Part shown: one piece after another, positions 1 through 64,000 of the stretch | How the letters are laid out: every line of letters starts with the position of its first letter | Numbering within the stretch: position 1 is the first letter of the stretch | Source of the DNA: Ruditapes philippinarum | Taxonomy: Eukaryota | Direction: 5' to 3' | NCBI RefSeq assembly: GCF_026571515.1 | Contig: NW_026852595.1 | Span: 62,001 to 126,000, forward strand | DNA length: 64,000 nt | Program-made: the position numbers and the translations under genes | The notes under the pieces: model-generated | Databases searched by the model: none | Told to the model about the DNA's origin: nothing | What the model saw: only the letters and a program-made list of their open reading frames with translations

Positions 1-396
1 ATACTAAGGAAAGCTGCTTTTGATAAGACCGTATACGATACTTTAGTCTTCGTATACTACAAAAGTACACACAAAATACACATGCATGTACATGGAACAC
101 ATATGGAATGTCGTATTTTTATACGGATTTCCTGTATACACGGTTTCACCTATATATACTTGTATACTTGGTCCGTTTATACGACAAAAATACGGCACAT
201 ACATTTCGTATAGTACATTATTTAAAATGGAAACAATTAGTCAATACAGAAAGTTCTGACACTGGAAATTATATTATCATTGTTTCTGGACATGAAACAA
301 GAGGTTTTATTGTGAAACTGTATACAGTGTACACATCACCTAACATAAAAATACAACAAACATATGTGAAATTGGCCTATAGTATATTTATTTTGG

Positions 397-400
397 CACA

Positions 401-444
<44 letters not shown>

Positions 445-453
445 CACACACAC
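397..453. repeat. (CA)n microsatellite
   Basis: About 28 CA units with two CG interruptions; explains the HTHT run in spurious ORF 108..500. Confidence 0.97.
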
Positions 454-856
454 GTGTGTGGGTGCTCACATATAAAAAACAAGATAAATTGGTAGATTAA
501 TGTTATAATGCTTAAAGCTTCTTTAGTTACAAAGAACAGGTCAGGAGCAACAATTTCCTTTCTTATTACCGTCAGATATCACTACCCTTGTTCTTTTATA
601 GACGTGCTCTTTATATTAATTGTTTTTAACACGGTGATTAATAAGTACCCTACCCTCAGCACCTTCCATACATAAAATAATCTGCTAATAATCGCCTGCA
701 ATAATGATATTATAAAAGTCATGCATTTGAAACTTTTTGCTGCAAGACAGTCATTCTTCTCAGGATAAAATTAAAATAAATTTTGTGTTCATTCAATATG
801 ATTAATACAACCGTGAATGATGAGACCATTATATTTATTGGGCTGAACTACATATG

Positions 857-1006
857 TCATTTTTTATTACCCCTCCTACGTTTAGATTTTAAACCACATG
901 GTCCGTTATAAAGATTGTGTATGTAGTATTTACAGTCTAACGACTTTGCATTTTTTGAGCCATCTTAATATCGTATTTTCATGAGTTCAAAAGCAAGTCT
1001 ACAAAT
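857..1006 (-). pseudogene. FUT8-like last exon with a premature stop
   Basis: ICRLAFELMKIRY*DGSKNAKSLDCKYY..KK*. Homology to FUT8 [28 protein letters not shown] continues past the TAA. Confidence 0.85.
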
Positions 1007-1288
1007 CTGGAAATAGAAATACATAGCAATACTAAGTTCTCTTAAGCCAACATATTCCTTTAAAATATAAACATGGGAATGTTTATTTGTAAGAAAAACA
1101 CATATTATTATACTTGTAAACATTAACTTAACAATATATTAAATATAAAATACAAAGCAAATGCAATGCACTTGTATATTAGGAAAAAAGCAAACACTTG
1201 AACACATTTGCAATGAAAGAACACTCTTCATTTTATACCGATGTTTGCACAATAATAAGTTAGTGTTACCAAAGTAAGATTTTTAATC

Positions 1289-1580
1289 TTTTTTTTTTTT
1301 TTTTTTTTTTTTTTAGGGGGGGGGGGTTACGTCACATCGACACAGTATAGGTCATATCGCGACGTTTCCAGCTTTACTGGTGGAGGAAGACCTCAGGTGC
1401 CCTTCCGTGCATTATTTCAGGCACGAACGGGCACCTAAGTAGAACACCGACGTTCCGTAAGCTAGCTGGATAGCTTCCTCACATGAAAGAATCCAAAGTC
1501 CCTGTTCCATTCGAACCCACAGCGGTGAGGGGCAAGTGGTTTGAAGTCAACGACCTTAACAACTCGGCCACGGACGCCCC
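1289..1580 (-). mobile_element. Full-length tRNA-derived SINE (resembles bivalve Meta-domain-type SINEs)
   Basis: 5' GGGGCGTCCGTGGCCGAG (A box), GGTTCGAAT (B box), central GAGGAAGCTATCCAGCTAGCTTACGG, A-rich tail. 14-bp TSD with one mismatch (1275-1288 and 1581-1594). Confidence 0.93.
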
Positions 1581-1769
1581 TAAGAATTTTAATCAATAAA
1601 TGGTCATAGTAACATATAAGACGAAATGGTGTGCTGATCCTGTCTTCCTTTTATATAGTTTCTTTTTATAATCTAAACAAATAATTTCACATAAAATTGA
1701 ATAGATTGTTGTGTATGTAGTGCTAATATGTTAAAAATAAAAAGGTAAAAAATTATAAAAATGACTTAC

Positions 1770-1923
1770 GTTAGATGACATGGTACAGACAAGGTAATCG
1801 CACATTGATAATAGAAATATGTCACTGATGATATCTTTCAGAGATGAAAATTGCAACCGCAATGTACGACTATTTGCAGCTAGAGTTGCATTCATATCAT
1901 GTATAAATGTGTAGTTAGGAAAT
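1770..1923 (-). CDS. FUT8-like exon
   Basis: tttcag|..FPNYTFI..DIISDIFLLSMCDYLVCTMSSN|gtaagt, compare FUT8 YPNYEFI..DIHFLSQADFLVCTFSSQ. Confidence 0.9.
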
Positions 1924-2212
1924 CTGAAATAAGTGTTAATAAATAAAACACTTTTTTACTTTCTATCTTTTTTTTTAATGAAACAATCGTTATTGTTATT
2001 GTTATGCGTTTGCCCTTTTTCGCTTTTTTGTATTAATCAATTTGTGCTTGGTTTTATTTCCTTTTTGGCCTTTGCTTGTTGTTTTGTAACATAACCTCCG
2101 TTTATATTCGAGCTATAAACCAATATTTATTCCGAACACAAAACGGTGATGTTACATAATGTACACAAACTATGATATATCGTATTGTTATTGTTTTCTT
2201 TTTCTTATTTCT

Positions 2213-2421
2213 ATGGACCTTTCCGGTGTTTCGTAGCGGAACATTTAGCCACACCTTTTCCATTAATTGCTAGGTCAACTGCTCACAAACAGTATCACAA
2301 ACATAAGCACGTGTTTTTTTGTGCAAACCAGGTCAACCAGTGACTATGTATTATCTCAATGTAGCGATTGGATAACAAGTTAGCCAATTTACATTAAACT
2401 GTAAACACCGGAAAGGTCCAT
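2213..2421. mobile_element. MITE, 209 bp
   Basis: Perfect 19-bp TIR: atggacctttccggtgttt (2213-2231) and aaacaccggaaaggtccat (2403-2421); non-coding interior. Confidence 0.85.
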
Positions 2422-2949
2422 TAATTTTTCTTCATGTGAAAGATTGAACCAGCCGGAGAGGCGGTGTCCTTTTTTTAAATGTATGACTAATTTTTCCTAA
2501 ACAAATATGGCAAATACTTATATACCTGTTATGAGCTCTGCCTGATATGTCCGACGATTCTCACGGACCGTGCATTAAGCCATAGTCTTGTAAAAAATAA
2601 TGTGGCAAGAGGACACTGACAATATATTATTGGATTAAAATGTATGTGGGAAGTCAAATAACAAATTTAATAATGCATGATGAAAGGGTTTATGGATTTG
2701 ATTAAATCATTTATTTTTGACGTGTAGCTTATGAAATTACTTGTGCTGACATAAATGTTTATGCAGGAAAGAAGAACCTTTACGAACGGTATATGATTTA
2801 AGACACTTATGTTTAATAAGGTGTGATCCACATGTATCTGATCGAATTGCTCAATCTGACACCAATAAAGTTTAAATGTGTAGAAAAACAACATAAGTGT
2901 GACCAGGAAAAAGAGAAACTAATTAACGAAAAGGCACAATAATTTACAC

Positions 2950-5738
2950 CAAAAAGTGCTCGTGGGAAATGTTAAATGCAGAAAGGGAAGCCCATACCCT
3001 ACAAAAAAACAAGCAAATTGAAGAAGAAAATGAAAAGCTAAGAATACAAATACATTATCAATGTTGAAAGTGAAACAATGAAAGTGAAAAAGAGCAAACT
3101 TTCTGCAAAATGTTGGCAGGTCAAAAGAAGTTGCTCGAAAATGTTGTTATAAGTCAAAGCATTTAATAAAATATAGACCGACCTTTAACGAAAACAAGGC
3201 AAGTTGTATCAAATGAACAAACAAAAAAGCCATTTAACATTTAACATTCAAATGTGACAAAAGGAAATGCTATCACATAAACTTTCTAGATGAGGAAAAA
3301 TAGTGGCAGTATGTACTTAAATTAAAACAGAGAGAAACAGGATCCCTAAATAAAGTCCAAAACGACAAAATTGAAAGTGTTGCAGGCTCGGGTTGATTGA
3401 GCCTGTTCACGGACGGTACTGAAAAGTGCAAGTTACCATATGTAAGTATAATCTACAGAGAGTTCACCAACAACATTGAATGAAAATAAGCAGCAAATGA
3501 AAGCAAATGTTAATCCAACTTAGAAAATGATTTCCAAAAGAACAAAGGAATTTGGACTACAAACAGAAGAAACAAGTTTTACTTGTGGGAACATCAAGTA
3601 TATAAAAAGTGTTAAAGTACACAGTTGCACAAGCCAACGACTTTATCCAAAACATGATAACAAAATCAAGTACGATCTTTTAATACACCAAACTCTGTGT
3701 AACAAGCTTTACAAACAGGAAGATGTTTTCATAGATGAACTAGACCAAGTGGTGAAAACATTTCCTAATACAAATGTATTACTCTCCTACGATCTACATA
3801 GAGGTGAACGTAAATAAACTTAACAAACGTATTACCTCGCATGTTGCTGGAAAGACAGGGCAACTATCAACACCAACAGTAACCAGTTTCCTCTTCAAGG
3901 AGTTCTACATTAGCCAGTAAACATTTAAATGTACCTTATATTACTCAAATATTAATCAATGCTGTGAATTCATGTGGCACACATTATATTCACAGCAATG
4001 ATAAAATTAATGATAACTCTATGGTTAAGATGTATTTTTGTTACTACCATTTGTTGAGATAAAGTGTAAATCTATTACGATCATGTTTTCTTATCTAAAC
4101 GTAGTGAGTTGAATTATTCATTATCTTAAAAATATGAATCATAAGAAACTAAATGATCCAATAGTTCATAATGAAATTTCAAAGCATGATATGTTTTCGT
4201 CTACAAGAGACTAAACTGATTAAAGATGAAGTTGCATCTGTTACGAAAGCGTTGTAAATGTTGTTAAAAGAATACAACGTATCTGATGGTATGCTTATAC
4301 TTTTAAAACCACCTACAGCTCAAGGTTGCTTTTCTGAACATAGCTACATTTAGTTAATACTTTCCAAGGATTGTTTTTACTTGTGATAGAGATATTTACC
4401 TCTATTTTATATGCTGCACCTAATAGTTTATCTTTTGTTAAGAAGCATACTTTAGACTTTGTGAAACAGTTTAGATATTATGTAAAAACTTATAAACACA
4501 AGGGTGATGTCAGAATATGGTTTGGAGATGAGTTTGTTGACACTACTTGTAACTCAAAATATTTACTAATGCCAGATGAAGACGGAATTACCTATGTTCT
4601 TATAAATAAACGCAACATTCAAGATTATGTGTATTGATCTAGGGTCTAAAACCTGTTAGGTTGTTGTATTTCATCAAATCTACACATTTTAAATGACAAA
4701 CTTGTGGAGAATATGTTGGTAGATATACATCATATCAATACAACGTGATAGTATGGTATTGTATCTGAACAAGCTATATTCTAATGCTGCTGAACATATC
4801 GTCATGCAAATATACAGAATAGTATGCAAACGAATATATTTTTTTCACATCAGTAGATCAAATAAAAGACTGTTCAGTCCTTGTTGTTATTTATAGAAGT
4901 CAGAAACCGTACCAGTTTTTTAAGAAGCATGTGCTTCTTATGATGTAAAAAAATGCAGATTTTATATGCATTGATATATAATCAAATATAAGTACAAATA
5001 TTGATTTTATTGTTCAGAGTTAAAAGTTTATTTTAGATGTTGCATGTAGTAAGTCTTTAAGAGCGAAAAAAGGTTTTACAAAACTTAAGCTAATCACACA
5101 AACCACAAGAACTGTAAGAGAAAATAATTGATTCGTAGGAGTAATAAGTATGCAAATAATTCAATGACATAAGAAGAAATATATTATACACAGTGTATAT
5201 TTTTTCAGCCAAAGGCACGCACTAGTGATCATATGTATGTTCTGATATGTTGTTGCAAAATTTAAAGCTTGTTAGTTAAAGCTTTACACCTTTTCTGTAG
5301 ATTTGATTTTATTTTACACTCTACGCTTATTGTCAAAATGAATAATATTGTAATAAGTGGACCTTTTTAACTGTCTTGAGATATATGTACAAGGCAATTT
5401 ATATTTATGTCAAAGTAAAATCTGAAAAAAAGAGATGTATTCAACATCAAGTCATTATTATAATTCAAATAACTAATCCATAAAACTAGAACAAATAACA
5501 ATGGAAATGATATACGCAGTTATTAGTATATTGATACAATTAAACAATCTGTTGATGTAAGACAGGGATACAACTTAAGCCGTATTTTATTATAGATATT
5601 TGTTAACGATTAACAGGAACAATTTACAAAAAAAATCATGATCCGGTTAAGTTAATCATAGCGTATTAATAGTTATTGTTAATAATATGTAGACGAATTG
5701 ATACTGATGTTTAAAATTGACAGTGGTTTACAATTATA
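2950..5738 (+). mobile_element. Old decayed LINE (CR1-group-like), 5' part
   Basis: Fragments resemble an esterase-type ORF1 (3527..3817), an endonuclease (about 4370-4740) and RT (VRQGYNLS.ILL.IFVND at about 5555-5610; YVDELILM..SGLQ). The 5' boundary is approximate. Confidence 0.6.
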
Positions 5739-8700
5739 TAATATAAAGTGCGCCATATGCAGGCTGCAATTTTTATGCTCTTCAAATTTTGATTTATTAC
5801 GCTTGAACAAGCTGCTTTTGGGTCTGGATTTTTGGCAGGGACATCTATAAACTTGTAACCAACATGTTACAGAAATTGATTTTATGATTTATATTTGGAT
5901 TTATGAGTTATTTTGAATTGAAAAAGTTTGAAAATAACAAATATTGGAAAAATTGAATATACAGTATAATTATATCAATTGTGTTGGTGAACACCAAATC
6001 ACCTGAAGTCATGGCTAATCCATGTACAATGACAGTGAGACAGTACAATAGAGAGCAATTATTGGATTGTAGATCTGTGCCTAGAAGCTATGTTATACCA
6101 AATGAAGAAACGTTATCTTTGTTGAAAAATTATGGTATTTTGAAATATAGAGGTAAACGAGCTGGCCAGCCAAGGATTAAACATAATGGTGGTGTTCATT
6201 TGGCAAACTTAGTTCAAATTAAACTTGATCATACATACATACAAAATGTCCATAGACAGAGAAAAATGAAACTTGCCACAGTTAATACAAGATCTATACG
6301 GAATAAATCGGCAGATCTTCTCCAGCATATCCTTGAAGAGAATATTGACTTTTGTTTAATTACGGAAACTTGGCTACAGACTGATGGTGATGATGTTGTT
6401 AGGGGTGAACTGGCTCAGGAAGGGTTCTGCTTTGATGATGTACCCAGGCCTGATCGTAGTGGTGGAGGAATAGGCCTTCTATACAGAGATAACCTGAAAG
6501 TGTCAAGCCTACCCAGCAAATCGTATCAATCATTTGAATGTGCTGAATGGCAAATATGTATCCAAACATTCATACTTAGAATCGTTGGCATTTATAGACC
6601 GCCATATTCTGCAAAACACCCGGTCACTCAAGCTACATTCATGACTGAATTCACTGAATATTTAGAACAAGTATCATCTCAATCTAGGTCCATGGTAATT
6701 CTTGGGGACTTCAATATTCATATGGACATGCAATCAGACTGCTACACCAAGCAATTCCAACAATGTTTGAAATCATATGGACTTGTTCAGCATGTGAATA
6801 CTCCAACTCATTCTAGTGGGCATATTATTGACCTGATCATCACAAAAAAGGAAGACAAACTTGCTAGTGTAAACAATCTTCAGTCTAACTATTACATCTC
6901 TGATCACTGTTTTGTTAGTTGTAATATTCAACAATTCTGCCCCCCTTTGGTTACAAAAAACATCATATCACGTAACTGGAAATGTGTGTCGAAGAACTTG
7001 TTAGAAGCCGATCTTGAAGAGTTAAACAGTTTAGCAGAAAAATCATCTACCGTGAATGAACTTGTGTCTGATTTCACAAAGACTGCATCTGATATAATTT
7101 GTAAACATGCTCCATTGAAAGAAAGATCAATTACTGTTAGACCCAAACTTCCATGGTACTCTGGATATCTTAAGCAATTAAAACAGTACAAAAGATCAAT
7201 AGAGAAAATATACTTAAAGGACAGGTCAGATCTCACAAAAATAGTGTACAATAATGTAAGAAACTCCTATACTGCGGCAATAGCATCAGCAAAGGATGGG
7301 TTCTATCAGAGTAGAATCGGAGAGGCTGAAGGGAATGTGAAGAAGTTATATAGCGTGACTTCAGACTTGCTTGGGCGTTCGAAGGATAACCCACTTCCAC
7401 CTCATACCAGTGAGACGGCACTCGCAAACGATTTCTTGCGTTACTTTAGTGACAAAATCCTTAAACTTCGTGATGATCTGGATAACATAAACACAGAAAC
7501 ATCATCTTCAGTGATTGATAGTATTATGGCATCTGATGTACCATCAAGTGAAAATATCATGAACAAATTTATACCACTAAATGAAAAAGACATAATCAAA
7601 CTTGTGAGTGAATCAAAAACAACAACATGTGAGTTGGACGTTATGCCAACACCAAAGCTGAAAGAAAATCTTCATTTGATTGCACCTGTTGTGACAGAAA
7701 TCGTGAATCGGTCATTGTCTTCTGGTGTTTTTCCAGAGACGTGGAAGAGCGCTGTTATTAAGCCCCTTTTGAAAAAGAAAGGCCTTCCCTTAGAATTGAA
7801 AAACTATCGGCCTGTATCAAACCTGTCATTCTTGTCGAAAATTCTTGAAAAAGCTGCAATGAACCAAATTTCAAGCCACATTGAGTCCAACAATTTGTTA
7901 CCATCTTACCAAAGTGCATACCGTAAATTTCACAGTGTTGAGTCTGCTATGATGAAAATGTACAGTGATCTGCTAGAAACAGCTGATAGCCGCCATGTGA
8001 CAATAGTTGTAATGATTGATTTAAGCGCCGCCTTCGATACTATCGATATACCAATATTACTTGAAATCCTACAGAAAGACTTTGCCATACAGGGTATTCC
8101 ATTAAAGTGGATCGAATCTTATTTAACCAACAGAGATATGAAAGTAGTCATTGAACAGTCTTCATCGGATACTGAGCCACTGAGGTTCGGGGTTCCCCAG
8201 GGTTCTTGTGCTGGACCGGTGATATTTACTCTCTATATAGCTGCCCTTAACAAAATAGTCCAGAAATATCCGGCGGATTTGTATGGATATGCAGACGATC
8301 ATAAAGTGGCATTTAAAATTAGAGCTGGTGACCATCACAGCGAAGAAATCGTTCGCCAAAAATTAACTGACTGTCTTAATGATATTGTGTCATGGATGAC
8401 TAGATTTAAGTTAAAAATGAACAATAGCAAAACAGAAATCATCATTTATGGTACAAGACATCAGCTGAAGAAATTGAACATTTCAAGTGTCAATGTTGGT
8501 GGGGTCGAAGTCAACTGTGTTGACAATGTGAGAGACCTTGGAGTACAGATGACCAGCACTTTAAGTTTTGACATCCATATTCAAAAGAAGTGTCAGATTG
8601 CACACATGCAGTTAAGAAATTTGAAAGCAATCAGAAAACATCTCACTCAGAAATCTGCAGAAATCCTTGTTCACGGTTTGATTCATTCACATTTAGACTT

Positions 8701-9295
8701 TTGCAATGGATTATTCGCTGATATTCCAGCCTATCAACTTGATAAATTACAACGTGTGCAAAATTATGCTGCTAGAATTGTCACTGGAGCTGCTTACTAT
8801 CAATCCAGTGCTGAAATTCTTAAATCACTCCACTGGCTTCCAATTCGAGCAAGAATCATGTACAAAGTTATTGTGACTGTGTTTCGTGTTGCAAATGGCA
8901 CCGCTCCATTGTATCTTCGTAAATTGTTCACTAAATGCCAGAGTCAGTACAGGAAAAGACTGAGATCCTCATCATCTAGCCACATTCGGTTTGATATACC
9001 ATCAACAAATTCAAAACTTGCTGATAGATCCTTGGCCATTGTGGGACCTAAATGGTGGAATTCATTGCCAGACTATCTGAAGGACATTACCAATGAAAAT
9101 CAGTTTAAGGCCAAACTTAAAACATACTTGTTTGGACTGTTTTTCAACTAGAGTTGTAGATTGGCTGTGCCATCGATACTGGGTTTGGGAGTGTCTTGAT
9201 CAAGCATATGTGTATATAGTCTTAACAATGTACAGCGCAATCGAATATTTAATACATTTTTGCGCTATATAAATGTCTTGTATTTGTATTTGTAT
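5739..9295 (+). mobile_element. Intact single-ORF L2-type LINE
   Basis: Uninterrupted APE+RT ORF. L2-like 3' stem-loop (tgtacagcgca...tgcgctatataaat), (TTGTAT)n tail and a likely TSD ttata (5734-5738 and 9296-9300). Confidence 0.93.
6011..9151 (+). CDS. LINE ORF2: AP endonuclease plus reverse transcriptase
   Basis: APE motifs NTRS, ITETWL, GDFNIH, SDH. RT motifs YRPVSNL, DLSAAFD, GVPQGS, YADD. First ATG at 6011 (in-frame GTG at 5981). Confidence 0.97.
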   Translation: MANPCTMTVRQYNREQLLDCRSVPRSYVIPNEETLSLLKNYGILKYRGKRAGQPRIKHNGGVHLANLVQIKLDHTYIQNVHRQRKMKLATVNTRSIRNKSADLLQHILEENIDFCLITETWLQTDGDDVVRGELAQEGFCFDDVPRPDRSGGGIGLLYRDNLKVSSLPSKSYQSFECAEWQICIQTFILRIVGIYRPPYSAKHPVTQATFMTEFTEYLEQVSSQSRSMVILGDFNIHMDMQSDCYTKQFQQCLKSYGLVQHVNTPTHSSGHIIDLIITKKEDKLASVNNLQSNYYISDHCFVSCNIQQFCPPLVTKNIISRNWKCVSKNLLEADLEELNSLAEKSSTVNELVSDFTKTASDIICKHAPLKERSITVRPKLPWYSGYLKQLKQYKRSIEKIYLKDRSDLTKIVYNNVRNSYTAAIASAKDGFYQSRIGEAEGNVKKLYSVTSDLLGRSKDNPLPPHTSETALANDFLRYFSDKILKLRDDLDNINTETSSSVIDSIMASDVPSSENIMNKFIPLNEKDIIKLVSESKTTTCELDVMPTPKLKENLHLIAPVVTEIVNRSLSSGVFPETWKSAVIKPLLKKKGLPLELKNYRPVSNLSFLSKILEKAAMNQISSHIESNNLLPSYQSAYRKFHSVESAMMKMYSDLLETADSRHVTIVVMIDLSAAFDTIDIPILLEILQKDFAIQGIPLKWIESYLTNRDMKVVIEQSSSDTEPLRFGVPQGSCAGPVIFTLYIAALNKIVQKYPADLYGYADDHKVAFKIRAGDHHSEEIVRQKLTDCLNDIVSWMTRFKLKMNNSKTEIIIYGTRHQLKKLNISSVNVGGVEVNCVDNVRDLGVQMTSTLSFDIHIQKKCQIAHMQLRNLKAIRKHLTQKSAEILVHGLIHSHLDFCNGLFADIPAYQLDKLQRVQNYAARIVTGAAYYQSSAEILKSLHWLPIRARIMYKVIVTVFRVANGTAPLYLRKLFTKCQSQYRKRLRSSSSSHIRFDIPSTNSKLADRSLAIVGPKWWNSLPDYLKDITNENQFKAKLKTYLFGLFFN

Positions 9296-9300
9296 TTATA

Positions 9301-10626
9301 CTTGGGTTATTTGTCTGACTATTGTACCAAAGTTGTTGAACTGTTAATCTTAAAAATACATAAGTGTAAGTATTTGGGAAAGACAAACTTATCTCATATC
9401 ATAGTCTGGGGACCTTTCTGTTGAAAATGTGCCAGAGATAATCGTATACATATACATGCACAGTGTGTTAACTGGAGTGCAGGTATATGTATTGGTTCAG
9501 AGCATGCCAATTGATTGGCTCATTTTTGCTGGGGTTTACTTATTGTGACGGCAAAGAAAGGAAAAGCAGCATAAATGTCATAATTTAGATGCTCTTTCAT
9601 TGGTTACTTTTTTCTGGGGTTTTATATTGTGACAACAGGGAACGTGTTTTTATGTTTGACTATGATACAAAAGAGAAAAGATCATCCAAACACTCGGCAA
9701 TCTGATTTATAAATGGGGGTGTGTGGGGGGGGGGGGGCTAAGCCCCCTCGTACAAATCAGATAGCCTTGTGTTTCGATGCTCTTTCTATTACTTATAGAA
9801 CTGATTCCTTACAACAGGTGACATCTTACAAATATTCAGGTATTTTGTTCAGTTGAAATCGCTCATGTATTGTTTCTTAAGAAGTCTTTATTATAGAAGT
9901 AAATCCTTTCAACAAGTGACATCTTACACATATTAAAGAAGTCTGTTCAGTTAAAAGCGCTCATTTATTGTTTGTGAAGAAGATCGATCTTTATACACGT
10001 GCAATTTGAGCTTATTATCAAGGTATTTGTTGATGTGAAAAGTAGTATAAAACACATTTTTATCATATTGTTAAACTTTACTAAATTTCGGATCAGTGCT
10101 CATAGACTATAAACAGATATCGAAATATATCTGTCAATAATAGAATTTGCAATATTACAAAATATTGAAATAGAAAAACCTTTTATGTTGAGATGTTATC
10201 TTCATTATTTTTAAATAATTCTATTAATTTCGGATATATCTTAAAAGTACCAAACTTTAAATCTCTACAAATGTCAGAACAGTTTATGATGTTTAGTGAG
10301 AATAATGAAACGATAAAATATGAAGCAAACTTTGTCCATATTTCTTATTCCGAATATCTAAAAAAATGAGCATCTGGTTGAACTTACATAGTGGGTAATT
10401 TGGTTGTATGTATTTACATAATATTATTTTCATATTAAATTTTGTCTTTTAATATGCCTTAGTTTGTTATTGTTACAAAGTCTTTTGTTAATTGTGTTTG
10501 CTAATAATAATTAAGCTTTAGTTATGTTATGTTTTCATAAGTTTTCTACATCTTGTACACTATTAATATTATGTTAAGGCCCGTGGTTTCAAATAAATTT
10601 ATTCTATACTATTATATTCTATTCTA
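9301..10626 (+). mobile_element. 3' remnants of the old LINE, mixed with other small repeats
   Basis: LGYLSDYCTK..TVNLKNT continues the SGLQ RT frame. The segment ends in aataaa plus an (ATTCT)n-like tail at about 10592-10626. Confidence 0.5.
9668..9795. repeat. Short imperfect palindromic element (MITE-like)
   Basis: catccaaacactcggcaatctgattt..ggggg is the inverse of ccccctcgtacaaatcagatagccttgtgtttcgatg. The right arm recurs at about 39522-39574. Confidence 0.6.
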
Positions 10627-10790
10627 TCGGTGTCACATTTTAATCGCATTAAACATCTACTTCTAGATTAATATTCTTTTTTTTTTTAGATCGGTGTTCT
10701 CTTTTTCCCCTTTTTTTACTTAGATTCGGTAAGCAAAATCAAGGCATATTAACAAATAATTCTAAAAATGAATTAAATTAGCATATTTAC

Positions 10791-10973
10791 AATAATTTTG
10801 CCTCTGTAACAACACTCGGCTCATCAGTAACAAGGAATATTTTGCGAGTTTTAAGAGCTTCCCCAGTATTTTCCTCATAGTTATTAAACCAAGTTTCTGC
10901 AGCCATCATATAGTCTGTAACATTATATAACCTGGCTTCAAGTATTAATTTGTCTGTCCTCCGAATGTGTAAC
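10791..10973 (-). CDS. FUT8-like exon with the GDP-fucose-binding/catalytic motif
   Basis: GLHIRRTDKLILEA...KIFLVTDEPSVV, compare FUT8 GVHVRRTDKVGTEA...YLATDDPS. Confidence 0.92.
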
Positions 10974-11720
10974 CTGTAAATTAACAAAAGATATCACTTT
11001 ATTATTTATTTTAATCAATTAATCACAACTATAGAATTATAATACTAATATAGAATCACATGTATTACTTTAGTATAAAATGCAAACAAAAGTGTGTGTT
11101 ATTTTTTGTTTGTTTGTTTGTTTTTTTTTTTTTTTTGTTGTTTTTTTTTCAAAACCTTTTCGAGTACTAACATATTATTTTATTAAAATAATACGTTTTT
11201 CTCCTATCCTAGAAGAATATTAAAGTTATATAAATACATAGCTTAAATTCGTGATCAGTTGGTAGAAGCAACGATTATGTTGTAGAAAATATTATGGTTG
11301 TAGCAGTTTTTGTCGAAGAAGAGGTAGATGCAATTTTAGAACTTGCATAAAGTAGCGATGGTGTAATTAGCAGTAATAGGAACACAAAAAAGAGCAATAG
11401 CAAACTTTAGTTAAAGGTGTAACAATAGTAATCTCAGTCACATAAGTTGAAGTATAAGACGCAGTTGCGGTAATAGTATAATATAAGACTCGTATAAAAA
11501 ATTGTGGCAAAGCAGCCGCAGTCGCATTTAAAATTTCAGTAATAGGAATAGCAAGTGCAGTCACAATAGTAGTAAAAAATGTAGCAGTTAAAATGATAAA
11601 TTTCAGAACAGCAATATCGACTGCAGTTGCATAATTAGAAGTAGTAAAACAGTCGCAAAGAAGCAGCCACTGTAGTTAAAGGATTATTTATAGTCGAGTG
11701 TTAGTGGTGCATTGATATAC

Positions 11721-11954
11721 CCAACAATCACGTTCTTGAATCCATATGACACTTTTTTTTAGTGATGAGGTTCTGGAGACGTATTGTAGGTCTTAAGATG
11801 AAAGCAGCCATTTGACCGGCCCACCAAAGCTGTGGGTTTCTGTGAAAACGTATGACACTTTTTCTGTTGCTTTCAGGAATTGACCTGTGAAGCTCGACAT
11901 ACATTGGTCCGAAATCAATGCGTATTACTGGAATATCTTCAGTGTTGAAAAGAG
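11721..11954 (-). pseudogene. FUT8-like exon with a 1-nt frameshift in an A8 run
   Basis: IRFHRNPQLWWAGQMAAFILRP..ITKK/VSYGFKNVIVG. The exon is 234 nt, but the flanking phases require 235. Confidence 0.85.
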
Positions 11955-12046
11955 CTATATGTAAAAGAACAATATTATTACAATTATAAAGTTATTACTT
12001 ATAATTAAATTGAAGACATGTTTACTCAATTATATCATCTGCTTAT

Positions 12047-12081
12047 GTATGTCTGTCTGTCTGTCTGTCTGTTTGACTGCC

Positions 12082-12112
<31 letters not shown>

Positions 12113-12130
12113 ATGTATGTATGTATGTAC
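12047..12130. repeat. (TCTG)n/(TATG)n microsatellite
   Basis: Direct tetranucleotide repeats; explains the overlapping spurious ORFs at 12010-12395. Confidence 0.95.
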
Positions 12131-12628
12131 AGGTGACTGTCAAATTCACACGAACAATTGGCACGCTGCAGCCAGGACTCGAATCACTTGTCTCTGGATT
12201 GCCACAATATATTAAATGGGTATTAATAAGAGAAAAAAACTCTGATTGTGACTGTGTCAGTAAACCGTTGTAAAAGTTAAAATAAAGTAAAAAATAATTT
12301 AAACATATAAGGTCAATAAGCACGAAAAACAAAACAAGAAGAAAAAACGCCACAACGACCGCTGTCGTATAGTGGTTAGCATACTTGACCGGCAAACCAG
12401 AAACCCATGGTTCGAGTCCGGCTCTGTCGTGTCGATTTTTCGTGTGTTTTTTATATGTATAATTTTCCGGTCAAGACATTCCTTATTTCATGTATATATA
12501 TTATAATACTAAATCAAATTTTCAAATTATAAAAGAAATATTGAAAATTATGTGATAGCTCTGGTCTTTAGTGTCAGTGTCTATTAAGATATGAGAACAA
12601 GAACAAATTCATAAATAAAATGCATTAC

Positions 12629-12811
12629 TTGTGACTCGTTGAACTGTTTGGTTCGTCAATTGTGAGCAATTCTCGCTGAGTGGAAGAAAAAGATTTCCCC
12701 ATCCTGTTCGTTCGTACCTAGATTGTCCTTCACGAAAAATAACTGTCCTCTGAGTCAAAAATCCAACTGTTAAACAGACTGTCAAGAGGTGCACTTGACT
12801 CCCGAATCCAG
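12629..12811 (-). CDS. FUT8-like exon
   Basis: AGFGSQVHLLTVCLTVGFLTQRTVIFREGQSRYERTGWGNLFLPLSENCS, compare FUT8 GYGCQLHH..TQRTLIL..GWETVFRPVSETC. Confidence 0.9.
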
Positions 12812-13039
12812 CTTTGATACATAGTGTTTTGTTCGAGAAGAGGAGAAGAAATAAATGAAATTGAATTTTTTTTATAAAATAAATAAAAAATGATATGTTT
12901 TTTTTTCAACAAATAACTGATTAAGTGTAGCAAAATACAATTATATTTTTAGCGATGTATAACTGACAATACTGAAACTAAAATGTATTTAATTAAAACA
13001 ATGTTTACTTTTATTATCTATTTGATTTGTATGTCTTAC

Positions 13040-13091
13040 CTGGACGGAGCTCGCACAAAACCTTTTTTGCTGACTCGCATACATATGGGTT
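13040..13091 (-). CDS. FUT8-like exon
   Basis: tttacag|NPYVCESAKKVLCELRP|gtaag, compare FUT8 NPKDCSKAKKLVC. Confidence 0.88.
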
Positions 13092-13311
13092 CTGTAAAGC
13101 ATGCAAACATAATTATGAAATAGAAACAAATTTACGAAGGACACATATCAATTCAACAATAACTAAACATTACTGAAAACAAAATATTATGTTTTAGTTT
13201 CTTTCTCAAAAAGGAGCTTTAATGTATTAATTTTACTTTTATGTCCAGTATTATGGAAAATGTTTAGAAAAACAGAAGTGAAAATAAGTAATATTGTTTC
13301 TCAAAACATAC

Positions 13312-13417
13312 CTGTAACTCATACAGCTTATCTTGTACATACGCGGCAATTATCTTGACGTCGTCTTCTGTCGTATGAGTTTCATGACTATGTCCTTCAT
13401 TTTCACCTGGATTATCA
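13312..13417 (-). CDS. FUT8-like exon (stem region)
   Basis: ag/gt bounded; ends AAYVQDKLYELQ, compare FUT8 LVQRRITYLQ. Confidence 0.8.
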
Positions 13418-14292
13418 CTGTAAGATCAGAATATGCTATTACACTTGATATACACAACACTGTACTGTTATCGCAATCAATGAAGAAAAAAACGTTTTAT
13501 TTTAATCTCTTGAAATAACAAGCGTGCTGTTCATAATGTTTAAATGAGGAAAGTACCTCTGAATGTGAATGCATTTGTCCTGAAAGAAGAACAAAAAAGT
13601 ATTTGGACCTCCACACCTAACTTAACTTATATAAATAAGTTGCAAAAACTTAATATGGTTCATGACGAAGATCCTTTGGCAAGTGTTGAAGAAACTATAT
13701 TTATAACTGCTAATTGTGCTAGTTGATCTAGAATGCGTGTCAAAAAATAAGCGAGAAGTCAAACCACCGAAACCAATTCTTCTTTTGGTTGTTTCGGTAA
13801 AAGTGATTTTTTGAATTTATCCCAAGATAAAGGCAGTATATAATTTATTTCCATGGGAATACCTCCATGTCAGTGTCAGTTTTAGAGCTTCAAGAATAGG
13901 GCGATTTATTATATTTGGACCTACGTTCGCCTGTGCTTGAATCTATGCAACGGCTGAATACACTGTTCAATATGTTCTGTCCATGGCGATAAAATCAAAC
14001 ATATGTATTGAAATTGATTATTTCAAAATATTACCGACCGCATTCCAAATGCTTAGTTCACATACTATCTAAGAATGTTACCGTAATAGTAGTGCAGTTT
14101 ATTGCTCCTTCTTAGAGGTTCTGCATATTCGCCTTTTATTAGGATCTCGGATGAGTTGAATATATACATGTACTTACATTGAATAAGTTTTGCGGATGTT
14201 TCAAAGCGAGGTTCATAATATTGTTTTGTTGTTAATTTTATGTTTAAACGATGAGAAGAATATTAGAAAGAGTTTCGTGTAAATTTGGTTTC

Positions 14293-15605
14293 ATTGTAAC
14301 ACGGAAAAAGGCATTTACCCAAACTTTTTCGCGCAACGTCAAAATACTATACTGACCGAGACACCGTATATTTTTGTCATACAAAAAGGCTGTCAAACCT
14401 GTATACAACAAGAAAACAGAAGATAATTTGTCCAAACAAAGTAAAATCATCAAATGTTTCATTCCAATGATTGTGTCCTTTAATTAGAAGCTTAATTACT
14501 CTTTACTGCATGCAAACTGTTTTATTAAGTCAAGATACTGAACAAAGTTGGGGTATGTTGTGAAAAATTTGCTTTGATTGCAAAATATAACGACTTTATA
14601 GTCCGTTTGGTTCATATGACTGATCGAAATGCAATATATGCTATGTTCATTATTGTCGTTTTAACACGTTTACACTACGTAGATAACCATTATTTTGTAT
14701 ATTTGATATGATTTTCATCTTTTCATGTTTTCACGTGAGTACTTTAGGTACCATACAACTTGGTCAATAGTAAAATGTGGACACCGCATTATTCGTCCTC
14801 AAATCACCGTATTTTTATTCTTTTTTTTTGTATTACTGACGAGAGATATTTACATTGGTGTCTATGCATTTAAAATTCGAAAAAGAATCAAAACAAAATT
14901 CAACTTAGAGACCACTGCACTTATCTAACTTGTATTTTGGACATTCGACCCTCAAGTCTTCTATACAGTAACATTAATAAAAAAGAAAGTGAAAAGTCTT
15001 CCATTATATAAAACATGTGTGTAAGTAGATCCGTAACTCTAGAGTTATTTGTAAGGTATGGTGCAAAAGAAAACAATGCAAGATATTATCTTTCTAACAG
15101 AATAAAAGAACCGTTTTAGAATTCAGTGTTCAGCGGTGCTCAAACATTCATATCAGTAGGAATTTTTCCACCATGTATTTTCAAGAAATTACAATAGAAA
15201 CACACCCTTGTGTGTGGAACTTGTGCTTTAACCATTATAAATAAATGTATACGGGCTCGTCAGGTCATACGAAAAAAAAAACATCGTCGATATAGTCCGG
15301 GTTTGTGTTACAAGTATGGGAAATGTTGCTATGTAAACACTTTTTGTTCCAAATATGTGATGTTTTGCCAATTGTTTTGTATTAGATTAAAGATAAATGG
15401 TTTTATAAAATCGATGGCATAATTGGAAAGTTGGAATAAGTTTGCAATGTCTAGCAGTAAGATATTTTATAAGCTATTTCCTACAATTCGATAAGCCCGC
15501 AAAAAGTATTTTGTGCAGAAAGATACTGTGTCTCGGGCAGAAATATGACATTTTGATGTTGCCTTGAAAAGCTGTGGTAAACGCCTTATCAACGTGTATA
15601 CAATT
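14293..15605. mobile_element. Non-autonomous TIR DNA transposon, about 1.3 kb
   Basis: About 90-bp imperfect inverted repeats: acacggaaaaaggcatttacc..caacgtcaaaat..ccgagacaccgtat versus atactgtgtctcggg..attttgatgttg..ggtaaacgccttatcaacgtgt. Confidence 0.72.
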
Positions 15606-15959
15606 AGGAAAAATAGAATCACGAATCATTAAATCAAATTGTATTTACAGAAAAAAAGTCAACACAAACAACAATTCTATGTAGAAGTCGCTGATACTAT
15701 AACTCTGCTATTACCTATCGTATGGTAGTAGTTTTCCAGTAAAAGAATATTGTGTAGTATATATAAGGCTAAAAAGATCGATCAGTTTAAGCGTGTTTTA
15801 TCAATATTTTAAAATAAATTAATCTGAAAAACTTCTCTTTCACGTACGTATAGCTTATTTTACAGAACGTAGTGCAAAACTTTAGAAAAAAAAGGAATAA
15901 ATACTATATATTAGTATTCAATGTGTTCATTGTGGTTTAATTGAAATCACTTAACTTAC

Positions 15960-16082
15960 GATGCGTTCCTATCCGTATTCATTATCCGCAGAGGATGAAT
16001 TATTCGCAAAATGTAATACAGTTGGTATGCAACGGTTGATAGCACCATTATCAGGACCAATGTTGGTATTATTTTCTTTAAC
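15960..16082 (-). CDS. FUT8-like exon encoding a type II transmembrane anchor
   Basis: tatag|G..TC|gtaagt; reads LKKIIPTLVLIMVLSTVAYQLYYILRIIHPLR; phase 2 joins the exon starting at 13417. Confidence 0.7.
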
Positions 16083-17399
16083 CTATAATTATACAAGATA
16101 AAGTTCATACAAATGTCATGGCTGTTTCATCAGAAATTAAATAACTAGTTTTGTCCTGAATTATCAATTTTATAAACACTCACCAACGGCTATAATATGT
16201 TTCCTTGATAAAAAAAAATGTAAATCATTCTCTCAAATATTTTTCATACAACGTACAACACGAGTGAACATACAACAGTTCACAAAATTGCACGAGATAC
16301 GGAAAAAGTTGAATTATCTCTGGCGTTTCCATGCATTTCCACTGATAAGCGTACTTTACGGAACAATCCGATGCAAAAACAGAAGCAGACGATAATAGAC
16401 GCCACGGACACAAATCAATGCATGCGCGGACATTAAGTACATTTTTATCGGGATTGATTTAAGAACAGTGAACGGCCAAATGAACACGTGACATTACTAT
16501 TAAATCGGCCTGTGACATTCTCCAATTATAGGACAAGATGGTTTCTGACATTTTATTAACCTATTAAACAAATGTCTCAAAGTTTCTGTACCAATATCAC
16601 CAAAACAGAACAAAAAATATTTTGAATTACAAAATCAGAATGTATTTGAAAATAAAATGTTTCTATCACATGTGAATTGATAAAACAGTAGTTTCTACTG
16701 TAAATATGTGTCTTCCAAACATAACCTGAAATAAAAATAAGAAGCTGAAAACAAATTTAAAGGCACTGGCTCTGCTGGCAACAAAAGGCGTGTAATTGTT
16801 TCAACTTGAAACTACCCAAACTATTAATGTTTAAGGTAAAAGCTTAATTTAATTATTACAAATTGTAGGCTCAATAGTGCTGAAAATAACGGTACAAACT
16901 GAAATTTAAGTTATAACCCCCAACACAGCTGAAATTTAAAGACATTCGAAATTAATACATAAATACCTCTGGTACAACTGAAATCGCAGTAGAGTTCCTG
17001 CAGGAATAAAATGTTAAACATTTCATGTAAAATGACTTCAAAATAGGGCTAAAATGAATAACACTTTAGAAATAAAATATAATTAACACTTATAAAAGTT
17101 TGCACATTTATTCACCATCTTGAGAAGTGTTGTAAACAAGAGCTGTGGTTGATGTAGGCCTTTCTCCAAATATAATCGGTGCTCTCCGGACATTTTGCGA
17201 TCTCTGACTGTCAACAGAGGACTGATTTTGAGCCTGATGACTGGTATTGGTACATGGAGGCTCAGACCTAAGACCTTAAGAACATTTATCATTATTAACA
17301 CCTAACATAAGATTCAGAATTATAATGACAATTATACCTAGAGAAAGGTAAATTTTCTGAACTAGGTGTAACCATCTGAAAAGAAGACCTATTAGTATT

Positions 17400-19700
17400 A
17401 TAAACACTTGGGAAACCATCACAAATAACATGTTTGATGACCCAGCCAAGCCCAACGTTACACGCGGTTTTGATACCGGTCTCCTCCGAGGTGGGATAAT
17501 ATACTTCTCTGTGGTTTCATATTCATGGCTTAAATCTGACTCTTTTGAGCTGTCCGGATCCTTTCAATCAACATACTTATCTGGTGTCGGGGATACTATC
17601 CTAGATGTTTACCTGATATTTGGCGAAACTGTCTTAGGCAAGTTTATCTTGGTATCTTAGATTCCTGTGAAAGGTCTTGGTCCATTGCCAGTTTCCCTGT
17701 CCACTGTATAGACAGGTGCTGTCTGGCCTGGGAAGTATGTTAACAAGCATAGGTCCCTTTGAGACTTGTCATCCAACTTTCCAGTAGGCGTCATATTCTT
17801 GATAATGACTCTGTCTACTGCTTTAAGAGTTGAATATCGCATCTTACTGTCTTAGATCTTATTTTGGCAACCAGACTGCTTGGTTGATTTTTTTCTTGCA
17901 ACTTGACGAGCAAATTCAAAGCGCTTCCCGAGTTTGGCAGCATAGTTATTTGTGCTACAGGCTTGTATGGCGGTGAGCTTGACTCCCAAAAGCGTAAATA
18001 GCAAGTCTCAGATGCCAGCCAAAAAGAAGATAATGGGGAAAAAATCAAATTGACTCATGTCTAGTAGAATATTCAGCGTGGATTAGTGGCTTCAGTTAGT
18101 CTTTCCAATTGCCTTTCCTGGCAGGGTCTAAGGTACAAAGCATGTTGAGGAGCGCGGAATTGCGGGGCAATATAGGTAGTCATGAACATTTTTTATTATG
18201 GCCCACTCCAGACCAGAACACTCCAACTTGTGTGATCGGTAGTTATTCTCACCACTGGCACGTAGACCGTTGCTGGCAAAGCTAATCACACGTTCTAAGC
18301 CATCTTGTTCTTGACATAAACACTACCAAGACCTTCTGTTGAAACATAAATTGTTTAGAAAAAAAACAGCATAACCAAATACCGGTGAATGAAAAAGGTG
18401 AATAATAGTACCACACGCCTTTTGTTGCTCATCACCCCGAACCCAGGGAGTTTTACTGTTCTTCTTGGATTTCTTAAATGCCATTTAGTTGGATGACCTT
18501 CTTAAGGATCATTAAGTGGTGTCGCAATTTTAGCATAATTTTTGAAATACCGCCTGTACTACCCTGTAAAACCAAGAAATGTATGTAAATTATTAACATT
18601 ATGTGGTACTGGCCATGTAGTCAAAGGAACACTTTTATCAGGATCTGTATGGATACCTTCTGAGGAAACAACATAACTTTAATATAAAAAAAAACACTTG
18701 AACTGACCAATTCACACATTGATTTCACACATTATATTTATGATCATACTCTTTACGACGCTCGAAACAAACATCAATTCTGTTGTGATGTTCATCGAAA
18801 ATCTTCGATAAAATCAAAACATCATTTAGACATTATTTTAGGTTTAAATCACCCATACAGGTGTCAAGTACGTAAAATCTTGTTTGAAAAAATTACATTA
18901 ACAAGATAATTTAACATAACTATTATCTACACGAGGCAAATATAAGTATATTTGGTGGTTCTTCTGTTCAGTTGACACATATCTATACAAAATCTCAAAC
19001 GATTATCTTCGTTCCTGTCCACCACATTAACCTTACTGCAATAAGAAGATTGACTTTTCCCATTGCACCACAAACTAATATAATATTTCCCGCAAATGTT
19101 GACAAACTTGTTCATGCATAGATGGTGGTTGTTTAAATTGTTTATTATCAGTGCGTTTAACCAGGTCGGTTTTCCCAATATCTGTAAAGGATTTATAAAA
19201 GACTATTTCCCCAATTGCCTAAAATCTGTTGAGCTCTAACATACTCTAACAAACTTTCCCCGGGAACTTGTATACCTTATTTCTGTAATTTTTTAAAAGA
19301 AGATATATCCTGTTAAGAAAAATAGTCCAGGAGTAATCAAAATTTACATCTGAAATGAGTATTTGGTAGATTTGGTTATTTTGCACACATGGACTGGTAC
19401 ACTAGCATTATTTCTTTCACCATCAAGGGAGATAACTTGTGGACAAATATTCAAACCAGGTAATTGTTTTAATATCTGTTGATAATCCTCAGTAGACCTA
19501 AATAGTAAAAAAATGATTAGGATGAATCACAATAGGAAATTCGTTGGTTGACTTATCAGAAGTTAAGTTTGTAATGCCATTGCATCTAAAGCCATTCCGT
19601 ATCCATCTTAAGAAGAAATATCATGATTTAAATAATTGTTTACATAAACGCAACATATTTGTTTCAATAATACCTGGTAAACTATGGCATAAAGAAAGGT
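17400..19700 (-). mobile_element. Decayed Gypsy LTR-retrotransposon pol remnants
   Basis: Minus-strand fragments LRFCID..QLNRRT (RT), VVSSEGIHTDPDK, FLGFTG..NYAKIATPLND, KTPWV.GDEQQKA, RVISFAS..HKLE (RNase H) and DRVIIKN..GKL. Many indels; LTRs were not identified and boundaries are approximate. Confidence 0.8.
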
Positions 19701-20320
19701 AAACTTGTTCAGGTATATTTTCAGAAATCAAACATTTTGCTTCAAATTTTTACACAGCATAAGACTCGTTACCTTAAAAAGAAGGCAACTTTGTGTCTCA
19801 AACCTCGGTACCTGGATTTGAAATGGTTGCATAGAATGGTGTTCTTGTACTAACAGGAAAGTTGAATACTCAGAATTAGTTAGCACAACATAATCACCAT
19901 TTTTCTTTAATGGTCCTAAAATCTGCTAAACTTGAGCATCTGACAAAGATACATCTTAACCTAAACCTAAACCGGTGCTGCCTTTATCAGAAACACCCTC
20001 AAAAGATGTTGGAAAAAAGAAACTTTAATAATACTTGAAAAACAATAATTACACAAATATAATATGATAATTGCTGAACATGGTAAACCTGAAATTCAAA
20101 TAATAAAATTCACATTTGATATGGCCACCACCATGGAATATTTTCGCTGAAATAAATATGAGCACCGTCATGCGATTTGGGGTCCTAATGACATAATGCG
20201 CAAACGTCATAAATGACGTCAAAAGTCATACCGGAAGATCATTGCGAAACTACACATGTTAATCTAGAAGTTTTGTTTACGACAATTATCGACAGGTTAC
20301 ACGTATTTTCTTTGCGTAAA

Positions 20321-23300
20321 ATGGCCGAAGAGCTAGAGGTAAGTTTCTTTATTCGTGTTTTTTAACAATCTACTGTATGTTTATGTTTTAAATCTGATTT
20401 CATTTGAATCAATAATGTTTTGAAGGTCAGTCGGTATTTGAAAACGAAAGTAGAATACATTCGTGAATCTCTTTTCACACCAGGTGCCTATTTAAACGCT
20501 GGAAAAAAGTTTATCATGGTTTATAGACTAGCATGAATGTTTCGACATTTATCTTTTTTTCTAGAGCTATTTTTATTTTCATCTAGAACTAGAATCTAAT
20601 AAATTAAAAGAAAAATATTTGCCGCTTTGCGAGACTAATCCTAGATGTAGTCTACATGAATATAGATTCTACTTACACATGAATATATTTACACATAACG
20701 AATAAACACTTTAAACACTTTAAACTTTGGTATATGAATCGTACATGTACATGATCGTACAACTAATTTGTTAAATAGCTGGAATTAGTGTGTAACTGTC
20801 GAACCGCGCTGTTTTTCAGTTTAAACACCGCCATTGTATAAAGAAAATATTTCTTCATTGATAAATGTAAATGCCTCTGTAGCTTTTCGTGCGGGCGGTT
20901 GAGGTTCAAAACCTGCCTCTCTCTTATTTTTTAGGCATCTTTTTAATCACATGCTGATTAAACAAATAGCAAAGAGTTTAACAGTAAAATGTTAAATTTT
21001 TAGATTTTGCATTTAATTTTTCTATTTATTAGTCATTTATGTTTGATTTTAGATTTTGCATAAAGAGGTATGATTAATTTTATTTTCAGGAACTAGAGAG
21101 CCTTTTATCAGAGCATTTTGGCAGAACACCGTTGACTGCACCCTGTAATACCCAGGAAGATGTTAGTAGCGACAGCGGTTCTGACCAAGACATCAGGGAA
21201 AATAGTATAGTGGAGAGCCGTGTGCGAGACTTCCTCTACCAGGATAGAGGTGCAAGTACTGGTGCAAATGGTTGTTCGGAAGACATTGAAAGGGATGAAG
21301 AGCTTGAATGGTCCGATGAAGATGAATTCTATGATGATTATGTTGAACCAGATTATGACCACAAGCAGGTTGAACTTCATAAATCTAGTAAATGTTGTAG
21401 GTTAGCATGTAGCGGAAAATTCACTAAAGATCAAATATATCAGTACCTACTTAATATGAAAGAAATGGAAAAAGAAACAAAGGAAAAATAACATTATGGG
21501 TCTGATAAATGATGAAAGATCTACAGAAAAAACACAACGTGGTAAAAAACGTCAAAGAATGAGAAGAAAGTATACGTTACATGGTACTGAAGTATGTAAA
21601 AAGACATTTCTACTTTGTCATGGCATAGGGAAGAAAACACTAAGTAGCTTAAGTAAGCAAGTTTTTCAGGAAGGTATGGCTCCACGTATACATGGAAATA
21701 CTGGCAGAAAACCACATAATGCTATTACCTTTGACGACGTTACAAGAGTAATACATTTTATAAGTATGTTTATCTCCTTTTTCTTGATTTTTAGTTATGT
21801 TTATGAAATATAACGTTTAAAATCTATGGATTTTGATACTATTCCAGTTTACAGGAAAGTTTGATAAACCTTTAGTTGTGAAATTGCTAACTTTTTACAT
21901 TAAAGGAGAGGGACACGTACAACACATGTTTAAGAAGAAGTGCTGATGAAGATGAATCCTTTCATTTTACCTTTGATTTTTGTCAAAACGTGAGTTTGCC
22001 ACATCACGCAAGACAAATGGGACCGTTGTATTTTCTTTCATTGCGAAAAGTACAGATTTTTGGTTTCCGTATAGACGGTATCCCTAAGCAACTGAATTTT
22101 TTGATTGATGAAAACGAGACAGTAGCAGAGGATGGATCCAAAACACATGGCCCTGATGCAGTTATTTCCATGGTTGATTGGGCACTACAGGAACATTGTG
22201 TTAGAGCAAGAAAGTTTTCAATCCATGCTGATAATTGTCCAGGTAAATTATACACATTTCATTCTGTTTAAAGGCACATTTATACTTCGGAAATCAATAT
22301 TTTATTTTAATTCTTCAGAAAAATATAAAACGTATTTAATAATTCTAATTTATATATTTAGAGCATGTGGAATGTTGAACAACTGAAAAAATAGTGCAAA
22401 GTGTACAGTACGTAATGTGTTGTAAAAGTAAGAAAAATGTTAAAGTGTAGTATTTTGACTTCCATGCAAATACTAATTCTAATAGAGCAAAATAAGTTAA
22501 AGAAAGTTAACCTTTATAGCAAATGAGTTTTTTTTTGTAGAAAATGGAACTTGATGCCGACAAAATGTTTTTTGAGAATAAAATAGATAGCATATATGAG
22601 GCATAATATGGGCCTTTAAGTATGTAACAGTACTGAAATAACTAACTTCTTTTTGTATCATTACAACATTATAATGGATATTTTTGGTTTATAAAGATCT
22701 TATTTTATATACAAGCGTTAGTTTGCATTTGATTAAAACTACATAAAAATATAGTTAATTAATCTGCGGGATGATAAATTTGTTTTATTGTTATAAATGA
22801 AAAATACCCCGATAATACTGTTATATTCATTCTCGCTTTTCAGGGCAGAACAAAAATAAGTATGTGCTTGCTTATTTTATGTGGAGAGTAATGACTGGTC
22901 AGAATGAAGTAATAGAATACTTAATGCAAATTCCAGGTAAGTTGATAATATTCTTTACACGCTAGTGATTCTACGTGCACCGTTTTTAAAAAGCATAAAA
23001 AACTATCATTTAATTTTGATTTACTCAATAAAAAGAAAATAGGAACAGATTACGATACATTATCAGGCTGAAAATCGCTTTTACGTACGCAGTTATTAAA
23101 TTGCGATCCATGATGACACATGATAGCCTGCGGAAAGCGGTTTTTATAAATAAAGACACTGCTATGTTCTCTTGATCGAGACATCACGATAATACCGCTA
23201 ATACATAAAAAACAGACATTCTGCTTGATATGTTTATGTATTTCGGAATGTTAAAACATTCATTGTTAGTTTTACTCAAAATGCTTTGTGTCTAAACGAC

Positions 23301-23679
23301 ATGCAAGAAATTGTTGTTTCTTCCTGGCAAAGATTTTTTAGTATGGAAATAATGTGCAGCAATTTACAACTTTACATTGTCATGCTAAAATGTTCAGCCT
23401 TGTTATATTGAAACAGGACACGCCCGGTGTTTAGTAGATTCCGGCTTCGCCCACATCAAGCGAGTATATAGACGAACAGATGTAGAGACGCTTGGACAGC
23501 TTGAAAATGTTGTAAACAAATCATCAAAAACAAATGTTGCTGTCCGTTTTCCACAATGGGCATGGAGAAATTTGAAGTCGTTCTTAGAGGGAAAATTTAA
23601 AGCAGTGAAAGGAATAAGGTAGTTAACAGATGCAACATACAGAAACTGCTTTAATAATAATAACAATAATAATAATAAT

Positions 23680-23724
<45 letters not shown>

Positions 23725-24187
23725 AATAATAATAATATCCTTATAATACTAAAATAGTGGTAGTAATGATGTTACAAATAAATAATAGAAATAATTATGA
23801 TAAGAATAATATAATTAGGATAGAAGTTATCGTATTTGAAATTTAAAAAAAATATGATTTTTAATCAGTATAACTTTCATAATAAAACTTATATTGTGAG
23901 CTTAGCAGAAATGAGATGATGAGTTTTAATTTCAGGAAATATCAGTAGTTCCGGTTTACTGCAGACGAACCAGGTATTGTTACCGTGCGAATTTCATCTG
24001 ATGATCAAAATGAGGAAAAGATTTGTATTTTAAAGCATCAGTCTTCGCGTTTTGAAGCGGCTGTAAGACCAGAACCAATTCAACAACAAGTGGGCTTAGT
24101 CAACGGTGGCAAACCTACCTGAACAACTCCGTACGTCCATACGTCAGACCAGCGTACAGAGACGAGTTTTGCGGTGTACACATTTGA
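20321..24187 (+). pseudogene. Spliced Sola2 transposase, inactivated
   Basis: Exons 20321-20338, 21090-~21763, ~21903-22242, 22844-22936, 23417-23618, 23936-24187. Motifs FTFDFCQN, GPLYFLSLRK, HADNCPGQNKN, PGHARCLVDSGF. Frameshift at ~21490, TAG at ~23946, and a frameshift near 24100. Confidence 0.85.
23653..23736. repeat. Compound (AAT)n(CAT)n(AAT)n microsatellite
   Basis: Direct repeats inside a transposase intron. Confidence 0.95.
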
Positions 24188-26273
24188 AGCAAATGTTAAA
24201 AATAGAGAAATAAAAAAATATTGATTGATAAAACTTAATTCTTTTTTGTTTCAAGAAATCTTATATCCGTTTCATGTTTTAACAGACAGCTCCATTAAAT
24301 TAACATTTCAAAAAATGTTACTCAGAACTCAAAAAAAAGATATATTTGGCCATGATAATAACATCATATATAATGTACCACTACAATACCATTTACTTAT
24401 TCATTATTTCAAGTTAATAAGGCCTAATATGTTTTTCCCTCGCCAAAAAATAGTATAATCATTTAAACACACCTAATGCAAGAAAAAGCGGGAAACGATG
24501 ACGTGATAAATGGGAAACATTGACGTCAATTTAGCGACGACAACAACAACGTCAAGAAGTTTCAACATGACGTTGTGAAATAAGTCATATTGAAAAAAAT
24601 AATAATTTCTTTTGCATATGAATTATATCCCTAGAAAGCATATTTCATGAGCTTTAATTTGATGTGAAAATCTCAAAATCGATAAAAATGTCATTAAGAC
24701 CCCAAATCGCATGACTGTGCCCATATATATTCAGACAATGATATACTACCGATGTAATCAAAAGTCACGTTTAACGTCAAGAACGTTTTATATAAATATT
24801 AGATCTGATGTTATATTTAAACATTGAATCAAATCTATTTTAAAATCATTACACTTATAGACAAACTTTATGTTTTGAATCTATGAAATTCAGATAAGTG
24901 ATCACGTATATTGACTATATTAAAGAATACGAAGGCCCTTTATCAAAAAATAAGCGCAAAGTTGCGATAGAGGAAACAAAATTTTGTTTAAGTAGACAAT
25001 GTTGAGTATTATGTTCTCAAAGAGGCATGACACCAAGTTAAAATTAAGCATCTTCTTTTCCAGAAATGTTAAAAGTGATATGCGCTGTTCATATCATCAG
25101 ATATGGGAAAGTGGTTAAAGTTGTTCTCTTCAAATAACTAATAAACTTGCCTCTCACCTATGTGGGTTCAAATCTCGCAAAGGACTTTTAACTCTTTCTT
25201 GTGAGGAAGCTATCCAACTTATTTATACACCGCTGGAGAATGACTCAGATTCCCTTTTGTACCGGAAATACTGGACGTTTTTTAAGGAAATCTTAGGTCT
25301 ACCTACACCATTATGTACGACATTCATAATAAGTTATAGTGTTACATACACATTTATTTCTAATAACTTATTGACCTAACGTTCCATCGGAGTTATAAAT
25401 ATAAAAGAACCGAGAAACATATATTTAAAATACTATGATAATATATAAATAGAAACATGTCTTACCCTGTCTCACTTTTAACTTTTTTGTTTTGCTCAAT
25501 TCAGTGTCCCAAAGTTTTTGTAAGCGTGACGTGGCATTCGTCATATATCGATTATTTCCAATTGGAATTTGTACTCGGCATATAAATATGTTGTTGTAAT
25601 AATCTATTCAAGTGTCCGTTTAAAGCTGTTATATCAGAATATCAATCATTAATCAAAATGTAAGGACAACACGAAAAGTACGTCCAGTAGAATGATTAAA
25701 AGAGCATTTTCTCTTTAAAGGCACCGGACACTTGAATATTTCTTGCATTTAATTCCTCTCTGTCACTCGAACATTTACAATTTTGCCTCATCGATGCATG
25801 AAGGTGCTGCAAGTGAAAACATTCAAATGCGCAATAAGTCAAATCAGTTTAAAAGACCGAGATATCCGAACCGAATTTTTTAACACTATAAAGGCGATTT
25901 TTGAGTAACACACTATGACACAGTTGAATTTTTAAGGCACATTTCTGATGTATTATATTATCGACATCTCGTTATGTGAAAAATATGACATTATATTAGG
26001 ACATTGTCACTTTACCGGTTTATCTTCTACAGGTCCTATACACATCGCGTCTACTAGTTTGATATTTCCTTCTTTTAGGGATACATGAGAAATTATAAAA
26101 AACATAAATGGAGATCTTGACTATTTACCTTTAAAATGCGTTTAGACTTCGTTTCAGGAAGATTTCTATTTGACTTAATTCATTGAGTGTAAGAAGTATC
26201 GAGTGGAGTGGTCACAAGCACGGATATTAGGACAGACGGACACATATGCAATTCTTGTTCCAATCTTGCCTTG

Positions 26274-27273
26274 CTACATAGCGAGGTCAAAAGAAAAGAA
26301 AAGGCCCTGTGACCAACTCATCATAGTTTCTTTGCATTTCTTTATGACTGACGTCACTTGATATTCGTCAGCGATGCTCACGACCTGTAGGACATTTGTT
26401 TCTAGAGAGAAAAACAACAACAAAAAAAAAAAAAAAAACAGATAAAATGATTGAAAAGAAAATGCATTAGATGTATGAGATGTCAAGTAAATGGTTATGT
26501 GACATTCTGTTGACTCTTGATCTCTTGATATGAGTTACTATCATAGTCTTCCGTTTTTTATACCAAAACTTTCATCTTTTAAAATAACACCAGGCGGGGC
26601 AACGCTCGACTTCTTTTTCTTTTTAACGAGCAAACAAATAAAAGGTTTTAACAAATCTTTGAAAAATAAATTACATTAAAGAAAGAAAATTTCTTATGTT
26701 TTTTATTTTAATAGATCTGTCTCGTCGCTATTGTTGTTTTGTCCAAGTATAAAATCCTTTCGATAAATAAATGACAAAGTTAAGAAAACAAAAGAGCTAA
26801 AATGACCAGCACTCGCTCGCATTAAAATTGTTCTTAGAAGATATTTATTCATTAAATGGTCATTATCGTTTTTCCCAAAAATAAATTAATTTTTTGCAAT
26901 TATATTAGAATGTTATTATATAAAATAATTTATTAAATTCTGATCTTCTTTATATTTTATATGTGATATGTTTAAACTAACCTGTAATCGGTTTGGAAAT
27001 TCTCGGGTGAATGCATAGCAGAAATTCGAGAAAATCATCGTAATTTTTCCCTGTCAATGAAACGAGGTTTTCCTTTTTCTCCTGCCAGTCATGATCAAAC
27101 ATTGCCTTGAAAACAGGCGAAGCGTATCGTAGAAAGTTTTTCGAAACATAAAGTTTGTTGCTGTTATCAAACACCAACGTAATCTCATTATCAAATTCTC
27201 CACTTTCTGTAAATGCTTCAGTCATATCGAATATGTTTTTAATGCTATTTTCTAATCCCTCGTCACCGCTCAT
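26274..27273 (-). CDS. BTB/POZ gene copy A, C-terminally truncated (about 139 aa, open frame)
   Basis: Exons 26982-27273 and 26274-26401. BTB motifs ITLVF..LYVSKNFLRYASPVFKAMF..GKNYDDFLEFLLCIHP..ADEYQV..C. Homology to the paralogues ends at about 26305 because of a deletion. Confidence 0.8.
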
Positions 27274-27888
27274 TTTTAATAGTTTTAATTACTTCCGTTT
27301 TCAATTCAATTTTAACAGAAAGATACTGTTTATGAAAAACACATAAAAGGTATAAATTCAAATTTTATAAAGAAATTGAATTTTGTTCAAATCATCTGAA
27401 AAATTACTTCCGGTTTCAAATTGAACACCCCAGTATAATATCAAAGATTGACGGAAAGGACGAATAGTTGCGATTGAAAAAATCTATTTATATAATTATC
27501 ACTACAAATGCACTCAAGGTTGAATCCATGTTTGTTATAATAGGATATGAGTAAAATACCTGACTTGAAATTGATAGGTTAAAAGTTTAAAAATGCTGTC
27601 GTTATGTGACAAAGTTAAACAATCGTTATGGATTTATATTCGACTGCAAAATGGTGTAAAGGACTTTATGTCGAAAGCTTTTTAGTTGAAACTTCCTTAC
27701 TGATAGATAGTATATTTGTTTTTTAATAATAGTTCATAATATAGTTATATGCTGGTAATAAAGTTTGAATTGTATTCACTCATTGCTTTCTTAGAATTTT
27801 AAAAGCAGTTTTATAAACACTATTCTGTTACATTTTTTATATGAATACATGCATTATGATGATAAAGGTGTCTTTCAAAATAACAGTT

Positions 27889-28110
27889 ACCGCCTCCGTG
27901 GTCGAGGGGTTACAGTCGATGACTTCTTATCCAGTAACCTTTCTGGCGTGGGTTCGATCCCCGGGACATGCTTTGGTAGTTTGACACAGAGAAAGGTAGT
28001 CTAGTACTGATGTAACTCTCCAGTAACGATGATTAGGAAACTACTCGCCTATATGACTGAAATACTGTTGGGAAAAGGCCTAAAATGAAACAAAGAAACA
28101 AACAAACAAA
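27889..28110 (+). mobile_element. tRNA-derived SINE, second family
   Basis: A box ccgtggtcgagggg, B box gggttcgatccc, 3' atatgactgaaatactgttg plus (CAAA)n tail; flanked by aaa(a/t)taacag on both sides. Confidence 0.8.
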
Positions 28111-28794
28111 TTAACAGAAACAGTCACTTCTAACGACTATTTCACCTCATTTTTAAATTCTCTGTGAAAGGTATTTATACTTCATTATTGTCTTCTAGGC
28201 TTGATTTGTAAACGACACTCATTATGAAATGTCAGTTGTGCACTTGTATTTACAAATCGTATAGGAAAGCATATTCTGGGATTCAGGCGTTGATAATTTT
28301 TGCTTATTCATGATAATACGCGCTGTTTCATACTCAATCGTTTTTTGATAATATTAACTAATGTCGATAATATTAACTTCTGCCGAACAGAAGTACACAA
28401 AAATCGAGGCTAAGGAAAGCATTTTTATGGCCAATTCTATATTCCTTGATAACATGGTGAAGATCTGTGTCCTGGCGTTTAATAAGAATTTCCACTCTGT
28501 TGAAAATAGAATGACATTTCAACACCAGAACGTTTGATATAAATATAAGATCTCATGTTTATATTTAAACATCGGATCAAATCGATTTTGAAATCAATGC
28601 ACTTAAATATAAACTTTATGTTTTGAAGATACTACTGGAGTATTCTACGTATATTGACTAAAAATGCGAAAGCCTTTGATCTACAAATAAGCGCTAAGTC
28701 GCGATTTAGAAAACTGAATTTTGTTAAATAGATATCAACGATTATTACGTGCCATGAAAGGCATAATAGCAAGTAAAAGTTTAACATCTTTTTT

Positions 28795-29040
28795 CACAAG
28801 TGGTTAAGGTTGTTCACTTCAAACAACTTTAAAAGTTGCCCCTCAACTAAGTGGGTTCAAATCTCGTCAATGTCTTTCTTTTCTGGAAGCTATCCAGCTA
28901 GTTTATAAAACGTTGGTGGAACGACTAGTTCGTGCCGGAAATATTAGGCGTACGGAGCACTCGAGGTCTTCCTCCTCCAATTAAGCTGGAAAGTCGCCAT
29001 GTGACCTTTACTGTGTTTGAGCGACGTAAAACCTAACAGG
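28795..29040 (+). mobile_element. Decayed Meta-type SINE copy
   Basis: Similar to 1289-1580. Further decayed copies lie at about 25105-25310, 37770-37880, 42130-42350, 48980-49190, 49470-49590, 55010-55115 and 57985-58035; several were co-duplicated with the BTB units. Confidence 0.8.
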
Positions 29041-30792
29041 AAATGATATTAAGTTCATTCATAATATGCTTGTTGACAATATATGTTAAGAATTGTAAAT
29101 CTTTATTTCATTTTTGTAACTGAAACGCACGATCTTTGCTATATTTCTTGCAGGAACGATTTGTGATGAAATGTTTAGTGGTTTAAAGCGTTACGTTGTT
29201 TTCCGTTAGGTGACGTCCAGATAGATAACGATTGATAATTTGCAATATGAAATAACCAAATCCTATAGCACTGTTGTCATTAAAAACAATCTAAGGAAAA
29301 GGCAAGTATTACTTCGAGATAAAGTAAATGGAGATCTTGATTATTTTATCTTTCAAATGCTTATGACTTCGTTTCATTAAGGTTTATATTTTACTCAAGT
29401 TCATTTAGTGTAGGAAGAATTAGTATCGAGTGGAATTGTCACAAACACCAACATTAGGATTGACGGACACATATGCAATTCTTGTTACAACCTTGCCTTG
29501 CTATAAAGCGAACTGAAAGGAAAGATTGGTAGTCTCGCGGCAAGAAACAAACTGGATAGAGCAGATCCAGAACGATTTTTAGCAGCATTTATTTCGGTAG
29601 GGTTCATTGATAGTAGACGCTCGATGAGGTTTTCTATTTATTCATGCACGAGAGGAACATATTAAAAAAAAGAATTTACAAGACAAACAACAAGGAGCAA
29701 TATTTTACAACAGAAAATTCATAAATTACATATTTCACAATTACAATGATGCTTTGAATGCAATGTGTGAAGCAATCAGTTATTACGAAATGTTAAAGCT
29801 ATCCCAGAACCAAATCAGGTAAAAAAACTTTCGTGCAAAATCAATCATCTTTGCCTTTCAGAATGGAGAATTAAATACAGATGATAACAAAATAATAAAT
29901 ATAAAGGATATAGAGATTGAAATACTTTCTTCAAGTACAAAGCTCGGAATAGTGCGTAGGCTTCTGCGGGGTAAACAGTGTTCGGAATATTTCTCTTACG
30001 AAAAAAACCGTAGCTCTATTGTATTGCCAGGAAAGAGTCAAGAAAAAAGAAAAAGAAATCTTTATCAAGACACAAATCGAATACCATTCGGGCTGAATGG
30101 CAATTTCTAGCATTTTTGAAATTCCAATAGTTGTATTTTAAACTAAAATTTGTCGGATAACCATGTTATATGTTCCGGAAATATTTCGGTCCATTCTGTT
30201 ATGTGAACGGAATATGCATCGTGGATAACCGTCGGTTGTACTGAACTTATTAATGTCAATGATTAGTTAGCGAAACGTTTATCTATTGTTTAAGTGATGA
30301 TACAACTAAAAAAAATGTAATTATAAATGGGTAAAATAAAAAAAGTATATTGAACTACTTCTATATCTAACTGAGTGACAATTGAAATAAATGTCTAAAA
30401 TTATTCTGACGATATTGTTAATATGGTTGAATCACATATGTTCGATTCCTACAGCAAAAGTACAGACGTCTATTTTTACAATGGCTTTCGCTTTACTCTC
30501 AATACAATAGCCTCACGCCTTTCTTTCTGTCAGCTTTAATAAAACATTGCAAATAACACATTATGATAAAAGAAGTCTTGTTTCAAAATAATCTTCACTT
30601 TTCATATTATGGTAACATAATGCAAACATATGAAAAAAAACATATACATGTACTTTACTTTTCAAAATAATGAACGACAATGCATGCACATTTATTTATA
30701 TATTTATTCTTTAATTATCTATCACAAATGTGAAATTTGAAAATTATCTTAGCCAGTGTCAAATACCAGTATTTTATTTATGTCATTCACAT

Positions 30793-32073
30793 TTAGTATT
30801 TTAGGTTAGTTTCATCATTTAAATGAAGCAATCGTTCAGCTACTATTTTGTATTTAATTTCGAAAGGAAGGTTTTGAAACATTTTCATACAGTCCATTTT
30901 TATATCACCAAAAGTTTCATCTCCCGTTTTATCGGAAGGAGAAGGTTGGTTCTTAATGTGCATTTTTTGTGATTCTTTTTGTCCTGTATTATAAAGAATG
31001 TGTCCGAACTTTGCTATAGATTTTACTGCAAACTTCACTAAATCATTATAGCTTAATTCATGTACTTTTGCCACTATTCGAAGACAGGGTCTGAGGTATT
31101 CTGCGTGGTAGAGATAATGATTACCCTTTGCTCTCGCCTGATCAAATGACGCCTGTAACCAACTTATCATATATTCTTTGCACTTTTTTATGACTGATGT
31201 TACTTGATATTCGTCAGCAATGCTCACGATCCGTAGGACGTTTGTTTCTAGAAAAAAAAATTGTACCCAAAGTATAGACTATCTTTAAAAAAATGGAACC
31301 ACCGCCAGGCGGGGGCAACGCTCGACTTTATCTTTTTTAAGAGCAAACAAATAAACGGTTTAAAGAAATCTTCAAAAAGTAAATTAAAGAAAATAAATAA
31401 CATTTTTGCCTTTTTTATTGTTATAGGTTTGTCTCGTCGCAGTTGCTGTTTTGTCCAAGTATGAATCCTTTCGATAAATAAATGACAAAGTTAAGACAAC
31501 AAAAGAGCTAAAAATGACCAGCACTCGCTCGCATTTAAAAATTGTTCTTAGAATATATTTATTTATTAAATTGTCCTTATCGTTTTTTCCAAAAATAGTA
31601 AACTAACTTTTTGCAATAGTATTATTTAATAATCTATCAAATTCTGATCTTCCTTACATTTTACATGTGATATGTTTGAACTAACCTGTAATCGGTTTTA
31701 AAATCCTCGGGTGAATACAAAGCAAAAATTCGAGAAAATCGTCGTAATTTTTCCCTGGCAATGACACGCTGTTTTCCTTTTTCTCCTTGCAGTCATGATC
31801 AAACATTGCCTTGAAAACAGGTGAGGCGTATCTCAGAAAGTTTTTTTAAACATAAAGTTTGTTGCTGTTATCAAACACTAACGTAATCTCATCATCACAT
31901 TCTCCACTTTCTGTAAATGCTTCAGGCATATCGGTTATGTAACTACAGCTTGATTCTGGTTCCTTACTTTTTGTGAATGCTTCAGACATATCGGTGATGT
32001 TGATAGTTCTAATACTTGATTTCTCTTTTTCCATGACTTTTTCATATCTGCCAAATTCCTCGTCACTGCTCAT
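30793..32073 (-). pseudogene. BTB/POZ gene copy B, in-frame nonsense codon
   Basis: Exons 31686-32073 and 30793-31247. KLYV*KNFLRY: TAA at 31846-31848 replaces Ser and the frame is otherwise intact. Confidence 0.85.
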
Positions 32074-32827
32074 TCTTAATATTTCAATAAAGTCCCCTTG
32101 TCTATCTCAGTTGAATGAATATTATTGATGAATAATAAAACAATTTATGAATGCAAAATTCAAAGAGAAATTGAAAAAAAAACTTATCTGAAAATACTTT
32201 CGATTTCAAATATTTTTGGCTTTTCCAATCGTTCATTTTTCCAAACATTTACTCGGAACAACACGCAGACTATCATTAATAATATAAAAAAAATGTTTTA
32301 AAATGCCGAAAAGTTGTGATTGAAAAATATTTATTTATCAGTACAAATGTATTCATTCAATTTAAAGTTTATAGATTGTATTGATTTGTAACGGATATGT
32401 CTTGAAATTGATAGGTTCAAAACTTAAAAAGAATAATGCCAAGGCGTAATATGATCAAGTATAATATGTAAAACAATCGTTATTGTTTTATATCCCACTA
32501 AAATGGGTAGAAAATGACTATTTTTTAAATGGTTTGATAGCTTTTTAGTTTATTCAGCCTTGTAAAAAGTAATGTTTTTGTTTTTAGGTAGTAGTTCAGA
32601 ATGTAGATATGTTGTTTAAAAAAGTTAAAATTGTATTCACTCATTGCTTTCATAGAATTTTAAAACAATTTTATAAACACTATGCTGTAATATTTCTGAT
32701 AGGAATGCATGCATATTGATGGTATAGGTTCTATTTTAAACGAAAAAAATGCTTGACAGAAATATTACACAATTATTTAATATCAAAATAGCAACGCTCG
32801 TCGATACATTGTAATACAATGCACTCA

Positions 32828-33571
32828 TTAAATGAATCAATGTATAGTCTGATTTTATTGACCTGTCAATTTTGAGTACATTATAGCACTCATTTAAATA
32901 TTCACACCAGCTTAATGCATTGGCCATGTCAAATCCGCGATAGCACAGACGGTAGAGTGATTGTCTAATATATAAGGGGTGTGTAGTTCGATCCCTACTT
33001 TTGCCGTTGTTATAAGGCCTACTCTTTTTCTTTATTTTTGCAGCATATTTTCATGAAAATGGCCGGGTGCTTCCAATATTGTCTACACATATATGAATCA
33101 ACAAAGAAATATTCTCAATTTGTATAGTGTTTAACGCCATTGAAACGACATTTTCTAATTTTGATCCGAATTCATTATGAATTTTAATTCTGAAAGCATG
33201 TTATTTAAAAGGAGTTTAATTGCTAAACATATTTAATCAACACGAACAACATAACAAGCAATTATAGCTTCGATAATGTTGAAATATTTATAAGAAGAAA
33301 AAAACAACATTGGAGGTACGCGGTCTCGATCTCACAACACGTAGGACACTTAGAAATCATTAACCTGTAACTTACCCTATACCACTATACCGCTCAGTAT
33401 AATTGCTCCATAGGCACAAATTATATTTAATCAAATCTCACGGAGTACATCTCACGGAAATTACCGAAAATCTTTCGAAGATTAATATATTGTGTGCATT
33501 GACCGTGTAATTAGTATTAAATTGACAGGTTAATAAAACCAAACATTAACTACGTATGATACCACTCTTAA
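32828..33571. mobile_element. TTAA-flanked non-autonomous element with TIRs (Kolobok/piggyBac-like target)
   Basis: TTAA at 32828-32831 and 33568-33571. Subterminal inverted repeats ttttattgacctgtcaattt / aaattgacaggttaataaaa. Two internal tRNA-like segments. Confidence 0.6.
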
Positions 33572-34269
33572 ACACAGACTTTCAAAATAACAGAAAACAA
33601 ACAGATAAATAAATAAATTAATAAAACTCTTCTACTCTTACTCTTCTTTACATGCTTTAACGGCATTGTCGGAATATACACTACATGTATATTTAATATT
33701 AACCGATACTTGTACTGTGCCGCTATGATAATGTGAGAGTGACGTTGCATTTTTTTTTGTGTACACAAAAGTTTACAATCTTTATCGGAATAGGTAAAAC
33801 AGTTTATTTAGAAGCGAATAAAGTACAAGATAAAAAACTAAATGTCAACTTAATTTTACTCACGAGTTCGAGCCTCACAAGTTGTCTAACTTTGTCTTTT
33901 TTTTCACTATTTTTTCCCGATATTTCTAAAGATGCAAACGAATTGTAAAATACAGGTAGTTTTGTTATAATATTTTATAATTTAAATATACTTTATCCTG
34001 TGTAGTGAGTAGTATGCAGTAGTCGTTGTACTTGTGCAGTGCACGAGTATTTCGTGCCACTTGAACTTTAGTTTTAACAATTTGTGTACATGTATTCATT
34101 CTGTTTCTTATTCAGTATAAGGTTGTACCAACTTGCTAGATATCATTTTTGAAAAAAAGTGAAAAGGGAAGATAATAGAAATTAAAACAACACTTAACAC
34201 TTTCTTACGTCAAGAAAAAATCAAGTTTACTCGTATTTGATTGTTTATTGCTATTTGTGTTTACTTTTT

Positions 34270-37066
34270 TTTTGTCAATAGGCCAAGATTTTATCAATTA
34301 ATCGCTTCGATTTACAGCAAAAAATAAATTCGGATTCATGAACTCCTTCCGATTTCTATTATATTGGTTTCCCCTTCGGTGATTCGCAACATGTCATATT
34401 AATGGATGAGAACCGGAAAGCAGTTCTGCTGTACATGAATTCGAAAGCTATAAATAGCTATGTAGTAGGGCAGGTTGTTTCCCTTTCTTTGTATATAAAT
34501 AAATGTTCTGGTTTTTGACACTTAAGTTATAAATTTGTTATTTCCCTTTTTTAGTAGTACATGAAATTATAATTTGTTACATTTTGAATTACATTTACAC
34601 ACATCATATCAAGTATACTATTAGTGATTGAATTTGTCAATATAAAGAAGATTTCAGGTATAAGACTTTAATAATTTTACTTTTGATAATTATTCTTAAT
34701 TTATATTTACGAAACTAAATGTTTAAAATAACATGTTGATATATTGGGTTGTATAACTTTAGTATATAAGGCATCATTGGTAGCAAAGGTTACAAAGACA
34801 CGTTGCCGCCCCTTCTCCTATCTAACTTTATTAGGTGTTCTTTTATTAAAAGTAAATATATTTCTCATTGAAAGTTCTTTGATTTAAATTTGGTAATTAT
34901 TACAAATAAAAGGAAGAATTTATTGTTTGTCAGATAATTCATAGTTTGATAAATTGAAGTTTGTACATTTAAATAAAGAAAATTGTCATATATAATTCTG
35001 TATTAAACAAATTAGAACTGGAAACTTGGAGTTTTTGTTATTTCCTACAGTAAAGGTTCAGTATTATAGAGACGAAGTAAGTCCAACTTCAGGCTCTATA
35101 TAAAGCAGTAGCAGAAAAAGGGAGAGAAACTTGCGAAGCCAGGTTGTGAAAGTTTTGCAACCTGTCGCCTCGAAAAGTTGCCCTCTCCTACTACAGCTAG
35201 ATGACATTAACATTGTGAAAGTCGGACAATCTATTTATAGAAGTAGTTTTGGTCTAAACGAAATGGTCATTCGTGTCGCATTATGGTAATAAGTAACAAA
35301 CTTTTCGAAAACATTTAAGTAGGCCATTTTTTAGAAATATTATATTATAGTGTTATCATTTTGAAATTGTCTTTTCCGTAGGTGCTTTCCGGTACATAGC
35401 ACTTTTCTTTTTTACCGCCCTGATTGCTGATTGCACTTATGACATCTTTTTGAAATTCATCGCATTTTTTCATTCCAGAGTGTGTTCTATTTTCAGTATT
35501 GAAAGAAACCATTTTTTAATTTTACATAAAAAAGCATGTAATATTACTATATTATAATATAAGTCCCTTTTGTTACTATTTGTATATTTGATTCAGAGAT
35601 AATAATAAAAAAACAGATTTTGATATTTTTATCATCTAATGTTACTGACTACAGTAGTGACACAAACAGAACACAGTACAGCCATGTCACATTTACAAGT
35701 CGTGTAAGTCTTGTTTGTATTCAATGGAAACACTTTCCTTACCAGGTAGGCATCAGTGAAAGTATTATTTTAAATTAAATATCTAGCCTCTCTTTTTAAA
35801 TATGGACAGTGCATAAGATAAGTATAATTATGCAAAAAATGGTTTACAAAACATTCGGAAAAACATATCTACAATAGTACTTAATCAGAATATAACATGA
35901 CCTGTGCGTAGGAATAATTTGGTAAGATATCTGCAATAAGCACATTTTTTGTTTTGCGCGAAGCTTCTCAATTGCTGCATTGCAGCAACATTTGTACTTG
36001 TATACAGAAATTATTTCGCGAAAAAAGTACATTCCGAACCAGTCTGCATTGATTGCACCGCAGAGCTATTTGTGTTTACTATTTTTTTTGTCCATGGGCC
36101 TGGATTTGATCATTTAATTCATTCGATTTACAGCTAAAACTAAATCCGCATCCAAGAACTCCTTTCGATTTCTATATTGTTTTCCCCTTCGGTGATTCGC
36201 AACATGTCATATTAATGAATCAGAACAGGTAAGCAGTTCTGCTGTACATGAATTCGAAAGCTATAAATAGCTACATAGGTTATACATTTGTTATTTCCCT
36301 TTTTTAGTAGTACATCATATTATGATTTGTTACATTTTGAATTAATTTACACAAAGCATATCAAGTATACTATTAATGATTGAATTTGTCAATATAAAGA
36401 AGATTTCATGTATAAAACTTTAATAATTTTGCTTTTGATATTATATTAATAAACACTGTATCACCTTGTAACGCGTGTATAACAAACAAAAAATTCCTGA
36501 ATTTGGTCCTTTTGAAATTCATCCCATTTTTTTCATTCCAGAGTGTGTTCTACTTTCAGTATTGAAAGAAACCATTTTTTTTTAATTTGACATGAAAAAA
36601 CTGCCTGTAATATTAGTATATATTAATATTAGTCCCTTTTGTTACTATTTGTATATTTGTTACAATTATAATAATAAAAAACAGCAGACTTTGATATTTT
36701 TATCATATTATGTTACTGACTACAGTAATGACACAAACAGAACATAGTACAGTCATGTCACATTTACAAGTCTTGTAAGTCTTGTTTGTATTCAATGGAA
36801 TTACTTTTCTTACCAGGTAGGCATCAGTGAAAGCATTCTTTTATTTAAAATATCTTTCCCCTCTTTTTAATTATGGACAGTGCATAAGATAAGTCTAATT
36901 ATGCAAAAAATGGTTTACAAAACATTCGGGAAAAATCTACAATAGTACTTAATCTGAATATAACATGACCTGTGCGTAGGAATAATTTGGTAAGGTATAT
37001 GTAATGAGCGAATTTTTTGCGCGGAGCTTCTCAATTGCTGCATTGCAGCAACATTTGTACTTGTAT
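34270..37066. repeat. Local tandem segmental duplication
   Basis: About 34270-34690 matches 36095-36440, and about 35445-36003 matches 36508-37066, at high identity. About 750 bp is present only in the first copy. Confidence 0.9.
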
Positions 37067-40000
37067 TTATCTAGAAGATTAGATTAATTGGCAACCTTAC
37101 CTACTGCGTTACGCTGACAGTTGATTTATTTGTCGATATTCAAATTTATATCGCAAGCATGCGCGCCTTATGATAATAAACACAATATAATAACTGTTTT
37201 ACACCGCAGTAGTGGACATGACTGCCGCATCAATAAATAATTATCCTAAACGTACAGTAAGTGACGTTTACATTACAGCCGTGGTTCTAATAACGTGACT
37301 TGTAACTGTCATCTATTTATAGAACGATACTTGTACTTGTGTTTATTTTCGTAAATGACTACAAATAGATGCTGCTATAAAATGTTTTTTTTGAAATGTT
37401 TTATTAATACATTGTTTAAAATACAATATATCCTATGAACATATTTTGAACATCGTTCAACAATTTTGGAAAATGATTGACTAATCGAACTAGACCAATT
37501 ACAATATGCATGAATAAGGATTTACACAGTGTGCCGGTAATACTCATTTATGAACACTTGGAAATGACGTTTTCGACGAACTGATGTACTAGTACAAACA
37601 AACAATTATGTTGACGTATTAGTCATTCGACCGATGTTAGCTGGGAAAAGGCCTATTATCTCAACCTCGGATGGCTCGAACTACCGTTTTCTTGTTCTCC
37701 TCCGCTCGTAACATCAATTATTGCGGATATGATTATTTTGTTGTAATATTCTACTCAGGTGCACCTTTGTGCTTTAAGTAATGGACGGAGGTGCACCAAA
37801 GTTCTACTTCCACCAGGAAAGCTGAAACGTCGCGGTATTAACTATTTTGTGCTGGTGCGACGTAAATCCCAACAAAACAGTGACTTATGATAAGTCAATA
37901 CAATTTGGTCTAACATGTGAAATAAACAAAGGAAAAGAAGTAAGTATAAGCAAGTAATTAAAGCACACATATCGCAACAGTTGCCCCCCTTAAACTTGAT
38001 CTAAGTCTTCAGATATAAAAGTAATAGGTTGGTCTGTGACAAAGTAATATTACAAATGTTTTACTTTTTTTCCTAGTGTCTCACATAAAACATTTTTCAA
38101 TATTAATAATATTTTTAAAGTATATAAAAAATATTAACATTTATTTGATAAAGGTAAACAGACTACATTTAGAGTAACCACTTTTCCAAATTTAAAGCTG
38201 TTATATCAGAATATCAATCATTAAATCAAAATGTATGGGCAACACGAAAAGTACGTCAAGCAGAATGATAAAAACAGCATTTTCTTTTTAAAGGCACCGG
38301 ACACTTGAATATTTCTTGCATTTAATTCCTCTCTGTCACTCGAACATTTACAATTTTGCCTTATCGATGCATGAAGGTCCTGCAACTGAAAACATTCAAA
38401 TGCGCAATAAATCAAATCAGTTTAAAAGACCGAGATATCCAAACCGAATTTTTTAACACTATAAGGGCGATTTTTGAGTAACACTATGACACAGTTGATT
38501 TTTTTAGGCACATTTCTGATGTATTATATTATCTTAGACATCCCGTGATGTGAAAAATATGACATTCTATTAGGACATTGTCACTTTACCGGTTTATCTT
38601 CTGCAGGTCCTTTACACATCGCTTCTACTTAGCTGATATTTCCTTCTTTTAGGGATACATGAGAAATTATAAAAAAAACATAACTGGAGATCCTGACTAT
38701 TTTACCTTTACAATGCGTTTAGACTTTGTTTCAGGAAGATTTATATTTGACTCAATTCATTGAGTGTAAGAAGTATCGAGTAGAGTGGTCACAAATACGG
38801 ATATTAGGACAGACGGACACATATACAATTCTTGTTCCAATCTTGCCTTACTACATAGCGAGGTCAAAAGAAAAGAATAGTTGTCCCAGGACACAAACAA
38901 GCTTGATGAAGCAGATCCAGAACGATGTTTTTTTTAGGAGCATTAATTTCGGCTTAGCCAACGTAGTTAATGTAGTGGTAGAGCTCATTGACAGTGGACA
39001 CCCAAGGAGGTTGTGTTTTTATTCAGGTACTAGAAAACCTAATTATACAAAAAAGTGATTACAAGACGTATAACAAAGATAAATATCTTACAATAGAACA
39101 TTCATAAATTATTACATATTTCACAATTACAATGATGTTTTAAATACAATGTCAAGAAAAGTTAAAGCTATCCCAGAACCAAATCAGATAAAAATAACTT
39201 TTGTGCAAAATCGATCATCTAAGCCAGCCATTCAGAAAGGAGAATTAAATACCAGATGATAACTAAATGGACGACAAAACTAAAAAGGAGCGCCTACGGG
39301 GCACGCCATCCGCCATGTTTTCTGCCGGGTTACATATAGATTAAAATACTATCTTCAAATACAAAGATCGGAACCACTGAGTAGGCTTCTGCGGACTAAG
39401 CAGTATTCGAAAAACTTCTCTTGAGAAAAGAAACATTAGTTCATGAAGGAGTCTGAGAAAAGAGAAAAAGAACAAGAAGTATCTTTGAAAAATATACTCG
39501 GCCGAAGTAGAACTGATTAACGCCCCTCGTAAAAATCAGATAGCCTCGTGTTTACATGCGCTTTCTATTACTTGCACTGACATATAGATTTTAATGATAA
39601 GTAAGCTAAACGTTTTCTATTGTTTCAGTGACGATACAACTCAAAAATAGAATAAATTAAAATGGGTTACATGAGAATTTGTACTACTTCTATATTTAAC
39701 TGAGTGAACATTACTTAAATTAATATATCCTGAAGATATCGTTTAGCTTGTTTGAATCACTTCTGTTCAATTCCAACTTCCAGTACAGCCGTCATTCTAT
39801 TCTTTCATTTTATTCTCAAAACAAAAGCCTCCAGACTATTTTTTGTCAGCTGAAAAAAAACATGTCAAATGACACTTTATAATAAAAGAAGTTTAGTTTT
39901 AAAAAAATCTTCGCTTGTTCATATTATGCAAACATAAGAAAGAACTAAATTATGAACGACAATGCATGCACATTTATTTTATATTTATTCGTTGACTATT

Positions 40001-40078
40001 TATTTGTCAATAATGTCAGCTTTGACACTTATTCTAGCCAGTGTCAAATATCAGTGTTTTATTTTTTGTCATTTACAT

Positions 40079-41345
40079 TTAGTATTTAAGGCTAGTTTCA
40101 TCTTTTAAATGAAGCAATCGTTCAGCTACTATTTTGTACTTAATTTCGAAAGAAAGCTTTTGAAACATTTTCATACAGTCCATTTTTATATCACCAAAAG
40201 TTTCATCTCCTGTTTTATCGGAAGGAAAAATTTCATCCACATCGTACATTCTTTGTAAGTCTTTTTGTCCCTCATTATAAAGAATATGTCCAAACTTCGC
40301 TTAATTTTTACTGCAAACTTCACTACATCATTAAAGGTTAATTCATGTGCTTTTGCTACTATACTGAGACAGGGTCTGAGATATACTGCTTGGTAGAGAT
40401 AATGATTATCTTTTGCTCTCGCCTGATCGAATGACGCTTGTAACCATCTCATCATATATTCTTTGCATTTATTTATGACTGACGTCACTTGATATTCGTC
40501 AGCAATGCTCACGATCTGTAAGACGTTTGTTTCTACAAAAAATATATCCAACAAAGTATAGACTATCTTTAAAAAAACAGAAATCAACGCCAGGCGGGCA
40601 ACACTCGACTTCTTTTATTTTTTAAGAGCAAACAGATAAACGGTTTTAACAACTCTTTAAAAAGTAAAATAAAGAAAGAAACATTTTTTTCCCTTTTTTT
40701 ATTGTAATATGTCTGTCTCGTCGCAGTTGCTGTTTTGTCCAAGTATGAATCCTTTCGATAAATAAATGACAAAGTTAAGAAAACAAAAGAACTAATAACG
40801 ACCAGCACTCGCTCGCCTATAAAATTGTACTTAGAAGATATTTACCTTATCGTTTTACCCCAAAACGTTTTGTTATAGTATTAGGTACTCATTATATTTC
40901 ATAATTTATCAAATTCTGGTCTTCCTTACATTTTAAATGTGATCTGTTTGAACTAACCTGTAATCGGTTTTGAAATTCTCGGGTGAATGCAAAGCAAAAA
41001 TTCGAGGAAATCGTCGAAATTTTTCCCTGTCAGTGATACGCAGTTTTCCTTCTTCTCCTGCCAGTTATGATCAAACATTGCCTTGAAAACAGGCGAGGCG
41101 TATCGTAGAAAGTTTTTCGAAACATAAAGTTTGTTGCTGTTATCAAACACTAACGTAATCTCATCATCACATTCTCCACTTTCTGTAAATGCTTCAGGCA
41201 TATCGGTTATGTAACTAAAGCTTGATTCTGGTTCCTAACTGTTTGTGAGTGCTTCAGACATTCCGGTGATGTTTGAACATCTAAAACTTAATCCCTCATA
41301 TTCTGTGCTTTCCTCATATCTGTCAAACTACTCGTCACTGCTCAT
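40079..41345 (-). pseudogene. BTB/POZ gene copy C, multiple lesions
   Basis: Exons 40958-41345 and 40079-40532. Two in-frame TAGs lie before ATG 41201, and a 1-nt deletion at about 40302 shifts the frame of exon 2. Confidence 0.88.
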
Positions 41346-44156
41346 TCTTATAATGTCAATAATGTTCCCTTGTCTATCTCAGTTGAATGAATGTTATTGA
41401 TGAATAATAAAACAATTTATGAATGCGAAATTCAAAGAGAAACTGAAAAAAACTTATCTGAAAATACTGTCGATTTCAGAATTGTTAGTTTTTCCAATAG
41501 TTCATTTTTACAAAACATTTCACTCGGAACACCACACAGATTATCAATAGTAATATCCAAAATTGTTTTAAAGTGCCGAAAAGTTGCGATTGAAAAATAT
41601 CTATTTATCAGTACAAATGCATTCATTCAATCTGAAAAGTTTATAGATATATATTGATTTGTAACTGATATGCCTTGAAATTGATAGGTCCAATATTTAA
41701 AAATCATAATGCCAAGACGTAATATGATCAAGTATAATTATGTTAAACAATCGTCCAACTTAAATGGGGAGAAAATGACTTTATTTTTTTAAAAAGTTTG
41801 AGAGCTTTTTAGCTGAAATTTCCTTTTTGATTCAACCTTTTAAAAAAATAGTATATATGCTTTTAGGTAATAAGTTCAAAATATAGATATGTTTTTTGAA
41901 AAAAGTTAAAATTGTATTCACTCACTGCTTTCATAGAATTTTAAAAGCAATTTTGTAAACGCTATTCTATTACATTTTTTTGCTATGAATACATATATAA
42001 TGATGATAATTTTTATGTTTCAAAAGGGATATTTCACAATATTTCATTAGAAGCATACCAACAAGTTTAAATGTACATCCCTTTTTCAGAATTGAAGAAA
42101 GTGACATACGCTGTTCAGATCATGAGGTATGGTAGATTGCTTAAAGTTGCTCATTTCAAAAAACTAAAAAAACTTGCCCCTTCCCTTTTTGGGTTCAAAT
42201 ATTGCAAAGGACTTTATATTCTTCTTGTAAAGAAGCTATCCAGTTAGGAAATGGACTGTCAGAACACTCATGACTTGTGACCTTATGTGTCGGAAATAAT
42301 GCAGAGAGGGAAAATGAGGTCTACCTCTGCCAGTCAAGCAGACAGGTCTTGTTATAAATAGTTCTTAAGAAATGTAAATATTTCGTTCATTTTATTAACT
42401 CAAGTAACCTTATCATTGTTGTTTTCTTGCTGTTATCGTGTACATTTAACTTACGAAGAAGCAATTTCTTAAGAAATGTTAAGTCGTTTAAAGCTTGATC
42501 TACGTTGCTTACAGATAAATTATAATAATGATAATTTAACTATGATATTACAAGAAATGTCGACTTTCCAAACATTAACGAGAAATCAAGTATTACTTAA
42601 ACTTAATTTTAAAAATAAAAACATATTTTCCCCTACCAGTGTTTTAAATCATGTATCTAAACGCATCATGACATATTATTTAGTAATCTTAAGCTGTTAA
42701 TAATTAGTGTAAATACACTTTGCTCTAAGACTAAAAACAATCAAAGACAAAAGGCGACAGTATAAGAAAGTCACTATAATGCACTTATCACAACATTGTC
42801 CCCTGACACGATGTGCATGAAATGATCGTAGAACAGAAACAAGAATTTCACGTGCGTCAGATATTAAGTTAAGAGAGTTAAACACTCACCTTTAGATAAA
42901 GTTATAAAAGGTTGGTTTGTCTACTCAGTAGTGACAAATTAGTAATACAAATGCTTTACATCTATGAACGGTGTCTCAAAAAAATGAATGTTTCAATATT
43001 ATGATATGTTTATACATTTATAAAATATTTACATTTACTTGCACTAAAGATAAACGATATACATTTAGTTACCATTTCTAAAAATTCAAAGCTTACTTCA
43101 CGGAATATATATACTTTAGCAAAATGAAAGGGCAATGCAAAAGGTACGTCGAGCAGAATGAATTAATTAACCATTTTCTAGACACTTGGAAAAGTCTTGC
43201 ATTGAATTAGTATGTATCGCTCGAATATTTACAATTCGTGACAATTTGGTCTAATAAAGGGTCGATAAATACAATAAATAATCGATAAAGGGTCATGTAA
43301 ATACAATAGACTTTATCCGGAATTAAGAACACTTTTTTATTTTCAAAGCTATTTCGTTGACGTTTTTTCCTGTAAACAAAGTATACTTGATGCGAAACGT
43401 TGTATATTTTTCAAATAAAATAATTACATTTTTAAATTGAAACTGGAGTTGATTTCTATATTCAAACTTACATGAAAGATATTTCGGGGCACTTTTACAG
43501 CTACATCATAACCCTGGTCATATTTCAAGCTAAGTTTAAATCGGAATACTGATCATAAAATATAATATAATTAATCAATCATTTTTATAGCAATAAACTA
43601 CTACAAATATCAAAACCAAAGCAATTTATTCGATTTTTAAGTTTAGGTTTTAAAGTTTTATGTTTAATCATATCGTTTTGTTTTTATTATTTCTAAACAA
43701 AAAGAAAGATATAATGCCACATTTGAACATAAGGCAAAACATTAACAATTATATCTACAACATTTAAATTGATGTTGTACTTGTTCATAAAAGTAAAACA
43801 AAAGGGTTCGTGTTTTAACATTAGCATTTGAAATTTATTTGTCAATATTTAACCGAGCGAAAATTACGTTAATTGAAATAAATATCCATTGTTATTATGA
43901 CGATATCTTAAGTATGCTTGAATCATATATGCTCAATTCCAACTTGAAACACAAGTCTGTTCTTACAGTGGTTTTCAATTATTCAGGGAACACCTGCCTT
44001 TTTTTGTCAGCTTTAAAAATTAGCATACATTTAGACTTTACTGTTTAAAAAACAGTGAACGACAATACATGTACATTTATTTATAATGATAATTTATCTA
44101 TCAAGCAAAATGACTGCAAGAAAACAAATTATCCTAACTAGTGTTTTTTCTGTCAT

Positions 44157-47003
44157 TCACATTAAGTATTTAAGGCAGCTTTTACCATCGTACCGTAGTA
44201 AACGTTCAGCTAATATTTTATATTTAATTTCGAAAGAAAGATTTTTAAACATATTCATACAGTCCTTCATTATATCACTTAAAGATTCATCGCCTTCTTT
44301 GTAAAACGGATTAGGCTCGCCGAAATAGGCAGAACCATCTTGTGCTGATGGATCTGTGTTTCCTTCATTATAAAGAATGTGTCCAAACTTTGCTATGCTT
44401 TTAACGGCATACTTTACAACGGCATCATAGCCTAATTCATGTGCTTTTGCTACTATACGAAGGCAAGGTCTAAGCCATACTGCTTGGTGGAGATAATGAC
44501 ATCCGTTTGGGTTTGGTTGTTTGATGGGATTCTCCAACAAAACCATCATAACTTCCTTGCATTTGTTTATGATTGATGTTACCTGATATTCGTCTGCAAT
44601 TTTCACGAGCCGTAGGACGTTCTTTTCTAGATAAATATGACGAAAACAATCAAATCAAGTATGTCAAATGGAAAGTAATGTGACAGTTTATTGTCATATG
44701 TTACAAAAAATTGTTCAATTCTTCAAGTTGTGAGTACCCAATCTCTACACTGCCCTCTAAAATATAAAGAGTGGCATTCGACAACATTAAGAAATAAGGT
44801 ACACAGTATATAAACGAATTGTACCCCAACCGGATCTTGTGAGAAGATTTCAACATCAGTTCCTTACAAACAGGCGGGATGACTCATAAAACATTTAAAG
44901 ACGGCTTGCATTCATTCTGTGAAGTTTTGTAAACATTTGAATCATATTAAGAAAGAGTTTATCTTTGCTTATATATGCATCCATAACCTGCTTTGTTAAA
45001 TATATGCGCATAAAACGCTGTGCTTTCGCTTTTTGTCAACACACGCCGGTTACACAAGCAAATTTATGCCTACACAAGCAAATTTATGCCTTAAATTGTT
45101 TTACCTCACTTTAACTCATATCTGAATCTTAACTTTATTGTCTTTACCTCATGTTACCGGACAGACACTTGTATACATATATTTGAATCTTGATAAAACT
45201 TAGTAAATAATAGAGGCGAACTTTCTGATACCTTTACTGTACCAGTCTTGCTAAAACAATTTTAATTTGTTTTTTCACTGAACCATAACTTGCGAGCTAT
45301 TGTTGATGATTTTTACTGTTTTTGTCCTATGTCCCATATTTTATCGTGCAGAATATGAAGCTATTGTGCCACAAGAGCATGAAAACATCAGTGGCCAATA
45401 CTGCACAAGAATGGAGCTTCATCATGTTTTCACTGTCTATGGAAACGATGTAGAAATAAAGTGATAAATACTACAAAATCAGTCCTTAATCGCATATGAC
45501 ACGTAAATTATTCGTAAAATCACAAATCTTTTTACTTTTCTTAAAATTAAGTACATTTTGATTACCAGATAATTTTCTTGAAATATTTTGGCTTATCTGG
45601 AGGCATGTAAAATAAATCTTTTTAAGGAGTTTCCTGCATATTGTTGTTAAATGTCTAAAAGGTAGTTTACACTCTTACAAGTTTATTTCCACTTATTTTC
45701 AAATAATTTAAATTCTTGCCAGTGTATACATAAGGTAACTTGTTAGTTTTCTTTTCACACAGCTTAAACAGTTTATCATTGGCTATAGTTATCTTAAGAC
45801 AAAAGATACATATAAATACAGTTCCTTTCTATAAATTGCCATATACATGTATTTCAGATTGATTTGGATGAATCATTTGAAGTAAGGGTCTTGACAGTAG
45901 CTTAGTGTAACAAACACCCAAAGCACGCCCATGAAAACACAAAATGAATGTTGGATCTGTGGGATAAGTGGTGACACCAAGTTTAATCATGATAAATGTT
46001 TTCTCCAATGTTATCCCGACAGGGACTTTGGATTCTTTCATGTGAGTAAGCTATTCAGCTAGCTTACGGAACGCCGGTGGTTCTACTCAGGTGCCTGTTC
46101 GTGCCTGAAAAAATGCACGGAAGGGCACCTGAGGTCTTCCTCCACCAGTAAAGCTGGAACGTCGCCAAATGACCTATACTGTGTCGGTGTGACGTTAAAC
46201 CCAAACCGAACAAACAAACAGCAATATTTGTTGCAGATGAATAATTTTCATTTGTTATTGATAACTTATTGATATCACAACCAGATGTTTAACTAAATAA
46301 ACCATGAAATATGACGGATTTTTGTTCCTGTTTAGTACTGACCACCTGAAAGTTATTCGTAAGTTTTGATTATTTAATAGCCTAAATGCTAATATTTATA
46401 TTTTGCATAACTGAGACGTTTAATAAAGTTTCTCTTCTACGATATAAATATAGACATACTGCCCTAACGTCCATGAGTATCAACATAAATACCAATATAT
46501 TAAACAAGTTAAGCGGCAGACAATGGCTGACACTGATTTCTTCTCACAAGATCCGGCTGGGGTTCAAATCGTTTATATACTGTGAGGTATGTAAGCTATC
46601 TAGAAATGCTATATGAAGTATTTATTCATTAAACTATCAGTATCTTTTACCCAAAAAACAAAGCTTACTTTTTGCCGTAGTATTAGATAGTCATAATATT
46701 TTATAATTTAGCAAATACTAAACTTCTTTAAAAAGTTCATTTGATCTTTTTAAACTAACCTGTTATTGGTTTTAAAATCCTAGGGTGTACACAAAGCAAA
46801 AATTCGAGGAAATCGTCGTATTTTTTCCCTGGCAATGATACCCTGTTCTCCTTCGTCTCCTGCCAGTCATGATCAAACATTACCTTGAAAACAGGCGAGG
46901 CGTATCGTAGAAAGTTTTTAGAAGCATAAAGTTTGTTGCTGTTATCAAACACCAACGTAATCTCATCATCACATTCCCCACTTTCTGTAAATGTGCTGGA
47001 CAT
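44157..47003 (-). CDS. BTB/POZ gene copy D, apparently intact (about 237 aa)
   Basis: Exons 46760-47003 and 44157-44626, phase-1 GT-AG intron, no stops. BTB domain followed by a helical C-terminal region; most divergent paralogue. Confidence 0.85.
46014..46220 (+). mobile_element. 5'-truncated young SINE in the intron of BTB copy D
   Basis: Near-identical to the reverse complement of 1325-1505; (CAAA)n tail. Confidence 0.92.
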
Positions 47004-47187
47004 GTTAGTTTCCCAAATTTTTGTGAATGCGTCAGACCTATCGGTTATGTTTTTTACTGAAAAGACTCTTTTGGCTCATACCAACCATTTTGATTAAATT
47101 ATTTTGTTAATATTTGTTAATAACAAATAATATATAAATGCAAATTCCAATGAGAAATTTGAAAATTTTTCAAATTATTTGTAAACT

Positions 47188-47199
47188 ACTTTCGGTTTC
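47188..47199 (-). promoter_or_regulatory. ISRE/IRF-E-like element upstream of BTB copy D
   Basis: GAAACCGAAAGT on the minus strand. Positional homologues at 27406-27417, 32196-32207, 41466-41477 and 54214-54225. Confidence 0.55.
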
Positions 47200-50100
47200 A
47201 AAATCTTTAGTTTTTCCAAATGTTCAATTTCGAAAAATCTTATTCGGAACACTTTGACGATTATCAATAATCATTATCCAAAAATAACAGGAAAAGAATT
47301 TATAAAATCTATATATACCATTATCTGCTTTTTATACACACCGGTTTATCAAATAGACAGGAAAACCGGTTTACATGAACAACTTGACAAGTTTATGGAT
47401 ATGCATTGATTTGTAACGGATATGTTGTATTTGATAGATTCAATATCTAAATATGCTGAATCGTAATGTACAGACGCAATGTGATAAAGTAAAATTATGT
47501 TAAACCATCGCTATGGTTTTATATCTGGCTATGATAGGCAGAAAATGAGTTTATGTTTTTAAGGGTTGGATAGCGTGTTAGCTGACCACCTTTAAGACCT
47601 AGTATATTTGTTTTTAGGTAATTGTTCAGAATACGTTTGTGTAAATGATAAAGTTTGAATCACTAATTGCTTTCTTATAAATTTAAAAGCAATTTTGTAA
47701 ACATTTTTCTGTTATATTTGCGAAAGGAATGCATGCATACTGATGATATAGGTTTTATTTTAAACGGAAAAAATGTTTGATAGAAATATTACACAATTAT
47801 TTGATATCAAAGTATCTATTTACATAGCAACGCTCGTCGATACATTCTTATACAATGCACTCATAAGATCACACCGTATTACCGGCGGCAGTGATGGCAG
47901 ATCACTGCAGTGATGGCAGATAGCTAAAAGTTACCGCTCGGTACAGGTAGGTTATAAATTTGGTTGGTATTATTATATTACTCAAATGCGGCCCATTTCA
48001 TTGTTTTGAATCTATTGTCCTTGACTGGGGGTACTATTAGGTAATTTTGGACTCGTTTTTCCTGTTTTTAGACTATTTTGAGCAGGATAAAAGTGACAGC
48101 TTCGGAAAAATCCATGAAAATGTCTGTTTTTTGTTCAAAATATCTCAAGTTTTAACTAAATGGCAGGATTTTGTGTTATTAATATAGACGTTTCGTCATT
48201 GAGGTCACGCAAGCCAAATATCTACCCCGTGAGTCTTTTCTTGAAAGTTTTACAGACGTTCAATCTGGTCCGGTCGAAGAAAAAATGCTGCCGTTGTAGG
48301 CAGATGCTTATTTCAAATGCTGCCGTCGATGGCAGAAATACCATGAAAGTGGCTAACATTCTGACAGAAAATCAAGGTCAATCTTTTATCAATTTCTCTA
48401 TTCTTTGCGTCCTTTTAGTCGGAATTGAGACGTTAAACTATCATTTCTAATATTTTCTCAAGAAAGAAAAGTTATTTATGCGGTATGTGCATCGAAAAAG
48501 CTTTTTAGCAACACGCAGATACAATACAAAATGTGATGATTCAGTACGACCAAATTGCACTATAAATAGAGCAATTCAGATGAAGAAAATCAGTTTTCTA
48601 TATTCATGCATGTGTGCTTGATCTGTTGTGTCTGTCAGTTACATGCATACAATACCATATGTATCTTAAGTTTTGCAGCGCATAATTGATTGCCTTTTCA
48701 AGACAAAACGCCATTTGCATATCACAATTTAACTGTAACTTCAGTAAGTGGATATTCATTTGCTACAAAATATTTATGTTTTGAATCGATGAAATTGAGA
48801 AAAGTAATTATTGAAGTATTCTACGCAACAAATAAGCACTAAGTCTCGATTGAGAAAACAGAATTTTGTTTAAGAATTATGTTTTCATATGACTCATAAC
48901 ATTAAAATAAAATTGAAAACATCTCTTTTTAGAAGACAAGTGGAAAAAGTAATATGCGCTGTTCATATCATGGGATATGACAGAGTGGTTAAAGAAGTTG
49001 TTCACTTCAAACAACTTAAAAACTTGCCCCTCACCTATGTGGGTTCAAATCTCGCCAAGGTCTTTGAACTATTTCTTGTGAGGAAGCTAACCAACTAATT
49101 TATAGAAGGCTGGAGAAAAGACTCAGGTGCCCTTTTGTACCGGAAATAATGGACATTAAATGAAATCTTAGGTATGCCTACAACACTATGTATGGCATTC
49201 ATAATAAGTTTAAGTGTAACATTTACAAGTATTTTTAATACATAATTGTCCTAACATTATCATCGGAGTTATAAATATAAGATAGTCTTTAAAATACTAT
49301 GATCAGGTTATAAATAGAAACATGTCTCTACCCTTTCTCAGTATTAACTTTTTTATTTTGCTCGATTCAGTGTGCCAAAGTTTTTGTAAGCGTGACATGA
49401 CACTCATCATAAATCCATTATTTCCAATTGGAATATGCACTTGGTATATAAATATTTTGTTGTAATAGTCTAGTGCCCGTTTGTTCCTTAAATAATGCAC
49501 TGATGTTCATCCGAGGTCTTCCTCCAGCACTAAAGCTGGAAAGTCGCCATTCGACCTTTAATGTGTTGGTGCTACGTAAAACTGAACAAAACAATGTCTT
49601 ATGATAAGTCAAAACAATTTGATCTAACACGTAAAATAAACAAAGACAAAAGGGTAAGTATATGCAAGTCAATAAAATGCACAAATCACACCAGTTGCCC
49701 CCTTGCAAAATTCTGCATAACATAGGCAATGATTTCGCATATCTTTAGAGATATAAATATGACAAAATAATATTTCAAATGTTTTTTTTATTTGCACAAT
49801 ATCCATGATACAATGATACATTTTTTTTCAATATTAATAATATATTTGACATATATAAATTGTTTAGATTTACTTAATAAAATACGAAATTTATTTAACA
49901 ATTTTATTAATTCAAAGCTAATATCACGGAATATAAATTATTTAGCGGAATGTTAGGGCAACACAATGCGTACGTTCGTCAAGCAGAATGATTTAAACAT
50001 CCATTTTCTATTTTAATGGCATAGGACACTCGAAAACAAGTAGGCGAGATACACAATCTAATAAATGTTCCTCTACTGATAAAATGTGGTATGTGGAGTG

Positions 50101-52992
50101 AAAAGAAGTATACCACGGAACACTAGAATGTCTTTTAAGGTATATATCCGTTTTTAAATAACTGCAACATACAAAATCGATATATGATAAAAGAGTAGAA
50201 TTATATCACTTTATCAAAACAATGCTTAAAAGGGGACAGGTGCTTAAAACAAAATTAGAGAGAGGGAATCTGTGACAAGAAAAAATAATAGCAAAGAGGT
50301 AACCCATGCCGCTAAGAAACAGAAAAATAATGTGTTTATGAATAAAAAATGCAAAGAGTGTGCCCATATGAACATGCACCGTTCTGTAAAACAAAGGTCA
50401 ATGGAAACCTTCCGACTAGTGCATGAGAATAAAAGGATATAAAAAGTGAAAGATAGTCGGTCTGACATAATTATGATTTTCAAGTGAAAAATATTACATT
50501 TTGTTAGGATATTACCATTTTACCGGTTCACCTGCTGCAGACCCTCTATACAGCTATTGTACGTGTTTAAATTTTATTTGTGTCGTCAGACCAAACAAAT
50601 AATGGTAGCGAAATATCAGACCCTGATATGCTTAATTACAAAATTTGCAAGTAGTCCGTCACGAACTCATCGAAGCGGTGAAATCCCTTTATAAGTACAT
50701 TAATGCCAAAAATTAAGGGGAGATCACTGCGTAAAGATTGTCAAATGACAGGCGCATTAAATTTCAAACCTTTTAAGAGAAGAAAAAATTGTTCCCTTTT
50801 ATTCGAAGATTTCTAATATTGTGTAATTCTTTTACATTTCCGCAAATTACCGGTAATATATTCATTTTTTTTATTTTTCAGATGAATATTATTTTAATCA
50901 GTGAAAATTGTTCGACTTTTTTTGAAAGCTTCGGATTATTATGATCGCCTAAATGAACATTTGTTATTTAGACTTTCTACGTTTTGCTAAATCATTTCAC
51001 AGATATACGTGCTTATAATAAGCTCCATGATAATTAAAATTAGTGTAACACAAAAGGTTTACCGTGAACAAAATATCTTGAAATAAATAAGGATTACAAA
51101 CTCTAATTTATAATATTGTGGTTTTGTTCAGGCTGTTTCTTATATCTAAACCCATGGTCCAGGGGTTACACACTCGTTTTGAAAGCAAGAGGTCTGTGGT
51201 TCAAATCCCAGTTACGGCCAATCATGTTGTGTTTGTGTGTGTTTTTTTTTCTTTAAATTGTTTAAGCCAAATAAACATTGAATTGAATATCAGTGTTGCA
51301 ATAAGCCTTAAAGTTAATTTACTACAGTTATAACCCAGGAAACAGCATTTCTGACACTATCAAAAACAAATACATTAACCTTTCTGACATTCTTTGACCC
51401 AAACAAATTCAGCGCCTTCTGTGCTTTGATTTAGGGGTACATGATATAATGTAAGTGAAGTAAATTGAGATCTTGATTATTTCTATCTTACAAATGCTCA
51501 TGAGTTCGTTTCATGAATTTTTATATTTTACTCAAATTAATAAAATGTAGGAGGTATCGAGTGGAATGGTCACAAACACCAACATTCGGATAGACGGACA
51601 CATATGCAATTCTTGTTACAACCTTGCCTTGCTATAAAGCGAGGTTGAAAGGTAAAATGTGTAGTCTCGGGGCAAAACAAGCTAGATAGAGCAGATACAG
51701 AACGATTTTTAGGCACATTTATTCCGGTTTAGCCGACAGAGTTAATGTAGTGGTAGGGTTCATTTATAGTAGACGCTCGATGAGGTTATCTATTTATTCA
51801 GGCACAAGAGGAAAATGTAAAAAGAATTTACAAGACAAATAACAAAGAGAAATATTTTGCAACAGAAAATTCATAAATAAAATATTTCACAATGACAATG
51901 ATGCTTTGAATGCAATGAGAAAAGTGGTCAGTTATCACGAAATATTAAAGCCATCCCAGAACCAAATCAGGTACAAATAACTTTCGTGCAAAATAAATCA
52001 TCTAAGCCATTCATAATGGAAAATTAAATACCAGATGATAACAAAATGGACGACAAAACTAAAAAAGGAGCGCCTACGCGCACAATATCCGGGGTGTTTT
52101 TGTCGGGTTACATTATAATAAGATTGAAATACTAAGCTCGGAAACAGTATGTATGCTTCTGTGAGCTAAGTAGCATACGGAATATTTCTCTTAAGAAAAG
52201 AAACATTAGTTCTATTGTATTGTTCAAGAAGGAGTCTCAGAAAAAAGAAATAGAAATCTAAATCAACACACATTCAATACCATTCTGGCTGAATGGCAAG
52301 TTCTAGCATTTTTTTGAAATTCTAATAGTTGTACAAGTTTCAATCTTTGAATGTAAGACGAAAATTTGTCGGATAACCATGTTAAATGTTCCGTAAATAC
52401 TACAGTACATTCTGTAGTGTGAACAGAATAATTATCGTGGATAACCGTCGGTTGTACTGAACTTATTAATGTCAATGATTAGATAGCTAAACGTTTCAGC
52501 AGTGATGATACAACTCAAAAACAAAAAGTAATTATAAATGGGTAAAATAAAAATATATATTGAACTACTTCTATATTTAGCTGAGTGAAAATTATTCAAT
52601 TGAAATAAATGTCTAAACATTTTTTTGACAATATTGTTAGTATGGTTGAATCACATCTGTTCGCTTCCAACTGCAAAAGTACAGACGTCTATTCTAAAAA
52701 TGGCTTTCGCTTTACTCTCAAAACAATAGCCTCTCGCCTTTCTTCTGTCAGCTTTAATAAAGCATTGCAAAAGACACTTTTTAATAAAAGAATTCTTGTT
52801 TCAAAAGAATCTTCACTTTTTCATATTATGGTAACATAATGCAAACATACGAAAAAAAAGACTTAAATTTTCAAAATAATGAACGACAATGCATGCACAT
52901 TTATTTATATATTTATTCTTTAATTATCTATCACAAATGTAAATTATCTTAGCCTGTGTCAAATATCTGTTTGTTATTTTTGTCATTCACAT

Positions 52993-54076
52993 TTAGTACT
53001 TTAGGCTAGTTTCATCATTTAAATGAAGCAATCGTTCAGCTACTATTTTGTACTTAATTTCGAAAGAAAGGTTTTGAAACATTTTCATGCAGTCCATTTT
53101 TATATCACCAAATGTTTCATCTCCTGTTTTATCGGAAACAGAAGGTTCGTTTCCATAGCGCGTTCTTGGTGATTCTTTTTGTCCATTATTATAAAGAATG
53201 TGCCCAAACTTTGCTATAATTTTTACTGCAAACTCAACTACATCATTATAGCTTAGTTCATGTGCTTTTGCTACTATCCGAAGACATTGTCTGAGATATT
53301 CAGTTTGGTAAAGATAATGATATCCCTTTCCTCTCGCCTGATCTAATGAAGCCTGTAACCAAGTCATCATAGTTTCTTTGCATTTTTTTATGACTGACGT
53401 TACTTGATATTCTTCAGCAATGCCCATGATCCGTAGGACGTTCGTTTCTAGAAACAACAAGAAAAAAGCTCTAGATTATATGATGAAAACAGACGCATAA
53501 GATGTATCTGTGATATTCCGTTGGCAAATGATATGAATGATTGTCATATGCTTTCATTTTTATACCCAAGCTTTCAAGTACCTTTCAAAATAAAATGATC
53601 AGCTCTCGTTCGCATTTATATTTGTTCTTAGGTGAAATTTATTCTTTGAATTGTTCTTATCGTAATAAATTAACTTCTTGCTGTAGTATTAGTCATTATT
53701 CTTGATAATTTATCAAATACTGATCTTCCTTACATTTTAAATGTAAAATGTTTGAACTAACCTTTAACCGGCTTGGAAATCCTCGGGTGAATGCAAAGCA
53801 GAAATTCTAGAAAATCGTCGTAATTTTCCCTGTCAATGATACGCTGTTTTCCTTCTTTTCCTTGCAGTCATGATCAAACATTGCCTTGAAAACTGGCGAG
53901 GCGTATCGTAGAAAGTTTTTCGAAACAAAAAGTTTGTTGTTGTTATCAAACACCAACGTAATCTCATCATCACATTCTCCGCTTTCTGTAAATGCTTCAG
54001 GCATATCGATTTTGTTTATACTGCTATTTTCTAATTCCTTGACTTGACTTGACTCTAATTTCTTGTCACTGCTCAT
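52993..54076 (-). pseudogene. BTB/POZ gene copy E, single homopolymer frameshift (possibly intact)
   Basis: Exons 53762-54076 and 52993-53447. T4 at 53824-53827 where the paralogues have T5; otherwise open. Confidence 0.8.
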
Positions 54077-56273
54077 TCTTAATTGTTTTTAATTACTTCC
54101 GTTTGAATTTAAGTTTAATAGAACGTAAATGTTGATGAACAATAGATGATTAAAGTGTAAATTCATGTTTTAAAACAGAAATTTGAAAGTTTTTTCAAAT
54201 TATCTGAAAAACTACTTTCGGTTTTAAAAATCTCAATCGGAATACCTTAGCATAATATCAAGGATCGAAAAGTTGCGTTTGAAAAAAGTCTATTTATATC
54301 CTTATCAGTGTTAACTCGTACCACTTGACAAGGTAATAAAATAGTTTTTAATGTATTAATATGTAACATTTCTGACTTGATGGGTTCAATACATGTATCG
54401 TAACAAAAATGCTGAATGTACATACGTAATGTGATAAAGTATAACGGAATGTTGTTTTTGATCCGAAAAAAGGTTTATTATTTTAAAAGTTTGGAGAGCT
54501 TGTAAGCTGAAACTTCCTTATTGATTCAGCCCTAAAGAGAAAATATATTTGATTTTTATGTAAATATTCACTTAAAGAAGAGTGATATGTTGATTCTATC
54601 AATGCAATTACCAAACAAATATCTGGTTACGATTTTGATAAGAATATGCACAATTTATTATAAACATTATAATTGTATTGATTTAAATCACATGTATACA
54701 TATCTTTTTTATTGTTTTCATAATAAGTAATTCTACATGTATTTCTAATAACTAATTGACTAAACGTTCTCATCGTAGTAATAAATATAAAAAAGAGCTG
54801 TAGAAACGTGTATTTTATATATATATTGTTTAGGTTATTAATAGAAATGAGACTTTACACTGTCTTAATACTATTTTTTATTTTGCTCGATTCAGGGTGC
54901 CAATGGTTTTGATAACGCGACATGACACTTGTTTTTCTACGCTCTTAATATCCAAAATTGCCAATTGGAATTTGAACCCGGTATATAATTATACTGTTGT
55001 AACAATACTCACGTGTCCGTTTATGACTTAAGTAATTGACGGAGGTGCACCCAATGTCTTTCTGGAAAACCGCCATATGAACTATATTGTGTTGGTGTGA
55101 CGTGAAACCCAACCAACAACAAAAATACTGACAATACAATTTGATCTAGCATGTAAAATAGATAAAGACAAAGGGGCTGTATAATAAAGTTACTATAATT
55201 CACTGGTCACGACAATTGTCTCACTTGTAGAAATATGTTAAAGTTTGATCTTAGTAGAGAAATCTGTAACAGGGGCAGGAATTTCGCATATCTTCAGGTA
55301 TAAAACATGAATACAGTTATGTTGAATACAGTTGATCTATGACGTGTTTTACGTTTACATAATACTTTTTTCAATATTAATTATATGTTTAAAATATGAA
55401 AACAAATGTATATACATTAATATGATAAAGGTAAACAGAATACATTCAGAGTAACAACTTTTATCAATTCAAAGCTTTTGAAACGGAATATCAATCACGT
55501 ACTTTTTGTGTTGCAAAACGTAAGGGCAAAGAGATACATGAGAAATTAAAATGCCTTTGATTGAAATCTTGACTATTTTACCTTCAAAATGCGATTAGAC
55601 ATGGTTTCGGTTAGTTTTATATTAGACTTAAGTTCATCGAGTGTAGGAGGTATCGTGTAATGGACAGAAACATGGACCTTAGAACAGAACCTCTACATTA
55701 TACAATTCTTGTTTCACCCTTGCCTTACTACATATCGAAGTTGAAGGGAAAGATTGGTAGTCCCAACGCTCAAATGTGCTGGATAGGGTTGTTCAAGAAC
55801 GATTGGAAACAGATTATTTCGGTTTTGCCGACAAAGTTAATGTAGTGGTGGGTTTTTTTACAATAGACACTCTATGAGGTTGACTATTTATTCAGGTACT
55901 AGAAGAATCTATAACAAATTAAATGATTGTAAGACATTTACCAGAGAGAACTATTTTACAATAGAAATTTCATTAATTACATATTTCACAATTAAAAAAA
56001 TACTATACATGTAAAAACATTATAAACATTTCACATTTCAAATTAAAGTAAATGTATACATACAACGTTTAATGTAGAAAATCACTTAAAGCTTTATCAG
56101 TTATAATATGAATCTATCAGCCTAAATACTATTAATTAATTAATTAATTTTGAATGATTAACATAATTAATTAATTAATGTTTTTTATTTTAATTTATTT
56201 CATCATTTCTATTGTATGGCGACTGTCAAGTTATCTTAGGCAGCGTCAACATAATTGTGTTCATTTACATTAA

Positions 56274-57343
56274 TTATTTAACACTGCCTTCATCATTCAA
56301 AAGAAGCAATCGTTCCGCAAATATTTTGCATTTAATTTCGAAGGAAAGGTTTTGAAACATATTCATACAGTCCATCTTTATATTACCAAGGGTTTCATCT
56401 CCTGATTTATCGGAATGATTAGGGCCTAATACAATAAGAATTTTTTCTTGTTGTCCCTTATTATAAAGAATGTGCCCAAACTTTGCTATAGTTTTTACTG
56501 CAAACTTCACTACATCATTATAGCTAAGTTCATGTGCTTTCGCTATTATAGGTAGACAGGGTCTGAGATAAACAGCTTGGTAAAGACAATGACCTCCTTT
56601 TCCTTACGCCTGATCAAATGAAGCCTGTAACCAAGTCATCATCAATTCTTTGCATTTCTTTGTAATTGAAGTCACATGGTATTCGTCAGCAATGGTCACG
56701 ACCTGTAGGACATTTGTTTCTAACAACAACAAAAATCCCAGATAATATGATGAAAACAGACGCATAAAATGTGTGAGATGTTATGTAAATGGTTCTGTGA
56801 TATTCCGTTGACAAATGATATGAATGATTGTCATATTCTTCCATTGTTATACACACTTTCAACTATCTTTCAAAATGAAAATGACCAGCTCTCGCTCGCA
56901 TTTAGAATTGTTCTTCATTAAATTGTCCTTATCGATTTCCCCAAAAATAGTCAACTAACTTTTTGCAATAGTATTAGGTACTCATTATATTCAATAATCT
57001 ATCAAATTCTGATCTTCCTTACATTTTACATGTGATATGTTTGAACTAACCTGTAATCGGTTTAAAATTCCTCGGGTGAATACAAAGCAGAAATTCGAGA
57101 AAATCGTCGTAATTTTTCCCTGTCAATGATACGCTGTTTTCCTTCTTCTCCTTGCAGTCATGATCAAACATTGTCTTGAAAACAGGCGAGGCGTATCGTA
57201 GAAAGTTTTTAGAAACATACAGTTTGTTGCTGTTATCAAACACTAACATAATCTCATCCTCACATTGTCCTCTTTCTATAAATGCATCAGACATATTAAT
57301 TATGTTTTTACTGCTATTTTTCTATTTCCTCGTCACTGCTCAT
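56274..57343 (-). pseudogene. BTB/POZ gene copy F, disrupted
   Basis: Exons 57051-57343 and 56274-56719. A +1 frameshift at about 57317-57321 (alternative ATG at 57294) and a TAA at 56604-56606 (FDQA*GKG). Confidence 0.85.
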
Positions 57344-59427
57344 TTTTTATATTTTCAATTACTTCCGTTTCAATCTAAGTTGAATAGAACGTAAATGTTG
57401 ATGAACAATAGATAATAAAAGCATAAATTCTAGTTTTAAAAGAGAAATTCATTTGTTTTTCAATCTATCTGAAAAACTACTTTAAACTCAACAGAAAAAC
57501 CTCAGCATTAATATCAAGGATTGACGGAACGAAAAGTTGCGTTTGAAAAAATCTATTGATATCATTATCAGTGTACAAGGTTATAAATATGTTTATGTGC
57601 GGCTTTAACTTGATGATTCAATATATGTATCTAAAAATACTGATTATTTGAAAAGGTAACCTTAAATGTCCATATTGATTCAGCCTGTAAGCAACGGTGT
57701 ATTTGTTTTAAGGTAAATATACACTTGAAGAAAAAATTTATGTTGATTTTACCAATGCAATCACGAGAAACAAATTGAGATAAGTGATAAGTGAATTATT
57801 CTATGTATATTGATTAAGAATACGAAAACTTTTTATTAACAAATAAACGCTAAGTCGCGATAGAGAAAACAGAATATTGTTTAAATGGATATCAACAAAT
57901 ATTACGTTTTCTTGAATGTATAACGGCAAGTTAAAATTTAACATCTCTTTTTTAGAAGTGGTAAAGGTGATTTGCGATGTTCATGGCATAGTGGTTAAGG
58001 TAATTCACTTCAAATAATTTAATAACTTGCCCCATATACCTTTTTACAATACGATTTTCCATAGCAACGAATGTTGCATTTCGCCCATGCGCATGCTGCG
58101 TAGGGCAAAACGCAATAACGATGTCTACAGTCTATCATACTCAGGGTTTTCTATTTGAAAGACCCTGTAATACTTTAAGGCTTTAATAGATGCGATTTCA
58201 TGTTATGTCACCCAAAAAACATTAATTTTGGGATGACTTAAGGCGGTAAGAATTGAAAACGTGAATTTATTTTTAACAGATCTACGAATATGTGCGGGAC
58301 TAATAATTCAATGGTCAAAAAGGGCACACACATGTCGTTTGTTTAAGGTATCATTAGACGACTTTTTCATCAGTAATTTAAATTGAAATAGCAGGGTGTT
58401 ATAGATAAAACTTTATTACCCCTGTATTACATAATATTACACAAGTTGTATTGTACACTTCCTTTGAATAACTGGATTGGTCATGCGGCAAGTGTCAAAC
58501 AGATTGGCAAGCAGTTACGCATTTTAAAATGGTAATTTATTTAACTTTTAAATATACCGATCAATGTTTATGGATTTTGAGAAGGAAAAAATTGTATGAC
58601 GTGCATTAAAATTATCATGTTTTACGAAGAAGCGGATAAAATGTGTGTTATATCTCTTCCAAACAACCCATCTTAACTACTCAAGATTTTGAGAAAAAAA
58701 AATATTCAAAATCTATTTATGTGACTTAATTCTTTTATGTTTGCATCAGTTTAATCATATTTTATTGCTAATATATACATGTAAATATACAGAGAACAAA
58801 TTGATTTCGAAATAACAAATAGCAACAGGGTTGGGCCCAAGTTCTTACAACATTAGCGATCGGCCCTCCCCCTGAAAAATATATTAATCAACATTGATGG
58901 CATTTATATGAGAAAGTGTGACATGTATACATATAAAGCGAACAAAGGAAAAAAAAGACAGATTAACATATAAAAATAAAACAATGTAAGAAATAAGTAA
59001 GACAGAAAAAAATGTATATTTATGTATTTATATAATAACGACAAGGTTAAGGATCCAGCATTTAGCATTATTCGTCATTGGGAGTAAACGTCCATCATAA
59101 ATGTGATTGTCAATTATTTGTGGTACCAGGTTATTAGGATTAATACAATCGGCCGATTTACACAAAAATATCATGTTTGTTTCGAAAACGGTCAGTAGTT
59201 TTGATAAATTTTTGGAACAGCTGCAAATATTTGTTCATTATTGTTAAACAATCTAAAAGAAATTGCTACCCCACAGTAATAGCTCAACATTAAGAGGATG
59301 AAAAATTCTGGTTTCTGCGAAGAGTATAAGTCTCTGAGGTTTAAATAATGGACAGCAAAATATATAGTGCTCGGCATCCTCACAAAGGTTCCCACATATA
59401 CAAGTCGGACTTTCTCTCAAATGATTT

Positions 59428-62400
59428 TTAGTTTAAACAATATTTATTTCTATTGTACAACATAAATATATACAGTAAGCATATACAATCACACTGATAT
59501 ATTTCGTGGATTGGAAAACAAGTCAAATGTGACTTATGTAAATTCCTTTCCACACATAATGTACTTGCAATAAAAAAATATGCACATATTTGGTTAGAAT
59601 AATACAGAAAAGGGAAATCAGAAAAATAGTTTAAAAGAATAGATTTGTTAGAACATTATTATCTAGAGTAGTAGAATAAAAAAACTTCTGTTTCAAGATT
59701 ATTTCATAATATTGGGAGATTACTCCAAACAATTTCTTAAACAAAGTAAAATATTGTTTTTAAACTAGTAGATCTATTCAAATTAAGTTAAAAAAATTTT
59801 CAAATGAATTTTGTTTAGAAATGTTCCGAAAGAAAAAAAGAGACAAAAAATATTTAAATAAAGTTTTGAATTAAGATAAAGAAATAGAAGAATATATGTC
59901 TGGCACACAATATTATCGGGAAGTGATGGACAGAAAAAAGATGATATTAGTTAGTAAACGTTTGGAAGCTAGGATAAACTGTTTTGAACTTTAAGAAATG
60001 ATTTTTTCGTTCGTGTTAAAACTCAGGGCGCTCGTCTCCGTACAAAAGATTGTTAATTGTCAGGGGACATGGAAGGGACGTAAGTACAATGCTTCTGATG
60101 AATAATCATAACGAGGGCATGAAAAAAGAAAAAGTGTGTTTTTTTATGCATGTCTGTCTCTAATTTCGCCACAAACATAATGGAGACTGGATAATAGAAC
60201 TTCTTATGAGTCAAAGGTTCAGGGGAGCTAACAATCTAAACGAAGACGTGCGTGCATTATTTGGCCTATACGACTTCCTAAAACATTAAATAAAGGGAAA
60301 GGCTTTTGTTTTGTTTTTTATTAATGCTTCGTTTTAAAGGCAGCAACAGAAGAGAAATGAAATTTCTTGTATCTAAGCAGGTAGTAAGTTTCCCATTTCT
60401 TATTGCAGAAGGAAGAAAGGAATGAGCTATATATTGTGTTCTTTGAAAGTTTACTTGGTCTGAGATTCTGAGGTGGTAAGAACTCGTGTTGTGTTGGGGT
60501 ACAGAATCAGAGAGATAGTTTGGAGTAATTCCATTGTACATTTTAAAGAAATAAAACTAGTTTATGTTGTTTACCGCCTTTCGGCTAGGGTATCCCAATT
60601 TGCAGGTCAGTTTAGTAATTCACATTATATTGCCATACGTTTTGTTTGCACCTTGTACTAACTTGCTGCCTCGTTTTGAATCTGCTTCAAATATCAATTT
60701 TTTAACATGTTTCGAGGAGTTTATCCCATGTAACATCGGCGTACTCAAGGATAGGGCGATAAAACGACATATACATTCTTTCCAAGCTTGAACGATTGAG
60801 GAGAAATTTAAGAGATTCATTGATGCCTACTCTCTGCCAAGCTTTTCGCAGTATTATAGATATATGAGTATCCCATTTAACATTTTCAGAAAGGGTAACA
60901 CCAAGATGTGTGTGACTTTGTACACGTTTGATTGAAATTCCATTCATTTGAATTGGGGGATGGTTAACTTGTATTATTTTCCTTGAAAATATCATGGATT
61001 CTGTTTTGGACGGATTAAAGGTAACCAGCCAAGCCTTTGACCATTCATGAATTTTTTGAAGGTCGTCATTCCCTGCGGGCTCCGGCCCGCAGGGTATTGG
61101 TACGCGTTTAATTTTTGAGGCATGGAGGAGCACGTGACCTGTTTTCGGTACATGGAGGAGCATGTGATCTGTAAACCGTACATGATTGGTTAATTGACCT
61201 ATTCGAAAACCTAGCTAAATACCGTTTCCCGGTACGTTACGGATTTACCTCTAGGGAATCATTGTATACACACCGGTCTCTCAAATGACCGGTGTACACA
61301 ATGCTAGGGAATTAGTCCGAATTACACCTAATTAAGAACATAACACTATTACGTGATATTTCTAATTTCTATTATTATTTTTACCGTTTAAGGTGGAAAA
61401 ACTTGCATGATGTGTTTGAAAATTATAATTGTGTTTCTTTAAAATCTATCTGAAATTTTACAGACAATAAATTGTTTATAGTGAAAATCCACAGAATTAA
61501 AACATTCGTTTTGTGGCATCTGCCATAATAGATAGAGATATTTTCTGCGTAAACTTGTGTGTTTACTTTATTTTATTTTATTATTTTTTTGCACGGAATT
61601 ATTCATACAATGGTATTTAATCATTTTCTTAAACAGAAATATTGTTTTATTTTCGACCAAGACCAAAGACCTTCTTCTATTGATCGATTATTGTCAACTA
61701 TATTCCTGATACAAACGTTATTTTTTTTTCCCCAAACCATGTTGAAAATAGTTAAATGAAATATCTTTTAAATCTTTATAAATGTTCCCCGCAGGAAACC
61801 ATTTTACTTGTTTAAATGCTTGGCTGCGTCTATGGGATTCTCTACAATGATATAAAGGCTCGTGTCGTCTGCAAAAAGTCGTATGCTCGAATTTACATCG
61901 TTAACGATATCGTTTATATATAACAAGAAAAGCAGAGGTCCGAGGATCGAGCCCTGGGGTACGCCAGCATTAATTGATGACCAGTTAGAAGAACAATTAG
62001 CATATACAACGCGTTGTTTGCGATCAGAGAGATAGGAAGTGAACCAGTTAAGAAGGGAGCCGTTTATTCCAATTGAGGTAAGCTTATGTAAGAGACCTCG
62101 ATGCCATACTCGGTCGAATGCTTAAGAGATATCGCAAAACACAGCGCGAACCTCCAAGCCTTCATCAAGAGCCTTGCAGATATCGTTGTATATGTATGTA
62201 ATTTGATTAATGGTGGAGTCACCTTTGATGAAACCGGATTGATAAGACGTGAGGAGGTTGTTGGTAATAATATAGTTGTACAAGTATTTGTGAATACACC
62301 TCTCCATTAGTTTACCCAACAGCTTAAGATAGAAATGGGTCGGTAGTTCGAAGGCTTAGATGGGTCATTCTTTTTAAATATAGCAGTGACATTGGCTATT

Positions 62401-64000
62401 TTCCAGGAGGTAGGAAAGGTACATTTTGTAAGTAATATGTTGAAAAAGTCAGCCAAAGGTTTAGACAGAACAGTAGATCCTTCTCTCAATAATCGGGGAT
62501 GAATAAGATCTGGCCCACAGGCTTTCGATGGGTCAATTAACGAGATAGCATCTCTGACATCTTCTTCTGTAATTGTAATTTGGGGAAGAGATGAGTTTGT
62601 ATGCAAATTCAGATTTGGGAGTTGTGTGTTTTGAGCGTCAATGTTTGATTGTGTACAAAAGAAATTATTTAGAAGTTCTACCTTCTCTTTGTCAGTATTT
62701 GCAGAAATTCCGTTATCACAAAGAGGACTGGGATTGCTGGTTTTGATTGTTTTTGTGTGAAAGATTTTGTCAGTTTAAACCAAATTTTTCGTTGAAGTAT
62801 TTGATGAGTTTATTTGTTCAATTAATTTATTTTTATATTCATTCTTACTTTTTCTTATTTGTTTGGTAACCGCATTTCTGATTGTTTCTAAATTGTTTGC
62901 CAAGATAACTCTGTATTCATCTGTTTGCTTTTTGTGGGCCTTTTTTCGTTTTCTTATTAGTTTACGTTATTTTGTTGGTCATCCATGGAATATCATGTGG
63001 TCTTATTGTTACTATTTTGTTAGGAATATTGTTGTCTGCGGCATTTAATATGGTACTAGTTATTTGGTTGACTGTTTCATCTATATCATTGTCAATATTT
63101 ATTATGGATTGCCAGTCTGCTGAGTTTATTTCATTTCTGTAGCCAGAGTAATCACCCCTATCATAAAGCCATATTTTGCGTTTGTATGTGGTACCCTTTG
63201 GTTTCGAAAATTTCATTACTGATACGATTGGACAATGAAAACGAATAACATCTGGAATAAATGGGTCTGCAACAAAACTTGTTAAGATATGATTTGTGTT
63301 CTTTACAAACATTACATCGAGCAATGAGCAAGAGCTTTCTGTAAAGTGGGTTGGTGTAGTAATAAGTTGTTCTGCATTGTAAGAGGCTATAAGATTAGAC
63401 AGTTTGTTTGACAATTAGAATTTTAGAAGATTAATGTTTAAAATCGCCAGCAATCAGGATATTGTCAGATCTCTCAAAAAATGCTTGATCTATACACTGT
63501 CAAGAAGAAGCCAAATGCTGATTGTTAGAGTCTGGGGGTCTATAAATACCACCTAGAAAGAAGTTTACGACTGTTTATATCAAGTTCTACCATACACATT
63601 CGATACCACGTACAGATAAATCAGAATCTTGTATTAAATCTTAAGCCCTCTCTAACATAGATCGCTACTCCACCACCGACTCTGTCTGATCTGTCGCAAC
63701 GAACCGGGAGCATTGGAAATTTGGTATTTCAATGTCATTGTTATGCCACTTCAGGACGCAGCCAGGTTTTTCAGTAAAAAATAAGAATATCATATGGCTG
63801 TGTTTTCGAGTTCAAGTATATCAAAAGCTTAGGTCTAGACTCTGAATATTTAAAACACATAATACTTAACCCACTATTTATTAAGCTCAGAAATAGAAGA
63901 TGCAAAAGATAGTCCGGTGCTGGAGTTGCTTTCAACAGATGGACCAGGATTACAATGAATATCCCCAGCACAAAATTAATATAATTGAAAGCCAGTGAGG
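59428..64000 (-). mobile_element. Decayed CR1-type LINE, runs off the window end
   Basis: Endonuclease fragments, KACGPD, NYRPISILS, QSGF, VFCDIS, GVPQGSILGPLLFL.YIND, FADDTSLY, LEYAD, C-terminal FFSCPRY..LLYGD..SKRF* and a 3' end with aataaatattgtttaaa. Many frameshifts. Confidence 0.9.
61071..61812 (-). mobile_element. Helentron-associated (HINE/pearl-like) non-autonomous element
   Basis: On the minus strand it starts AACAAG, has a subterminal ttcctgcggg, an internal 30-bp tandem repeat (61121-61184) and a 3' hairpin ccctgcgggc-cgga-gcccgcaggg. It sits at an AA/TT site that splits the CR1 RT motif KHL|NDDLQ. Confidence 0.75.

Follow-up and report, generated by a model that had tools for sequence, protein, structure and literature searches.

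Six tandem BTB genes of Ruditapes philippinarum: a possible recent burst in a clam family of BTB-BACK-like, putative CUL3 adaptors

Families of cullin adaptors that turn over fast have been described in nematodes and plants and are thought to be defensive. For the birth-and-death evolution of the BTB, MATH and F-box genes of nematodes, an immune role has been speculated upon (PMC12951971), and in molluscs a tandem expansion of a Cul3-adaptor BTB gene, BTBD6, was described in deep-sea vent snails, with 56 and 35 copies (PMC7736800). The phi-x-D/E motif has been defined in 10.1101/461806, and heterodimerisation between BTB proteins can bring one of them to Cul3 (10.1101/575910). Here we compare with these systems a minus-strand, head-to-tail array of six BTB genes (G1 to G6, 26274-57343) of Ruditapes philippinarum, contained in a window of 64 kb, that is, the whole stretch of DNA analysed. 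Sequence comparison and fold models give about an even chance that this array is a recent burst of the Ruditapes lineage in an older clam family of BTB-3-box/BACK proteins of about 240 residues, a MATH-less, BATH-36/38-like branch whose members are probably CUL3 adaptors. We found no paper on this family; five of its LOC identifiers were unmatched in the literature, and bath-38 was named only in three nematode papers.

A preliminary description of the window had reported six head-to-tail, two-exon BTB genes, which was confirmed by the gene models, the shared intron position and Pfam. Each copy had two coding exons, filled by the BTB and a helical part, and one phase-1 intron of 314-2133 nt, whose position was identical in all six and whose borders read AG/GTTAGT at the donor and TAG/AA at the acceptor. 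The Pfam BTB domain was localised in exon 1, where PF00651 scored 28-36 bits in G1, G3, G4, G5 and G6 (cut-off 20.5); exon 1 of G2 was recognised as BTB by alignment, with 83-91% identity, and a family protein, P0005, reached 53 bits. RefSeq models of R. philippinarum named 'uncharacterized' matched three of the genes. No seventh copy was found elsewhere in the 64-kb window by tblastn with 41 relatives; copy number beyond it was taken from protein databases. The spacers and the G4 intron were filled with repeats.

The proposed tally of one open, one truncated and four disrupted copies was also correct for this assembly. G1 (26274..27273; exon 1 26982-27273, exon 2 from 26401; LOC132718386, P0030, 100%) was a truncated copy: some 32 codons into exon 2, a deletion has fused this exon to sequence that in G3 lies about 1.5 kb farther along, and the segment 25619-26303 matched 38191-38880 at 93%. 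G2 (30793..32073; exon 1 31686-32073, exon 2 30793-31247) had a single in-frame stop within the BTB (31846-31848), and its RefSeq model (LOC132718096, P0002) begins at a Met past this stop. G3 (40079..41345; exon 1 40958-41345, exon 2 40079-40532; RefSeq LOC132718107, P0010) bore two stops upstream of a Met at 41201, and near 40301 its frame was shifted by one base, G5 (52993..54076; exon 1 53762-54076, exon 2 52993-53447) had lost one base in an A run near 53825, and G6 (56274..57343; exon 1 57051-57343, exon 2 56274-56719) carried a frameshift near its first ATG as well as a stop in exon 2 (56604-56606), its second ATG (57294) being in frame. G4 (44157..47003; exon 1 46760-47003, intron of 2133 nt, exon 2 44157-44626), the most divergent of the six, was the sole copy with an open frame in this assembly (237 aa), and X15 contigs covered both of its exons. 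The label 'intact' needs a qualification: the ancestral ATG (47079) was out of frame, and the copy depends on the downstream ATG (47003).

The lesions differed between sources. The G3 frameshift was missing from DNA run X1 and from P0004, and that of G5 was missing from P0033; the near-identical unbroken exon products of G5 were P0033 and P0003. Conversely, the G4-like P0001 and the G1-like P0037 carried frameshifts that are not present in the window copies, and P0006 was only 87% identical to G6. Since G3 and G5 are unbroken in other sources, which also contain disrupted G4-like and G1-like copies, the intact or broken status of the copies appears to differ by haplotype or assembly, where the alternative versions are protein fragments and one DNA contig, for which paralogues or assembly errors are possible. 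A metagenome scan for the DNA of the JGI protein fragments gave 535 pattern matches and zero confirmed relatives. The frequent gene death reported earlier was thus real in this assembly but not fixed, and gene-death counts taken from a single assembly can mislead.

Named members of the family came from Ruditapes, Mercenaria and Mya, and bursts were confined to single lineages. LOC132745177 and a Logan protein grouped with the window copies in a single clade (100/97), and the tree also held other one-species clades of Ruditapes and of Mercenaria together with lineages shared by these two genera. The relatives in clams bear out the idea of a molluscan family, and the one-species clades and the broken copies in the window indicate birth-and-death turnover with lineage-specific clusters. 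A profile of the post-BTB region matched 68 of 189 proteins, all of them of 309 aa or less, the other 121 being unmatched at E<=0.001. The nearest relatives outside the family carry MATH, and BTB-MATH proteins related to it are encoded by Ruditapes and Mercenaria (P0087 and P0091), whereas MATH was absent from every full-length family member scanned.

The preliminary description could not assign the C-terminus to a known domain. Fold models and structure comparison made it assignable, as a predicted 3-box/BACK-like helical bundle. The full-length model (pLDDT 80, pTM 0.77) could be superposed, 3-box included, over 140-147 columns at 2.4-2.6 A; with Foldseek it matched the BTB-BACK of SPOP (4j8z, 145 columns, 2.4 A) and KLHL3/Cul3 (4hxi, 140 columns, 2.6 A), and with VIA it matched SPOP (Z 13.7, rmsd 5.7, 193 aligned) and the A55 BTB-BACK (Z 12.6, rmsd 4.2, 167 aligned). 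Folded alone (pLDDT 85.9), the C-terminus matched SPOP 283-367 (Z 7.6, rmsd 2.7, 84 aligned) and KBTBD4 144-252 (Z 6.5, rmsd 2.0, 77 aligned), both in the generic Z range and among generic helical bundles, the top match (Z 9.9) being a designed protein; Foldseek gave zero matches at E<=0.001 with this part. Since these matches were generic and the Pfam BACK models had no match in any family member scanned, the BACK assignment rests partly on the position behind the BTB as well as on the predicted fold. A BFVD search matched BTB and BTB-kelch only, and in the ESM Atlas unnamed clusters scored 0.91-0.92 and BTB/BACK clusters 0.87-0.90, which we treat as leads only. Between the BACK-like helices, ahead of the last two, lay a loop of about 20 residues with low pLDDT in the paralogue models.

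The motif expected of a CUL3 adaptor was retained. The family profile aligned without gaps to the alpha3-beta4 loop of KEAP1, and with the register set by this alignment and by the A227/M233 spacing, phi-x-D/E was present in 42 of 45 family rows, including all six window copies, when C was taken as hydrophobic (6 rows). The E of phi-x-E was found in 44 of the 45 rows; the position equivalent to SPOP D278 was D in just 11 and E in 27. A homodimer prediction for residues 20-250 of P0005, run with neither an alignment nor folded controls, scored 0.22 against a mark of 0.32, which we count neither for nor against BTB dimerisation. The motif, together with a modelled BTB-3-box/BACK fold like that of SPOP, KLHL and A55, makes CUL3 binding likely, in line with the earlier proposal, and suggests that the intact members are probably CUL3 adaptors.

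The BTB had been called nearly invariant, which was too strong, because identity among G2-G6 was 76-91% (pooled 83%), close to the 81% and 76% of the post-BTB helical blocks. The variable C-terminal region was real only in a loop of about 20 codons (37% identity; 23 codons in G4, 44298..44366 on the minus strand, and 18-20 in the other copies) and in a linker of 20 codons (59%), the folded rest being as constrained as the BTB (dN/dS 0.20-0.26 versus 0.25). The terminal helices gave 0.19-0.34 and everything outside the loop 0.27-0.28. For the loop, which was picked after inspection of the data, contains indels and is of low confidence in both models, dN/dS was 1.25-1.7 across fits. On one whole-gene tree it was 1.6-1.7 (p 0.007-0.034) and M2a was favoured over M1a (p 0.004-0.014); with exon 2 fitted alone it was 1.25-1.44 (p 0.14-0.35, all 15 topologies), and the per-exon M2a fits gave p 0.20-0.45. 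A star-tree codon model was set aside because it counted shared changes repeatedly, and likelihood fits were used; they also superseded a counting approach for which kappa was set to 2 and in which 2 of 8 loop intervals lay above 1. The diversifying substrate-binding domain proposed earlier was not supported, since the folded C-terminus was BACK-like and under purifying selection and the loop excess lost its significance per exon. The C-terminus thus came near to the housekeeping-type domain under purifying selection that the preliminary description had named as evidence against its proposal.

The shared ISRE-like motif upstream of the genes corresponded to a single orthologous position on the minus strand, 120-150 nt ahead of the ancestral start codon. 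The consensus GAAANNGAAA[GC][TC] was exact in two of the six copies, G2 (32196..32207) and G4 (47188..47199). The site of G5 (54214..54225) had one mismatch in the first half, that of G1 (27406..27417) had GGAA as its second half, which we take to be ETS-like, that of G3 (41466..41477) had a broken second core, and G6 had lost the first half. The site is shared by descent and not unusually conserved: among 269 upstream windows of 12 nt it ranked 31st in conservation, and a score as high was reached by 19 of the 193 intron windows. The whole 64 kb contained 3 strict matches, where 1.0 would be expected, and two of the three fall at the orthologous site.

Behind the motif we observed a conserved TTTTCAG, of which G4 lacks the AG. 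A branch point or splice acceptor was considered; one X15 contig crosses this region unspliced in G4.

Reads were mapped from 4 of 24 runs, X18-X20 (shares 0.05-0.07) being left out, and repeats swamped the mapping (20,000 records in X21). Runs X21 and X23 gave little or no coverage of the array, and the bin of G4 exon 2 was empty. No splice joint at a BTB intron was present among the 15 of 180 joints listed, and the text of two supplementary files of PMC9125321 contained no match to BTB or MATH.

These results bear on the proposal that the genes are IRF-induced, anti-pathogen CUL3 adaptors in which diversifying selection acts on the loop as a recognition surface and null alleles track changing pathogens. 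The exact sites at G2 and G4, the whole-gene fits, the very low basal RNA depth and the immune speculation about nematodes are in its favour, and bivalve IRFs bind and activate ISRE (PMC5557890 and PMC13524488). However, the site was inherited once and does not stand out in conservation, and the loop, chosen post hoc, lost significance per exon, so that we consider this proposal unlikely. An immune role of the array in general is likewise doubtful, defence being one plausible context. Slightly less probable still, in our estimate, is the full version, a clam repertoire of minimal, IRF-inducible CUL3 adaptors where the hypervariable BACK loop of about 20 residues replaces MATH as recognition surface and the working set differs per animal through segregating nulls.

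Mostly neutral turnover at a duplication-prone locus of a highly polymorphic genome would leave one or two functional copies with a non-immune job (gonad, stress or development), the rest decaying and the loop being an unconstrained linker. In its favour, five copies carry lesions in this assembly and the remaining one, G4, is without its first ATG, the repeats and a loop dN/dS indistinguishable from 1 per exon are compatible with it, and the vent-snail expansion was read as neural (PMC7736800). Against it, dS between copies was about 0.3-0.5 with dN/dS about 0.27, which places the divergence of every copy under purifying selection and ahead of its disruption, most lesions amount to one or two events, and G3 and G5 are apparently unbroken elsewhere; we regard this explanation as improbable. 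That the proteins instead act as decoys or modulators, binding CUL3 or heterodimerising with BTB-MATH or other BTB proteins to titrate or retune CRL3 ligases with no substrate of their own, is very doubtful. The absence of MATH and Kelch beside a retained CUL3 motif, the related BTB-MATH proteins and the known BTB heterodimers would fit, but a pure decoy gives no reason for the retention of many old sub-lineages in two genera or for conserved terminal helices.

Under the preferred reading, a recent burst of probable CUL3 adaptors, the intact members would be low-abundance substrate adaptors, probably tissue- or stimulus-restricted, binding cullin-3 through the phi-x-E loop and the 3-box. Because MATH and Kelch are absent, a partner might be held by the BACK bundle and the free loop, or by BTB-BTB pairing, and then passed to ubiquitylation. 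Redundancy among copies would allow nulls to appear and be retained, striking different copies from one haplotype to another, and the set would be renewed by duplication and probably by gene conversion of exon 1. A compact BTB-BACK-only family in farmed clams, with working copies that differ by haplotype, would offer a simple system for asking if target selection by a CUL3 adaptor is possible with neither MATH nor Kelch, and if a ubiquitin-based response is driven by the IRFs of bivalves. Should induction fail, the array would be an ordinary unannotated gene cluster.

Among described systems, the BATH-38-like proteins belong to the same BTB clade as the family and share a name with it, transferred by similarity: two members were auto-named 'BTB and MATH domain-containing protein 38-like' or BAT38-like (XP_060585970 of Ruditapes and WAR19341 of Mya). 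The family profile also retrieved a MATH-BTB protein of Caenorhabditis nigoni, and tandem clusters with birth and death are common to the nematode MATH-BTB (BATH) adaptors and the clam family, although in the latter MATH was absent from the members scanned and positive selection was not robust for any folded binding domain. BTBD6 of the vent snails belongs to another BTB family (BTB-BACK-PHR; 10.1101/575910) and to gastropods. The vaccinia protein A55 matched in structure and by profile (E 5.6e-06 over positions 19-161), but it is a viral BTB-Kelch, whereas the clam proteins are host-encoded and end naturally after the BACK-like part. With the SPOP/KLHL3/KBTBD2/KEAP1 module the clam family shares the fold, the helix order and the phi-x-E loop at about 20% identity; it differs in lacking MATH or Kelch, in its longer first helices, in a variable stretch inserted ahead of the final helix pair and, in the model, in having no helix ahead of the BTB core.

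Self-comparison and six-frame reading placed six BTB gene copies (G1 to G6, numbered by rising coordinate) head to tail on the minus strand between 26274 and 57343, each with two coding exons and a single phase-1 intron of 314-2133 nt at an identical codon position. The BTB domain lay mostly within exon 1 and the Pfam cut-off was passed by all five exon-1 frames scanned, bearing out the tandem two-exon array of the preliminary description; a seventh BTB copy was found nowhere else in the 64-kb window. In this assembly, only G4 kept its reading frame open, over 237 codons. A deletion truncated G1 some 32 codons after the start of exon 2, and the other four copies were disrupted: G2 by a single stop, G3 by a frameshift in addition to two early stops, G5 by the loss of one base within an A run, and G6 by a stop as well as a frameshift near its beginning. 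The ancestral ATG of G4 was out of frame, so that a downstream ATG would be needed. A short N-terminal segment (ITDM.EAFT) was internally repeated in G2 (31974-32073) and G3 (41246-41345), both on the minus strand, giving several alternative start codons able to bypass early lesions.

The frequent gene death proposed earlier was thus visible in this assembly but was not uniform, because G3 and G5 were unbroken in other sources. The base missing behind 40301 in G3 was present in the DNA run X1 (sole covering contig, depth 26.6 of 26.6), the JGI fragment P0004 read through exon 2 of G3 (100% and 98.6% to its two halves), and unbroken products of the G5 exons were found as the related proteins P0033 and P0003 (98-100%). 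Shifted-frame ends were seen in P0001 (97.5% to G4) and in the G1-like P0037. The G6 stop was absent from P0006, although this protein was just 87% identical to G6 and may be a paralogue. From these comparisons, either null alleles would be segregating across the array or part of the lesions would be assembly errors, and both options weaken a fixed tally of dead copies. The JGI fragment P0007, a G2-like exon 2 product, had an 11-residue tandem duplication where the variable loop begins.

Contigs of run X15, which is RNA by guess, covered both exons of G4 and of G5 (depth 2-14); one broke off right at the G4 donor, and its 77 letters without a placement would, given splicing, just fill the space before the following contig. 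This is an indirect sign of splicing, and intergenic contigs were also present in this run. The Logan protein P0008 was continuous over the exon junction (955-nt contig), as expected of a spliced transcript. Raw RNA was sparse. In run X21 the bins of G5 and of G6 had a depth of 0-1 and that of G4 exon 2 a depth of 0; in run X23 the depth on exon bins did not exceed 0.08, the repeat-bearing G3 bin aside.

Ruditapes philippinarum RefSeq models matched G1 and G2 at 100% and reproduced the frameshifted tail of G3 (P0030, P0002 and P0010), and therefore these three genes are already annotated, as "uncharacterized"; protein searches returned no match to full-length G4. The alignment search gave 41 proteins from 2187 candidates and the full-library profile search 7298 matches at E<=0.001, the best 150 of which were listed and 30 looked up. 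Named full-length members among those 30 came from Ruditapes, Mercenaria and Mya, two members being automatically named "BTB and MATH domain-containing protein 38-like" and "BAT38-like", and one 97.8-Mb sequence carried most Mercenaria members. Among the matches listed, the closest outside relatives included clam BTB-MATH proteins and a Caenorhabditis MATH-BTB protein. With a post-BTB profile, 68 of the 189 proteins fetched gave a match at E<=0.001, every one <=309 aa; since 53 of the 68 had built the profile, the informative part of this result was that none of the 121 remaining proteins matched. In a 48-row tree, whose deep nodes were unsure because of long branches, the six copies grouped with LOC132745177 and P0008 (100/97), the cluster of P0008 including LOC132745176. 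Both Ruditapes and Mercenaria also had one-species clades next to shared lineages, confirming the birth-and-death pattern, and the array represents such turnover inside an older family. P0027 (LOC132718191), a distant member with about 35% identity, is annotated outside the window on a contig equal in length to that of G1-G3, so that the cluster may reach beyond the window.

The C-terminal part, earlier considered unassignable to a known domain, is best read as a divergent 3-box/BACK on the basis of predicted fold plus position. An AlphaFold2 model of the paralogue P0005 (13 sequences, pLDDT 80) had the BTB and five more helices, with a low-confidence stretch at 193-208; Foldseek aligned it over 140-147 columns at 2.4-2.6 A with the BTB-3-box/BACK of SPOP and KLHL3, and SPOP headed the VIA ranking (Z 13.7, rmsd 5.7, 193 aligned), in which A55 BTB-BACK came third. 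The exon 2 part of G5 folded alone (54 sequences) as a confident helical bundle (85.9), whose structural matches were mostly generic, with SPOP BACK joint second (Z 7.6, rmsd 2.7, 84 aligned) and an rmsd of 2.0 to KBTBD4 BACK. Foldseek with the C-terminus alone gave no match, nor did Pfam BACK models match this part. The family profile aligned gap-free to the KEAP1 loop bearing phi-x-D/E, and the motif occurred in 42 of the 45 rows kept for this count (the 48 less three distant ones), among them all six window copies. This motif, together with SPOP M233 and A227, is described as the key Cul3 contact in the accessible part of 10.1101/461806.

By counting on G2-G6, the two helical blocks (dN/dS 0.20 and 0.26) were about as constrained as the BTB (0.25), the linker had 0.46 and the loop reached 1.05, so that of the variable C-terminus proposed before, only the loop was free. 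Codon-likelihood fits, made with our own script, gave the loop 1.6-1.7 (p 0.007-0.034) on a single whole-gene tree and favoured M2a over M1a (p 0.004-0.014), but when the exons were fitted separately the loop dropped to 1.25-1.44 (p 0.14-0.35, whichever of the 15 topologies was used) and the preference for M2a weakened to p 0.20-0.45. Exon 1 showed less synonymous divergence than exon 2, with G4 as the clearest case (0.26-0.35 vs 0.42-0.54), suggesting gene conversion, which could produce the whole-gene signal. With five or six sequences the power is low, leaving room for diversifying selection in the loop; helical blocks as constrained as the BTB and a loop signal lost per exon argue for a protein under constraint throughout but for a single free loop, rather than a conserved BTB set against a diversifying domain.

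An uninterrupted 1064-codon frame (5957-9151, plus strand) with Pfam endonuclease and reverse-transcriptase domains is an apparently intact non-LTR retrotransposon ORF, and fragmented reverse-transcriptase and endonuclease-like frames marked a decayed non-LTR element at 60278-63414 (minus strand, six-frame reading). Intron-split or broken frames at 21078-23620 (plus strand), with a Cys-rich stretch and a HADNC...QNKN-type motif, resemble a DDE transposase; Pfam gave no match on three pieces of them. A local tandem duplication without BTB content (34250-37066, 88-92% identity) lay between G2 and G3. A very high-copy short repeat (depth above 500,000 in X1 contigs) occupied 46019-46202, in the G4 intron, and 1324-1505, with weaker copies in spacers; because older copies were present in most spacer units, it may have been duplicated along with the genes.

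The shared ISRE-like motif proved to be a single orthologous site 120-150 nt ahead of the ancestral ATG. It fitted the ISRE consensus exactly in G2 and G4 and nearly in G5, whereas G1 and G3 had changes in it and G6 had lost half of it, and its conservation ranked 31 of 269 windows; its copies are not independent evidence. GATA-like and TATA-like words were conserved further upstream. The G4 site is spanned by a contig of X15 and may therefore lie inside the 5' UTR. Since bivalve IRFs act on the ISRE, according to excerpts of PMC5557890 and PMC13524488, IRF control of the array through this site is plausible.

We found no published description of this BTB family in the open-licence literature. 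In the available part of a study on Vibrio-challenged Ruditapes, the sole BTB mention is a BTB-zinc-finger gene (PMC9125321). Tandem BTBD6 expansions are reported in vent snails (PMC7736800, in part). For the array itself, an immune reading seems to us rather unlikely. As in the clam array, nematode F-box, BTB and MATH adaptors undergo birth-and-death, with a speculated immune role, in the portion available of PMC12951971. The family is not a MATH-BTB member; its likeness to CUL3 adaptors lies in their BTB-3-box/BACK half, which the array proteins would resemble in working, with putative CUL3 binding.

What the first reader, a model, noticed from the sequence alone, without database searches (positions are those of the whole stretch)
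30934..30990. Hypervariable loop in BTB exon 2 with nearly all non-synonymous change
Between conserved FGHILYN and GDE the paralogues read TGQKESQKMHIKNQPSPSDKT (B), EGQKDLQRMYDVDEIFPSDKT (C), EGNTDPSAQDGSAYFGEPNPFYKE (D), NGQKESPRTRYGNEPSVSDKT (E) and KGQQEKILIVLGPNHSDKS (F). By hand count, B versus E over 23 codons gives 9 amino-acid-changing codons and 1 silent one. Length differences are in frame. A second variable patch precedes LRPCL. This fits diversifying selection on a ligand-binding surface. Homologous loops are at about 40220-40276, 44300-44368, 53134-53190 and 56410-56463.
Basis: partly seen in the sequence, partly recalled or inferred. Interest (0 to 1): 0.75.

Follow-up and report, generated by a model that had tools for sequence, protein, structure and literature searches.

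The report
Clam BTB–BACK adaptors' diversifying loop
A clam carries dozens of duplicated genes for a small protein predicted to be a ubiquitin-ligase adaptor, and one flexible loop in it changes amino acids faster than silent sites change, likely because selection keeps altering what it binds; the partner is unknown.

Summary
The loop is 21 codons (30925–30987, − strand) and B versus E gives 9 replaced codons to 1 silent, but that alone is chance-level (P=0.32). The genes are six tandem two-exon copies of a bivalve-expanded family (≥54 exon-2 matches). The predicted fold is a stand-alone BTB–BACK protein like SPOP or KLHL3, with the CUL3-binding φ-x-E motif in 34 of 35 rows and no MATH or Kelch domain. 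The loop is a low-confidence insertion in BACK, not in BTB. On gap-free loops ω≈1.65 against 0.19–0.35 in exon 1 and the rest of exon 2; a neutral-loop simulation reached this 1 of 98 times. Site tests survive multi-hit and synonymous-rate corrections (p≈0.009). Four other paralogue groups give ω 1.3–2.1 (combined p 5e-5; 0.011 on the loop's own dS), though two lose the signal on their own dS and one shows recombination. The second patch is not above 1 (0.57–0.75). Five of six window copies are broken in this assembly, but the lesions are recent and in-frame C, E and F-like versions exist elsewhere. Diversifying selection is likely; ligand binding is untested.

The parts
30925..30987 (-). Hypervariable loop of copy B (21 codons), an insertion in the BACK-like domain between FGHILYN and GDE; carries most candidate positively selected codons
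31105..31146 (-). Second variable patch of B (before LRPCL); tip of a long helical hairpin at the BTB/3-box junction; omega 0.57-0.75, not above 1 in this cluster
30793..31247 (-). Copy B exon 2 (last BTB helices, 3-box/BACK-like domain, stop)
31248..31685 (-). Copy B phase-1 GT-AG intron
   Evidence: the NCBI model P0001 joins these exons; a spliced E-like contig joins the homologous exons
31686..32073 (-). Copy B exon 1 (BTB core); premature TAA at 31848-31850; phi-x-E motif codons at 31783-31791
26306..27273 (-). Copy A: intact exon 1, exon 2 truncated after about 30 codons
40079..41201 (-). Copy C: 1-nt deletion near 40301; loop 40211-40273; an in-frame version with the same loop exists as P0003
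44157..47003 (-). Copy D: the only intact window copy; loop 44295-44366 (24 aa); equals NCBI model P0014
52993..54076 (-). Copy E: 1-nt deletion in an A run near 53824; loop 53125-53187; an E-like spliced contig without that gap is in run X13
56274..57294 (-). Copy F: TAA at 56604-56606; loop 56403-56459 (19 aa); an intact F-like protein with a different loop core is P0006

Best explanation
These are tandem copies of a bivalve-expanded gene family for a small BTB–BACK protein predicted to be a CUL3 ubiquitin-ligase adaptor, and the loop is a flexible insertion in its BACK domain in which some codons are likely under recurrent diversifying selection, probably because the loop would contact changing partners such as foreign proteins. 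Shown: two-exon structure, repeated duplication and loss, purifying selection on the BTB and helices, loop replacement rate above the gene's silent rate in gap-free copies, conserved φ-x-E motif. Predicted: BTB–3-box–BACK fold with the loop as coil, and no separate MATH or Kelch substrate domain. Inferred: CUL3 binding; the loop, perhaps with the hairpin-tip patch, replaces the missing substrate domain and recruits targets for ubiquitylation; pathogen proteins are the driver, by analogy with nematode F-box and MATH-BTB adaptors.
For: Gap-free ('split') loop design, 9 copies: loop ω 1.65 (p=0.011; 1.47, p=0.06 with multi-nucleotide changes), exon 1 0.19, rest of exon 2 0.35. On its own synonymous rate the loop gives ω 2.7 (p=0.059; 4.1, p=0.039 with multi-hit) and its dS is 0.6x. 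M8a vs M8 p=2e-4, 1.4e-3 with multi-hit, 0.009 with multi-hit plus site rate variation. Neutral-loop simulations: 0 of 18 reach the site-test LR; 1 of 98 and 0 of 66 reach ω 1.64. Three disjoint pairs: loop pN 0.285 vs loop pS 0.132 (p=0.03) and rest pS 0.20 (p=0.02). Loop dN 0.22–0.50 exceeds aligned flank and intron divergence 0.02–0.21 in the 7 gap-free pairs. Other groups: ω 1.40, 1.70, 2.12, 1.32; combined without this cluster p=5e-5 on shared dS, 0.011 on own dS. The low-confidence N-terminal tail has ω 0.34, so disorder alone does not give ω≥1 here. Broken copies show tip ω 0.23 vs 0.27 for intact ones outside the loop, so the divergence built up while they were functional. Fold: SPOP Z 13.5, A55 13.3, KLHL3 12.1 over most of the chain; φ-x-E Glu in 34 of 35 rows; a cullin gene whose exon motif I recall as CUL3 is in the genome.
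Against: The four equal-length copies alone: loop ω 1.48, p=0.11; M1a/M2a p=0.13; M8a/M8 p=0.044. The very strong nine-copy result (p≈1e-10) is inflated by misalignment: ω falls to 1.06 on the loop's own dS. Groups X and Z drop to ω 0.94 and 0.78 on their own dS and X shows recombination (PHI p=0.001). Multi-hit site tests are not significant in Y6, Y3 and Z (p=0.22, 0.13, 0.27). Pooled over all 15 disjoint pairs, loop pN 0.206 vs loop pS 0.175 is not significant (p=0.17). The loop has pLDDT 55–69 and tolerates lengths of 16–63 aa. Five of six window copies are disrupted here, and raw RNA depth over B exon 2 and D exon 1 was at background or zero in 2 of 2 libraries laid (4–6% of each run read). 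The codon models are my own implementation (empirical Bayes, branch lengths from M0), not PAML.
Confidence: 0.5

Rival explanations
1. The loop is a neutral, flexible insertion. It drifts at ω≈1, and the apparent excess comes from misalignment, multi-base mutations and a locally raised mutation rate near indels.
For: Low pLDDT coil; length 16–63 aa; 9:1 count is chance-level; ω≈1 on own dS for the gappy nine-copy alignment and for groups X and Z; pooled 15-pair loop pN vs loop pS p=0.17.
Against: In gap-free copies of this cluster loop dS is not raised (0.6–0.9x). Neutral-loop simulations rarely reach the observed values. Y groups give ω 5.4 and 7.5 on their own dS (p=0.002, 0.016). G1/G2 differ by 9 replacement and 0 silent changes in the loop. 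The equally low-confidence N-terminal tail has ω 0.34.
Confidence: 0.2
2. Gene conversion homogenises the flanks and exon 1, or swaps loop segments between paralogues, so the loop is simply older than the rest of the gene and ω on a shared dS is inflated.
For: Group X: loop pS 0.195 vs rest 0.124 and PHI p=0.001; one Z pair has rest pS 0.014 vs loop pS 0.35.
Against: In the window's cluster synonymous rates do not differ among regions (2dL 0.6, df 3, p=0.90), PHI p=0.28 and 0.39, and no shared run survives correction for 36 pairs. The combined test on the loop's own dS is still p=0.002.
Confidence: 0.12
3. Selection is real, but the loop does not recruit substrates. It would instead set which paralogues co-assemble through the BACK domain, or be the surface that a parasite antagonist attacks, or act as a decoy without CUL3.
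For: The loop lies inside BACK; BACK-mediated self-association in SPOP is recalled, not tested here. No substrate domain is present. Candidate selected codons also lie on BTB helices α5/α6 (alignment columns 89 and 106).
Against: φ-x-E and the BTB are under strong purifying selection, as expected of working CUL3 adaptors. The constrained-BTB, variable-C-terminus split matches adaptor families in nematodes (passages of PMC8120010).
Confidence: 0.18

Closest known systems
Nematode F-box and MATH-BTB ubiquitin-ligase adaptor expansions (Thomas 2006, not held; seen through passages of PMC8120010, and PMC12951971)
   Same: Tandem birth-and-death clusters of cullin adaptors, purifying selection on the cullin-binding domain, positive selection towards the C-terminal part, hyper-divergent regions, proposed defence role.
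   Different: There the selected region is a separate folded substrate domain (FTH, FBA, MATH). Here there is none and the signal sits in a flexible insertion within BACK. NCBI's 'BTB and MATH domain-containing protein 38-like' label on P0021 and P0023 is not matched by a MATH hit in the 3 full-length members scanned.
SPOP, KLHL3/KLHL11, KEAP1 and vaccinia A55 BTB–3-box–BACK CUL3 adaptors (passages of PMC3597819; PMC3616122)
   Same: Whole-chain structural match (VIA Z 10–13.5; Foldseek E≈2e-5 to 4e-4); sequence match of the BTB to KEAP1 (E 3e-9); φ-x-E motif aligned with KEAP1 L-R-E.
   Different: No MATH or Kelch domain; two variable insertions (long α6–α7 hairpin, 20–60 aa BACK loop); dozens of fast-turning-over copies instead of conserved single genes.
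Other bivalve immune-type expansions (C1q, TLR, C-type lectin, RING and Deltex E3s; passages of PMC8382680; listings)
   Same: Lineage-specific tandem expansion with frequent loss and apparent presence/absence between haplotypes.
   Different: This BTB family was not found described in those searches; PMC8382680 has 0 occurrences of 'BTB' in its main text (supplements not read).

Membership tests
BTB/POZ-domain proteins | Pfam PF00651 above cut-off | tested here: met
   P0013 54.5 bits, residues 31-122; window exon 1 of A and D, E about 1e-8
CUL3 BTB-3-box-BACK adaptors | phi-x-E motif in the alpha3-beta4 loop | tested here: met
   Glu in 34 of 35 rows, hydrophobic or Cys at phi in 35 of 35; aligns with KEAP1 LRE; motif defined in PMC3616122
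CUL3 BTB-3-box-BACK adaptors | 3-box helices and BACK helices after the BTB | tested here: met
   Model pLDDT 85; aligns over residues 8-247 to SPOP 179-367, A55 and KLHL3 (rmsd 3.6-6.2). Pfam BACK did not hit in 0 of 40 exon-2 rows, so this rests on the predicted fold
CUL3 BTB-3-box-BACK adaptors | Physical binding to CUL3 | not tested
   No full-length clam CUL3 chain was available to fold with it
CUL3 BTB-3-box-BACK adaptors | BTB homodimer | not tested
   No complex model was obtained
MATH-BTB (BATH/SPOP) or BTB-Kelch families | Fused MATH or Kelch substrate domain | tested here: not met
   Only BTB in 3 of 3 full-length members; 87 of 89 cluster representatives are 288 aa or shorter; the 'longer' search found 1 protein, with an Arg/Ser-rich tail
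Diversifying adaptor families (nematode F-box/MATH-BTB type) | Tandem birth-and-death with pseudogenes | tested here: met
   54 exon-2 matches of 83 candidates, clustered on several contigs; 5 of 6 window copies disrupted; adjacent loci in Mercenaria
Diversifying adaptor families (nematode F-box/MATH-BTB type) | Purifying selection on the cullin-binding domain, positive selection elsewhere | tested here: met
   Exon 1 omega 0.15-0.19; loop 1.5-1.7; site tests p 2e-4 to 9e-3. Moderate strength; 2 of 5 groups lose it on their own dS
Diversifying adaptor families (nematode F-box/MATH-BTB type) | Selected sites lie on a substrate-binding surface | not testable with these tools
Immune-induced effector genes | Induction by infection | not testable with these tools
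   Runs are coded, without treatment labels; only presence of a spliced E-like contig was seen

The most novel reading that the evidence does not exclude
Clams have evolved a minimal, variable intracellular recognition system: stand-alone BTB–BACK adaptors that drop the MATH/Kelch domain and use a CDR-like loop inserted in BACK, plus a hairpin-tip patch, to catch foreign proteins for CUL3-mediated destruction, kept as hyper-divergent haplotypes with different gene content and reshuffled by loop exchange.
Probability: 0.2. Interest if true: 0.8.

Novelty: new variant of a known kind. Interest (0 to 1): 0.5.

Why it matters
Diversifying ubiquitin-ligase adaptors are proposed as intracellular defence in nematodes and plants, but my searches found no description in bivalves. 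A family that puts its variation in a loop inside BACK, with no dedicated substrate domain, would be a new way to build an adaptor. It is directly testable by loop swaps, and it would give candidate disease-resistance loci in farmed clams. If the loop is only a neutral linker, it is an ordinary birth-and-death BTB cluster.

Tried and rejected
Gappy nine-copy test (p≈1e-10): rejected as main evidence because misalignment raises the loop's dS 1.9x. Pseudogene relaxation as the cause: rejected, tip ω outside the loop 0.23 vs 0.27. Second patch as positively selected: not supported in this cluster; it was too gappy to test in groups X and Y. First structure model from 12 sequences was unusable (pLDDT 46). 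Pfam found no family above cut-off for exon 2. Metagenome DNA scan found no locus (0 of 90 pattern matches confirmed), so the JGI variants are protein-only and give no dS. No RNA holder was listed on record for the B region. B's stop could not be checked in other individuals: its position is not among the rows shown. No complex model was obtained. Earlier scan findings: none by place, sequence or words. Literature searches that found no description of this family: (listings only; subscription papers and supplements not seen). Rows left out of tests: A and F' (no loop), one short-loop Y copy, one near-duplicate Z copy, group V and the long-loop copies.

Full report
Observation. The five loop peptides are in the sequence as quoted, on the − strand, between FGHILYN and GDE. 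B's loop is 21 codons, 30925–30987. B versus E over 23 codons gives 9 changed and 1 silent codon. Since 78% of loop sites are non-synonymous, that count alone has P=0.32.

Anatomy. The window holds six two-exon genes, A–F, each with a phase-1 intron. Only D is intact in this assembly: A has a truncated exon 2, B and F have stops, C and E have 1-nt deletions. Proteins identical to these gene models are labelled Ruditapes philippinarum by NCBI. The 1.41-Gb genome gives 54 exon-2 matches of 83 candidates and 111 exon-1 matches of 129. Contig C4515 carries five close copies (G1, G2, D', E', F') and is colinear with this locus at 81–92% identity; C3481 is colinear with the next, non-overlapping part of the same contig. 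Both may be unpurged alternative haplotypes; this is inferred, not shown. The family has 89 clusters at 50% identity. Of 20 looked up, 10 carry names: Ruditapes (1), Mercenaria (4, neighbouring loci on one chromosome), Mya (3), Sinanodonta (1) and one insect repeat protein that matches only a short stretch.

The lesions are recent or erroneous. Outside the loop, broken copies have tip ω 0.23 against 0.27 for intact ones. P0003 is an in-frame C with the same loop and P0006 an intact F-like protein. Run X13 has a spliced contig with E-specific bases and no gap where E is frameshifted. B's loop is unchanged in a contig of run X3, and a contig of run X5 that spans it differs at 2 of 555 bases. Raw RNA coverage was near background in the three raw-read libraries laid.

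Structure. A model from 73 rows has mean pLDDT 85. It matches BTB–BACK of SPOP, vaccinia A55, KLHL3, KBTBD2/4 and KLHL11 over most of its length. The φ-x-E motif that contacts CUL3 (PMC3616122 passages) keeps its Glu in 34 of 35 rows. The two helices after the BTB correspond to the 3-box (PMC3597819 passages). There is no MATH or Kelch domain. The second patch is the tip of a long α6–α7 hairpin.

Selection in this cluster. I wrote GY94-type codon models in Python (PAML not used). Four equal-length copies give loop ω 1.48, p=0.11. All nine aligned through gaps give p≈1e-10, but that is inflated: on its own dS the loop falls to 1.06. The fair design compares loops only among gap-free copies (B, C, E, E'; G1 with G2). 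It gives ω 1.65 (p=0.011) against 0.19 for exon 1, 0.35 for the rest of exon 2 and 0.72 for the patch, with loop dS not raised. M8a vs M8 is p=2e-4, 1.4e-3 with multi-base changes, and 0.009 with site rate variation added. Candidate codons are the loop centre plus columns 89, 106 and 124. Neutral-loop simulations reached the observed values 0 of 18, 1 of 98 and 0 of 66 times. The low-confidence N-terminal tail has ω 0.34. PHI finds no recombination here (p=0.28).

Replication. I set loop limits in other groups by homology after seeing the alignments. Group X (11 copies, gap-free loop): site test p=5e-5, 7e-4 with multi-hit, 0.013 with rate variation, top sites in the loop; loop-wide ω 1.40, but 0.94 on its own dS, with recombination. 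Y6 and Y3: ω 1.70 and 2.12, rising to 5.4 and 7.5 on own dS, but their multi-hit site tests are not significant. Z: 1.32, falling to 0.78. Combined over five groups p=2e-6 (shared dS) and 0.002 (own dS); without the window's cluster 5e-5 and 0.011. Simple pooled counts over 15 disjoint pairs give loop pN above rest pS (p=4e-5) but not above loop pS (p=0.17). In six presumed allele pairs at protein level, changes are 8 of 127 in the loop, 10 of 84 in the patch and 14 of 574 elsewhere, mostly from F vs P0006, which may be a paralogue.

Mechanism. Most likely the BTB and 3-box dock on CUL3 (inferred from motif and fold), and the BACK loop supplies variable contacts to targets in place of a substrate domain (inferred from where selection falls). 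Turnover of copies and divergent haplotypes fit a host–parasite driver, as proposed for nematode adaptors (PMC8120010 and PMC12951971 passages; the original 2006 paper was not held). My odds: about 0.75 that selection on some loop codons is real, about 0.75 that these are CUL3 adaptors, about 0.4–0.5 that the loop recruits substrates. The rivals are a neutral linker, conversion mosaics (which do contribute in X and Z), and selection on oligomer specificity or antagonist escape.

Novelty. The kind of system is known from nematodes and plants. Six searches found no account of this bivalve family or of selection on a BACK-domain insertion. A clam Vibrio study mentions only a BTB zinc-finger gene (PMC9125321 passages). 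Verdict: a real feature with moderate statistical support for diversifying selection and an untested function; new variant of a known kind; interest 0.5.

Noticed in passing
window 5957-9151 (+): Uninterrupted 1064-codon ORF with endonuclease and reverse transcriptase domains (non-LTR retrotransposon; RVT_1 E 2e-28). RT-like fragments at 60702-63414 look decayed.
   Followed up: partly
window 21078-22271 (+): Three adjacent ORFs of 117-137 aa without a Pfam hit; they look like a broken transposon-derived gene.
   Followed up: no
L047, L048, L051 (G000:C1082:223-232 kb; C3481): Paralogues with 57-63 aa loops rich in FG/FxF-like motifs; the loops are fairly conserved between the two contigs while the first patch varies.
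   Followed up: no
G000:C4515 and C3481 versus C1082: Two small contigs colinear with adjacent parts of the window's contig at 80-98% identity and with different gene content; possible hyper-divergent haplotypes. Run X5 holds both B and a contig matching D' at 8 of 8 listed bases.
   Followed up: partly
P0002 (B-like protein): An 11-aa tandem duplication inside the loop and three changes in the first patch relative to B.
   Followed up: partly
Group X exon 2 (e.g. L020, L027, L058, L061): The patch before the LRPCL-equivalent helix is Tyr/His-rich and length-variable, reminiscent of a binding loop; too gappy for a codon test.
   Followed up: no
L060 versus L028: Outside the loop this pair has 1 silent difference in 69 sites but pN 0.068, a possible sign of selection on helix surfaces or of conversion. 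Both have Arg/Ser-rich C-terminal tails.
   Followed up: partly
G000:C1082 about 142-148 kb (L039-L040), - strand: A 2008-codon Thr-rich tandem-repeat ORF, mucin-like, between the two BTB clusters.
   Followed up: no
window 31957-32073 and 41230-41345: B and C have an internal duplication of the N-terminal segment upstream of the BTB; C's extension carries in-frame stops.
   Followed up: no
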